Shown here in pieces: positions 1 to 64,000 of a DNA stretch of 64,000 nucleotides. The stretch covers positions 62,001-126,000 of the forward strand of contig JALMLS010000478.1 in NCBI GenBank assembly GCA_038496445.1, written 5' to 3'. Numbering within the stretch: position 1 is the first letter of the stretch; each line of letters begins with the position of its first letter. Under the pieces are notes generated by a model. That model was not told the DNA's origin. It worked only from the letters and a program-made list of their open reading frames with translations, and searched no databases. The position numbers and the translations under genes were made by a program. The stretch is from Trichosphaerium sp. ATCC 40318. Lineage: Eukaryota > Protista > Tubulinea.

Positions 1-950
1 AGCAAGTCTCTTATACCTTTCTTCTTTGCCATTTTATGTACACTATTAAGAGACAGCTATATACACGTGAATTACAGACATGTAATTGCAGTATTCATAG
101 AATATGAATCCTTTTTTGTGAAGCATCGCACAAAAGAAATAACAGAAATAGGCAAATTGTGCGTACCCTGTCCATCCATTCCATTACAATACACAAGTAA
201 TCATCCCTTATATGGCTATCAACATAATTAATAATATTTGGATGCTCGGAGCACTGCTTCATAAGCGCTATTTCTGTGGCCATGTGCCTGTAGAAAGCAG
301 TCAGAACAAGAAAATCAACAAAAAAAAAAATAAAAGAGGGAATAACTTCCAAAATCCACTTTGAAGCCCAAGCAACTTTAAAAAATCCGCGATTTTGATA
401 GGTTTGGCTTTTTGAGTTTTGTCTTTTTTTGTTGTAATGTAATCTCCTTTAAAACGCACCGTTCATCTTGAATTAAACCACCCTCGCTCATTCGGATTGG
501 TATGACTTTGATAGCAACCTTGTCACCCGTGTTTAGATCATTTGCGAGCTCGATTACATGTCCAGCGCTGCCAACAGCTATAATCCGATCTTTGACGTAT
601 CGCCTTGGATCAGTACGACCAATTACATCCTAATAACATTGTTTCGTTATTTTTTTTTGTAGTTGTGGGTGTTTTTTTTGGTTTTGTCATTCAAGGTTTC
701 GTATCGTTTTAAAGCACGTGGCAGGAACGTTGAATGTCGATTATAATATATATAGTTAAAATATGAGTTAATTACCTGTAATTTATGCTCAACTATTTTA
801 GTAGCAGAGTTTCGCGGCCTGTGTGAACGGGGTTAGGATAAATTGTTGGAGTCTTGATAAAAATCACGTTTTTATTTTTCAAAAACGCATTAACCGCTTT
901 GCGCACATTCTTCCAGTTCCATTAGATCCGTTTGCGGGGTGTTCTGCCAT
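1..950 (-). CDS. PAK/STE20-like Ser/Thr protein kinase, 5' part (multi-exon, runs off window start)
   Basis: Spliced exons read MAEHPANG...DVIGRTDPRRY..IAVGSAGHV...GDKVAIKVI..TEIALMKQCSEHPNIINYVDSH..YLCIVMEWMD: kinase subdomains I-V in PAK-like form, GT-AG introns. Confidence 0.8.
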
Positions 951-1506
951 AAGACTACTACAATAACTCTACAATAGATTTAGGTGTATGGTGGCAGATC
1001 ATTTGCCTAAAGCCTCAAACTTGACTACTCACTGTGAAGGCAAGTCCAACACTTTCTTGTGAGGTTTATTCCAATGGTCAAAACTTGAACAAGAATCATC
1101 AAAAAAAAATGCTCGTTTCCTTCTCATTGTTTTGGTCTGTTTATCAATGGATCATGATATATTATCGCTTCATGTTGTCGTATGTGGTTCCGTTGATGAT
1201 TTGGTTTATACCGGGCTAGGTGTCACATTTCCTTTCAGCCGACAAGTGCGTTTAGCCACACAAATCTAGGCGTGTTGCATTACTTTACTTGCTTTTGTCT
1301 CCTTGCTTGTGTCCAGTAGGCAGTGTACTCACACAGTGAGATATTGTTGGCGCCTACATTGGAAGCGTCGGTCACCCAAAGGGAATTGTGGCTCCTAGAA
1401 AGTTCTCAAAAGTTTGAACGAAATCAACGACAATGAAAACCGAAAAAAGTCGTTTACAGTCACGTGCCTACGAAAATTGTTGTTTCAGAAAGATACAGAG
1501 AGCGGC

Positions 1507-2366
1507 ATGCTGCGGTTTACTTTCCTCCTGCTTGGTATTTGCTTTTATTCCACCTGTTATGCGCAACATTTACGAATAGTAAATGCCATACCTTCATCGT
1601 CGGCAATTGACGTTTACGGTCGTGGAGAGTTGGTACGTAAAATAAAAACCGCGTGGCAAAGTGTAGATCATTTTTAACTAATACTCAACTGAATAGCAAT
1701 TTAAAAGCGTGCCATATGGAGATGTGACCTTCTATGGCCGTGTACTAGAAGGAGAGTATGATTTTGAAATCAGGGATTCAGCAACAAACCAAAACCTCAC
1801 AACTGGAAAGTACGTATACAAAGGGAAACATTGTTACACGTGCTAATGGATTTGAAGGTTTATTATGGAAGATAACACCTATTATTCGCTTTATGCATAC
1901 AATACATACCCTTCTGCAGCTTTATCACTGATAAACGATCCTTACTTCGTACCCAATAGGGTTAGCCTTTTTATTTAGAAAAGTCGTTGTAACTTATTTT
2001 GGCGAAATAGCATTATGGTGCAGTTCGCGTTGTGAATCTGTGCCCAGATTGCAGTTCCCTCGATATCGCATACAAAGGATCGTATTTTCATAAATCCCTT
2101 GGATTCAAGCAAGTCTTGGGCTACTCTCAAATACAAGCACCAACCCCTAATGATCTTGTCTTTTATCTCGGAGGCACAAACGTTGAAGTTTTGAGAGTGC
2201 GTTTTCTACCTTTTGGGTTTTTCATCGTATATTTTTGGGACTCATCACGTGATAGGTTTCATTGAGATTCTTGAGCGAACAGAAAATAATGACAATATGG
2301 GTTGAAGGTTTCTTAGACGCAAGTAAGAATAAACCAGTGAGTGGTGTTACATCATACGATACTTGA
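1507..2366 (+). CDS. Secreted DUF4397-like protein (5 exons)
   Basis: Signal peptide MLRFTFLLLGICFYSTCYA, then LRIVNAIPSSSAIDVY and a second AVRVVNLCPDCSSLDI motif typical of tandem DUF4397 halves; stop at 2364-2366. Confidence 0.65.
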
Positions 2367-3233
2367 ATAAACTGCTTGCTCAATAAAGTTATTATAATAA
2401 CGCAAAATTTCCACGAGTCTTACCTTGAAATAGCACGTGCTGTAAACGTACCAGTTGAGTGCTTCATATTTAATTGATGAGTACGCTATTGTAGCCTGTG
2501 GCTAATGTTAAGTAATGAAAAAGTTGTTCCAACTGCAAGCTTGCAAAGGAAGCGCAGTAAATTACCGTGAGTTGTTTAGTATTAGGCCAAAAAAAGGTAC
2601 TAGAGTAGCATTTAGTTAAACCGCTATAAAAGAAGCAAAATATTCAATTCGAACCAAACGAAGGAAGAACTATAGTACAAACAACGATTCCTTCAGGTTG
2701 CTACTTGAAACCAGGTATGCTATAATACCCTTATCTGTTTTGTATGTCTCATAAAGAATTCCTGTATGTACTCTAGCAAGTGCCTTTACAGTAAGTCTTG
2801 CAATATCCATCACTTTGTACACCACAAATGACCAGTATGAAAACCACAAATGAAAGTTTGAAAGCTCTTGATATCTCTCAAGAACTATTCAAACACTTTG
2901 CCTATATGGATCAGTAAGGAATTCTTGAGAGTTTTGTCGGAGTGATTCTCTACACTGTGATTTCCAAAATAAAACGTGAAACATTGTTTTTTATTAATAG
3001 CTATACTTGTGCTGGTTCTCAATTAGATAGTTTTTAGATGAATACATAGCGCACAAGTACTGCAAAACTTTATTTCGCTTTTAACAGGATTTACAAGTGC
3101 CCATGGATATAATATTGATACAAACTATGTACCAAACCTGTTTTCCCGTTAGTTGTGATTTGGACAATGCCAAACCAAATTATAAATACGTGATATGATT
3201 AGTGTCATTAGTGGCGTTGTTTCATTACATTCG

Positions 3234-3311
3234 AAACAAACAACTGAGAACAGATCACACTTGATTTGGAATTATTTTTTTAAAACTGTTTTAGGTCATC
3301 AATCACGTGCG
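3234..3311 (+). promoter_or_regulatory. Conserved upstream block of the beta-helix receptor family (AAACAAACAxTGAGAACAGATCACACTT...CACGTGCG)
   Basis: Near-identical block about 50-150 bp upstream of the ATG of all six family copies; includes a CACGTG palindrome. Confidence 0.5.
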
Positions 3312-3357
3312 TGAAGAGCCAAATGAATGTCGTTATTGTAACCATTTGCTTTAGAAA

Positions 3358-5674
3358 ATGAATTCGCTCTACTTCTGCGCTATATTGTTGATTTTCGCAT
3401 TTGTCGCTATGGATCATGGTAAAACAGGTACGAAGAGTAGTACAAGCGCTTTATGATTAACAGTAGTCTTGTTTTAGTCATAACTTCAAGTGAACACGTT
3501 TGTGGCAATAATATTAGTTGTTATCTGCTAGAAGAACCTACAGAGCTTATTCTCAATTCAACAAACTTGATTTTGGGTAACTTTAGTGGCTTTGAAGTTA
3601 CAAAAAGTGTTGACATTTATGGTAAGTTGGTAGTTCTCAGTCAGTTGTAACTAAGTGCGTTTAGGATTGTATAATGTAAATGTCTCTTGCAATGGAACAC
3701 AGCGAGTGTACTCAGTATTCAATAATGTGAGTATCTCGATGTCTGGATTTACAATTCGAGATTGTAATGTCAGAGTCAAAGTTTATTCGAATGTTACCAT
3801 TACGTACTTGGAGCAAGGCAACCCTAAAATCAATGTTAATATTCACTTTAGAAACATGACGTTTACTGGACATAATGCGGGCTTATTTGTTAGCTGCAGG
3901 TACAATATTATTTAAGTGATTCCTTACAACTGTACAGTGCTGTGGCGACTCTAAAACAAGTGATATTTAGAGATATTATTGTTCGGGCCTCATTTTCGGA
4001 TGTGCTGGTTATTGCTGAAACAGAAACAGCTTATTTGCAAGATTGTATTTTTTCACATATCACCCACACCTACAGTGCACAAGGTACCAAAGAATAATCG
4101 TATTTTAACTTTTTTTCATAATATCACAAAGCTTTGATTGGGATTGTAAGAGTGACAACTGTACGCGAGTTTTTTTATTTTTAGTCTCATTTTTATGAGT
4201 AGGCTGTAATCAAGTATTGTTTGGTTGAGGACAATAATTTGATCAATGCTCCTATCGTATACTTATTACATACAAATGAAACAGAAATATCAAACTCTTA
4301 TTTTGTGAGAAACAGGAACACAGTGCTATTTGACGACAGATGCAGTGGTACTATTTATACTTTCCGTTCAATTATGAGTAATAACACTCTTTGGAATAGA
4401 GTCTGTGGATGTGAACCACAATAGTAGGTTGCTTGTAGATTCTTGTGTGTTTGAGGATAATACTTGCACATACCCTCACTCGTCAGTTCTTTGTAAAAGT
4501 ATCTTGCCACTTACAATACTTGTTTAGAAAAACAAATACTTCAGCAACTCTAAGCTCTCCTTCATTTGTTGGGTTTAAAAGCAACATTACAATAAGGTGA
4601 AGAATATTCTATTAACTAGTGAAGTGCTTATCTTTGTGTAGAAATACAAGATTTACTGATGCCAATAACGGTAATCATAAGTACCAAATAGTTTTAATCC
4701 CAAGTAGAACCAAATACAATATTACTATTTTCCTGTACCTCAATATTGTCCTCTGACGCGATACCAAATAACTTCACTTGCAAATGTTACAGTACTACAT
4801 TCTTTGAAGAGTGCAACACAACCGGTAACAGTATTCATACTCAACTCCATTTTCTGACAATATTTAATAGTCACATGCAACAACGAACAGTACTGTGGTA
4901 AGACGTTTACAAAGAGCAACTAAAGGATCATTTATTCTCTTACATTTTAATTTCTAGTAATTCCAACAGTTGAGCCAACGGTGCCACCAACAATCGCACC
5001 TACAGCTGGAACTCTACCAAATGAAATTGTGTTATCTGGTCCTTTGATAATAGGTGGTGATTTGGTCCTCTCAGGGACAGCTACAATTACTCCAGGAGGC
5101 TTTCTTGAAGTTCAAGGTAACACGTGATTTAGTTTTGATATTTTATCTCATTGAGTCATCCTTGATCTCATCAAGTGTAGGATCTATTGTGATACCACCA
5201 AACACAACATTCATCATTGATTTCACTGGGTATAATGATACAATAATTGATGACACAAGAATAGAAGTGATGAGAAGTAACAATGGCACAATAACCGGTA
5301 ATGTTACACTTGCTCCGCCCCCACAAAAGACGTGTTTAAGTGCATCACTTGATAGAACTCTCTCATCGTATGTCTATGTCTACTTTTGAGTCATCTAAAT
5401 GACCCTGATTTTGATTTTAGGATATTTGTAATTGCATCAAGACCTGACAGGTGTGACATAACAGAAACAGTGAACGTTGGCATGGTGCTTGGTATAACTT
5501 TTGGTGTTCTTGTATTGGTATGTTGTATTTGGGTCCAGCGTGTTAGCAACTCTGACTTGGTAGTAGGTAATTGTTGGCCTTGTTGTCATCTTCTTTGTTC
5601 CAGAGTTGAGACGTGCGATTGTACCACACCCATTACGTAAAAACACACTAAAAGTTACTTCTGTCAAAGAATAA
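3358..5674 (+). CDS. Variable beta-helix type-I membrane protein, copy 1
   Basis: Signal peptide MNSLYFCAILLIFAFVA; repeated coils ISMSGFTIRDC / VTITNMTFTG / AYLQDCIFS / EISNSYFVRN / LVDSCVFEDN; Cys-rich exons; PTVEPTVPPT stalk; TM VGMVLGITFGVLVL..; short basic tail; many short introns. Confidence 0.8.
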
Positions 5675-6051
5675 TTGTACTTTTTCAATAAACAGCTACT
5701 TCATTTGTTGTCAAAAAAACCCAAAGATATTTCTCCAGGAAAGTCGTCTTGTCACATATCACGTATAATTAGTCTTCAAAAAATTATTAAAAGTATGAAA
5801 TTTCGTTTAGTGTTTGAGCAAATTTCCCTGTTTTTAGCTAGTCTATCAGCCAGTATGTTCGGTCAAAAACAGAGTCATCAAATGGGTTCGGAAGCCTTAA
5901 GGAATCGCCGTACTCTAAGATTTTACAATATGATATTGACACGTTGTAGTTCAACAAACTGCCACGCAACAAGTTGTGTTGTTCAATGAATAAGACATTG
6001 TTCTCTCACTTGTGACGCATCATACTATTTTCAGAAACAACTACATACGCA

Positions 6052-7014
6052 ATGGCTCTAATATTACAAGACGATATAGTATTTGAGGTATCTCAGTATC
6101 TCCCACTACCCTCAATTGTAGCTTTGCGTTCTGTGACGAAGAATACAAGAAGCCTCCCATACATGGTAAAAGACATGTCAGGACAAGTAAAATACGAAAG
6201 TAAAGTGTATAGCAAGCCAACAGATGTACTACAAATTCTAAAAAAAGCTCCATTAAGAGACTTAATTATAAACTGGACAGTAGATGCTGAAACTCTTATT
6301 GATGCTATAAAAAGTTGCTCCAAGACACTAAGAAATGTTGTTATCGATGCTAGTATTGGTAAAGCAAACACTATAAATGACATTGTTGACGTTCTTTCTT
6401 GTTGTACTCAACTACAATCTGTGACTTTGTGTACTATCCCAGAAGATTGCTCATCACTTAAGAATATCAAAACAGAAAGTTTGACATTATATACAGATCC
6501 AAGTGTTGAAGAACTCATCGATATCTCTCCTCATTTTGGAGAGTTACGTTTAAAAGATTGCTCTCAAAATTATACAGATGGATCAATATATTGTGTGGGA
6601 GTTGATGAAGAAGAAGGTGTCGATGCATATTGCGTTATAACACAATCAACATGTGGTGACTTAACATGTCATTGTGGTGGTTTTTATGCAAGGAAAATGT
6701 TCCCAAATGGTCGCACAGACTGGGAACCAGAACATGGACAAAGATGGTCACTTAACTCTCGTGTTGTTGAACTATATGATCAACTATCTACAACTCAATA
6801 TGTTGGCTTAGACATCAAAGGAGAAGAACATGATGTTCAAATTGTTCAATTAGATGCTGTTTTTGATACTGACGATGACATACAACAAACCATTGCTGAT
6901 AAATTTGATAAAGGCGAAATTGTTCATGTGGTCGTTTGGGAGTTTGTTATGGATTCTGGTTCATCGTTTAAAAATGTAATTAAAATGATCTGTGAGCCAT
7001 CATATTGGCAATAA
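6052..7014 (+). CDS. Intronless F-box-like protein with LRR-like middle region
   Basis: 320-aa ORF; N-terminus LQDDIVFEVSQYLPLPSIVALRSVTK fits F-box consensus; CSKTLRNVVI and CTQLQSVTL resemble LRR-like units. Confidence 0.65.
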   Translation: MALILQDDIVFEVSQYLPLPSIVALRSVTKNTRSLPYMVKDMSGQVKYESKVYSKPTDVLQILKKAPLRDLIINWTVDAETLIDAIKSCSKTLRNVVIDASIGKANTINDIVDVLSCCTQLQSVTLCTIPEDCSSLKNIKTESLTLYTDPSVEELIDISPHFGELRLKDCSQNYTDGSIYCVGVDEEEGVDAYCVITQSTCGDLTCHCGGFYARKMFPNGRTDWEPEHGQRWSLNSRVVELYDQLSTTQYVGLDIKGEEHDVQIVQLDAVFDTDDDIQQTIADKFDKGEIVHVVVWEFVMDSGSSFKNVIKMICEPSYWQ

Positions 7015-7394
7015 ATTCGACAACACTTACTGTAGATTTTGTATTCTTTTTGCTCACATCAGGTGCAACAACGACTCATTTGTACATAGTAATACGTTTA
7101 TAACAACTTTAAAGACCGCTGACAGAATTGCTTTATGTACTCAGATTCGATTTCAGTCAACAATTCAATATCCAAGAAATGAGAAAACCTATTTGCACAT
7201 TAATTTCAAAATGGAGTTAAGCAGTAAACCAGTGAATATCTGCGAACCAGTAACTTCAATTAGGGAATATCGCCAATATTGTCAATTCCCTACCAGTGTT
7301 TTGTGGTTCACTATGAATTCATGTTATAGATTCACTTAATAGCGGGCAAATTAGCAGGTTTTCAGCATTAGTACACAAACTCTCTAAGCAACAA

Positions 7395-8586
7395 ATGAGC
7401 ACAAATACATTGAAACTATACAACGCCGACCACTGTCCTTTCGCGCAGCGGGTACTAACGCCGTCTTTTGTACTGCTTCGTTAAATTGACCTAATTCAGG
7501 CTTGGATCGCTGCCATTGAGCTTGGCATACCTTTTAAAACTCAGCATGTTAACTTTTTTGATAAAGAGCGTCTAGATACAAAAGAGTTCTTAGAAGAATC
7601 ACCAAATGGCACTGTACGAATATTAGACTCCATTTTCAACAACAATATCAAAAAACTTGTATTTTATTCCCTTACGTAAGCCTAAACGCAAAACACGTAT
7701 GTCATTCTGATGATGCGTTAGGTGCCAGCTGGTGTGTACAAGGGCGATAAAGTGTACAACTCTTTGAACATGATAGAATACCTTCAAAACGCATTTGAAG
7801 GAGACGTAAAGCTCTTCCCTCAAGACCCATATGAGGCTTTTAAAGCACGTGCGCTCATTGAAAAGCATAGTAAATATGTCAACATTATACCAATTCTTGA
7901 TGGCTCAGGTAAGATGTGATGATGATTATCTTGTTCCTTTGCTTTGTTCTGACACTATCTTGCTTTAATTTAGGGTAACGATATTCTTGCTAAGAGGAAC
8001 GCTTTTATCGAGGCCTTAAAGGCTATGAATGAAGACATTGTTGGTCCATACTTTATGGTTAAAGATTTTACGATTGTTGATGTTGTACGTGGTTTTTTTT
8101 TCAGTTTTCTTCTTGTTAACTCCTTTATCTGACTAGGCTTTCATTCCATTCTTTGAGTGTGCTGAGCTTTTATTACCTCACTATAAGAAATTTAACACCC
8201 CAGAGGATCTAACCACACTGTTAAAATGGGGTGAAACTGTGAAACAACGTCAATCTTTCAAGGTAAAAAAAAATCTGACTTGGTTTTTTCCTCTTTGGCA
8301 TTTTAGTCCTTTTGTTTATCATGCTCACCTAAAATTCTCCAGATTTCATCGGCTGATAGAGTAAAAGAGAGTTTAGAGACTCAACCAAAAGACTGGGAAC
8401 ACTTAATAGAGAGGAAGGAGTACCTGATTACAGTGTACCATACGAATTTTGAATCACATAGAAAACGATTGACTTATTGTTTATAATAGATATACTGGGT
8501 ATGCAGCAGGTTACGGTTCCAGTAAATTTAAGAAGGAATATCAAAAACGCATGAACGATAAACGTGCAAAAGCCGTAAAAAAGTGA
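7395..8586 (+). CDS. Glutathione S-transferase, omega/lambda-like (multi-exon)
   Basis: LKLYNADHCPFAQRAWIAA active-site motif, SPNGTVP, NSLNMIEYL, and GPYFMVKDFTIVDV in the C-terminal domain. Confidence 0.85.
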
Positions 8587-8931
8587 TTATGTATACACAT
8601 CACGAGGTTGAGTGGCTAGCATAAACCGTATTGACTTATGTTTTTCGGATTGTTGTAAACTTAGTACTTTGTTGTTCTAATGAATAAAGATATCGATTGA
8701 CTTACTCTTTAATATAGTTATTGCAACTTTATATATATATATTGAATAATTATAGAATGGTGATAGGGCGTTCAATAGACTTTTTGAAAAAAAACTTGAA
8801 GTTTTTTTGTTTTGGCTTAATCTACAACTCAGTAAAGTCTAGTTCTTCAGGATAAACATCAAACTCATCAATCTCAACAATAAGGTGAGAAGGTACATCA
8901 ATTATAATATCACAATCCAAAGGGCTATACA

Positions 8932-9579
8932 TTAACTCCTTAACTTTCCTGATTTTCCTGCAAATATTGTTCTAGTCATCTTAAATCCTTTTCCAGACTC
9001 TGCATCAAGAACACTTTGTCTAGTGTTTGTAACTCCAGCCTTGAACAAACAAAGTGTAGATCGTTCCATTACTTCATGTATTGTTTCACCACTGCTGTAT
9101 ACCTCCAATCCATTCTCAAATACTCTTACAATCTCATAACAAAGTAAGAAGTTTCTCCAAGTTCCATTTTTTTTAAGGTTGGAGTCAAATCGTGTTGAAG
9201 TTGCTGTGTGCCAACATAAAAGAGGCCAAACAGTAAACACATCAACGCATGATTCATAAATCATGTATTTTAATTCAATAGGTAATTGTAGGAGCAAACA
9301 GGTCCCATCGTTTGGAGGAAGAAGAGTATTTCGCTTGTAGTCTTCAAAACTGGTTATAGTTGGTGGAAGGCTGTTGTACCATATCGTCCAAGAGCACGAA
9401 ACTGGAAAAAGGTGGGAGTATGATGATTTTTGCTTTAGCGGGTTGAAATGGTTGGAATCAGAGCCTAGCTCAATGCAGTAGTTAAGAATTCGTAAATAGA
9501 CACTATTTGGTCTCCAGACTGCTAATGCTGCCGAAGGTTTGCGCTTTGCAGACGCCAATTCGCGCCCTCGTGTAGCCAT
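8932..9579 (-). CDS. F-box-like protein (possibly frameshifted at 3' end)
   Basis: LLQLPIELKYMIYE..WPLL..TATSTRFDSNLKKNGTW, closely similar to the N-terminus of the F-box/MORN gene at 55.9 kb; coding-like sequence continues in other frames to about 8822. Confidence 0.55.
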   Translation of the reverse strand: MATRGRELASAKRKPSAALAVWRPNSVYLRILNYCIELGSDSNHFNPLKQKSSYSHLFPVSCSWTIWYNSLPPTITSFEDYKRNTLLPPNDGTCLLLQLPIELKYMIYESCVDVFTVWPLLCWHTATSTRFDSNLKKNGTWRNFLLCYEIVRVFENGLEVYSSGETIHEVMERSTLCLFKAGVTNTRQSVLDAESGKGFKMTRTIFAGKSGKLRS

Positions 9580-10529
9580 TGCGATTTCTAATGTCGCCGT
9601 TGAAAATAGTCTAACTTAAAACTGTAGCGACTAAGCAATAAGCCGAAGATTTTTGACAAAAAATCAATGATGATGCAAAGTCTGCCAGACAGTTTACAAC
9701 ATCATTTTTTTTAATACTACTTCAATTTGACAGTCATCTTGAACACTGACGTGCGGTTTGGTCAATGGGAACCTCAGCCGTGGTACTCCTTCTCGTATTC
9801 GGGGAAAATCTTGAACCCAAATTCCCTATTCGTTTTAATCAAATACACGTGATATAACACTCATTACGTCTTTGTCTTTCCTTCGTAGTCGCTAATACCA
9901 GGTTAGCGGTAGATACAACTACATGCAGGTTATGTGAGTAACCTACAATATCTTGTTACTTGAGGCGGATGTAAAGTAAATCTCGATTGACATGTGTCAT
10001 TGTCACCTTCTTTTCCAGTTTCTTGTTTATAATCTGTAATGACCTCGCAATAGCTTTGGGTCCTCTTTGTCAGCTGATACATCTGCATACAGTGGCGCAT
10101 CATTACTAAGCTGTTGCTTCTTCGTAGGAGTTCCATTTCTTGTTTTCTATCCTCGTTTCCTTGAACCACTAACTAGTATCGGTAAACGAAATAAATCTCG
10201 CGTTCAGGATTTGATAACACCGAAACTAATGTCAAAGAAGTCAGACAGAACCCAGGTTCGACTTTGCATAATAAAGAGACAAAGGTTGCTAAAGCGAATT
10301 TATTTGTTATTTATTCTATGGAATGCTTTCTTCAGCAAAAAAAGAGAGGTCTTCATTTTTTTGTTTTGTTTTTTTTTTGTAATATCATAGGGATCAGTTC
10401 GGAAAGGTTGATTGTTATATAAGGGAGGGGAACTCTTCTTTTTTGTACAAGGAAACCAATTTTATGCATCACCAATAAGTCAAGGACACATAAGAAAAAA
10501 AGGTTTTTTTTTTTTGTTTTTCAAGTTGA

Positions 10530-11060
10530 CTAGAGGAAACCAAGCCACAAGCCGCAATCAAAAATAAGTAATTTAAATTGGCACCACGCAAGCACACGAG
10601 ATGTTCGAAAATCGGGGGGTATTGGGTTCAGCCTCTGCCGAAACCCAAGAGGGTGGAAGCCGCCCAAGGTCCACCAGGCGGTATGTCCAAAGTCTGCCGC
10701 TATACACAGTAAATTCTCCCAGCCGATTTTCGGTTGGTTGGTTGGATATATACAGCTAGAGAAGCCGTGCAAGCGGACAGGGTCTAAGGCTCTTTATACC
10801 AAAACCTGGGTCGTGATCTGAAAAAAACCGAAGTAATTCGTCACGTGGGACAAAAAGCAAGGGTAGGGCTTCCTCTTTATACAAAAAGGGGTGGTGATAT
10901 CGAAATGTCGTGGCTCGTGCATGGTGTTTGAATGGGGCGTAGGCGATTGGTTCATAGCCAAAACAAAAAAAAATTGGTTGGCGTACTCCGCCAGCGCCGT
11001 CGGCGGACTTTGGCCTAAAGTCCTTAGTGCACGACTTTGTGCGCAACGGAGCCACCGCTA
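10530..11060. other. GC-rich multi-hairpin non-coding element, candidate structured RNA
   Basis: Nested inverted repeats: CGAAAATCGG/CCGATTTTCG, TTGGGTT/AACCCAA, GGGTGG/CCGCCC, GGACTTT/AAAGTCC, TGGCG/CGCCA; no known family recognised. Confidence 0.3.
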
Positions 11061-11094
11061 TATACATGGGTTACGGGTCTCTAAAGGACTCGCT

Positions 11095-13248
11095 TTATGC
11101 GCCCATGTTGATGATGTTCTAAAGAAACGGATTAGATGTTTGCCAATGAAGAAAGGCGTAAACACTTTTTCAAATAATAAAAAGACTATTGAATTGGTGG
11201 TTTTTTTTGGAAGCGCGTGACGTACTTGTTGGCATTTGTACAATAGGAAGTTGTCTTCTTCAGTACAGGATTCAGACTCCGACGAGTGTGGTTCAGTGCA
11301 AGAGCTGTTTGGGCTAGAGACCTGCAAGCACTTGGTACGTTCGAGTAAAGTTTCCTTCATGGACTGGAACTTTGGTATGAGCTTGTGTTTACGCTGGTAT
11401 AAATCGGCGTCAAACTTCTTGGCAGCAGCTGCTTCATTTTCCAAATCAGTTACTAGCATAAAGGTAAGTCGGCAATTAAGACAAAAAAGGCGTGATGGTG
11501 AAGCAAAAATAGATTTCGTTTAAAAAATACGTACGGAGTTCAGTAACACGACCAAGCATGGTAGCACAGTCTTTGGACTCCTCCTGTGGAGATTTGGCGG
11601 TGAAGATTTCGTGAAAGTGTTTATGACAAAAGCCAAACTCTTTCAAAACGACTTCTTTGCATCGTTTGCCGTCTCCTTTGATCTTTTGGTATGACGCGCA
11701 GCATTTTTTGTATAAGCACGCTGGATCTTGTTCGATATGTTCAGCACAGTAATGTGGGCGAGGTCCTAAAGAGTTTCAAGTAAGTAAACTAAAACAACAA
11801 AGAGTTTCGAAAAAACGAAAAAAAAAAATTAAACCGAAAATAAAAATCCAAAAAGAGCGACAAAAACCGTCAGGTAAATCTCGTAAAAAAAAAAATCCCA
11901 GAGAGAGACAAAAAAAGATTGTATTACTATCTTACTACAGAAAAACTGCGAGTTGGTTTGAAATGAAAAAAACCGTACCAATGAACTCCATTAGAGCTGC
12001 GTTTCTGCAACGTTCGTTCTTTTTCTTGTTGCGACCCTTGCACTGCACAGCGCCTTTGGAAAGCACTACCTTGGCTCTAGTTTTACGTGGTCTACGTGTA
12101 TAAGGAGTAGAGCGCACTTTGCTGCTCTTGGCACGACGAATCGGACCAGAGCGCTTTTTAGGGCTAGGTGGTGACTCTCGCAGAGGAGAAGACCTAGGCG
12201 ATACCATAGGCGAAGTTTGTGAGTGCTCAGAAGGCGAAGAAGGACAAATAGCAGGAGGTGAAGCTACTGGGTGCGTAGAGATTGAACAAGGCGCTGGGGG
12301 CAATGTAACATAAGCGCGAGAAGCCTATAAACACAAGATTAGAAAAGTGACGAGAAAGTTTTTTGGTAAAATGACGAACATTTCGAAAAAAGGCAAAAAG
12401 GTAACGCATTTGTGCACCAAAAACATTAAAGTAGAAAGCCTCAAATTGAACGTTTAACGAGTCTTTACTTTTATGGAGAAGTACTCTGTTAAGGTACAGA
12501 AAAAGGTCAAAAAAAAAACGGTAATTTCGAAGAGAGAAAAAAAAGAAAAAGAAAAAAAAAATTGTTTGAATTCTTACGTATTGTGGAGGGTACTGCACAA
12601 AGTCTGTTTGTTGAGGGGCTCTGTGATAACCAGACATGTGAGCGTGCTGATAAGGGCTGACACGAGGGAACATTATAGACTGGTGCCTTGCACCGTGGTC
12701 ATAGTAATTTGGGAAGTTTGTAAGGAACGTAGGAGGTGCAACAGATTGCTCGTAATACTTTGCTCTTGCGAGTTGTTGCTCGTAATAAGGATCATAAGGG
12801 CTGAATTTACAAATTAGTACAAAAATAATACGTTTTGTATGACGTTATACTTTCGTATGGTGTCGTACGGGTAAGAAAAACAAACTCGTAAGAAATTTAA
12901 AGTTGTATGGTTAATTTGTCCATTAAACCAAACTTTTACAAACTAAAAGGGACGTACGTTTCATACTGAGGAGTATAGGTATTTGGGATCATCTCAGGTT
13001 GCGATACTTGAGAGTACGCTGGCAATGAAAAACAATCTTCAAAAGATGGCTCAACATGACCATAAGGGTCTCCGTAAACCTATTTAGAACGTCAATTCGT
13101 ACTGTTAACATGTTGTAGCGTTTGTACGGTATTGTAAGGATCCATTTTAAAGGACATAGAATCAACGGGTAGTCTCGATTCAATACTGAGTCTCTCGTTT
13201 ACCTTAAACGATAAGTAGAACTCTAATATGACATATACACACCTGCAT
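11095..13248 (-). CDS. Putative nuclear protein with low-complexity N-terminus and two C-C-C-H Zn-finger-like motifs (multi-exon)
   Basis: Pro/Tyr/Ser-rich exons, basic NLS-like PKKR..RRPRK, QCKGRNKKKNERCRNAALMEFIG/PRPHYCAEH and KCCASYQ..GKRCKEVVLKEFGFCHKH, followed by a helical C-terminus. Confidence 0.7.
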
Positions 13249-14389
13249 ATTTGAAAGTTAGGGGCCTACTAACCTTTCCGAACCAACCAACGAAAAAAAG
13301 ATATTTGCGGCCAAAATCTTAGTACGCCCAAAATCCCGTTTGTGACACGATCACTTGCCTGTTATAGCGTGGAGGAACACCCACACCCAACGCGTATGCC
13401 TTTGTGGGCCGCACAAGTTTTAATACACATTCCTGTCCAAAAGTGCTGTTGGGTTTAGGCTTGCCGCTATGGTTCACACTAGCGCTAGCTGGTATGTTTC
13501 CAGCAAGGTACAAAACAGAAAACTTGAACTAACTACAAAACAATCTGCTGTGGAGCAAGTGAACCCGAACTAGAATGATACTATAATGCTTCACGGCGTA
13601 TCGCTACACGCAAAATGTGGGGCGGTTTAAAAAAAAAACCGATATCGTCTGTCAAAAACCGTTCTACATTATAGCGACATCATCAAAAGTACTACTTATA
13701 GGAGTTACACTCCTTTTAACCCTCCCACGTGGCGACAATTCACAATTGAATCCCGTCGTTGAAGATTTTATTTCGCTACGCGTAGAGAATATCAAAATTA
13801 GCCTTACCTTTTTTTTTGTTCGTTGATGACGAGATAATGACTTTTATTCGTTTATTCTGTATTACTAATACAGAAAATACTTGATTAACTATTAACCCTA
13901 CGCTCAGGGTAAACAAAGCTGCACGCATTTCGATATTTGTAAGTTCTTGAAGAAAGTAGAAATTCTGTACAAGTTATATAACTCCTGACGACAGGAGAAT
14001 GTTCAATGGTAAGTATTGTGACGGTAAAAAGCTCAACTCAACAAATTGTGTTTTCAAAAAACCGACTTGTTTTCAGTCTATAATGTCAGGAAATACCAAA
14101 GAAGGTTTCGCGTTGTTTCTATTTTGCAGTTAGGTGCAAAATAAATGCTCTTTGCAGAAAAGTGTTGTGTATTTTTTAGTTTTGTACTCGCACAACACAA
14201 ATGTATTGTCTTCGCGAGGAGTATGAGGTACTAGTAGTGCGTGGTATGGCTAACAAGAGCGATAAACAGACGGAGAATTCTACTTTTAGGCTGAGCGGTA
14301 GTACTCCACCTATTAGGCATAGTACCCGAAATACCAACAAGTAGAAATAATACGTGCATAGCAAATAGTGTACCAAGTACTTGGTACAC

Positions 14390-15123
14390 TCAAGCAGAAA
14401 GCAACGATTGTCGTGTAGCCTGGCAGGCTTGGCAGAACTAAAGTGTAAGTAAATAATAGGTTACGTGAACAGGTTAAGTGATCAGAATACTAGCAGGATA
14501 AACTGCAATGGAAGCATTAGGCAAACGGTGCTACAGAGAAATGAATGGAACAGGCTTGTGATTTGTAGATTAGTACGGTCAAGAATGCTGTCACTGCAAC
14601 TGTAGGGGTGTGGCATAGCCCAAAATTGGATTTCAATAATTGCGGTCGCGTTGGTAGGTTGACATCACGTGTTCTTTGAGCAACTTGCCATTGGGTTAGT
14701 GCGGTAGTTTTGTATATGAACTGCCTATCTTGTTCTGAACGTGATGTGCTTTTGGCAACACTACAAACTTTACTAGACGTCGAAGTTCAACTCGTCCTTG
14801 TTAGGTGTACTGAGGCAATTGTTGCTTTGTTCACAGTTACAGTTTTTTGCAACATCGAATGCACTGATAGAAACGTATGTAGTGGCTTTGGCATCATCCG
14901 TTTCGAAATATTCTTGTTGCCAACTAAAAAACGGTTCTTCAGTATGATTTATAACGATATACCCTGGGCGTAGTCACAACACTTGAGAGAAACAATTTTT
15001 TTAAATCTAAAGGCTTATTTTATTTGTACACAACGACGTGACACGAGTTTTTTTATGGGTTTGGTTTACCATTCGTTGATACGGATACAATGAAGACAAT
15101 GAGGGAAAGTAGAATTGCGTCAT
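14390..15123 (-). pseudogene. Putative secreted-protein gene sharing upstream region and signal exon with the Cys-rich peptide family; 1-nt defect after ATG
   Basis: 15110-15200 resembles 16010-16110; signal exon reads (M)xAILLSLIVFIVSVSTN only after a 1-nt correction; downstream exon WQQEYFETDDAK..NCNCEQSNNC is open. Confidence 0.3.
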
Positions 15124-15629
15124 CCGAGGAGTTTGATTTGTTTTTTTTTCAGTCCGTGAAGGATTGTGTACTACGTTTGACTTGTGAAATAACTACTTTA
15201 AAAATATGTAGTTTTGCCATACTCCGTAGGGTTTGGAAAGTTAAAAATAGCTACACGCTATTCAATCACAAAGACATTCACGCTATTTTTTGAATCTATT
15301 TTGGCAAGTTCAAAAAGCCTTAGTTCTTTTCGAATACCCCGTGTGACCGGTACAGCAACAAACCTCCTCATCTACCACGGCTTATATTACGCCTTCTGTT
15401 CTCATCTTTTTTTTTGATCTGTTGCTTTGCTATATTTTGTGTCATCCACCAAAGCGTCTGCGGTACTAATCAATAAGCATTGTAAACAATGTGAATGATA
15501 TTGTCATGTATACTTGAGTACATATGATGGACTAGCTAACTGAATGAGGACTTGGTAAAAACAGTAGTCATACAAGATCAAATACCTTTTGAATTATTTG
15601 GGGGCGCTTAAAACAACACTCGTATAACA

Positions 15630-16024
15630 CTACTGTCTGGAACTCCTGACACAATTAACGTGGCACTGATATGCACCAACAACATTTCCTTCCCAACAAC
15701 ATCGTGAGCACTCGTATGGATTTATGTATAGCCTCTTACAACATCTTTCCTCACATCCTCCTTGACTATTATGGCAAGTTTCATGCAAGGTTCTGGTAGA
15801 AATACAAATCTCGTATAAACCCTGGTAGTAGTCGCGACATTCCTTGGGCAAAGAAGAAAGAAGAAGTTAGGACAAGGGTTGAAAACTTGAAATCAACTTT
15901 TTTGAACACCACGTGGATGAAATAAACAAGTAAATTGAATATTGCGTACAACATAGCGAACAGGCCATGCATTAGAAGTTAAAAAGAGAGTGAAAACAAT
16001 AAGGAAGAGTAGTGTTGCGTTCAT
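15630..16024 (-). CDS. Small secreted Cys-rich peptide, copy 1 (11 Cys, 2 exons)
   Basis: MNATLLFLIVFTLFLTSNAWPVRYV, intron, then ECRDYYQGLYEICISTRTLHETCHNSQGGCEERCCKRLYINPYECSRCCWEGNVVGAYQCHVNCVRSSRQ*. Confidence 0.75.
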
Positions 16025-16647
16025 TGGGATGAGTTTGATTTGTTTATGTTGTTTTTTCAGTTTGTTGAGGATTGTGTACTTAATTACATTTGTCTTGTGA
16101 AATAACTACATTTGTGTACTCATTTATTATGTACCTCTTTCCGCGACATACTCTTAATTCGCTTTGGTAGGATGTATAAAGCAATGAGATAGATCATGTA
16201 ACCGTGTTTATTCTTTTTGTAGTATTTGGAAGTGTCCTTGTTGACCGTTTTGAAGTGTACAACATAACACCAGGATCACAAGTCAAACCCTCGTTTCGGA
16301 AATTATGTTTCTGACAAAGAAAAAAGTGGTTGGGTGTTTTCTAATTCTACTAAACTGAAGAAATAAGTCGCACTCTGTACATTAATCACCGAATAGAACC
16401 CTGACTCGTGGTAACAGCCTAACAACTGCCTGGCCATCACTTGGCTACTTCTGAATGTTTTGGAATAACAATATAATAAATCCGTCGTCACGTGACTGCT
16501 ACGTATTAGCAACAATCAACCAACAACATTTTTTCTTGATGAATGGCTAGTAGTGGGTAATTTAAATATAGGTAAAAAATGCAAAAAAGACGCGGCTTTA
16601 CCGTTTCTTCCACTCAGACTAGTACGCTACACTAATCGAATGATCAC

Positions 16648-17037
16648 TCAAATCATCCACAATGAACGATACCAGATCTGGCGACGCAGCGTGTGGTGCT
16701 TGCTACGACGTCTGACTTGGTACAAGGACGGTTTCTTTGGCGGAGCTAGCTTGCCTTCCAAGCGTAGTCTCTTTCTAAGAGCCTTCCTTTTTGCGTATAT
16801 ATTGGGATTTTTCTTGTGAATCGCGGGCGCTGCAGTCTCCAAGGATTCTAAGAAGACTATCAGCTGGCTTAGAAGCACACCTGACGCTCTCTTCATTAAG
16901 TCATCAAATGACATTAAACCCTCATCAATTGCCTGGAGTAAGCGGTAGAGAAGACTTAATATCAGTTGTACACTGAAGAGGAAGAGTTTGAAAGATTGCT
17001 CTAAGGAGAGTACTGGAACTATACCAAACATATACAT
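16648..17037 (-). CDS. Hypothetical basic protein
   Basis: 129-aa ORF only, no recognised domain. Confidence 0.2.
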   Translation of the reverse strand: MYMFGIVPVLSLEQSFKLFLFSVQLILSLLYRLLQAIDEGLMSFDDLMKRASGVLLSQLIVFLESLETAAPAIHKKNPNIYAKRKALRKRLRLEGKLAPPKKPSLYQVRRRSKHHTLRRQIWYRSLWMI

Positions 17038-17979
17038 AATACGTTTTTTATTATGTCTATAAATGTTGCCAAATTTGTTTATAAACCCTTAAAAAAGCAA
17101 TCGAAATAAATTGTGGGATACACTTCACAGAAATATCCATTTTAATTACTCAATTATGGATAATGCACATTTAAAAACGCCTATAAACCCTTGTGGTTGT
17201 TATTTGCGGGCGTGAGAACCGTTTTGTGGATGTTTTGGATCGCGACATGTGCTTCTAAACGAGTACTTGCATTTCCCGCTTCCGTTTTGCATTAAATTCA
17301 ATTTTAGTTGCCACTGCTTTACACTATTAAAGAACGTTTTATACGTTCCTGAACTTGCTCGCAAAGAACAGGGGTGACCTGGACCAAGAAAAGTAGAAAA
17401 CGACTAATACGAAATTGTGAAACGAACTGGTTTTTCTTTCCTTTTCAGGTTTATGAGTGTCGTTTCATGTTTTATACTACTACTAGTGTAAAGAAATCTT
17501 GTCGTCGGTAATAATTTGTAGAATGGATTATATATCCGATTAGGCCATTGTACATGTAAGTAAATGCATGACACAGCGTGTCAGGGTGTTGGATTTGCAA
17601 TAGAAACGTAAACAAATAATTTAAATCGGACCAGACGTTTTTTTCTTGTTTATTAACGCGCGTTACCTGACAATACGTTTAAACCCTTTTTAACACGTTG
17701 GGAACGATAACATCCAAGCGCTAAAATAACGGTTAGAAGTAGCTGTTAGGAATTGAGCCGGATTATCGACAACAGATTAACCTGCAATCACTTTTTTTTT
17801 GCTGTATTTGTTCATCGCTAAGCATTCAGTACATTGTAACAAGCCACAAATACGTAATTCACTTGATAGCATCCATTTATAAATTATGAGCCATGGAAAT
17901 GATTTTGGTTATGAGTAACGATAGAATGATAGAGTCTTGTTGGTTGAATTATAAAATTGGCTATCTATAGCGCAATGCA

Positions 17980-18193
17980 CGTCTTCGTAAACACAACGTT
18001 ATTCTCTGTTCGTAACTTTAGAATTTACTTATGGTTATGCTGTACAATGGTAGGACCAAAAGCAATAATGTTTGCACCCGCAGCGTGGCGTAATACTCCT
18101 GAGTAAGGTATGCACCTGTTAGGGCCAATTGTACATTTGTATCCAAGAGGACAACAATGTAAATGGTCTTGGCAACATGTGCCGTTAGCGAAA
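17980..18193 (-). pseudogene. Granulin gene relic (3' part of last granulin exon)
   Basis: Near-identical to 23640-23870 but truncated; another small piece at about 16233-16280. Confidence 0.65.
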
Positions 18194-18240
18194 ACACTTG
18201 GAAGAGGAGGTATGGACTTAGGTTTTATTTATTAAACTTG

Positions 18241-18931
18241 TCAGTAGCGACTTGCATTCATTATAACTTTGTTTTTATCTTTCTTTTTTAAAGGTACTAT
18301 CAACCCTTTGACACTTCCATTCTCTGTATCTATCACAGCTGTATATATCACGTGCTTATCACATTTTCTAGAAGGATCTTTTTTCGTCTCAGTTTGGCAG
18401 GGACCTTTGTCTTTGAAATATATCTCGTCCTGTTTTGTTTTATTTTCATGTGTTCGTACAACCCATTTCTTCTTTTTCTTTGACAATCTCCACGTTCCTA
18501 TTTTGTGTTTGTTGATCAATTTACGTCATTGACAAACACGTGATATTGTCCGTACCTCTTGTAGAACGACGGCAATACATTCCCGTGTATGTTTCATACT
18601 CAAAGGTTCCGTCAAGTTGAAGAGTTATGTGGAAAGTTTCTGTTGGTTTGCTTGACGATAATCTATCTTTTACTACAATATCTCTTGTCGTTCGGAAGTG
18701 AATTGCATCGGAGCTATTTTTATGACAGAACATAGAAGCATAGTGCACATAAGCGCGAAACCAACTCTTTATCCTCTTGTTTAGCATAATAGGCCATAAT
18801 TTTAATACTTTACGCATATCATTGCTTGTAGCCACTGTATTCCAATGTTTATTGACAATCGAAGCGATTTTAAGGTATTTTGGTTCAATATAAGTGAAAA
18901 CTAATATCAGACTGTCGTGATCAAGTGACAT
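18241..18931 (-). CDS. F-box protein, cassette copy A (2 exons)
   Basis: MSLDHDSLILVFTYIEPKYLKIASIVNKHWN F-box; intron GTACGG...AATAG joins the two tracked ORFs (..RSTR-GTWRLS..). Confidence 0.75.
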
Positions 18932-19519
18932 AATGCGCCAATTAGTAATGGTCGAAATTCCTTTGATTTGAGTCTATTTTGGATAAACGTGTATGGTTAA
19001 ATCCTTTCTCTGAATGTCCTTACTTGAAAGTGTCAGTCTTAATAACTCTGATACTGAGCACAATGGTTATCCTTAATATGACCAACAGCAAGGAGAATGC
19101 TACGAAAGTAGCACGTGTTTCAAACTCAAAGCTGAATATAACAGGCTTATTGAAGTAACTCCGTTATTATTGAAACGATTATGCTGACAGCTTATCAAAT
19201 ACGGAATTTTTTTTGGACCAACCAAAACCTTTGCAATGTTAAACAGTTAATATTTGGTATGCTGGACAGTACTCGGTGAAACAGTTAGTAATTTTGTCGC
19301 AAGATAACATTAGAAAAAAAGTAATCTTGTTCTCGTTCAAGGTTTGACCTGAAATAGCACTAGTTTGTGTTAATGCTAAGCCTGATTTTCGAGATGGTTT
19401 GTGAACATAGGGCAGGCAAATGCTCTTTACAACTAAACTATAAAATGGAAGTTTAAATATGAACAAAGAGCCTTAAATTGTATTGTTTATTACAATTAAT
19501 GAATGAATATAGAATTATT

Positions 19520-21551
19520 TCAGGCGTTTGAACTTTCAGTAGAAGTAACTTTTAGTGTGTTTTTACGTAATGAGTATGGCACAATTGCATGTCTCAACTT
19601 TGGAACAAAGAAGATGGCAATAAGACCAATAACCACCTAGTGCCAAGTCAAAAATTGTGAACACGCTAAAAACAAAATACAACATACCAATACAAGAACA
19701 CCAAAAGTAATACCAAGCACCATACCAACGTTCACTGTTTCTGTTCTGTTACCACAAGTGTCAGGTCTTGATGCAATTACAAATATCCTTAAATCAAAAT
19801 CAGGGTCATTTAGATGACTCAAAAGTAGACATAGAGACATACGATGAAAGAGTTCTATCAAGCACTGCATTTAAACACGTCTTTTGTGGGGGCGGAACAA
19901 GTGTAACATTACCGCTTATTGTGCCATTGTTACTTCTCATTACTTCTATTCTCGTGTCATCAATTATTGTATCATTGAAACCACTGAAATTAATGATGAA
20001 TGTCGCGTTTGGTGGTATCACAATAGATCCTACACTTAATGATCAAGGATGACTCAACAAGATAAAATATCAAAAACTGAATCGCGTGTTACCTTGAACT
20101 TCAAGAAAGCCTCCTGGAGTAATTGTAGCTGTTCCTGAGAGGATCAAATCTCCATCTATTATCAAAGGACCAGATAGCACAATTTTATTTGGCAGATTTC
20201 CGGATGTAGGTGCGATTGTTGGTGGCGCCGTTGGCTCAACTGTTGGAATTACTAGAAATTAAAATGTAAGAATAAAAAAGGTTAAGTCTTTTTCCATGAT
20301 TGTTCGTTGTAAAAGTCTTACCGCAGTACTGTTCGTTGTTGCATGTAACTAGTAAATACTGTCAGGTAGTGTTAAGTTGAGTATGAATATTGGTACCAGT
20401 TGTGTTACACCCTCCAAAGAATGTACTACTGTAACATTTGCAAGTGAAGTTATTTGGTATCGAGGTACAGGAAAATATTGTATTTGGTTCTACTTGGGAT
20501 TAAAACTATTTAATTACTTATGATTACCGTTATTGGCATCAGTAAATCTCGTATTTCTACACAAAGATAAGCACTTTACCAGTTAATAGAATATCCTTTA
20601 CCTTATTGTAATGTTGGATTCATAGCCAGCCAATGCAGGAGCTAGAGTGGCTGATCTGTTTCTTCTAAACAAGTGTAAGAACGATAAAATACTTCGACAG
20701 CATTGTCCTCAATCAAACAAGAATCTATTACAACCTAATTAAATCGTTATATGAGATTCAAAATAAATTGCTTGTGTACGCTTGTCACTCCATAAATAAC
20801 AATAAAACCTATGTGGCGTTATGGACAAACATAATTGGTCTTTGCGTGTACTCTGAAACGATGTGTATGTGTGAGTAATCTGTGAAAAAACGCAATCTTG
20901 CAAATAAACTCTAGCTGTTTCTGCATGATCTAAAATATACATCACAACAGAAGGTGATTCGAGAACAATATCTCTAAATGCCACATTTTTTAGAGTCACA
21001 GAGGCATTGAACCAACTACCAACATATAAGCCTGCTTGATGCCCAGTAAATGTCATGTTTCTAAAGTGAGTATTAACATTGCTTTTAGGGTTGCCTTGCT
21101 CCAAGTACGTCATGGTAACATTCGCATAATAGTCTAGTGAGATAAAGCAATCTCGAATTGTAAATCCCGACATCGAGATACTGATATTATGGTAAAAAAG
21201 TGAGTATAGCTCTGTTCTGTAGCAAGAGACATTTACATTATACAATCCTAAACGCACTTAGTTGCAACTGACTGAGAACCACCAACTTACCATAAATGTC
21301 AACGCTTTTGTAAACCTCAAGTATTGTTTGGTTACCTAAAAACAAGTTTGTTGAATTGAGAATAAGCTCTGTAGGTTCTTCTCGCAGATAACAACCAAGA
21401 TTATTGCCACAAACGTGTTCACTTGAAGTTATCACTAAAACAAAATTATTGTTAATCATAAAGGGCTTGTACTACTCGTACCTGTTTTACCATTATTCAT
21501 AGCGACAAACGTGACAATTAAGAATACAACGCAGAAATAGACCAAATCCAT
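19520..21551 (-). CDS. Variable beta-helix type-I membrane protein, copy 2 (fewer coils)
   Basis: Same exon set as copy 1 but lacking the segment equivalent to about 4240-4470. Confidence 0.8.
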
Positions 21552-22491
21552 TTTCTAAAACAATAAGATACTCCTCATAACAAGAACGAAAATGATATTC
21601 ATAGTTTTTGAAATCAACGCACGTGATGGTTTGAGGAAAACGGTTTTAAAAAATACAATCCGAATCAAGTGTGATCTGTTCTCATTGTTTGTTTCAAAAG
21701 CAATGACGACAACACCACTGATGAGAGTTGATTGTAACTTTGTGCGTTTTGTTTGTTATCGAAAGAGCAACAAAGTTAAAACACGGGAATACAAGCACGG
21801 TGGTGTGGTGCATAGTATATATCAATAATAGATCCAAAGGTCCTTGTGAATCCTTTTAAAAGCGAAGTGAAGTTTTGCAGTACTTGTGTGCTATGTATTC
21901 ATCTAAAAACGACCTACACGAGCAGTAGCACAAGCATCTCCAACACAAAACTTGTAGAGAGATATGGGTTCACGTTTTATTATCTAAATATCAGTGTTGA
22001 TAAAACTCCGATAAATTCGTTAGATACTGTCTGACACTATGTAAAAAAAAAGGTACAATCGTGTTGATTTTATCGGGTTGGATGTCAAAAAAACCCAACA
22101 ATATTTTTCCTTGTGGTGTCATTAGAATTTTCAGCTGAATGATGTCATATAACGTCCGATAGTGAGTGCTAGTAGGCTTTTGGCATATTGGTGTATGAGG
22201 ACCGTTTATATTACCAATAACCGTAGCTCACAACCGAACAAAAATGCATTCTTTATCACCGCTATAAATACTGTAATTTACTTCTTTTGTAGACAACATT
22301 GTAGGAGGTCATCAATAAACGTGAACAAAGTTCCGTGGTAAGCTTCTATTATAATTTGAGTGTTCCCATGGACGTCCAATACCTTGAGAGATGTCATGAC
22401 TCCTTGGTTAGGTACTTCCAGCTTCAACGTGAACCAAACAACATGAAACAGAACTATTTATTGTGGGGGCGTTTAACACGGTCGTGTAGCA

Positions 22492-22883
22492 CTAGTGTCT
22501 AGGCCTGAAGTAACACATGTGGTGACAAGTATGTGCGTTTACAACATTTCCATTTGCACAACATAGTGAGCATTCGTATGGATTTATGTACAGTCTCTTA
22601 CAGCAACCTTCCTCACATCCTCCTTGATTATGACGACAAGTTTCCTGTAAGGTTCCACCAGAAATACAATTCTCGTACAGGTTCTGACAGAAATCACGAC
22701 ATTCCTTGGATAAAAACGTTAGAACAAGTTAACCCTTGAAATCAACATTTGTTGTGGTATTTTTAGTAACACGTGATGAAATAAACAAGTAAATTGAATA
22801 TTGCGTACAACATAGCGAACAGGCCATGCATTAGAAGTTAAAAAGAGAGTAAAGATAATAAGGAAGAGTAGTGTTGCGTTCAT
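22492..22883 (-). CDS. Small secreted Cys-rich peptide, copy 2 (12 Cys)
   Basis: Signal exon plus ECRDFCQNLYENCISGGTLQETCRHNQGGCEEGCCKRLYINPYECSLCCANGNVVNAHTCHHMCYFRPRH*. Confidence 0.75.
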
Positions 22884-23684
22884 TGGGATGAGTTTGATTT
22901 GTTTATGTTGTTTTTTTCAGTTTGTTGAGGATTGTGTACTTAATTACATTTGTCTTGTGAAATAACTACATTTGTGTACTCATTTAACTATGTACCTCTT
23001 ACCGCGACATCCTTAATTTGCTATGGTAGATCTCATAAAGCAATGATAGATCATGTTTGTAACCGGCAAAATTGATTTGCCACCGGTGTTTATTCTTTTT
23101 GTAGTATTTGTAAATCCTCGTTTTCAAGAATAAGAGTTAAATTACCTGGATCATAGAGAATGTCAGCCCTTTCTTGTCCCTTATTTTTCGTTATTCTCAC
23201 CTCTCGCTCATAAATAAATTTACTATCACATGGTCCTGAGAAGTGGGATACTAACAGCGCAGCGACTAGTTTTTAGGATTGTACACACTATGATATCAGT
23301 ACTGCGGGAATGTTTCTGCACAATATAATCTCTTTGTAAGTGATCAAAGGATAAAGGATCAACGTTATGAAGTGTTGCAGTGATAGTGCACAGAAAGTAG
23401 TAAAAGAGTTTGTGCCGACCTCTTTCTACAACCGCTTCTCTCATGCAGCTTTGAGCATTAGATTTGAGCAACAGCATTGAGTCTTGTGGATTGACTGCAC
23501 AAAGAACTTTTTCAGCTTGAAAATAGAGGGAGCAACTCGATGTACGGCAATCTAGATAAAAAAGAAAAAGTTCAAATCTGCATGTAAATTGAATCACAAA
23601 AATTGCAGATCCTCATCCAACGCAATTAACAAGACGTCATTCGTAAACACAAACTTTATTCTCTGTTCGTTATTTCGAATTTAC

Positions 23685-24364
23685 TTATGGGTATGCTGTT
23701 AACTCTAGTACAAGGCTTAGGAATAAAAAGCAATAACAGCAATAATAATCGTACCAGCAGCGTGACGTAATACTCCAATGTCAGGTATGCACCTGTTAGG
23801 GCCAATTGTACATTTGTATCCAAGAGGACAACAATGTAAATGGTCTTGGCAACACGTGCCGTTAGCGAAAGGACAACATCCTTGTTGGCCGTTTTGAAGT
23901 GTACAACATATAACACCAGGATCACAAAGACCTGCAGGACATTCGTTCTAAAAGTAGTTGAGATACAAAAAGAAATGTTTTTTCAATGTTACAATAGCTG
24001 TACCTCTAGTTTTTTGATAGGTTTGATATCTTCAGGGATGCATCCACCCAGAGCGTCACATACATGTCCTTTTGGACAACAAGTTTCTACGTTATCGCAA
24101 CAAACTCCATCTACGTATGGACAACACCCGATGGCGCCTTGTAAAGATAAAGTAAGACAATAGGAAGCGTTGTTAATTTAATCCGTCGCCAAGAAAATTC
24201 CAACTTGGCAAAATGCCACGTGCGCCTTTACGCCTTGTATTATTATTGTTTTATGGCGTACCTTTTCCGAAACATACTGTTCCTGGTTTATTACACTTTA
24301 GTATGGCCGTAGTTGTACCAATAATTAACAATAACACTAACGAGACTATCACACCCTTCAACAT
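23685..24364 (-). CDS. Secreted granulin-domain protein (two granulin-like units, 4 exons)
   Basis: Signal MLKGVIVSLVLLLIIG; GCCPYVDGVCCDNVETCCPKGHVC and ICCTLQNGQQGCCPFANGTCCQDHLHCCPLGYKC granulin double-Cys patterns. Confidence 0.8.
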
Positions 24365-24612
24365 TTGAGCCGAAACGATTTATCGTCAAAAACAAGTCAA
24401 ACGTGTCAAAATAATGCGACAAAAAAACTATCGAACGCACCCTGTGCATGTGCTTCAGGGTCAGCCGTTCAGGCATTTGTGCAGATGTTGTATAGGTGCT
24501 AGAGGACAAAACAAGATACACTAGTTTCACAATTGTAGACGTCAACAATAGTCTCGTCTCACTTGCTTCAACACTGACAGAACACATAAGTCAGAAGATT
24601 TTTTTATTGGTT

Positions 24613-26430
24613 TTAAAGCTTAGATTGTATTGGTACACCGAAAGTATCATCGAGGCCATACTGTGCCAAGAATGCGTTCCACTCTAGTTTTTCAAGAGAA
24701 GATAAATGATTTCTTATGAATGACCTCATCATTTTACGAGAACGTGTTGGATATGGTCTGCAAAGAAATGAAACATCTTCATCGTAAATACGTGCTACAA
24801 ATGATTTATCTCCATTTTCTAGAGCTTTTGATGTCGCAATTGAGTACGTCTTGAAAGGACCCATTATTTCTTTTATCAAGAAATTTACAAAAGGCATTGC
24901 CTTGAGTTGATTTGCTGTTGGACACTTCAATTTGTCCATGTCGTAACTTGCAGTTTCCCATCTTTTCGAGTACTCAACAATGTTTGTAAGGTGCTGTATG
25001 TGAGCTTTCGGTTTTGGGTCTAGAAGGAAATGCGCTCGAAGAGAACCCTTGATGAATAAAATTAATAAATTTCAAACAAAAAGAAGATTTGAGTAATACG
25101 GATTAGAGCCCTTAAACAGGGTCCTCATAGTTTGGATTATATTCCCAATATTATTATTCAACAACAGTGAGAATAGTTTTTTTGGAAAAGTGTTGAAACA
25201 AGAAAAGTGACAATTGATTTTAGTATGTGCAAAAAAAAAAAGTACCATTACAACTGCATCAAAAGCACTTGGTCTGTCACCCAGAAAGTACTTGTTTCCT
25301 GCAGCCAAGTGCGCGTCGAATTTGGTCAATACGCGTAACAGCTCAGCTTCACCTTGTTTACGTTGATTATCAGTGTTTATGCCGGTTGCTCTGTGTACGT
25401 TGTTAACAAAAAAGAGCTCAAAAAAAAAAATGGATTCAAAAATAGATAAAAAGTTGTCATGTCAAACATTCATACCTGCAAGCCTTTAGACCCCACTTGT
25501 TAATACCTTGACCTATCATTTCTATTGTATCCTCAGGAGTACCAGGATCAACACTTGATAGTGCTATCCTAAAAGGATAATTAAAGAACAACGGCCTTCG
25601 TTTTTTGAAAGTTGTAAGAAAAGAGAACGGATTTCTAACGTACTTTTTCCTTAGGAGCTTTGCTGTCTCAGGATAAAACCATCTGTAGTGTACCTAGTCG
25701 TATTAAATTACAGAAAAATACTTGAGACTCATGGTTTAACAAAGTTCAAAAAAAAAAGCGTCACGTGATAATGACGAGTAGATAATTGAAAAAAAAAAAA
25801 AAGTTGGACTCAAATGGGACGTACTGCCATCCTTGGTATCCACTCATCGAAGTACTCTTCAAATAGAGCAACGAGAGCACCAGCAAACCCTGGTGGGTAA
25901 AAAATAGGCTTAGGAAGGCGAGAATCCAATAAATGTAAAATAGGCGTCGTGTCAGCTGTTAAGAAATGTCAAAATGTGGTTTCAACTAACCGAATAAGTG
26001 TTGTTATTACCTATCAACCAGTTTTCAGGGGTGCGAAAAACAGGTATCTAATTTGGGCTAAGTGGACAATTAAGGGGAGTAATAAGATGTACTTGGTGGG
26101 TTTCTGAGCGTTTTTGAAGGTATTCGCGGTTTGTAAGCGTCTTTCCTTTGAAATCAAACGGTATTTCGCTAAATATATGTTAACGTACGTTTCTATACGT
26201 GTGTCGTACTTTTTAACGAAAGATAGAGCAGAATGTAACTTCATGGAGAAATAGCTTGGTGAGAGTTAGTATCACCATCAATAAGCGCATATATAACGGC
26301 ACATAGCGTTTATTACCGATTTGGCATGCGCATGTCACGAATTTCTGGTTACTTACCTTTCATCGGCTCCATATAACACATATGAACCGTACAATGGAGC
26401 AGGACGCTTTTTATTCTTTACAAATGACAT
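24613..26430 (-). CDS. GST-fold protein (bacterial-like long GST family) with C-terminal SKL
   Basis: YVLYGADESYFSMKLHSAL, DTTPIL, FEEYFDEW, HYRW, YFLGDRPSAFD; ends in SKL* (PTS1). Confidence 0.7.
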
Positions 26431-26659
26431 GTGTTGCGAAGGACTTGAAAAAACAACAAAAAAGTTTTCAAAAAAAAAAACCAATTTGCGTTTGCTCACC
26501 CAAAACAAGGCCTACACGAACATACTTGTTAAAAAAAAGCACACCAGTTTAGTGATCAAGTTTGTGTTGAAATGGGGCAAGACTTTTTTTTTAACGTAGC
26601 AACACGTGCGGTTGTTGCGACATAACGCAGTTTTTTTGAAGTGTTTTTTTTTGATTTAT

Positions 26660-28374
26660 TTATTGAAGCTTTTTCTCAATCTTTCTCTCGATTTCCCCTA
26701 GTTCAGCCAATGTAGCCTCTCCTATCCTTTCTTCTTGAGTGTTGAAATGTTCAACTGCTCCTTTTACATAATCTTTACCTTCACCAACAACTAAAGGGAA
26801 ATTGTTAAATCCCAATTTTTAAATTGAATAAAAAAGATGAAAGAAATTATCATTTCTCGGGCTACAACCAACCACTATTTGCCAGTATACTCCGCAATAG
26901 TACTAAGATATCAGTTGTAACCCAAATATAACAAACCCACGCAACGAAACGCATCACAATTGGAGTTTGAGTTCAGATTTTCAAAAAAAAGGAAAAAAAA
27001 ATATAAGTGCGTTGACTTACTTGTACGGTAAGATTTTTGAAAAATATTGTCGTTTCTACGGGCATAAGCACGTTCTACATGCACCCTCATTGCTGTATGT
27101 ATATCCTAGATCCAGTAAGCTCCAAAAAGGGGTAAAAACGAAAAAATGTGACACAAATGTTGTCCTTTACCTTTTCGGCCAACCACTTCCTGTCCCATGT
27201 TTTAGACGCGAATTTATTGTCCATATATTGTCTCTCAAACATCATGTAATCAATACCAGGTTTTACTGGATTATCAAGGGTTTCTTCAATTGTGTCTAAA
27301 ATTGACTCAAAAACACCTGTTTCTGGTATAAGTTCATACTCATAACCAACGTAAAACGTTGTGAGAGGTCCAAGTATACCAGCAAGCCTAAAAAACGAAC
27401 AAATTAGAAAAAAAATCCGTCTATAAAGCACAATTCTTTGGTGTCAAAAAAAAAAAAAGTGGAAAAAAACGCACATTCTCATGCGAAGAGCATAGTGTGA
27501 AAACGCGAAAGTAGAAGCTATGAGTCCAGTAGCATAAAGCATTCGTCGTAGTGGTGGGTCGTAAACAAGATCTTGTTGTTCATCACGGTAAACACGTGTT
27601 GCAGCTCTGAGCGCATAAGTTAGTGAGTTACAAAAAAAAATGAAAAAGAAGAAATATGCCAACAACACCCAACATACCCAAAAACCATTGTTATGAGAGG
27701 CAAGCAAGTGAGTCTAAGCGCTGGAATAGGTCTCCACCAACCAGCATGCTATGATTTAAAGTTAAAATGACATGAGAACATGTTTTTTGCATTAAAAAAC
27801 AACGTACGCGTCTTTGCACTGCAATTCCAAATCCTACGGCTGCTAGAGGTAGTGTAGCGAGTAGGTATGTGTCGGATGTCGCAATGAGTAGGTTCTTTGT
27901 AAAGGAGGCAAACTCAAAGACGCCTTGGAACTGAAAGAAGAGTGTTATTGTTATACTTGTTGAAAAAAGCATTCAGGTGGCCTAATCGTACTGTACTAGT
28001 GCGTACAGTGCAATGAGTTGATGCAAAAGTTGCGTACGTTTGATTTTGTAACAGATAATGTATTTTGTTCTATTTGTTGCTTGAGAGCCTAGTTGAGCGT
28101 GTTTAGATGTTTTAGTAGACTACAGCGATTTGTACGCGTCAAAAGAATGTATAGAGCCATTTACCTCGTTTTCTCTCTGAAGCGCAGCTATTTGCGCCTT
28201 TTCAGTGGGCGGTTTGTACGTTGGCTCTCGGACACCAGCACGTTCTAGCAGAGATTGTCCAGGGTTGTCCAATGGATTTGGAGGCTCCAATTCTTTACTG
28301 GCATCAATAAAAATTTTTCTTGGCTGTTTGGTATTTTCCACGCGGATTTGATCACGAATGATTGAATTTATCAT
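26660..28374 (-). CDS. Hypothetical multi-pass membrane protein (multi-exon)
   Basis: Chain of minus-strand exons with GT-AG borders; coiled-coil N-terminal part, several hydrophobic helices, charged C-terminus ending EKKLQ*. Confidence 0.55.
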
Positions 28375-28603
28375 CTTGAGGCAATTATAAGTTCGTTTCG
28401 TCTATTTGTGCAAGAAACAGGCTAAACCATGCGATAATATTATCGCTTTGTACAATGAAGGCAACTGTGGAATAACAAACCAAGTAAACTCAAAAAAAAG
28501 CGCTAAGTTTTATAGTTTTGATTAAGGCACAAATTTGCCCGTTACACTCAAAAATACAACTCCAACCAAACAACACAGGTGTTATTAAATACCACAAAAC
28601 AAA

Positions 28604-30535
28604 ATGAACAATCCCGGAGATATGGAATTGATACCAGGCACGTACAACTAAAAATGACCGTATAACCTATGCATCGCATTGCGTGACATGATTATTACAA
28701 AACAACGTTACATATTTGCTGACGGCTGTCAGGCGAACTATACTTTCACGTATCGCACTCAGTACCAAGAACACGTCAACAGAGACGCTTCATCTCACTT
28801 CTAGGTCGTTATCGTTACGAACCCTTCCACAACGGTACATAGCCATCAAACATTGTCTGTACTGCCCTTACTCACTCGTTAACAGACTTTGGTCCGCCAA
28901 ACCTCGCTCAAGTTTATAGAACATGCGAATTGATACACAAAAAGGTTCAGGTACGTTGTGCGCTTGTGCCCTGATCCTTCCCGCCAAAAAACCCACACGG
29001 CCACGCTTTTGGGACGGAAAAGGAAATGATGTCTTGTATTTTTTCGGTTGACGCTTATTTGTTCGTTTTAGGTACGCAGACAATATCCTGTGTGCGTATA
29101 CATGAGCAATCAAGACCCACAGCACTTGGCAAACGCTACATTCTTGGTTTGCGCCTACCTTGTTCTCGTCCGCGGATTCACACCTAAACAAGCTTATGCA
29201 CCTATAGCCAAGGCGAATTGTACGTCTAATCAAAGTTTTAAACTTTCCTAAACAAAAACAAACACTTGTCTACACGTTGTTGCCACAAGTATACTATTTA
29301 TTCAATATATCTACGCGCGTAGGCATATCTGTTGGTATATCCAACGTTTTTCTGACTTTTTTCAGAAGAAATCTTTGTACCACTTCTGTACTCTTGAAAT
29401 TAATCCTTTTTTAGTAAATTTAACTCCATTCCGTGACGCTGGATGGGGTGATTCTGTATTTGATTCGACAGTCTATCACTGTTTATGTGGGGTGTACAAA
29501 GCTAAAAAACTTGGATGGATAAATTTGGATGCTTTTGATCCTGATTACTACGAGGTACCATGACCACGTGTCATTTTTTGTTTTGTCTTCTATATCGTGA
29601 CTTACTACGAGCTATTGTCGTATTGTATTTTATCGATTATTTTTGAAGACTGTGTTGTAGCCGAGACTGTTTCTTTATTTTCTTCTTTTTTTCTTATTAA
29701 AAAACTTATTAGCATTGGGAACAAGTCGCCAATGGTGATTTGAATTGGATCGTTCCTGGACGTATTTTAGCAATGTGTAGTCCTATAGATGACGCATTTG
29801 CTAGAGCAAATAGTTTATCAGATGTATATCACACACCTGGTGCGTTCTAGACGCATTTCATTTAAATCGTTGCACATTGTTGCACTTGCACTTTTTTTTT
29901 GTTCCTACAGTTTCGCGATTTCACGTTACCTCTTAGTTTATCAAGAGTTGCTTAAATTGGCATTTCTTGAGCTTACTTCTATTTTTTTTTGTAGAGTTTT
30001 ATAGTGAGTATTTTAAGGCGAATAATGTTTCCACTATTATTCGGCTGAATAAAAAAGAATATGATCGTTCTGCATTTTTGAAGAATGGGATTCGTCACGT
30101 GGACTCATATTTTGTTGATAACACAACACCACCTAGTAATATAAGAGATAATTTTTTACGCCTTGCAGATAACTGTGTTGGTGCACTAGCAGTACGTCAT
30201 GACATGAAACCAAATATTGCAAATGGCTTTAGTTTTTTAACTTGTTTTATCAGGTACATTGTAAGTCTGGTGTTGGTCGTACTGGTACTCTTATTGCTTG
30301 TTATCTTATGAGAAAATACAGATTCACCGCTGCAGAGAGTATAGGTTATATTCGTGTTATGCGACCTGGAAGGTAAAAGATCCTTTTTTTTTTTTTTTTG
30401 ATTGTTTTTTCTCATCTTTTTCTTAGCATTGTTGGGCCTCAACAAAATTATTTGGTTCGGCAAGAACCACTCATGTGGGCTATTCATGACCGTGAAAAGT
30501 CAAGAAAGTCTCCTAAGCAACGTAGAGCTCTTTGA
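28604..30535 (+). CDS. CDC14: Cdc14-family dual-specificity phosphatase
   Basis: [26 protein letters not shown], catalytic [35 protein letters not shown]. Confidence 0.88.
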
Positions 30536-30799
30536 AAACCCAAAATTTTCAAATCTTTTCCAATGCTATTTCACGTGTTTTTTAACACGTTTGTTGGAAA
30601 ATGTTTTTTTTTTTCTTCCTTTTTTCTGTTTGGTTGGAAACGAAAAAAACTGAAAGGAGATGTTCCAACTTTGCTTTTGTACAAAGTCCTTATGTAAAAA
30701 AACTATTTGCATAAATAATACTGTAGACAAAAAATAAAAGTATACCCAAGTACCTTCTGTTGTGTAGCTCTATTTTTTTGTCCACTGACTTTGTTATTG

Positions 30800-31142
30800 A
30801 TGAATATCGTTTTGCTAACTAAAATGTTGTTGTGGTTTCAGTCTTGGTTGTCTTTATTGTTGAGTAACTCAGCTTCTTTCAGAATGAGCCTTGCAGGTCC
30901 TTGTGATCCTGGTGTTATATGTTGTACACTTCAAAACGGCCAACAAGGATGTTGTCCTTTCGCTAACGGCACGTGTTGCCAAGACCATTTACATTGTTGT
31001 CCTCTTGGATACAAATGTACAATTGGCCCTAACAGGTGCATACCTGACATTGGAGTATTACGTCACGCTGCTGGTACGATTATTCTTTCTGTTGTTGCTT
31101 TTTATTCCTAACCTTGTACTAGAGTTAACAGCATACCCATAA
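30800..31142 (+). CDS. Single-granulin-domain gene, or truncated duplicate of 23685-24364
   Basis: Granulin exon near-identical to 23700-23940, preceded in frame by a different hydrophobic leader. Confidence 0.55.
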
Positions 31143-31930
31143 GTAAATTCGAAATAACGAACAGAGAATAAAGTTTGTGTTTACGAAGACGTCTTGTTAA
31201 TTGCGTTGGATGAGGATCTGCAATTTTTGTGATTTAATTTACATGCAGATTTGAACTTTTTCTTTTTTATCTAGATTGCCGTACATCGATTCTCCCTCTA
31301 TTTTCAAGCTGAAAAAGTTCTTTGTGCAGTCAATCCACAAGACTCAATGCTGTTGCTCAAATCTAATGCTCAAAGCTGGATGAGAGAAGCGGTTGTAGAA
31401 AGAGGTCGGCACAAACTCTTTTACTACTTTCTGTGCACTATCACTGCAAACACTTCATAACGTTGATCCTTTATCCTTTGATCACTTACAAAGAGATTAT
31501 ATTGTGTAGAAACATTCCCGCAGTACTGATATTATAGATATAATCCTAAAAACTAGTCGCTGCGCTGTTAGTATCCCACTTCTCAGGACACCATGTGATA
31601 GTAAATTTATTTATGAGCAAGAAGAATAAGTGACGGCCGGTGCTGATATTCTCTATGAGCATGGTACTTTTAACTCTTAGTCTTCTGAAAATGAGGAATG
31701 TGCAAATACTACAAAAAGAATAAACACCGGTGGCAAATCAATTTTGCCGGTTACAAACATGATCTATCCTTCTTCTATACATCGTACCAAAGCGAATTAA
31801 GAGTATGTCGCGGAAAGAGGTACATAGTTAAATGAGTACACAAATGTAGTTATTTCACAAGACAAATGTAATTAAGTACACAATCCTCAACAAACTGAAA
31901 AAAAAACATAAACAAATCAAACTCATCCCA

Positions 31931-32328
31931 ATGAACGCAACACTACTCTTCCTTATTGTCTTTACTCTCTTTGTAACTTCTAATGCATGGCCTGTTCGCT
32001 ATGTTGTACGCAATATTCAATTTACTTGTTTATTTCATCACGTGCTTGCGGTTTTATCCAAAACAACAAATGTTGATTTCAAGGTTTTGAACTTGTTCTA
32101 ACTTTTTTATCCAAGGAATGTCGTGATTTCTGTCAGAGCCTATACGAGAATTGTATTTCTGGTGGAACCTTACAGGAAACTTGTCGTCATAATCAAGGAG
32201 GATGTGAGGAAGATTGCTGTAAGAGACTGTACATAAATCCATACGAATGCTCACTATGTTGTGCAAATGGAAATGTTGTAAATGCACATACTTGTCGTCA
32301 CATGTGTTACTTCAGGCCTAGACACTAG
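31931..32328 (+). CDS. Small secreted Cys-rich peptide, copy 3 (12 Cys)
   Basis: MNATLLFLIVFTLFVTSNAWPVRYV, intron, ECRDFCQSLYENCISGG...CYFRPRH*. Confidence 0.75.
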
Positions 32329-33403
32329 TGCTACACGACCGCGTTAAACGCCCCCACAATAAATAGTTCTGTTTCATATTGTTTGGTTCACGTTGAAGCT
32401 GGAAGTACAATTAAGTACCTAACCAAGGAGACATGACATCTCTCAAGGTATTGGACGTCCATGTCAACTAATAGGTGCTTACCATAGAACTTTGTATTGC
32501 GTTTGTTGATGACCTCCTACAATGTTGTCTACAAAAGAAGTAAATTACAGTTATAGTGGTAAGTCAAAATACAGGAAAAAAAAAACTAAAAAGTAAAGTT
32601 TTAGCGTTCAAATTCTCTGCCTGTATTGGTTATCACGTGCTCTTTTGTAGTTAATTCACGTATATTTGTAAGCGTGTGCCTCTCAAACCTAAAACTAGGT
32701 TCTGTAACATATTAGGCTCCTCATTTCATGAACTTCGAAATTTTACACCGTCACACATTGTTTGTGCGCAGCGGCCTTGTTTTGCTGGGTTAGAGCTCCG
32801 TTTGTAAAAAAAATTTGGGACTTTACCTGATTTGGGACACTTTTCATGTTTGAGTAAATGGCGTTTTTTGTTCAGTCGTGAGCTACGATTATTGGCAATA
32901 TAAATGATCCTCATTGTAATTCAGCTGAAAATTCCAATGACGTCATAAGGAAAAATGTTGGGTTTTTTTGACATCCAACGAAATAACAATAAACTGTTCT
33001 TTTTTTTTGCATTGGTTCAGACCTCTATTCTCGGAGTTTTATCAACACTGATATTTAGATAATAAAACGTGAACCCACATCTCTCTACAAGTTTTGTGTT
33101 GGATATATACTTGCTGCTGCTCAATTAGACCGTTTTTAGAAGGTACATAGCACACAAGTACTGCAAAACTTTGCTTCGCTTTTAAATGGATTTACGAGGA
33201 CCTTTGGATCTAACATTGATTTCTACTATGTAGCGCTCTCATTAGTGTGTCGCCATTAGTGTTGAAACAAACAGTGAGAACAGATCACACTTTTTGAAAT
33301 ACTTTTGAAAAAACTGTTTCCCAAACCATCACGTGCGTTGAATTCAAAAACTATGAATATCATTTTCGTTCTTGTTATGAGGAGTATCTTATTGTTTTAG
33401 AAA

Positions 33404-35397
33404 ATGGATTTGGTCTATTTCTGCGCTGTATTCTTAATTGTCACGTTTGTCGCTATGAATAATGGTAATACAGGTACGAGTAGTACAAGCCTTTAAGAAT
33501 AACAATAATTTTGTTTTAGTCATAACTTCAAGTGAACACGTTTGTGGCAATAATCTTAGTTGTTATCTGCGAGAAGAACCTACAGAGCTTATTCTCAATT
33601 CAACAAACTTGTTTTTTGATAACTCTACAATACCTTACGTTAGACAAAGCGTTGACATTTATGGTAAGTTGGTGGTTCTCAGTCAGTTGTAACTAAGTGC
33701 GCTTAGGATTGTATAATGTAAATGTCTCTTGCTACGAAATAGAGCAGTTACGCTCACTTTCTGTAATCAGTATCTCGATGTCGGGATTTACAATTCGAGA
33801 CTGCTTTTTCTCACTAAGCGATTATGCGAATGTTACCATGACGTACTTGGAGCAAGGCAACCCTAAAAGCAATGTTAATACTCACTTTAGAAACATGACA
33901 TTTACTGGGCATCAAGCAGGCTTATATGTTGTTCCTAGTGTGCTCAATACGGCTGTGACTCTAAAAAATGTGGCATTTAGAGATATTTTTTTCGAATCAT
34001 TCCCTGTTCCGGTATTTACTGTTGCTCACATAGAAAGAGCTTATTTGCAAGATTGTGTTTTTTCACAGATATCTCACGCCAACAACGAAACACTCACACA
34101 GGGTACCAAAGACCAATCATGTTTGTCCATAACGCCACATAGGTGCTATTGTTTTTCAGAGCATTACAAGCGTACACAAGCAATTTATTTTGAATCTCAT
34201 TTAACTGATTTAATTAGGTTGTAATCAATTCTTGTTTCTTTGAGGACAATAATATTATTGATGCTCCACTTTTAAACATATTTTCAGATGAAGCAGAAAT
34301 ATCAAACTCTAGTTTTGTGAGAAATAAAGCGAGCACATCACCTGACGGCACATGTAGGGGTAATGTTACATGTAGTTATGAGTATTAACCACAATTTGGA
34401 ATAGAGTATGTGGATGTACAGTATACTAGGTTGCTTGTAGATTCTTGTGTGTTTGAGAATAATACTTGCATGTACGTTCTCTTGTTTGTTCTATTGTGAA
34501 GTATCTTGCCATTTACAATACTCGTTTAGAAGAACAAATTCTTCAGCAATTCTAACTTCTCCTTCTTTTGATGGGTTTGAAAGCAACATTACAATAAGGT
34601 CAAGAATATTCTATTTACTGGTGTGGTGAAGTGCTTATCTTTGTGTAGAAATACAATCTTTGTTAATGCAACTGTGCCACCAATAATCACACCTACAGTT
34701 GAGCCAACTGCGCCACCGGCAACCACAACTACACTACCAAATGAAATTGTGTTATCTAGTACTTTGATAATAGATGGAGACTTGATCCACTCAGGAACAG
34801 CTACAATTACTCCAGGAGGCTTTCTTGAAGTTGAAGGTAACACGTGATTCAGTTTTTGATATTTTATGTTATTGAGTCATCCTTGATCTCATTAAGTGTA
34901 GGATCTATTGTGATACCACCAAACACGATGTTCATCATTGATTTCACTGGTTACAATGATACAATTGTTGATGACACAAGAATAGAAGTAATGAGAAGTA
35001 ACAATGGCACAATAACCGGTAATGTTACGTTTGTTCCACCTCCACAAGAGACGTGTTTAAGTGCATCACTTGATAGAACTCTTTCATCGTATGTCTATGT
35101 CTACTTTTGAGTCATCTAAATGACCCTGATTTTGATTTTAGGATATTTGTAATTGTATCAAGACCTGACACTTGTGGCAACAAACCAGAAACAGTGAACG
35201 TTGGTATGGTGCTTGGTATTACTTTTGGTGTTCTTGCATTGGTATGTTGTTATCTTGATTTTAGCATGTTCCTTTTGACTTGGTGATAGGTGGTCATTGG
35301 TCTTATTGCCATCTTCTTTATTACAAAGTTGAGACATGCAATTGTACCATACTCATTACGTAAAATCTCACTAAAAGTTACTTCTACTGAAAGTTAA
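33404..35397 (+). CDS. Variable beta-helix type-I membrane protein, copy 3 (lacks Cys-rich module)
   Basis: Last coil RNTIFVNA runs straight into the Pro/Thr stalk at about 34670. Confidence 0.8.
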
Positions 35398-35960
35398 TTG
35401 TAATAAACAATCGATTTAAGGCTCTTTGTTCAATGTAAAGTTCCATTTTATAGTTCAGTTGTAAAGTAAATAAATACAGCATTTGTTCGCAAACCATCTC
35501 GATAATCAGGGCCAGCATTAACACAAACTAGTGTTATTTCAGGTCAACTCCTTTAATGAGAACATCTTGTGGCTACAAAATTACTGCCTGTTCCTCCGGG
35601 TACTATCTAGCATGGCAAATATTAGCTGTTTAACATTGCACAGCTTTTGTGGTTTGTCTACGAGGCAAAAAAAATTCGGTGTTTGATAAGCTGCAAGCAT
35701 AATCGTTTCAATAATAACGGAGTTACTTCAATAAGCCTGTTATATTCGGCTTTGAGTTTGAAATCATGCGCTACTTTCGTAGCCTTATCCTTGCTATTGG
35801 TCATATTAAAGATAACCATTGTGCTCATCATCAGAGTTAGATTAAGACTGACACTGCAAGCAAGGACATTCAGAGAAAGGATTGTAACCGAAAAGCAAAA
35901 CCGTTTATCCAAAACAGACTCAAATCAAAGGAATTTACGACTGTTACTAATTGGCACGTT

Positions 35961-36063
35961 ATGTCACTTGAGCACGACACTTTGATATAAGTTATATTGA
36001 ACCAAAATACTTTAAAATCGCTTCGATTGTCAATAAACATACGAATACAGTGGCACAAGCAAT
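35961..36063 (+). pseudogene. F-box relic
   Basis: Degenerate truncated match to the start of the 53280 F-box gene with an early stop; a similar relic lies at about 46070-46125. Confidence 0.6.
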
Positions 36064-37093
36064 CGAAGCTGGAAGTACAATGTAAGTACCTAACCAAGGA
36101 GACCTAACATCTCTCAAGGTATTGGAAGTCCTTGGCAACACTCAAATTATAATAGAAGCTTACCATAGAACTTTGTATCGCGTTTATCTACAATGTTGTC
36201 GACAAAAGAAGTAAATTATAGTATTTATACCGGTGAGTCCATTGTTCAGTCGTGTTACAATTATTGGAAATATAAATGGTACTCATTGTTGTCATTCAGC
36301 TGAAAATTCCAATGACGTCACATGGAAAAATGTTGGGTTTTTTTGACATCCAACGAAATAAAAATCAACACGATTGTCCCTTTTATTTTGCACAGTATCT
36401 AAAGAATTTTATTGGAGTTTTATCAACACTGATATTTGATAATAAAACGTGAACTCTTATTTTTCTCCACAAATTTTGTGGAGATATACTTGTGCTACTG
36501 CTCAATTAGATAGTTTTTAGAAGAATACATAGCACACAAGTACTGCAAAACTTCACTTCGCTTTTTAAAGGATTTACGAGGACCGTTGGATCTAATGTTT
36601 ATATATTATGCACCACGCCATTGTGCTTGTATACCCTGTTTTAACTTTGTTTGCTTTTGACAATATCGAGAACAAACAAAACGCTCAAAGTTACAATCAT
36701 GCCCCCCATCAGTGGTGTTGTCGTCATTGTTGAAACAAACAATGAGAACAGATCACACTTGATTATTTTTTAGAAACTGTTTTCCTCAAACCATCACGTG
36801 CGTTGATTTCAAAAACTATGAATATCTTATCGTTCTAGTTACGAGGAGTAGCTATTTACTTTAGAAAATGGATTTGGTCTATTTCTGCGCTGTATTCGTA
36901 ATTGTCACGTTTGTCGCTATGGATCATGGTAAAACAGGTACGAGTAGTACAAGCCCTTTATGATTAACAATAATTTTTGTTTTAGTGATAACTTCAAGTG
37001 AACATGTTTGTGGCAATGATCTTAGTTGTTATCTGCGAGAAGAACCTACAGAGCTTATTCTCAATTCAACAAACTTGGTTTTGTTGAGTAACT

Positions 37094-37340
37094 AGAGATG
37101 GTATGGGAAACTGAAACAGTGAAAATTACGAAATTTTATAACTTCTATGTTTCAAACACAACTTACATAATATCAGGTATTTGAATTTTTTATGTTGCTC
37201 TACAAGGAGCGTAGAGTACGAAAATTGGCTTAGAATTTTGCTAAAAACTGTTGTAAATTGGAAATGTAAATTCTGAAATATTTCACTTTTGGCTCTTTTT
37301 TCAAAAAGTGTTAACAATTTCAGTTTTCCATACCATCTCT
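37094..37340. mobile_element. MITE-like non-autonomous DNA transposon (about 247 bp)
   Basis: TIRs AGAGATGGTATGGGAAACTGAAA / TTTCAGTTTTCCATACCATCTCT (1 mismatch); TSD readable as ACT or TA; absent from the five paralogues. Confidence 0.85.
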
Positions 37341-37786
37341 ACTATACTGGGCTTGGAGTTACAAAAAGCGTTGACATTTATGGTAAGTTGGTTCTCAGTC
37401 AGTTGTAACTAAGTGCGTTTAGGATTGTATAATGTGAATGTCTCTTGCTACGAAGTCCAGTGGTTAATCTCATCTTTGTATGATAAAATCAGTATTTCGA
37501 TGTCGGGATTTACAATTCGAGATTGCTCTATCGCACTACGCGAATATGAGAATGTTACCATTACGTACTTGGAGCAAGGCAACCCTAAAATCAATGGTAA
37601 TACTCACTTTAGAAACATGACATTTACTGGACGTGATACGGGCTTATATGTTATTAATAATGCGATCAATACTGCTGTGACTCTAAAAAATGTGGCATTT
37701 AGAGATATTTTTCTCGAATCATTTCTTGATGCGGTATTTTTTGTTTCTTCTGCAAAAACAGCTTTTTTGCAAGATTGTGTTTTGTC

Positions 37787-37879
37787 TGTAACAGGTAAAG
37801 ATGTCACTCCGAACACAATATTTATTATCTAGGCCTTTTACATAGGTTGACTTTTACGTGGAGTAATTTCCCTCTTACA
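37787..37879 (-). repeat. 3' LTR (93 bp)
   Basis: TGTAACAGG...CTCTTACA on + strand, identical to 43803-43895. Confidence 0.95.
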
Positions 37880-37977
37880 TAGCTCCCCTATATCTGAAGT
37901 GTGCGTCCTCGTACACGCGACTGGAGCATAGGAAACCTTTGAAACCTGGTAACCGTAAAACGGAGGATGATTCATGC

Positions 37978-40900
37978 TCAGTCCTTCAGCTGCCTTTCTC
38001 TTTCAAACACTTCTTCTTCATTCTCTATTATCGCCTCTATCCAGGCTTTTAACTCTCTTACATCTTTACATCTCTTCACTTGAGCGACCAACCTGGATTG
38101 TGTGCTATTACTGCGCATATATGGACTACCCTTTCCCACTATGCTCAATAATGCTTTCACGCTATCTTTCATTGGTATAATCAGAATTTTATCTTTGATC
38201 GTTCCCAAGACTTTTAATAAAATTTCTATTCTGTGCTCATACCCCTTCGTTGTTTTATCTTTAACCATATCAGCCTTTTTAGTATTCTCTCTTATCTCTC
38301 TAATTCTTTTCGCTATTACTTTGGTTGTCGTCATCGCATCACCAGCTGTGGTTAACTCAGCCTCTGCTTTGATGTTAGGCAGGTATGTTTTACTTCTGTC
38401 TGGGTCATGGAACTCTTCTTCACGCCCTTCGAACTTCCTCATCTGTTCATCTTGCGTCAGTGCCCCTTCCGGCCGCAAGAACGAATCAATAAAAGGTTTC
38501 AATCGGCGGAAGTTAATTACTCTACTCATTCGGCTTTGAGGAGGTAAGTTGATAAGTGCTGTATTTGGAGACATCAGCTCTAATATCTCATACGGTCCCC
38601 TCCATCTCTTAGCCAACTTTTTCTTTTCACCCGTCTTCACTTGAGGTACGAAGATGTACACTAGCTGACCTGCTTGAAAGTTCACAAATCTTGTTCTTTC
38701 ATTGTAGTACTTCGCTTGCGTCTTCTTGGCCTTTAGTATATTTTCTCTCGCTATCTGGTATGCGAACCGTATTCTATGAGCAAGGGAATCCACCCAATTA
38801 CCCATATTGTACGTGTCTGGTACTTCAACCGTCTCTTCTTTAGTGAGGTCAATTGGTAGTCTTGGTTCTCTACCAAACATCAACGCGTAGGGAGCGTATC
38901 CTGTGACATGATGTACTGCTGTTCTGTAAGCATACAATGCGTAAGGTATCCAATAATCCCAGTTGTTCTGATCTTCGTTCACGAATGCTCTGATAATTTC
39001 TATCAACGTGTGATTAAATCTCTCCACTTGACCATCTGTCTGTGGGTGAAATGCCGCTGTTCTGCTACCTTCAATGCGTAATATTTTGTACACTTCTTTC
39101 ATCAACGCGCCTGTGAAGTCACCACCTTGATCTGTTAAGACACGGTTGGGTATACCGTATCTAAAACAAAACTCTTTAACAAAAACAGGAGCTATATCAA
39201 CCGCCTTATGCCGTGGCAGAGCATACGCATCAACCCATTTAGTAAAGTGGTCAGTGATCACTAGAAGGTACTTATTACCATTTCTCGTATCTGGCAGCGG
39301 TCCTACAATATCCATTGCCACCAGTTGCATCGGTTGTAATACTGGGAATTCAACCATGAATCCTGGTTTTGGTAACCTCGGTGACTTAGCTCTTTGACAC
39401 ATCCTACACGATTTGCACCATTCTCTAGTATCTGAGTACATGCCAGCCCAATAGAAGCGTTCACTGACCTTACCATAGGTCTTAATAAACCCTAGATGTC
39501 CTGCAAAAGGCAGGTCGTGGCATTGGCGAAGCACAAATGGTTGTAACGTTTTTGGTACTACAATCTGCATCTTGTTGCTCTCTCCAAATGAACGATTGGT
39601 ACGATTCACGTGATATAAGATACCTGACGTCTCATCGTACTTCAACCGTCTTGCAAATGTTATAAACACGCTTCTTCTAAAGCCTCTTTGCCTCGTCACA
39701 TATGACGGAACTTTTCCTTGTGTCAAAAACTGTATATAGGCCTTAAGTTCAGGGTCTTTCTCCTGACACTCTGCCCAGTTAATGGCTCCGTATTCTGGTG
39801 TGTTTTCTAAGACATTCACTTCCTCACGTCTCTCGGTGTTACCAAATTTTGTAAACGTATCATCACCTGTCCATAAAGACGTTTCAACTGCGTTAATATT
39901 GCATAATGCCTCATTATTATAAGTATCATTTGCTAACGCATTGAGTTTATCTGACGCCCATGGTGGTCTTGTCAATGCATCAGCATCCGTATGTGTTGCT
40001 CCTTTCTTATACACTAACACAAAGTCCATTTGTTGAACCTCCAACAACCATCTAGCTAACATTGGTTTTGGGTCTGCCAGATTCTGTAAATATTGTAATG
40101 GCTTATGATCCGTATATACAACCAATTTGAACTTTGCAAATGAGAGATATCCTTTAAACTCTCGTAACGCGAGCACGATTCCTAGCATCTCTCGTTCTAT
40201 TGTTGAATATTTTCGTTGGGGAGCTGTGAACGTCTTACTGAAGTATGCTACCACGTGTTGTTTCTTCTTGTGTCTCTGCACTAACGTTCCTCCTGCAGCC
40301 ACTTGGGATGCATCTACGTGTATTTCGAAAGGTTTGGTAAAGTCGGGATGCCTGAGAATAGGAGGTGAAGACAGCATGTCCTTTATCTTTTCAAACGCCA
40401 GCTGTTGTTCTTTACCCCATCTCCATCTAACACCCGTTCGCCTCAAACTGTTGAGCGGTTCTACTACGTGAGCATATTTGGGCACAAACTTTCTATAGTA
40501 ACCTGTTAATCCTAAACATCGTTCTATCTCTTCGACCGTCCTCGGTGGATCAGCTTTCTGAATAGCATCTGTGATACGTGGATTTGTTGCAACTCCTTCT
40601 GCACTCACAACATGACCCAAAAACTCAACCTTATCTTTAAATAGAACTGATTTCTTCGCTTTCAGTTTCATGTTATGCTCTCGTAGCCTCTCAAACAATA
40701 ACTTTAGGTGCACCAGATGATCTTCAAAGGTACTGCTAAACACTATTATGTCATCGACATAACACAAGCACGTCTGCCATAGCAAGCCGGATAACATTAG
40801 GTTCATGTGCCTTTGGAATGTAGCTTGCGCGTTCTTCAAACCAAAGGGCATACCAACACATTCGAAGAGACCCCATTCAGTCGCAAAGGCTGTCTTTTCG

Positions 40901-42690
40901 GCGTCATCTTCGTGCATTCTAATTTGCCAGTACCCGGAGATAGCATCAAATGTACTGAAGTATTTTGCTTTTGCTAACGCTTGCATCATGTCATTGACAC
41001 GCGGCAATGGGTGTACGTCTTTCTTGGTCACCTTATTTAGGCGCCTGAAATCAATACAAAACCTCCACTCCCCACTGCGTTTCTTTACCAGTACCACTGG
41101 TGATGACCATTCTGACTTTGAGTATTTAATCATGTTATTCTTTAACATTTTCTCGATTTCAGCCTTCGCAATTTCTCTCTGTTTTGGTCTCATTGGTCTG
41201 TAAGGAGTACTAATCGGTCTCGTACCCTGAGGTACAGGTATACGGTGTTTAATGCCTTTCACAGCACCTGGCTCTCGCAATGAATCTACAAAGATATCAT
41301 CGTTCTGAGCCATGAACTTATACGCTTTCAACTTCTGTTCTTCTGTGAGGCGACATCCATTAAGTTTAAATCTCTTTTGTGCAGCGTATACATCCTCCAT
41401 GGTTACCTTCGCGCACAAGTCTACTATATCTTGTTTATGCTTTCGGTAATCAAAGTTAAGAGAACACACTTCGTCTCCTTCTTCAAGTGCTCGGAAGCTA
41501 GCTATGTTATAGTTCGCTGGTATCCTTCTCATCACATTGTGAGGGTTCATGACTCGTACTCTTACTAAAGACCTACGTGCCTTACACACCGATCTACTCA
41601 ATTGTATACCCACGTCGTTCAACAGGTTAGCATGACCGCCCTGGTTCTCCAACTGCAGAGGTTCTATCAACCCTTCTTTGTTGTTCACCGGTGTTGACAG
41701 TTTTGCTAGGAACGAACATTCTGTGTATGGCGGTAATTTGATTGCGTTCGTAGTAATCACATTTGCGTACTGCGTCTTTCTATCATTTTCTTGGGTACAT
41801 GTAATGGGTACTTCTTCTCCTTTATGGTTTATCATCATCAACCTTCCGTAATCAATACACATGTTCCACTTTTTCAACATTGTAGTTCCAAGTAATAACT
41901 TATATTTGAACTCTTTAATCACGTGACACCACACCGGTATCTGCGTCTTACCGATTGTGATTTGCATTTTAATCAAACCCAAAGCTTTAATTTGCTTGTT
42001 ATCCGCTGTGTATATTGGCCTTGTAGCATCAGGTATGATATTCTTTTGCAACTTCAACCGTTCTACCAGACGCGAATCAACAATGCACATTGAAGCTCCA
42101 GAATCTAACAACGCATTGACTTTTAGGTCGTTAACACGCACGCGCGCCTTGGTGACAGTATAATGGAACGCCTCACTTTTCTCACCCTCATTATCACACA
42201 CATTCAACAATCTTGCCGTAGCAGACAAATGACACGAGTTATCAAACAACACATTGTAACTCCAAAAACTTTTATTGTCACGATCTCTACGGTACGAATC
42301 TTCATCGCGATCTCTTCTTCGCAGCTCTCTCTCTCTTCTGTAACCGTCTCTGTCACGGTCGTCTTCACGTTCACGTCGGTATCGATCTTCGCTTGGGTAA
42401 TCGTCATCCATCGCGTTAACTCTTCTTGCTGAGGGACAATCATAACTCATATGGCCATACCCATTGCAGTTAAAGCACTTCGGTCCATCATCCAAGCGTT
42501 TCCTTGGTGGCGAAGAGCGTCTCTGAGCGGTGATGGTCATATATCTGTTGCCTTCCAGAGTATCCTTGACGTTGTCCATATCCACTGGATCCATAATTGC
42601 GGCGGTTGTTCGTCGATCTGTATCTCTGCTGTTGACGTCCTTGATACCCTCGTTGCGATCTCCACTTAGCTTGGCGTACTCCTCTGTCAT
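37978..42690 (-). CDS. pol: Gypsy polyprotein: CCHC knuckle, aspartic protease, RT, RNase H, integrase
   Basis: CFNCNGYGHMSYDC; LLDSGAS; YVDD; HVDAS..EREMLG..TDHKPL; HHCC finger; D-D-E core; WRGPY. Confidence 0.95.
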   Translation of the reverse strand: MTEEYAKLSGDRNEGIKDVNSRDTDRRTTAAIMDPVDMDNVKDTLEGNRYMTITAQRRSSPPRKRLDDGPKCFNCNGYGHMSYDCPSARRVNAMDDDYPSEDRYRREREDDRDRDGYRRERELRRRDRDEDSYRRDRDNKSFWSYNVLFDNSCHLSATARLLNVCDNEGEKSEAFHYTVTKARVRVNDLKVNALLDSGASMCIVDSRLVERLKLQKNIIPDATRPIYTADNKQIKALGLIKMQITIGKTQIPVWCHVIKEFKYKLLLGTTMLKKWNMCIDYGRLMMINHKGEEVPITCTQENDRKTQYANVITTNAIKLPPYTECSFLAKLSTPVNNKEGLIEPLQLENQGGHANLLNDVGIQLSRSVCKARRSLVRVRVMNPHNVMRRIPANYNIASFRALEEGDEVCSLNFDYRKHKQDIVDLCAKVTMEDVYAAQKRFKLNGCRLTEEQKLKAYKFMAQNDDIFVDSLREPGAVKGIKHRIPVPQGTRPISTPYRPMRPKQREIAKAEIEKMLKNNMIKYSKSEWSSPVVLVKKRSGEWRFCIDFRRLNKVTKKDVHPLPRVNDMMQALAKAKYFSTFDAISGYWQIRMHEDDAEKTAFATEWGLFECVGMPFGLKNAQATFQRHMNLMLSGLLWQTCLCYVDDIIVFSSTFEDHLVHLKLLFERLREHNMKLKAKKSVLFKDKVEFLGHVVSAEGVATNPRITDAIQKADPPRTVEEIERCLGLTGYYRKFVPKYAHVVEPLNSLRRTGVRWRWGKEQQLAFEKIKDMLSSPPILRHPDFTKPFEIHVDASQVAAGGTLVQRHKKKQHVVAYFSKTFTAPQRKYSTIEREMLGIVLALREFKGYLSFAKFKLVVYTDHKPLQYLQNLADPKPMLARWLLEVQQMDFVLVYKKGATHTDADALTRPPWASDKLNALANDTYNNEALCNINAVETSLWTGDDTFTKFGNTERREEVNVLENTPEYGAINWAECQEKDPELKAYIQFLTQGKVPSYVTRQRGFRRSVFITFARRLKYDETSGILYHVNRTNRSFGESNKMQIVVPKTLQPFVLRQCHDLPFAGHLGFIKTYGKVSERFYWAGMYSDTREWCKSCRMCQRAKSPRLPKPGFMVEFPVLQPMQLVAMDIVGPLPDTRNGNKYLLVITDHFTKWVDAYALPRHKAVDIAPVFVKEFCFRYGIPNRVLTDQGGDFTGALMKEVYKILRIEGSRTAAFHPQTDGQVERFNHTLIEIIRAFVNEDQNNWDYWIPYALYAYRTAVHHVTGYAPYALMFGREPRLPIDLTKEETVEVPDTYNMGNWVDSLAHRIRFAYQIARENILKAKKTQAKYYNERTRFVNFQAGQLVYIFVPQVKTGEKKKLAKRWRGPYEILELMSPNTALINLPPQSRMSRVINFRRLKPFIDSFLRPEGALTQDEQMRKFEGREEEFHDPDRSKTYLPNIKAEAELTTAGDAMTTTKVIAKRIREIRENTKKADMVKDKTTKGYEHRIEILLKVLGTIKDKILIIPMKDSVKALLSIVGKGSPYMRSNSTQSRLVAQVKRCKDVRELKAWIEAIIENEEEVFERERQLKD

Positions 42691-43783
42691 ACTCGTCTAC
42701 ACATTGTCGCTTAGAGTCGTCATCTCTTCGCGAATCTGCTTTTCTTTTCGTCGCCAACGAATTTAGCGCATCTTTGCGTCTAGCTGCCTCTACCGCTTCC
42801 TGTACACGTCTGTCTTCCTCTTTTTGCTTCTTAGCGTCCTTATCTGCGACCTCTTGACTAAGCTCCTGCCACGACGCCGTTTTGTAGATCGTTTGTGCTC
42901 CTGACGTGTTGATCTCTCCTTTTAACGTCTTCATCACAAATTGGCGCGTCTCTGCCTTTAAACCTTTCAAAAACGCTGCCGCACGCGTACGTTCGTCGAC
43001 CAGAGCTGTATCCGCCAATCGCATGCAGTATTCATAATATGCCGTCAAACTTTGCGTCTTTTTCTGTTGTACCGACTGTAACAACTCCAACGCTCGTACG
43101 GACTGTACAGCCATCTGAAATCCCTGGATTAACGCTCTAATAGCTTTTGCGTAATCTCTGTTGAACTTTCTCGCCTTCAACAATCTCGCTGCACGTCCTT
43201 CACACCTTTGTCGTAACACATATACACATGCTTCTTCATTGCACTTGAACACCGAGCAATATTCTTGGATCTTTGACAAGAACACTTCTAACTCTACGGC
43301 TTTGCTTGAAAACATCGGTATGTGGTTGAAACGCTTGCACTCCGTTTGTTTACGCTTGTTACCGCGCCATTTAACCCTCTTCGGTTTGTCCTCATCATCG
43401 TACACAAGATGTGGCATAAAGGCTAATACCGTCGCTCTCTCTGCTTCTGTGATCTCCGTAAGATGTTCCAAAACGCTTCGACTCCTGACCATTGCTTTTG
43501 TGCGTTCCTTTGATTTATCTTCCGACTCTGAACTTGAACTTGAAGAACTAGCTGTACTTGTGGAACTATCACTGCTAGAACTGACTTCCTTCGAATCACC
43601 TTTCGATCTCCCTTTTCTTTTTGGCTTTGTGTCTTTTTCTTCCTCATCAGCCTTCTCCTCCTTTCTTTTTCCTCTCGGTATACTCTCCTCCTCCTCTTCT
43701 TCAACACTTTCGACGTACTCTTTATCCAAAGTCTTCTTTGGCTTCCGTCTCTTAGTAGTAAGCTTCGTTTGTGTTTTAGACAT
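42488..43783 (-). CDS. gag: Gypsy Gag (capsid-like)
   Basis: 431-aa ORF starting right after the PBS; capsid-like QQKKTQSLTAYYEYCMRLA..AFLKGL. Confidence 0.85.
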   Translation of the reverse strand: MSKTQTKLTTKRRKPKKTLDKEYVESVEEEEEESIPRGKRKEEKADEEEKDTKPKRKGRSKGDSKEVSSSSDSSTSTASSSSSSSESEDKSKERTKAMVRSRSVLEHLTEITEAERATVLAFMPHLVYDDEDKPKRVKWRGNKRKQTECKRFNHIPMFSSKAVELEVFLSKIQEYCSVFKCNEEACVYVLRQRCEGRAARLLKARKFNRDYAKAIRALIQGFQMAVQSVRALELLQSVQQKKTQSLTAYYEYCMRLADTALVDERTRAAAFLKGLKAETRQFVMKTLKGEINTSGAQTIYKTASWQELSQEVADKDAKKQKEEDRRVQEAVEAARRKDALNSLATKRKADSRRDDDSKRQCVDEYDRGVRQAKWRSQRGYQGRQQQRYRSTNNRRNYGSSGYGQRQGYSGRQQIYDHHRSETLFATKETLG

Positions 43784-43802
43784 CTCTGCTCGAGTCGCCA
43801 GA

Positions 43803-43895
43803 TGTAACAGGTAAAGATGTCACTCCGAACACAATATTTATTATCTAGGCCTTTTACATAGGTTGACTTTTACGTGGAGTAATTTCCCTCTTACA
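43803..43895 (-). repeat. 5' LTR (93 bp)
   Basis: Identical to 37787-37879; followed on the minus strand by TC-TGGCGAC PBS. Confidence 0.95.
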
Positions 43896-46407
43896 TGTCA
43901 CAAATCACCATTGCTCACACCAACAAAACATCGCTGGGTACACCTAACGACCAAATATGTTTGTCCATAACGTCATATAGCTGTTATTGTTTTTAATGGT
44001 GTGGAAACAGTACGCAACCAATTTATTTTGAATCTCATTTAACTGCTTTAATTAGGTTGTAATCAATTCTTGTTTGATTGAGGACAATAATATTATTGAT
44101 GCTCCACTTTTATTCATATTTTCAGGTGAAGCAGAAATATCAAACTCTAGTTTTGTGAGAAACCAAGTGAGCATACCATCTATTGGCAGATGCACGGGTA
44201 CTATCTTACTTTCAATTATGAGTACTAATCCTCTTGGAATAGAGTCTGTGGATTTACTGAGTGTTAGTAGGTTGCTTGTAGATTCTTGTGTGTTTGAGAA
44301 TAATACTTGCATGTACGTTATCTTGTTCTGTTGTATCGTGAAGTATCTTGCCATTTACAATACTCGTTTAGAAGAACAAATTCTTCAGCAATTCTAACTT
44401 CTCCTTCATTTGATGGGTTGGAAAGCAACATTACAATAAGGTCAAGAATATTCTATTTACTGGTGAAGTGCTTACTTTGCGTAGAAATACAATATTTGCT
44501 AGTGATGGTAATTGTGAAACAAATGTATTAGTTACTTGTTTTAATAATCAGAGATAGTAAACACAAATCCAGTATTTTCTTGTCGCTCGATAACAAATAA
44601 TTTCACTTGCAAATGTTACAGTACTACATTCTTTGGAGAGTGTAACACAACTGGTACCAATATTCATACTCAATTTAACACTAACTGATAGTATTTAATA
44701 GTTACATGCAACAACGAGCAGTACTGTGGTAAGACTTTTACAAAGAACAATGGAAAAAAAGACGTAACCTCTTTTAATCTTACATTTTAATTGCTTATAT
44801 TCTAGTAATCCCAACAGTTGAGCCACCAATTGCACCTACAGCTGTAACTCTACCAAATAAAATTGTGTTATCTGGTCCTTTGATAATAGATGGAGATTTG
44901 ATCCACTCAGGAACAGCTACAATTACTCCAGGAGGCTTTCTTGAAGTTGAAGGTAACACGTGATTCAATTTTTGATATTTTATGTTATTGAGTCATCCTT
45001 GATCTCATCAAGTGTAGGATCTATTGTGATACCACCAAACACGATGTTCATCATTGATTTCACTGGTTACAATGATACACTTGTTGATGACACAAGAATA
45101 GAAGTAATGAGAAGTAACAATGGCACAATAACCGGTAATGTTACGTTTGTTCCACCTTCAGAAAAAACGTGTTTAAGTGCATCACTTGATAGGACTCTTT
45201 CATCGTATGTCTATGTCTACTTTTGAGTCATCTAAATGACCCTGATTTTGATTTTAGGATATTTGTAATTGTATCAAGACCTGACACTTGTAGAACAGAA
45301 ACAGTGAACGTTGGTATGGTGTTTGGTATTACTTTCGGTGTTATTGTATTGTTGGTATGTTGTTATCTTGTTTTAACGTCTTCGTAACTTTTGACTTGGT
45401 GATAGGTGGTTATTGGTCTTATTGTCATCTTCTTTGTTACAAAGTTGAGACATGCAATTGTACCATACTCATTACGTAAAATCTCACTAAAAGTTACTTC
45501 TACTGAAAGTTAATTGTAATAAACAATCGATTTAAGGCTCTTTGTTCAATTTAAAGTTCCATTTTATAGTTCAGTTGTAAAGAGCATTTACCTGCACCTA
45601 TGTTCACAAACCATGTCGAAAATCAGGCTTAGTATTAACAAACTAGCGTTATTTGAACGAGAACAAGATTACTTTTTTTCTAATGTTATCTTGCAACAAA
45701 ATTACTAACCGTTTCACCGAGTACTATCTAGCATACCAAATATTAACTGTTTGCCATTGCAAAGTTTTTGTGGTTTGTCTACAAGCCAAAAAAATTCGGT
45801 GTTTGATAAGCTGCAAGCATAATCGTTTTAATAATAACGGAGTTACTCCAATAAGCCTGTTATATGCGGCTTTGAGTTTGAAATCATGTGCTAGTTTTGT
45901 AGTATTCTACTGGCTATTGGTCATGATAAGGGTAATCATTGTGCTCATTATCAGAGTTAGATTAAGAGTGACACTTCAAGTAAGGACATTCACAGGATTT
46001 TATCCAAAACACAAAAGCCGTTTATCCAAAACAGACTCAAATCAAAGGAATTTACGACTGTTACTATTATACACGTTATATCTTGAGTTATATTGACCCA
46101 TAATACCTTAAAATGGCTTTGATTGAACTATTTAGATCATGCGTTCTTGTTGATCTACAATACCAGATTGGAGGAGAATACGTCTCACCTAGCTTCGATC
46201 CCCTGGATCACTTAGCCAGAGACCCTTCCATTTATTTTAAATCTTAATCTTCCCTGGTACTGCTGATGTTGTTTTTGACGATGCTACCGTACTTAAACAA
46301 CTACCTCTCACTTATCAAACAGCAGTAAAATACTTATTTTTCTCTTATAGTTATGGTAGTCTTGCTCAGAAGTGATAGTTTATTAAACTCATAGTAGTAC
46401 AAAATGT

Positions 46408-48589
46408 TTATACCAAGTCAATGGCAGATCTTGCACGCAATTCAAAGTCCTGTATGACTCCACCTTCTTCGGTGACGTCAACTTGTTGAGAACTACATCT
46501 ATATCCTTCCGCACAAGCAGACACTGTCCATGTACCTTCAGGCAACCAAAGGAAATAAGATCCTAAAATATCCTGAATTAGCAGCCACCACAGACAATGA
46601 ACAGACATTGTTTTTACAATAAAAGTACTCTACCTGTTCTTGAATTTGTCGGTCTCTCCTCATCAAAGAACCACGTGATTTCTTCAAGAATATTAGAAAA
46701 ACATCAACAACTTTTTTGTCGTACCATCAACGTCAAGGAAAGCTTCAAGAGGCTCACCAGTATCGCTGTCAGTAACATGTCCTGAAAGTGGTATTGGGAG
46801 AGTTAGATAGTATAAAGTGCCTGGCCACACCTAGACAATTTGTTTAGAAAGGCAGACGAAATAGAACTCACCCTGAGGACTTCCTCTCTCATGGCATCTG
46901 CTGGTGGTTGAAAGGTTGTTCCTGTTTCGATAAGCGTAGCAAGAGTACCAGAATCATGGTATGCTGTGTGAATATCACCTCCCATTGCAGTAGAAGCTTG
47001 AAAAAAGTAAGAAAGAGAAGTAACTGATTTCCACTGTAAATCGTACATGCAAGAACATATGACATAAACTCTGCGAGTGTATCACCAATTTCTAAGTTAA
47101 CCGTTAGTAAAAACGTCTCTGGAATCTATTGTAACCACGTGCCATCGAACAAGGCCTTTATGCATGTTGGTAGTGGCGTGCCTCCTCCATAGTTAGGTCT
47201 TGTATCTGTAAGGATTATCATGAGCAATTTGGTTTCCAGCCACAAAACGAACCTCTTGAAAAACTGTGCCAATCTATCAACTTTGCAAATCTGCGATCTC
47301 TTTGAAAAGCGAGCATTGTTTGTGTCTCGGCCTCACTTGCTGGGTTTCTTCCTCTGAAAGTATCGGAGAATGGATTGGTAGAACCACCTATTGTGAAACA
47401 CTTTAGCACTTACAAGACGAACAGTTTTATAAGTACCACTTGGGAAATCCCATCCGAATGGGTAGTTACGGTTCAAATCAATACCGAACGCGCCACCACC
47501 ATTATTGCGTCTGTTCTTCCTCCAGAACGCGTTTGTAGTCCACGTGTAATCAAGACCATCTAAAAAATTATTAATTGTCAATTAACATTGTTTTTGTCTG
47601 GATTTTGTTCAAACGCGCCTGGATTCATTGTCCAGATAATATATATCTGGTTCTCTTCCACCAACTCTGTTAGGGTAGTCTCTCCATCCAAATACCCATT
47701 AACCAAGCGCTCAGCGGCATCCAGAGCAAGTTGAGGACTGTTTAACCAGGTTAGCCACGTGGTTTCTAATACATTTTCTGAACTTACGTTATGAGTTCTC
47801 TTGAGTGATGATTAGCTACAAGCAAGATGTTTGGTTGATCTTCGTCCTTAAAAAGAATAAGTTGGTAACAAAACTCAGAAGTTCGTTTAAAAATAAAAAC
47901 CGTACTGCTGTCACGTTTTCTGATATTTTTAGAGCGTAAATAGATTGTCCTTCTACTGTAAATTCAGTATTGTAGATATCAGTTAAATCTTCGAGTTGTG
48001 CGATATCAGGCGCTGTAAAAAAGAGCTGTTAGCAATAGGATACGTTTAAACTATTGAAAGAATTTGTTTTTTGACGTTATTACTCGTCACGTGCCTAACT
48101 CAGCCAAAGCCGTAAATTTATCAAACAAGTCTTGAGGTGTATCGTATCCGAGTGGTGGGTTTTTTAAGCCTTGCATCCTCCTCTCTTGGATTTTATAAAA
48201 CGGTTCACCTTTTAATTGTACGTTAGTTTTTATAACGCCGTACTTGTAGTAATAAGAGTGTGTTGTCAAATAGTGATTAAATTGTGAAATGTCCTGTGTT
48301 TTTTTTTGCTTTTTTTTGAAGTTCAACATTGAACTTTCTAGTACAAGCCGACGCTCGTACCAATTTCCTTGGCAATGATGTTATAGCCCAAAGATTTGAA
48401 TACAGCTTCATCATTATTACATCCAATAACAAGAAGTGTAGAGTCATTTTTAGGGTAGACATCGAACCCACGTTCTTCAAGAGCTGATTTTTTCAGCTTC
48501 CCTTCCAAAACATAACTATTTAGCCATAGATCATCAGAAACCGCCAATGCTATAAAGCAAAGGGTAGATAAGAGTATAAAGAGCTTCAT
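46408..48589 (-). CDS. Secreted M14 zinc carboxypeptidase (multi-exon)
   Basis: Signal MKLFILLSTLCFIALA; NHHSRE, NPDG, WRKNR, GIDLNRNY, SEAET, DWHSF motifs; C-terminal beta-sandwich exon. Confidence 0.88.
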
Positions 48590-50450
48590 ATCGTGTTGGT
48601 TGTTTAAAATTGTCCTTTAAGATCACACAGTTCACCAATCACTGTGGTCAATGAACCCGTTAAAAATATTTTTATTATCCACAAAATAACTAAAAAACTA
48701 AAAAGGGCAATTAGTATTGTGAATGGGGTTGCCGCAAGTGTCGGCCATACACCATTCTATGTAGTTTTAGGTGTTGCTGGAATACCAGACAATGAAAAGG
48801 CAGTATAGACCAGCACTAGGGTAACAAGGCATTAAATTCGGCAGAATTTGAGGAGCGCTATTCTTGGAAGTTTGTATTTTTGTAAGTTATTTTGGCGACA
48901 AAATCACGTTTGATAAATTATAATCACGTGGTACACATTTTTTGAATAGCGTGATAATTTACGACTAAAAGAGCTATTCTCTTAAGCACAGCGTAATGTC
49001 CGAAAACGATTACATAACCTATGCCAATACGCTATGTATGTAGAGATAAAACTACCGGTATTTATTTAGAAGGAATCACAAACTGATACAAAATCTGCTC
49101 CAGAGACCCACCGTAGAAATTATCTCTGTTGCTTTCCAAACGCCAAATATTTGCACTGGTTGCATGAAAGCAACTGAATGTTATTTTAGCCGGACCATTT
49201 CTTGTCAAAGTGTGCGCAGGTTGTATAAAACTGCAAGTAAAGCTAAAAATAAACTGTTTTTTTTGTTTACAGGCATTTTTATCCATACATAAACGCTGGA
49301 AGAGTTGGCTCTTCTGGTTTAGGATATATATAGCAGCACTTGGTTAAGCATTGCAAGCATCTGCATGGGTCCTGTAATTTTCAAAACAAATCGTTGCTCA
49401 ATCGAGCTATGAATGTTCTAAGCGTGGCAAACTACACATTCCGACACTGTCATTTGATTGCTGGCTATTTTTCTTGGTTAAGTGCGCGGTATCTTGCGGT
49501 TGTTTTGTCAAACCTTAGATTTACGTTGTCATTGAATGGCAGCATTTTTGGAAATGGTAAAACAAACGTAAGTGAAAAAAAACCGGCTAGCAATCAAAAT
49601 GACAGTGTCGGAATGTGTAGTTCGACACTGTCTAGGAGCGTAACTAGACCATTCATAGCTTAATTAAGCAATGATTTGTTTTGAAAAATACGGGGTCTCT
49701 GACATCATAACCCAATTAAATAAAAATCCTCATTTTCTGGTTATTGTTGTATGCGGTTTCAGAGATGTCATCTATTCCATTAGCATTAATATGTGATGAT
49801 CATTTCGCTGTTTAAAAGGATTTATGAGGACCTTTGAATCTAATATTGATACATACAATATACCATTCTAATACGCTTGTATACCAGCGCTAGTTATCAC
49901 ATTGTTTGAATTCCAAAATAGTTTGAAAAATGAGTTTTTATAAAAAAGTTGTTTTGACTGTCAGTACTATTCCTCTGTGCAGCATAAACATATCGCAAAA
50001 TGGTTTTGCGCATATGCAATTATATCATTACAGCTATATGTTCTAAGCATCAATTGAAGTGTAAGATGGTTCTGAGGTGAGTAAAAATGTCTCAAAGATT
50101 CTCGAAATCCACAATTATCAAACATCAAAAATTTGGTAATTCTGTAACTTCCTCAAAAGCGATGCTGCCCCGAAACTTAGATTAAATTCAACAATATCTA
50201 ATTTTTCACAAACATACAAATGTCAATAGATATTTAGATATCTAAACATGGATGAGAGCAAAAATATAAGGTAACATTGAGCTTTCGTTAGTTGTCGTCA
50301 TCGTTGTAACAAACAATGAGAACAGATCACACTTGATTGGGAAAACATTTTTTAGAAACTGTTTTAGGTCATCAATCACGTGCGTTGAATTCAAAAACTA
50401 TGAATATCATTACCGTTCTAGTTACGAAGCGTAACTATTTACTTTAGAAA

Positions 50451-52763
50451 ATGGATTTGGTCTATTTCTGCGTTGCGTTGTTCGTATTAGTCGCTATGAC
50501 TCATGGTAGAACAGGTACGAGTAGTATTAAAACAAGCCTTTAGTAAAGGCCGTTCAAATAACAGAAATTGTGTTTTAGTCATAACTTCAAGTGAACATGT
50601 TTGTGGCAATGATATTGGTTGTTATCTGCGAGAAGAACCTACAGAGCTTATTCTCAATTCAACAAACTTGACTTTGGGTAACTTTAGTGGCGAAACCGAA
50701 GTTTCAAAAAGCGTTGACATTTATGGTAAGTTGGTGGTTCTCAGTAAAGTTGTAACTAAGCGCGTTTAGGATTGTATAATGTAAATGTCTCTTGCGAAGG
50801 AGAGCGGCTATCCCCACTTTACAACAATATCAGTATCTCGCTGTCAGGATTTACAATTCGAGATTGCCTAGTCAGACTTTACGATTATGCGAATGTTACC
50901 ATGACGTACTTGGAGCAAGGCAACCCTAAAAGCAATGTTAATATTCACTTTAGAAATATGACGTTTACTGGACATGATACAGGCTTAAGGGTTATAGACA
51001 GGTACAACGCTATTGCTATAGATACAGTTGCTTACAACTGAACTATAGTGACGTGTCGCTTAAAAAAGTGACATTTAGAGATGTTTTTATATCATCATTT
51101 GCTGCTTGGAATGTTCTGAGCATTGATTTCACAGAGAGGGCTTATTTACAAGATTGTGTTTTTTCGCATATTGCTTACAATGAACCATATAGAGCAGGTA
51201 CCACAGAAAAATTATATTAACTTTTTAGATAACACCACATAGCACTGATTCGTATTAAAACAGTGACAAGAGTACACAAGCAATTTATTTTGAATCTCAT
51301 AACGTATAATTAGGTTGTAATCAATTCTTGTTTCGTTGAGGACAATACTATTTTTGAGACTACATTTTTAAACATAGTACAAACAGATGAAGCAGAAATA
51401 TCAAACTCTAGTTTTGTGAGAAACAAAGCGAGCATACCATCTGACGGCACATGTAGGGGTACTATCTTACATGTAGTTATGAGTACTAACCATAATTTGG
51501 AATAGAGTATGTGGGTGTACACTCTAGTAGGTTGCTTATAGACTCTTGTGTGTTTGAGAATAATACTTGCATGTACGTTCTCTTGTTTGTTCTATTGTGA
51601 AGTATCTTGCCATTTACAATACTCGTTTAGAAGAACAAATTCTTCAGCAATTCTAACTTCTCCTTCATTTCTCGGGTTGGAAAGCAATATTACAATAAGG
51701 TCAAGAATATTCTATTTACCGGTGAAGTGCTTATCTTTGTGTAGAAATACGAGATTTACTAATGACAGTGGTAATTATAAAGACAACTAAATAGTTTTAA
51801 TCCAAGGTAGAACCAAACATAGTATTTTCCTGTGACTCAAATAATCTCAATTTCACGTGTGAAAAAAACAAATGCTACAGTACTACATTCTTTGGAGAGT
51901 GCAATACAACTGGTAACTATACCAATATTATATTCACACTCAACTTAACAGTATCTGACAATATTTAATAGTTACATGCAACAACGAACATTATTGTGGT
52001 AATACCTTTTACGGTTCAAAAAAGCGTACTATCTAACATAGCAATCTAGTAACTCCCACAGTTGAGCCAACTGTGCCACCGACAACCACACCTACAACTG
52101 CAACCCTACCAAATGGAATCGTGTTATCTGGTCCTTTGATAATAGATGGAGATTTGATCCACTCAGGAACAGCTACAATTACCCCAGGAGGCTTTCTTGA
52201 AGTTGAAGGTAACACGTGATTCAGTTTTTGATATTTATGTTATTGAATCCTTGATCTCATCAAGTGTAGGATCTATTGTGATACCACCAAACGCGACATT
52301 CATCATTGATTTCAGTGGTTACACTGTTGCAATAATTGATGACACGAGAATTGAAGTAATGAGAAGTAATCACGGTTCAATAAGCGGTAGTGTTGCACTT
52401 GTTCAACCAGAAAAGCCATGTTTAAGTGCAATGCTTGACAGGAGTCTTTCATCGTATGTCTATGTCTACTTTTGAGTCATCTAAATGACCCTGATTTTGA
52501 TTTAAGGATATTTGTAATTGCATCAAGACCTGACACTTGTGGCAACAAAACTGAAACAATGAACCTTACTATGGCGCTAGGTATTACTTTTGGTGTTCTT
52601 GTATTGGTATGTTGCTATCTTATTTTTAGCGTGTTCACAACTTTTGACTTGGTGATAGGTGCTCATTGGTATTATTGTTATTTTCTTTGTTCCAAAGTTG
52701 AGACATGCAATTTTGCCGTTCTCACTACGTAAAGCACATAAAATTTCTTCTACTGCAAGTTAA
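50451..52763 (+). CDS. Variable beta-helix type-I membrane protein, copy 5
   Basis: Full exon set of the family, TM and tail. Confidence 0.8.
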
Positions 52764-53279
52764 TTGTAATAAACAACAAAATGATTTAAGGCTCTTTGTT
52801 CATTCTACATTGCCATTTAATTGCTTGTTTTGTGTCACATCCCTAGTACCATTGGCTCCTACAACAACACCTGATTTGAGGGGACCCTATCTCTTGGCTT
52901 GTTTTAAGGACTGGTTTGTATAGCCATTATCTCTTGGACCTTACAACTAACTGTAACATTGCAAAGATTTTGTGACTTGGCTAAGAGCCAAAAAAATAAT
53001 ACTTGTTTGCCATGCAATCGTTTCCAAAAATTACCGGTTGCTTCAAAAAGCCTATTACTACATTTGGCTTTAAAGTTTAAAATCTCACGTTCTAGTTTCG
53101 TAGCCTTATCCTTGCTATCGGTCATATTAAGGATAAACATTGTGCTCATTGTCAGAGTTAGATTAAGACTGACACTTCAAGCAAGGACATTCAGAGAAAG
53201 GATTTTAACCAAACAAAAGCCGTTTATCCAAAACAGACTCAAATCAAAGGAATTTACGACTATTACTAATTGGAGCATT

Positions 53280-53974
53280 ATGTCACTTGATCACGACAGT
53301 CTGATATTAGTTTTCAGTTATTTGGAACCAAAATACCTTAAAATCGCTTCAATTGTCAATAAACATTGGAATACAGTGGCTACAAGCAATGATATGCGTA
53401 AAGTATTAAAATTATGGCCTATTATGCTAAACAAGAGGATAAAGAGTTGGTTTCGCGCTTACGTGCACTATGCTTCTATGTTCTGCCATAAAAATAGCTT
53501 TGATGATATTCACTTCCGAACGACAAGAGACATTGTATTAAAAGATGGAATATCGTCAATTAAACCAACTGAAACTTTCCACATAACTCTTCAACTTGAC
53601 GGAACCTTTGAGTATGAAACATACACGGAAATAAACTGCCGTCGTTCTACAACCACAAGAGGTACGAACAATATCACGTGTTTGTCAATAACATAAATCT
53701 GATCAACAAAAACACAATAGGAACGTGGAGATTGTCAAAAAAAAAGAAGAAATGGGTTGTACGAACACATGAAAATCAAACAAGACAGGACGAGGTGTGG
53801 TTCAACGACAGAGTTTCCAGGCAAACCAAGACGAAAAAAGATCCTTTTAGTAAATGTGATAAGCACGTGATATATACAGCTGTAATAGATACCGACGGAA
53901 CTGTTAAAGGGTTGATAGTACCTTTAAAAAAGAAAGATAAAAACAAAGTTGTAATGAATGCAAGTCACTTCTGA
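53280..53974 (+). CDS. F-box protein, cassette copy B (2 exons)
   Basis: Near-identical to 18241-18931; intron at about 53662-53719. Confidence 0.75.
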
Positions 53975-54928
53975 CAAGTTTAATAAAACATTCGGCCATT
54001 GAAACACCTTGGTTAAGCTAATTGGTTTGAGTAAGGAAATTTTACCAACGTTTCTTGAACCCATCAAACCAACCTCGCATACTAGATTGGGGTCAACAAA
54101 ACGTACTGTACCTCATAGTTCTCCAAGTGATAAAGGCATATGCTCCACCCAAGAGGGTTATTTTGATTTGTGCTTGTACCATTGTTGCTGTTGATGTTCG
54201 TTATAATTAGATATGTGGCTGTCAGAAAACTCAACATCCTAAAACAGGAGATACCAAAAGCTACACTGCTACAACAATTACGATATCATTGAAACTACTC
54301 TCGTTTACAATGACATCTTGACAGACAACTTTGGTCGGGTCAACGAAATACTGAAACACATACTATGGTCAAGGGATGTACTTCACTGTACGTTACTATC
54401 CTTTTTTGCTGTAGGTTAATCTTCATTGCCGCCAATAGAGAAGAAGTTCATGATATGATAAATGGAAGAAACGCAAAAACAGAAAAACTTCAACTATTTC
54501 TTCTTCTCAATTCCGATTCATACTCCTGAAATGAATCTCGTTCATCCACCTATTCCATGCACTAAAAACTGTTGAATGAAATAAACAAGCAATATATCGT
54601 GATCATTAACTTGGCTTAGAGGTGTAAGGAACCTGTAAAGATCTCAGGTAGATGTTCACACGTACTCTCCAGTTTGCGTTTACGTGTTACTTCACAATCC
54701 ATAGAATGTCAAACTATCACCTGCTATTCCTTTGATTTTATGGAGCTCTATACTTAGATAACAAGTACCTAGTTGTAGCACCAACCTAGAGGTATTGAAA
54801 TGGGATCCTTATTGTTTATCAACAAGGTGACAAGTGAACTATTTATTTATTGCATTTGTCTGCTCATGAACACTGTCGAATGCCCTTTTGTTTCTTTTTG
54901 TTTAATAGTACCATTTGAAAGGTAGTTC

Positions 54929-55963
54929 TTATGCTTCATCGAGTATACCTTTGTTATAATAACATTGCATTATCAGGACACCTTCTTTGTTCCACTCATT
55001 GTACTCTCCGTCAAGTTCACCATTTCTATAGTAGCTCTCAACAGTTTACCATTCTCATGCCATTCCTTATGATTTCCTTCAAGTACTTCTTTAACAAAAA
55101 AACACCTTTTTAGCAAGGTACCATCTCCATAGTATTCCTTGTATTCTCCTTCGAGATAACCCTTGATTTTAAAACAAGCTTGAATAAGTTCCCATTTTTG
55201 TAAAACTCTTTGTATACTCCTTGTTGTCTACCATTGACAACGTAGAACTGCCTAACCAATACACCATTTGTGGACCACTCCTTGACCTTACTGTCACGTG
55301 TACCTATGATCCTTTTACGTTGTAGACGCAAGGTGCCATTATGGTCATATCTCCTGGATGTGCCTTCAACTGCATCATTGACATAGCGATGCTTCAAAAA
55401 CAAGCCACCTTCTTCATTCCACTCAGTGCACTTTCCTTCAAGTTTATCATCGACATAGTGACACCGCTTACGTAATGTTCCACGTGCATCCCATGTCTTA
55501 TACTTTCCTTCAAGTTTATCGTTGACATAGTGACAATGTTTACGTAATCTGCCATGTATGTCCCACATCTTGTACGCTCCTTCGAGGTTATCGTTGACGT
55601 AATGGCAATGTTTACGTAATCTGCCATGTATGTCCCACATCTTGTACTCTCCATCAAGGTTACCGTTGGTAAAGTAACACTGTCTTGCTAGCTTATAGCT
55701 ATTTTTGGTACTGTGCTGGTGTATTTTTAGCCACTTGCCATGCTTCTTCAAGTCTCTATCAAATCTAGAGGTTGTAGCTGTTTGTTTTGATAAGAGTGGC
55801 CATTTAAGGTATATATCAATATCTATTTCGATTATTACGAGCTGTAGCTCTATTGGAAGTTGTAGTAGATGACAATAATCCGACTTTGAAGCTCCCGCCT
55901 ATGGTTTTTGTTTAGAATGGCGTACATCTTGCTTTTACAACACGATAGTACCTCTTCTGTCAT
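54929..55963 (-). pseudogene. F-box plus MORN-variant repeat gene with two frameshifts
   Basis: MTEE/AGASKSDYCHLLQLPIEL, then 23-aa repeats (G.Y..W...G.L...C.Y....L.G); repeats continue in shifted frames near 55180 and 55030. Confidence 0.75.
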
Positions 55964-56059
55964 TTTTAGTAAAACGATTACTTACAATGAGGTGTTGGAG
56001 TTTGAGTGGTGTTGGTATCGCTTAAAGTGAGCGTAAAAGCACTTAACCAATATATGCAA

Positions 56060-57095
56060 GGCAAATTTGAGAGCACTTTTTTTTTTGATTTATCTTACCT
56101 TTTTCTGTGGGTCGTCACCGTTATTCATGGGGATCATGCTATTCGGTAGCAGCGTTCTCATTGGTAGTGTTTTTCCACTTCTTCCTAATGTAGTGACCAC
56201 TGTAGGTTGCTACATAGAGCGTGGATGCTTGATCTTGGTTTTATTGTTTGGGTATGCACTTTCAATTTATTCCATTTTTGTTCTTATAACACCAATTCTT
56301 CTTTACAGGCCATTATTTGCAAAGAAGCTTCGTATAGAGGCTTGTACTCTAACAAAACACCAGAAGACTTCAAAATTTCTGATAAAACAGTTTCTTGGGT
56401 TCTATCACTTGTTGGTGCTCATACTATTTTATTGATTGTTGCTGTATACAAGTAACTCAATCACTATCTCACTAATTTCATTCCTACTAGTCCGTTGTTG
56501 GTCTCCCAAAGAGAGGAACAGTCGTACTGGATACTATTCGTCAATAACAATTACTATAGCTGCGAGATGAAGCCAGGCTTCAATGTTATTGTATACATCA
56601 TTTCTGCTTGTAACGTAAGTCTTAGTTGATTCATGTTGACTCTTAACTCATAGAATTAGGGTGCATTATTATTGGTTACAAGTGTTGTAGCTTTCAGAGT
56701 TAGATTGATACCTATCAAGCAGTTTAATGAGTCCAAACTCATTTTCTTTTCTGTTTACAATGTAGCCTTTTTCTCCGTGCTTTGTTTTGCTCTTGCTCTT
56801 GCACAGATTGAAAGATTTACTCAGTTCCTTCTATCCTTATTTATCATATCAGGATCTAGTACGTCCATTGATGAAATACAGTTTTACATAGCGCTAACGT
56901 TGTTTTTAGCCATCACAGTCAATTCAATTTTCTTGCACAAGACACGCTTTTCAACATTCTTGTCAAGTGTTAACTCATCCAGGTCATCTTCAAGCACTTC
57001 TAAGTTTAAAACCTGCGTTCTCAAACTGCCATACCTTCATAAAATTAATCGTATCTAGAAATACCTCTGTCACCGATAGCGAATATAACGTGTAA
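56060..57095 (+). pseudogene. Class C (GABA-B/Grl-like) GPCR 7TM region, apparently frameshifted
   Basis: SSPLFMGIMLFG, PLFAKKLRI, AFRVRLIPIKQFNESKLIFFSVYN (7tm_3 signature); reading frame switches within exons. Confidence 0.7.
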
Positions 57096-57383
57096 GCTCA
57101 TCACATGTAAAACAAAACTGTAAAAAAAAAGCTCTATGTCTCGATGCAATTGGTGGTATTGTTAGACAGTGTCAGAAAGATTTAGTCTCATTTATCTAGA
57201 CACTTGTGCACGTGGTTTGGTACACTCAAATTTCCCTATTCCTGTTACACCACAACTCCGCGGAGTAGATAGTAGAGCGATAAAGAGTAGTAGACGTTGT
57301 CAAAACGTTACTGCTGACTTAAATTAGAGAAAGTTAAGTTTTCGGAACTGTTCGCTCAAAAAACTTTTCGGTAAAGCATCAAC

Positions 57384-60105
57384 ATGGCGGAGACTTCAAA
57401 AAAGTGGGGATTTAGCAACGACCCATTACTATGGGCTCGATACGAGGTACAATATTGAAATACATGAGTAACGCTTCGCGAAACGATCACGTCTGACTGA
57501 TTGATACTAGGTAGCTACAAGAGACGCTCAAGTACGGTCTTAATAACAAAAATCCTGTTGTTTTGCAGACTTTTTCCTTAAAGTCCGTTTAAAATAGGTT
57601 CCTGAGGAAGACGAGATCACCAAGACGTTGAAGCCTATTACTAGGGTAAGAATAATACCATTGATGACGTGTGAATCGAGCGATCGTTTAAATTTGTTTT
57701 AGGAGAACAAAGACTTGGTGTGGAAGGTTATTAATGGCGTAGATCATGTATTAGTAACGGTTTACACTAACTTTTGGGGATACGACGGAAAGGACCACAA
57801 TGAGGTTTGTTTTTTTGGTTTTTTTGAGAAAGTTATAGTTTTGCGATTTCCCGTCTCTAATGTGTATTAGAAAATGAGCTTGCCTGTTGTACTATGGTGT
57901 ACACCATATCCTTACCTCCATAGGGACTATATTCTTAAAAAGAGGTACTTTAAAGCTCTGAAAACATCTGTCAACTTTTTTTCTTTTCGATCTCGACCAA
58001 AAAAAAGTACTGGCACGTTTCTGTTTTTCTGTTTATTTTCTGTTTACATAAATCTCCAAAACTTGTTTTCTATCACTCATAGATTAAACCAAGATGAAAA
58101 AAAACAAAAAAAGAGAGATCTACATCAATCAGTTTTGTTATTCTTGTATTTTTGTTAAAACACACTGCTAGCGATCCACCGAACCCTCAGGCTAAGACTG
58201 ATGAAGAAAAAATGCATTTACGTATTATTCAAGGACTAGGACTGGTAAGAAACAATACTGAGCCACGTTTTTCTTTGAACACGTGGTTGCCAAAGTCAAT
58301 ATTTGAAATTCAAGCGCTATTCTTGCTAAGCGCTGTTCTTTCTTTTAGCCACCTGATAGTTACAACCCTTATTTTGTTGAATTGTGGGTAAACCCTGCTG
58401 ATATGTTACGCCCTTCTGTGGATAATGAGATTACTGGTAAGTTATAAATAGAGTCTTTTCGAGAGATACTAATAACGTGGTTATAGATACTTCTGCTGGT
58501 GTTGCTGACATTAACAAAGAATCCGCTGAGGTAAAGTCTCATAGTTCTGGATTTCAAAAATGGTATACCAACATGAAGAGCACCGCATACGATAGACAAG
58601 ATGTCGATTGGCCTTGGACCAGATTGGGTACGCGTCCTTCTTATGTTAGAATATAATTAGTCAGAAAAGTTTGATGTTTTGTATTTATTGGGTTTTTTAA
58701 AGGCTATACTTTCGACTGGCATCGTAAAAACCCAAGTGTTGATGCTGATATCGCTAAATTGTACGTTAATTTTAAAAAGAAGTTGGAGGGTATAGACGAA
58801 CGAATTTATCAACCCTTTTTCTTAGTGTTTTTCTTTTTTTTTTGGCAAATTATTGTTTTCTAGTATTATCACGTGGTAGTCTAATTTTTTAAACAATAGT
58901 TTGGGTAAATCAGGAGTATCTCTGGATGAAAGCGAAAAAGCAGTCCGTGAATGGATCATAGACGTTGTAGGTAGATTAACTAAATTCGAAACAGAAATCG
59001 ATACTTTCAAAGGAGATGCTAAAAAAGTTGGTAAGAAATTTATTCACTATTGATTTTTGGAGTAACACGTGATAATATCTTTGAATTAATTCATTCATCT
59101 AGAGTCTATGGTCGAAAATGAGCTTAAAAAGCTATCCACTGGCGAAGATCTCACAAAGCAACTTGCTGATGGTGTCATCTTACTTTGGGCTTTGCGTTTC
59201 GCTTTTCCTTTGAAAGAGCCTGAAGGTTTTGACTCTGGTATCGAGCGTGATATGTCCCTATCAGGCCCAAAAGCTCTTAAAGAGTTCTTTGACTATTGCA
59301 AGAGCAAGGCCATCCCTGAAGCGTACCTTTGTGATCCTAGTAACCTCGAAAAGGATAAACTCATCGCAACTCTTCTTTTTATCATTGACTTGACAGAAAT
59401 GCAAGAAATTGGATTAAGCGAGTACATCATTACCGGTGCTGCAAGGAAGACTGAGGAGACCTTATCTCCTATCGTGTACGTTTATAATTGCACTCTCAGA
59501 TACGATCAAGTACAAGCATACGGTGACAGAAGTAAGACTTTTTTTGAAAAATTTTTTTTGCTCTTTCAAGAAAAAATGTGTTTGTTAAGTCTGTGATCCT
59601 GACTTCTTTACTAGTGCGATTCGAGGCCAAATCTTACACTGAGAAACCTGTTATCAAAGCTGGACAAGACTTCTATTTTACATACGACAGGTAACTGTTT
59701 CTCTGAAAGGAGAGCCCTTAAGTTTTGGGTTCATTTGCTAATTTTTTGTAAACAGGGAAAATCGTCTTCCTCAGTTTGAAGAGAAAGGAGAATTCAATAC
59801 TGCTAAAATAACGACACACGTGATTTTCCATGTTAATGGAAAGCCAACTGAGCCTTCTCAAGTTGTTATTTTGGATCACAATGAAGCAAACGACCTACCA
59901 CCAGAACTGAGATCAAAACCTATTGCTGTGCCTTCTGGTTGTACACAAATAGAGGCAAGCCGAGTTAACACATTTGTTTTGACTTCTTTTTTTGTGCGGC
60001 CCTATTAACTGTTCCTCGTAGATGTGGTTTGAAAACAAGCTACCATCAGGTGCTACGCATGTTGATGATAACAAAGGAGCACACTATAAATTCTCGGTTG
60101 CTTGA
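57384..60105 (+). CDS. Multidomain protein: bacterial-like uncharacterised domain with inserted CH domain and C-terminal beta-sandwich
   Basis: RIIQGLGLPP..FVELWVNPADMLRP..WPWTRLGYTFDW, then EWI..LADGVILL..F.DYCK..IP..LCDP.NL (CH), then GLSEYII, ending MWFEN..DDNKGAHYKF. Confidence 0.7.
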
Positions 60106-60480
60106 ACAAACGATTTTGTGGCAGTTAGTTGGTGAGAAGCTAATTTAACTATCATGTGACGAAATAAACTACATGTTTACAAAGAAACGTTTTGTCTTTG
60201 TTTTTTTTTTCTTGGACCTGTAGTCTCGGTACATACAAAGACACCAAGTTTTTGTACCAGCTTCATGGCTTACATGTATGTTGATCTTGAACCGAAAGAT
60301 GCCTTCCGAAAGCAATTCTAAGTAGGGACTGGGAAAGTAGTTGATCTAACCATTTCATCTAATAGCCTAATACGAGCTAAAAATAGCAACCAGAGGTGTA
60401 AAACGCAGTGTTAATAACTACCTCTCTAACAACCTAAGTGAGAATAAAGTAGGGTATCTACTGTTTATTGAAAAGTACAA

Positions 60481-62699
60481 TTAACTTTCAGTAGAAGTGA
60501 CTTTTAGTGTGTTTTTACGTAATGAGTATGGTACAATTGCATGTCTCAACTTTGTAACAAAGAAGATGGCAATAAGACCAATGACCACCTATCACCAAGT
60601 CAAACTTGCTACTGCTAAAAACAAATAACATACCAATAAAAGAACACCAAAGGTAATACCAAGCACCATACCAACGTTCACTGTTTCTGGTCTGTTGCCA
60701 CAAGTGTCAGGTATTGATACAATTACAAATATCCTAAAATCAAAATCAGGGTCATTTAGATGACTCAAAAGTAGACATACGATGAAAAAGTTCTATCAAG
60801 CACTGCATTTAAACACACCTTTTCTGGAGGTGGAACAAGTGTAACATTACCACTTATTGTGCCATTGTTACTTCTCATTACTTCAATTCTTGTGTCATCA
60901 ATTATTGTATCATTAAAACCAGTGAAATCAATGATGAATGTTGTGTTTGGTGGTATCACAATAGATCCTACACTTGATGAGATCAAGGATGACTCAATAA
61001 CATAAAATATCAAAAATTGCGTTACCTTCAACTTCAAGAAAGCCTCCTGGAGTAATTGTAGCTGTTCCTGAGTGGATCAAGTCTCCATCTATTATCAAAG
61101 GATTAGATAGCGTAATTTCATTTGGCAGAGTTCCAGTTGTAGGTGTGGCTGTTGGAGGGACTGTTGGCTCAACTGTTGGAGTTACTAGAAAGTACAATGT
61201 TAGAAAAATAAGCTCCTTGTTCGGTTGCTGCTCTTTGTAAACGTCTTACCACAATACTCCTCGTTGATGCATGTGACTATCAAGTACTGTTAGACAATGC
61301 CTTTGAGTATGAATACTGGTACCAGTTGTATTGCACTCTGCCTTTTCCGCATGCGAAATTTGTTGTAAGCCGGTCACAAGAAAAAGTTGTATTTGGGTCT
61401 AATTGGAGTAAACTATTAGTTGAATTTGTGGTCTCGATTTTACCATTATTATCATTAACAAATCTTGTATTTCTACACAAAGGTAAGCACTTCACAGTTA
61501 ATAGAATATTCTTGACCTTATTGTAATGTTACTTTCAAACCCATCAAAAGAAGGAGAAGTTAGAATTGCTGAAGAATTTGTTCTTCTAAACGAGTATTGT
61601 AAATGGCAAGATACTTCACAATAGAACAAACAAGAGAACGTACATGCAAGTATTATTCTCAAACACACAAGAATCTATGAGCAACCTAGTAGAGTATACA
61701 CCCACATACTCTATTCCAAATTGTGGTTAGTACTCATAACTACATGTAACATAGTACCCCTACATGTGCCGTCAGATGGTATGCTCACTTTATTTCTCAC
61801 AAAACTAGAGTTTGATATTTCTGCTTCATCTGACTGTACTATGTCTAAAAATGGAGTCTCAAAAATAGTATTGTCCTCAACCAAACAAGAATCAATTACA
61901 ACCTAAGCAGAAATGAGATCGTAAAAATAACATGGTCGTGTACTCTTGTGCTAGCAATTAAGTAAATCAAAGAGCTAGAGGTAGCTGAGGGGATTGTTCC
62001 GTTATAAGAATTCTGTGAAAAAACGCAATCTTGCAAATAAACTGTTTCTGCATTTCGAATATCCAGTACATCAAAAAAAGAAACAAAAACAATATCTGTA
62101 AATGTCACATTTTTAAGAGTCACCACACTACTATACAGTTGTAAGCGACCATATCATATAATAGTGTACCTGTCTATAACCTCTAGGCCCGCATTATATC
62201 CAGTAACTGTGATATTTCTGAGTTAGATTAGCATTGCTTTTAGGTTTGCTTAAACTCAAGTACGTAATGGTAAAATTTGCAAAATCGTAAAGTATGACTT
62301 GACAATCTCGAATTGTAAATCCCGACATCGAGATACTGATATTATTGTAATGTGAGAGTAACCACTCCGTTTTGTTGCAAGAGACATTCACATTAAACAA
62401 TCCTAAACGCACTTAGTTACAACTGACTGAAAACCAACTTACCATAAATGTCAACGCTTTTTCTAAGTGTCACAAAGTTACCAAAAACCAAGTTTGTTGA
62501 ATTGAGAATAAGCTCTGTAGGTTCTTCTCGCAGATAACAATTAATATCATTGCCACAAATGTGTTCACTTGAAGTTATCACTAAATTGTAAAATTATGTA
62601 ATTAAATTATAAAGCGCTTGCACTATTCTTACGTGTGTTACCATGACTCACAGCGAAAAACGTGATAACTAATACAGCGTAGAAACAAAGCGAATCCAT
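60481..62699 (-). CDS. Variable beta-helix type-I membrane protein, copy 6
   Basis: Full exon set of the family on the minus strand. Confidence 0.8.
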
Positions 62700-64000
62700 T
62701 TTCTAAACAAACTAGATACTCCCCGTAACTAGAACTATAATTAAACTATGCAATTTTTGAATTCGACGCACGTGATGGCTTGAGGAAGACAGTTTTAAAA
62801 AAATGTTTTCCGAATCTAGTGTGATCTGTTCTCATTGTTTGTTACAACCAATGACGACAACACCACTATCAATATAGTATATCAATATCAGATCCAAAGG
62901 TCCTCGTAAATCCTTTTAAAAGCGAAGTGAAGTTTTGCAGTATTTACACTAACAAAACTTGTACACTAACGTTAGATTTATTTTATCAGTGGCCTTGTAC
63001 ACGTTCAGGCCAAAATGAAAGGTGTACTTTGGATTTTTATCGGTCCAGCTGTCAAAAACCGATTCTCCTTAACACCTACATACAACATACCTTTAAGACG
63101 CTTATACAGTTTCTCTCAAGCTAAAAGAGCCATAAAACAATGCACTCAAAATGATCAAACAGCGTTGATGATGTATGATTTTTCAGTGGCCTATCTTTGT
63201 ACAAGTTTTATATGTGCTTTACAATACATTTAAAGTATTTTAACATTGTATTTTTCATTTGCGTTGCTTTTCTTGAAAAACCGATTCTAAACCGTTAACA
63301 CCTGACATACCAGTATTGTAAATTTTAGTATTCAGTGTTTTCAGGCAAGTGCGGCTGTACTATCTATTTGACTAGTCCTGCTACTGGCTTAAGATATTGT
63401 ACTAGCCTCTGTATATGTCAGTGTGCTTTTCACAAGTACCATACCAGCCTAAAAGCAAATTAATGAAGAAAAAAAAAAAACCACAATACCAATGCTTAGC
63501 TACTGGCCTTTTCATGGTTAACGTCAATCTGTATTCTTTAGATTTCAAGCTGGTTCAGACAAGGGTGTTAAGCACTTAGTTGGTGCTTCAAGAGCGTTGC
63601 ACCATCATGGAGCTGCGCCAGATAGCGGCAAGATCGTTCATAGCTTCATCGTTCAGACTAAGTACGATTCCACAGAAAACGAGTAAATAACAAACAAGCA
63701 AACAAAATAACCACCCTGTTTGCTTTACTGCACTTTTCACTACCTGTTACTATGCGAACCATCATGATTTTTCTGTAACACCCAAACGGCACGTGGTGAT
63801 TACAATAATTTCGAAGAACCAGACAATCTATCACCACGACTGAACCACCTTAAATTATTGTATTCAAGGGCAGATAGACTGTAATATCGGTAGACCTCTT
63901 TTAGGCGGTCCTTGTAATTCTTCCCTGTGTAAATAATTACATTAACATTCGTTCCTAAACATCAATTACACGGTACCCAACGAAACAACATACACGGAGT

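Follow-up and report, generated by a model that had tools for sequence, protein, structure and literature searches.

Six gene copies in one window

The window that we analyzed, a 64-kb stretch of DNA from the amoeba Trichosphaerium, contains six copies of a gene, with ATG start codons at 3358, 33404, 36868, and 50451 on the forward strand and at 21551 and 62699 on the reverse strand. A preliminary description had claimed six copies and quoted the peptides that follow VNVSC and IRDC in each; the count is right, and 12 of 12 peptides are exact.

3245..3312, forward: upstream motif pair (a 16-mer and a CACGTG-containing 10-mer), in the coordinates of c1
3358..5674, forward: copy c1, 15 exons, 547 amino acids
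19520..21551, reverse: copy c2, lacking about two coils through an internal deletion near 20697
33404..35397, forward: copy c3, intact, 499 amino acids, Cys-rich exons lost in frame, intron 3 absent
36868..45513, forward: copy c4, exons otherwise open (537 amino acids), broken by two transposon insertions
37094..37340, strand not assigned: MITE-like insertion of 247 nt in exon 2 of c4, with 23-nt terminal inverted repeats (96%) and a 3-bp target duplication
37787..43895, reverse: Ty3/gypsy LTR retrotransposon in exon 3 of c4, with identical 93-nt LTRs and a 4-bp target duplication
50451..52763, forward: copy c5, intact, 15 exons, 534 amino acids
60481..62699, reverse: copy c6, frameshifts near 62220 and 61340, intron 4 absent

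Genes are both born and lost at this locus. Copies c3 and c5 are intact and c1 probably is; half of the six are apparently broken. The frame of c1 is open only via a shifted donor for intron 7, at 4482, and the usual GT is gone. The frame of c2 breaks at the canonical splice sites and is restored only by weak donors. The deletion near 20697 is probably frame-breaking, and c2 is probably a pseudogene or a truncated secreted form. Copy c6, which is 2 nt short near 62220 and has lost 17 nt near 61340, is also a probable pseudogene. (The shortfall is possibly an assembly error.) Together with the two transposons in c4 and the lost donor in c1, these lesions contradict the earlier claim that indels in this family are whole codons. 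The Ty3 element in c4 has an open frame of 1570 amino acids (protease-RT-RNaseH-integrase). In our alignments, frameshifts were masked as N or X, and c4 was read through its insertions for alignment only.

Each of the two upstream motifs has exactly one exact occurrence before each of the six genes and occurs nowhere else in the window, so the pair is a candidate for a shared promoter. We rejected the idea that the copies are alleles or assembly duplicates: they have different flanks and neighbors, and protein identity is 55-78% for most pairs. We also rejected a ciliate-type genetic code because the stops fall inside GT-AG introns of 28-77 nt.

Protein architecture, fold, and relatives

Each copy is predicted to encode a type I membrane protein. 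The domain order in the gene models is a signal peptide, a right-handed beta-helix of about nine coils, a Cys-rich and Pro/Thr stalk, a juxtamembrane domain, one membrane helix, and a tail of about 25 residues. The C-terminal features of c5 are:

52050..52453, forward: Pro/Thr stalk together with the conserved juxtamembrane domain (family members 84% identical, omega 0.41)
52507..52763, forward: single transmembrane helix and cytoplasmic tail of about 25 residues

We found no signaling domain in the cytoplasmic tail of c5, and the gene models contain no ATPITK, NPx[YF], or acidic cluster. The exon model is supported by an intron-free MMETSP transcript, which agrees with the spliced models over their full length (41-46% identity).

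The preliminary description proposed a pectin-lyase-like fold, and several lines of evidence point the same way. In the sequence register, the beta-helix repeat pattern spans about nine coils: each has three parallel strands in which inward hydrophobic residues alternate, PB3 ends of the FxxN type occur, and Asn and Cys residues form stacks. A structure model of exon 3 (pLDDT 62) is mostly strand and resembles right-handed beta-helices (VIA Z of 5-7 to NosD, tailspikes, and lyases; TM of about 0.6 in the atlas). A language-model search gave a match of 0.92 to PF13229 clusters. HMM searches gave no above-threshold match, and the MMETSP ectodomain, folded from a single sequence, reached a pLDDT of 32. 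With moderate confidence, we predict a right-handed parallel beta-helix.

For the similarity searches, we used exons, not joined spliced proteins, as queries. Among 1.84 billion representatives, a profile of exon 3 matched the MMETSP protein and, weakly, one beta-helix protein that looks unrelated, and nothing else. Searches of 90% clusters, metagenomes, and viral and bacterial contigs, and of Pfam, NCBIfam, PHROGs, and PDB sequences, found no further relatives among the close or similar-length proteins that these methods can see. Within that reach, the best reading is that the family is lineage-restricted. It matches no characterized enzyme family (in Pfam, NCBIfam, or PDB) and conserves no catalytic residue, and we found no description of it in the literature that we searched.

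Variation on the groove face

Variation is confined to the T3 loop, PB1 strand, and T1 turn of successive coils. It falls in the following windows.

50671..51528, forward: variable windows W0-W7 of c5
50671-50706, forward: W0
50796-50828, forward: W1
50868-50891, forward: W2
50973-51052, forward: W3
51086-51142, forward: W4
51167-51271, forward: W5
51347-51388, forward: W6
51422-51528, forward: W7
33612..34427, forward: c3 counterparts of the eight windows W0-W7

In the first coils, framework (mostly 0-12% nucleotide difference) and windows (15-60%) alternate at a scale of 25-90 nt. The alternation noticed earlier is therefore real, with about eight windows rather than two. Window borders are very sharp, and W1, W2, and W5 have a unique sequence in every copy.

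The variation was also proposed to lie on one face of the solenoid. With faces assigned from the coil register of the sequence and not from 3D coordinates, all 24 fast sites lie in T3-PB1-T1 (24 of 140 sites on this groove face versus 0 of 104 elsewhere, P = 8e-7). Identity between copies is 26% for outward PB1 residues and 86% for outward residues on the other sheets. The number of residue types per column is 3.5 for outward PB1, versus 1.4 for the other sheets (P = 5e-10) and 2.1 for inward PB1 (P = 0.001). Copies c2 and c3 are 4.8% divergent along a 1.7-kb flank; between them, the amino acid is changed at 45 of 81 face codons versus 4 of 74 back codons. The PB1/T3 region is the substrate site of beta-helix lyases (PMC10992409). 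A caveat is that T3 loops are variable in many beta-helix families (PMC11166332), which counts against the binding reading set out below. No position of outward PB1 has an invariant Asp, Glu, Lys, Arg, or His among the copies; the only invariant residue there is a Gly, which is Phe in the MMETSP homolog.

The copies exchange sequence by conversion. We detected recombination (PHI P = 0.001), many identical tracts, and mosaic nearest relatives; conversion is strong. Introns I2, I7, I8, I12, and I13 are near-identical between copies (p of 0.007-0.07), as had been claimed for the introns in general, but the other nine of 14 are not (0.18-0.42). Nor do changes fall mostly at codon positions 1 and 2: at positions 1/2/3, p is 0.40/0.32/0.34 on the variable face and 0.51/0.49/0.39 at outward PB1 sites. 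Second-position differences at outward PB1 sites are 0.33-0.64, versus 0.05-0.25 in flanking DNA.

We then considered selection, using our own implementation of codon models rather than PAML. Omega is 0.94 for the whole variable face, 2.1 for outward PB1 (P = 0.045), and 0.44 for the back face. Divergence at fourfold sites is 0.21 for the face (versus 0.10). Plain M2a gives a statistic of 86 and an omega of 9.4. We read this result with caution, since a model that lets rates vary but keeps omega at or below 1 fits better than M2a by 18.6 log units; the site-model signal mostly reflects rate variation. A class with omega>1, at about 10% of sites, has a likelihood-ratio statistic of 13.2, which was reached in 1 of 24 simulations of conversion; with four copies, this class is not significant. 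Thus, the claim of dN/dS above 1 does not hold for the windows as a whole (about 1); omega exceeds 1 only at outward PB1 or in the 10% class, and the significance of that class becomes borderline when conversion enters the simulations. Where conversion acts, peaks of divergence have been described as a mark of selection (PMC3924837). Overall, positive selection on the groove is only moderately supported.

The preliminary description was accurate about the copies, peptides, and alternation, but not about introns in general, codon positions, or whole-codon indels. Of its interpretation, the fold, the one-face variation, and the absence of an enzyme match stand, and the dN/dS signal is weaker than claimed.

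Candidate functions and known counterparts

We lean toward the view that these are non-catalytic, membrane-anchored, lectin- or adhesin-like beta-helix binding proteins, with a diversifying groove and birth-and-death evolution. The protein would sit atop a glycosylated stalk with its PB1 groove facing outward. Copies would arise by duplication; conversion would homogenize scaffold DNA and exchange groove segments, and selection would favor distinct groove surfaces or shield them from conversion. The copies would differ in ligand, with glycans of the substrate or of bacterial or algal food as the likeliest targets, and copies no longer used would decay. Given the lack of a signaling tail, the output would be attachment or uptake, or a partner protein would be required.

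A more ambitious version, which we find plausible yet doubtful, is a germline recognition repertoire of a free-living amoeba on a pectin-lyase-like beta-helix, in which a groove of the enzyme type has been turned into the variable binding site, short conversion tracts and pseudogene donors supply variation, copies are specific to prey or virus glycans, and possibly one copy is used per cell or nucleus. Such a repertoire would parallel, on a beta-helix, the immune repertoires built from LRR and ankyrin repeats. The evolutionary logic (one-face diversification, conversion, birth and death) is already well known, and the family, to the extent visible here, is small.

It is unlikely that the groove is functionless or tolerant, with old divergence left over in the windows, a scaffold held uniform by conversion and purifying selection, and no adaptive repertoire. 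The near-neutral omega of the face, its synonymous divergence (about 2-4 times higher), the better fit of rate variation than of M2a, and the three broken copies would all be expected. But second-position differences at outward PB1 exceed those of the flanks, C-terminal third positions, and all introns except the most diverged, and, within one strand, outward and inward residues are not equally variable, which tract boundaries alone cannot explain. Alternatively, a virus, parasite, or predator could dock at the groove, and the copies could diverge to escape being bound. This predicts the same sequence signature as the binding reading that we favor, and the short tail, rapid gene loss, and many giant-virus-derived genes of Trichosphaerium (PMC10521059) are consistent with it. 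Yet co-existing divergent copies with one common upstream motif would widen the target, unless expression is exclusive, so we consider escape quite unlikely.

Recognition of kin or self, as by TgrB1/TgrC1 of Dictyostelium, seems to us very unlikely. Like those at the tgr locus (PMC12745789), the genes lie in a cluster, recombine, encode type I membrane proteins, and are partly pseudogenized, and cell contacts are frequent in Trichosphaerium (PMC10521059). On the other hand, these genes lack Ig/TIG domains, a head-to-head receptor-ligand pair, and a signaling tail, and 30 h of video of a Trichosphaerium isolate recorded no cell fusion (PMC10521059). Membrane-bound polysaccharide lyases or hydrolases that diversify in substrate would share the fold of lyases and tailspikes, and digestion of seaweed by Trichosphaerium is reported in papers cited in PMC10521059. 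This is highly improbable given the zero enzyme matches in Pfam, NCBIfam, and PDB and the outward PB1 residues described above. We give scarcely any credence to a dedicated hypermutation or templated-cassette mechanism that rewrites the windows. It would account for the sharp borders and the unique W1, W2, and W5, but there is no base-specific bias (A 0.61, C 0.72, G 0.81, T 0.61), the 64-kb window contains no donor cassettes, and the sole nearby reverse transcriptase is that of an ordinary Ty3 element. The adenine-specific mutagenesis of diversity-generating retroelement targets, which is copied in from a template repeat, is absent from the windows (A 0.61).

Discrimination of prey, pathogens, and kin by free-living amoebae is poorly known, and this family offers specific candidates. 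The two or three intact paralogs, with a common scaffold and differing grooves, are suited to glycan arrays.

Among known systems, trichomonad Pmp-like proteins (PMC6701047) and chlamydial Pmps (PMC11166332) also have a right-handed beta-helix ectodomain with FxxN-type coils and variable T3 loops. The trichomonad proteins, which have been linked to adhesion, likewise belong to an expanded family and carry a single C-terminal membrane helix with a short tail (PMC6701047). However, Pmps alternate GGA[ILV] and FxxN (PF02415), while the amoeba copies hold 0 and 2-5 of these, respectively, and had no PF02415 match in a Pfam search. Also, the amoeba copies have one membrane helix instead of the C-terminal autotransporter barrel of chlamydial Pmps, their models lack the ATPITK and endocytic motifs (NPx[YF], acidic cluster) that go with the membrane helix in trichomonads, the PB1 strand itself is hypervariable, and the host is free-living. 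The Awp1/Awp3 and Hyr1/Iff adhesins of Candida glabrata (PMC8746771) share a non-catalytic beta-helix head, a Ser/Thr-rich stalk, and membership in a paralogous eukaryotic family. But those proteins sit in the wall on a GPI anchor and include an alpha-crystallin domain, PB1 of Awp1 carries regular Ser/Thr ladders, and we detected no sequence similarity to them. The Dictyostelium tgr genes (PMC12745789) likewise encode amoebozoan type I membrane proteins and show duplication, recombination, and pseudogenes, but their products have TIG/IPT domains, tgrB and tgrC genes are paired, and a role in allorecognition has been demonstrated; among the amoeba copies, we found no Ig-like Pfam match and no head-to-head pair with a common promoter. 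Pectate-lyase-fold enzymes and phage tailspikes (PL1, PL6, PL9, GH28) share the fold, and the variable face corresponds to their substrate groove, but it lacks their conserved catalytic or metal-binding residues.

In lamprey VLRs, plant LRR receptors (Cf-4/9, cited in PMC3924837), and natural ankyrin libraries, a solenoid scaffold carries variable outward residues on one sheet, and clustered paralogs of the plant receptors exchange sequence. The amoeba family differs in using a beta-helix, in having no kinase or other signaling domain, and in comprising six known copies and not a large repertoire. The earlier comparison to VLRs holds for the geometry of variation alone and not for somatic cassette assembly: the germline genes are complete, no somatic assembly was seen, and no cassettes of window sequence lie elsewhere in the 64 kb. 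The family suggests that, in eukaryotes, the beta-helix can act as a scaffold for variable binding, much like solenoids of the LRR and ankyrin types. As in the plant LRR receptors, exposed variability is found on one sheet, by coil register (24/140 versus 0/104 fast sites; P = 5e-10 for residue types), along with exchange between clustered paralogs and pseudogene turnover (PHI P = 0.001, identical tracts, and broken copies).

Gene copies, products, and predicted fold

A comparison of the window with itself showed a ~2.3-kb gene that occurs six times, in either orientation (c1-c6, by position). Six is the number given in the preliminary description, and all six of its quoted segments (after VNVSC and IRDC) are present in the sequence. 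We took exon boundaries from a six-way genomic alignment of the copies. The introns are GT-AG and short (28-77 nt), and the window is 37.3% GC; both agree with the published Trichosphaerium draft genome, whose introns are short and whose GC content is 37.69% (PMC10521059). A profile search with exon 3 identified one full-length relative, P0001, which is a MMETSP transcript product without introns. P0001 aligns to each of the six models over the whole length, signal peptide and tail included (41-46% identity). Because this intron-free sequence aligns over its full length, the exon structure is independently supported. MMETSP includes a Trichosphaerium sample, so this relative could be a distantly related paralogue and not an orthologue.

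The gene models for c3 (499 amino acids) and c5 (534 amino acids) are intact. The reading frame of c1 (547 amino acids) is open only with a shifted intron-7 donor; about two coils are missing from c2, which keeps its frame only if weak donors are used; and exons of c4 are interrupted by two elements, a 247-nt MITE and a Ty3/gypsy element of 6.1 kb. Contrary to the claim that indels are whole codons, c6 carries two frameshifts. The claim that introns are near-identical holds only at the low end of their divergence, which spans 0.007-0.42, with high values where introns adjoin variable windows. Introns 3 and 4, whose presence differs between close paralogues, both lie inside variable windows:

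3900-3937 (c1), 51002-51048 (c5), 62131-62169 (c6): intron 3, absent from c2-c4
61990-62000 (c6): site of intron 4, missing from c6

Intron 13 (5368-5420 in c1) is almost invariant in 6/6 copies (divergence p=0.007) and is less diverged than the synonymous sites of its flanking exons. It could be a conversion hot spot or a constrained intron.

The protein comprises a hydrophobic N-terminus, a beta-helix of ~300 residues, a Cys-rich module (lost from c3 by an in-frame deletion), a Pro/Thr stalk, a conserved domain of ~100 residues, a single membrane helix, and a ~25-residue tail. Each copy has 15-19 N-glycosylation sequons. Profile searches gave no matches above threshold. The proposed pectin-lyase-like fold is supported by the repeat pattern, by a single-exon AlphaFold model of moderate confidence (pLDDT 62), by the structural matches of that model, which are right-handed beta-helices (Z 5-7; TM about 0.6), and by the family's language-model neighbours. 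On these grounds, the ~300 residues are predicted to form a right-handed beta-helix.

Variation and probable selection on the groove

Alignment columns were assigned to strands (PB1-PB3) and turns (T1-T3) by coil register, from sequence and without coordinates. As a guide we used the published placement for Pmps (PMC11166332), in which FxxN falls at PB3-T3 and T3-PB1 carries a G-x-hydrophobic motif. The 24 sites whose M2a posterior is >0.8 all lie in T3-PB1-T1, the groove side or face (24/140 vs. 0/104 elsewhere, Fisher P=8e-7), which agrees with the earlier proposal of one-face variation, with some circularity because the register partly relies on conserved motifs. Loop variation is common in many beta-helices, so comparing strand with strand is a more telling control. 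The number of residue types per column is 3.5 at outward PB1 positions; it drops to 1.4 at outward PB2/PB3 (P=5e-10) and to 2.1 where PB1 faces inward (P=0.001). Identity at outward PB1 is 26% within the family and 10% to P0001, versus 86% and 57% at outward PB2/PB3. Of the sequons shared in the beta-helix region, 5/7 are on the back.

There is strong recombination between copies (PHI P=0.001); most pairs share long identical tracts, and the gene halves yield different trees. M2a versus M1a gave a statistic of 86 (omega 9.4 at 12% of sites), but the fit was better than with M2a when a model had one class of sites evolving tenfold faster and allowed no omega>1. Adding omega>1 to that class gained 13.2 (omega 3.7, 10% of sites), which was matched in 1/24 null simulations with conversion; the gain falls to 1.5 when four copies are used. 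By partition, the estimated dN/dS (omega) exceeds the proposed value of 1 at outward PB1 (2.1, P=0.045) and not across the face (0.94); it is 0.44 on the back and 0.41 in the C-terminal domain. Fourfold-site divergence is 0.21 on the face versus 0.10 on the back. In gene families that undergo conversion, peaks of divergence have been described as a sign of selection (PMC3924837), and under conversion such selection-driven peaks would raise synonymous divergence too. Model-free comparisons favour selection: second-position differences per pair are 0.33-0.64 at outward PB1 versus 0.05-0.25 in the flanks, and between c2 and c3, whose long flank is 4.8% apart, 45/81 face codons changed versus 4/74 back codons. 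Positive selection on the groove is therefore likely, not proven. Relaxed constraint with conversion is the next possibility, and an unlikely one.

We lean towards non-catalytic binding proteins at the cell surface, with a constrained scaffold and a groove that has diversified from paralogue to paralogue. Mutation, segment exchange, and selection would change the groove while the scaffold is held, and copies out of use would decay. Given the fold and how the probable host lives, the ligands may be microbial or algal glycans. The mode of working is that of plant LRR clusters and of other solenoid families that vary on one face, and trichomonad Pmp-like proteins (PMC6701047) and Candida Awp adhesins (PMC8746771) have a similar build. 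A changing groove might instead reflect escape from a virus or predator, which we consider rather unlikely, or kin recognition, which is less likely again; the dynamics resemble those of the Dictyostelium tgr locus (PMC12745789). Within this window, c1-c6 lack defining features of Tgr proteins, Pmps, lyases, and VLRs. The substrate site of beta-helix lyases is the PB1/T3 region (PMC10992409), and no charged residue on outward PB1 is invariant among the copies; an enzyme is quite improbable. Programmed hypermutation seems the least plausible, with no adenine bias in the differences between copies and no donor cassettes for variable segments within the 64 kb. In the literature, with thin coverage of subscription journals, we found no description of this family and no report of a protist beta-helix on which selection is restricted to one face.

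The locus

Eukaryotic genes surround the copies (F-box, granulin, M14 peptidase, class C GPCR).

Features around the six copies
3245, 21684(-), 33275, 36743, 50317, 62834(-): exact 16-mer upstream of all six genes, pseudogenes included
3303, 21626(-), 33329, 36794, 50376, 62775(-): CACGTG-containing 10-mer, likewise upstream of all six, pseudogenes included
6052-7014: F-box gene or remnant downstream of c1, a different gene from the c2-c5 family
15091-18193, 22258-23966, 30864-32560: a Cys-rich granulin-domain gene in three related copies, of which the first is broken into scattered pieces
17979-23966 and 30864-36063: arms of a large inverted duplication, 82-92% identical, holding c2/c3, granulin-domain genes, and F-box sequence
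18228-19180 (c2), 35631-36063 (c3), 45653-46096 (c4), 52954-53987 (c5): F-box genes or remnants of one family, directly downstream of the copies
37787-43895: Ty3/gypsy element in c4, with 93-nt LTRs that are identical, a 1570-aa pol ORF, and an upstream ORF of 431 aa
55113-55898 (-): MORN-variant repeat protein whose N-terminus is F-box-like; the gene holds a 72-nt tandem repeat
56000-57055 (+): fragment of the seven-helix region of a class C GPCR (PF00003), lying between c5 and c6

The flanks around the 16-mer and 10-mer differ by 11-25% between copies, and the two motifs are a candidate shared promoter. The Ty3/gypsy element is apparently intact and very recent; its upstream ORF has no Pfam match. 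The arms of the inverted duplication are ~7 kb apart, and the spacer between them contains phosphatase-like and GST-like fragments. The two long F-box genes of the c2-c5 family are 89% identical, and the duplicated unit seems to be a beta-helix gene plus an F-box gene. The MORN-variant protein may be of a type known from giant viruses, and 8935-9615 (-) has an N-terminal stretch similar to it.
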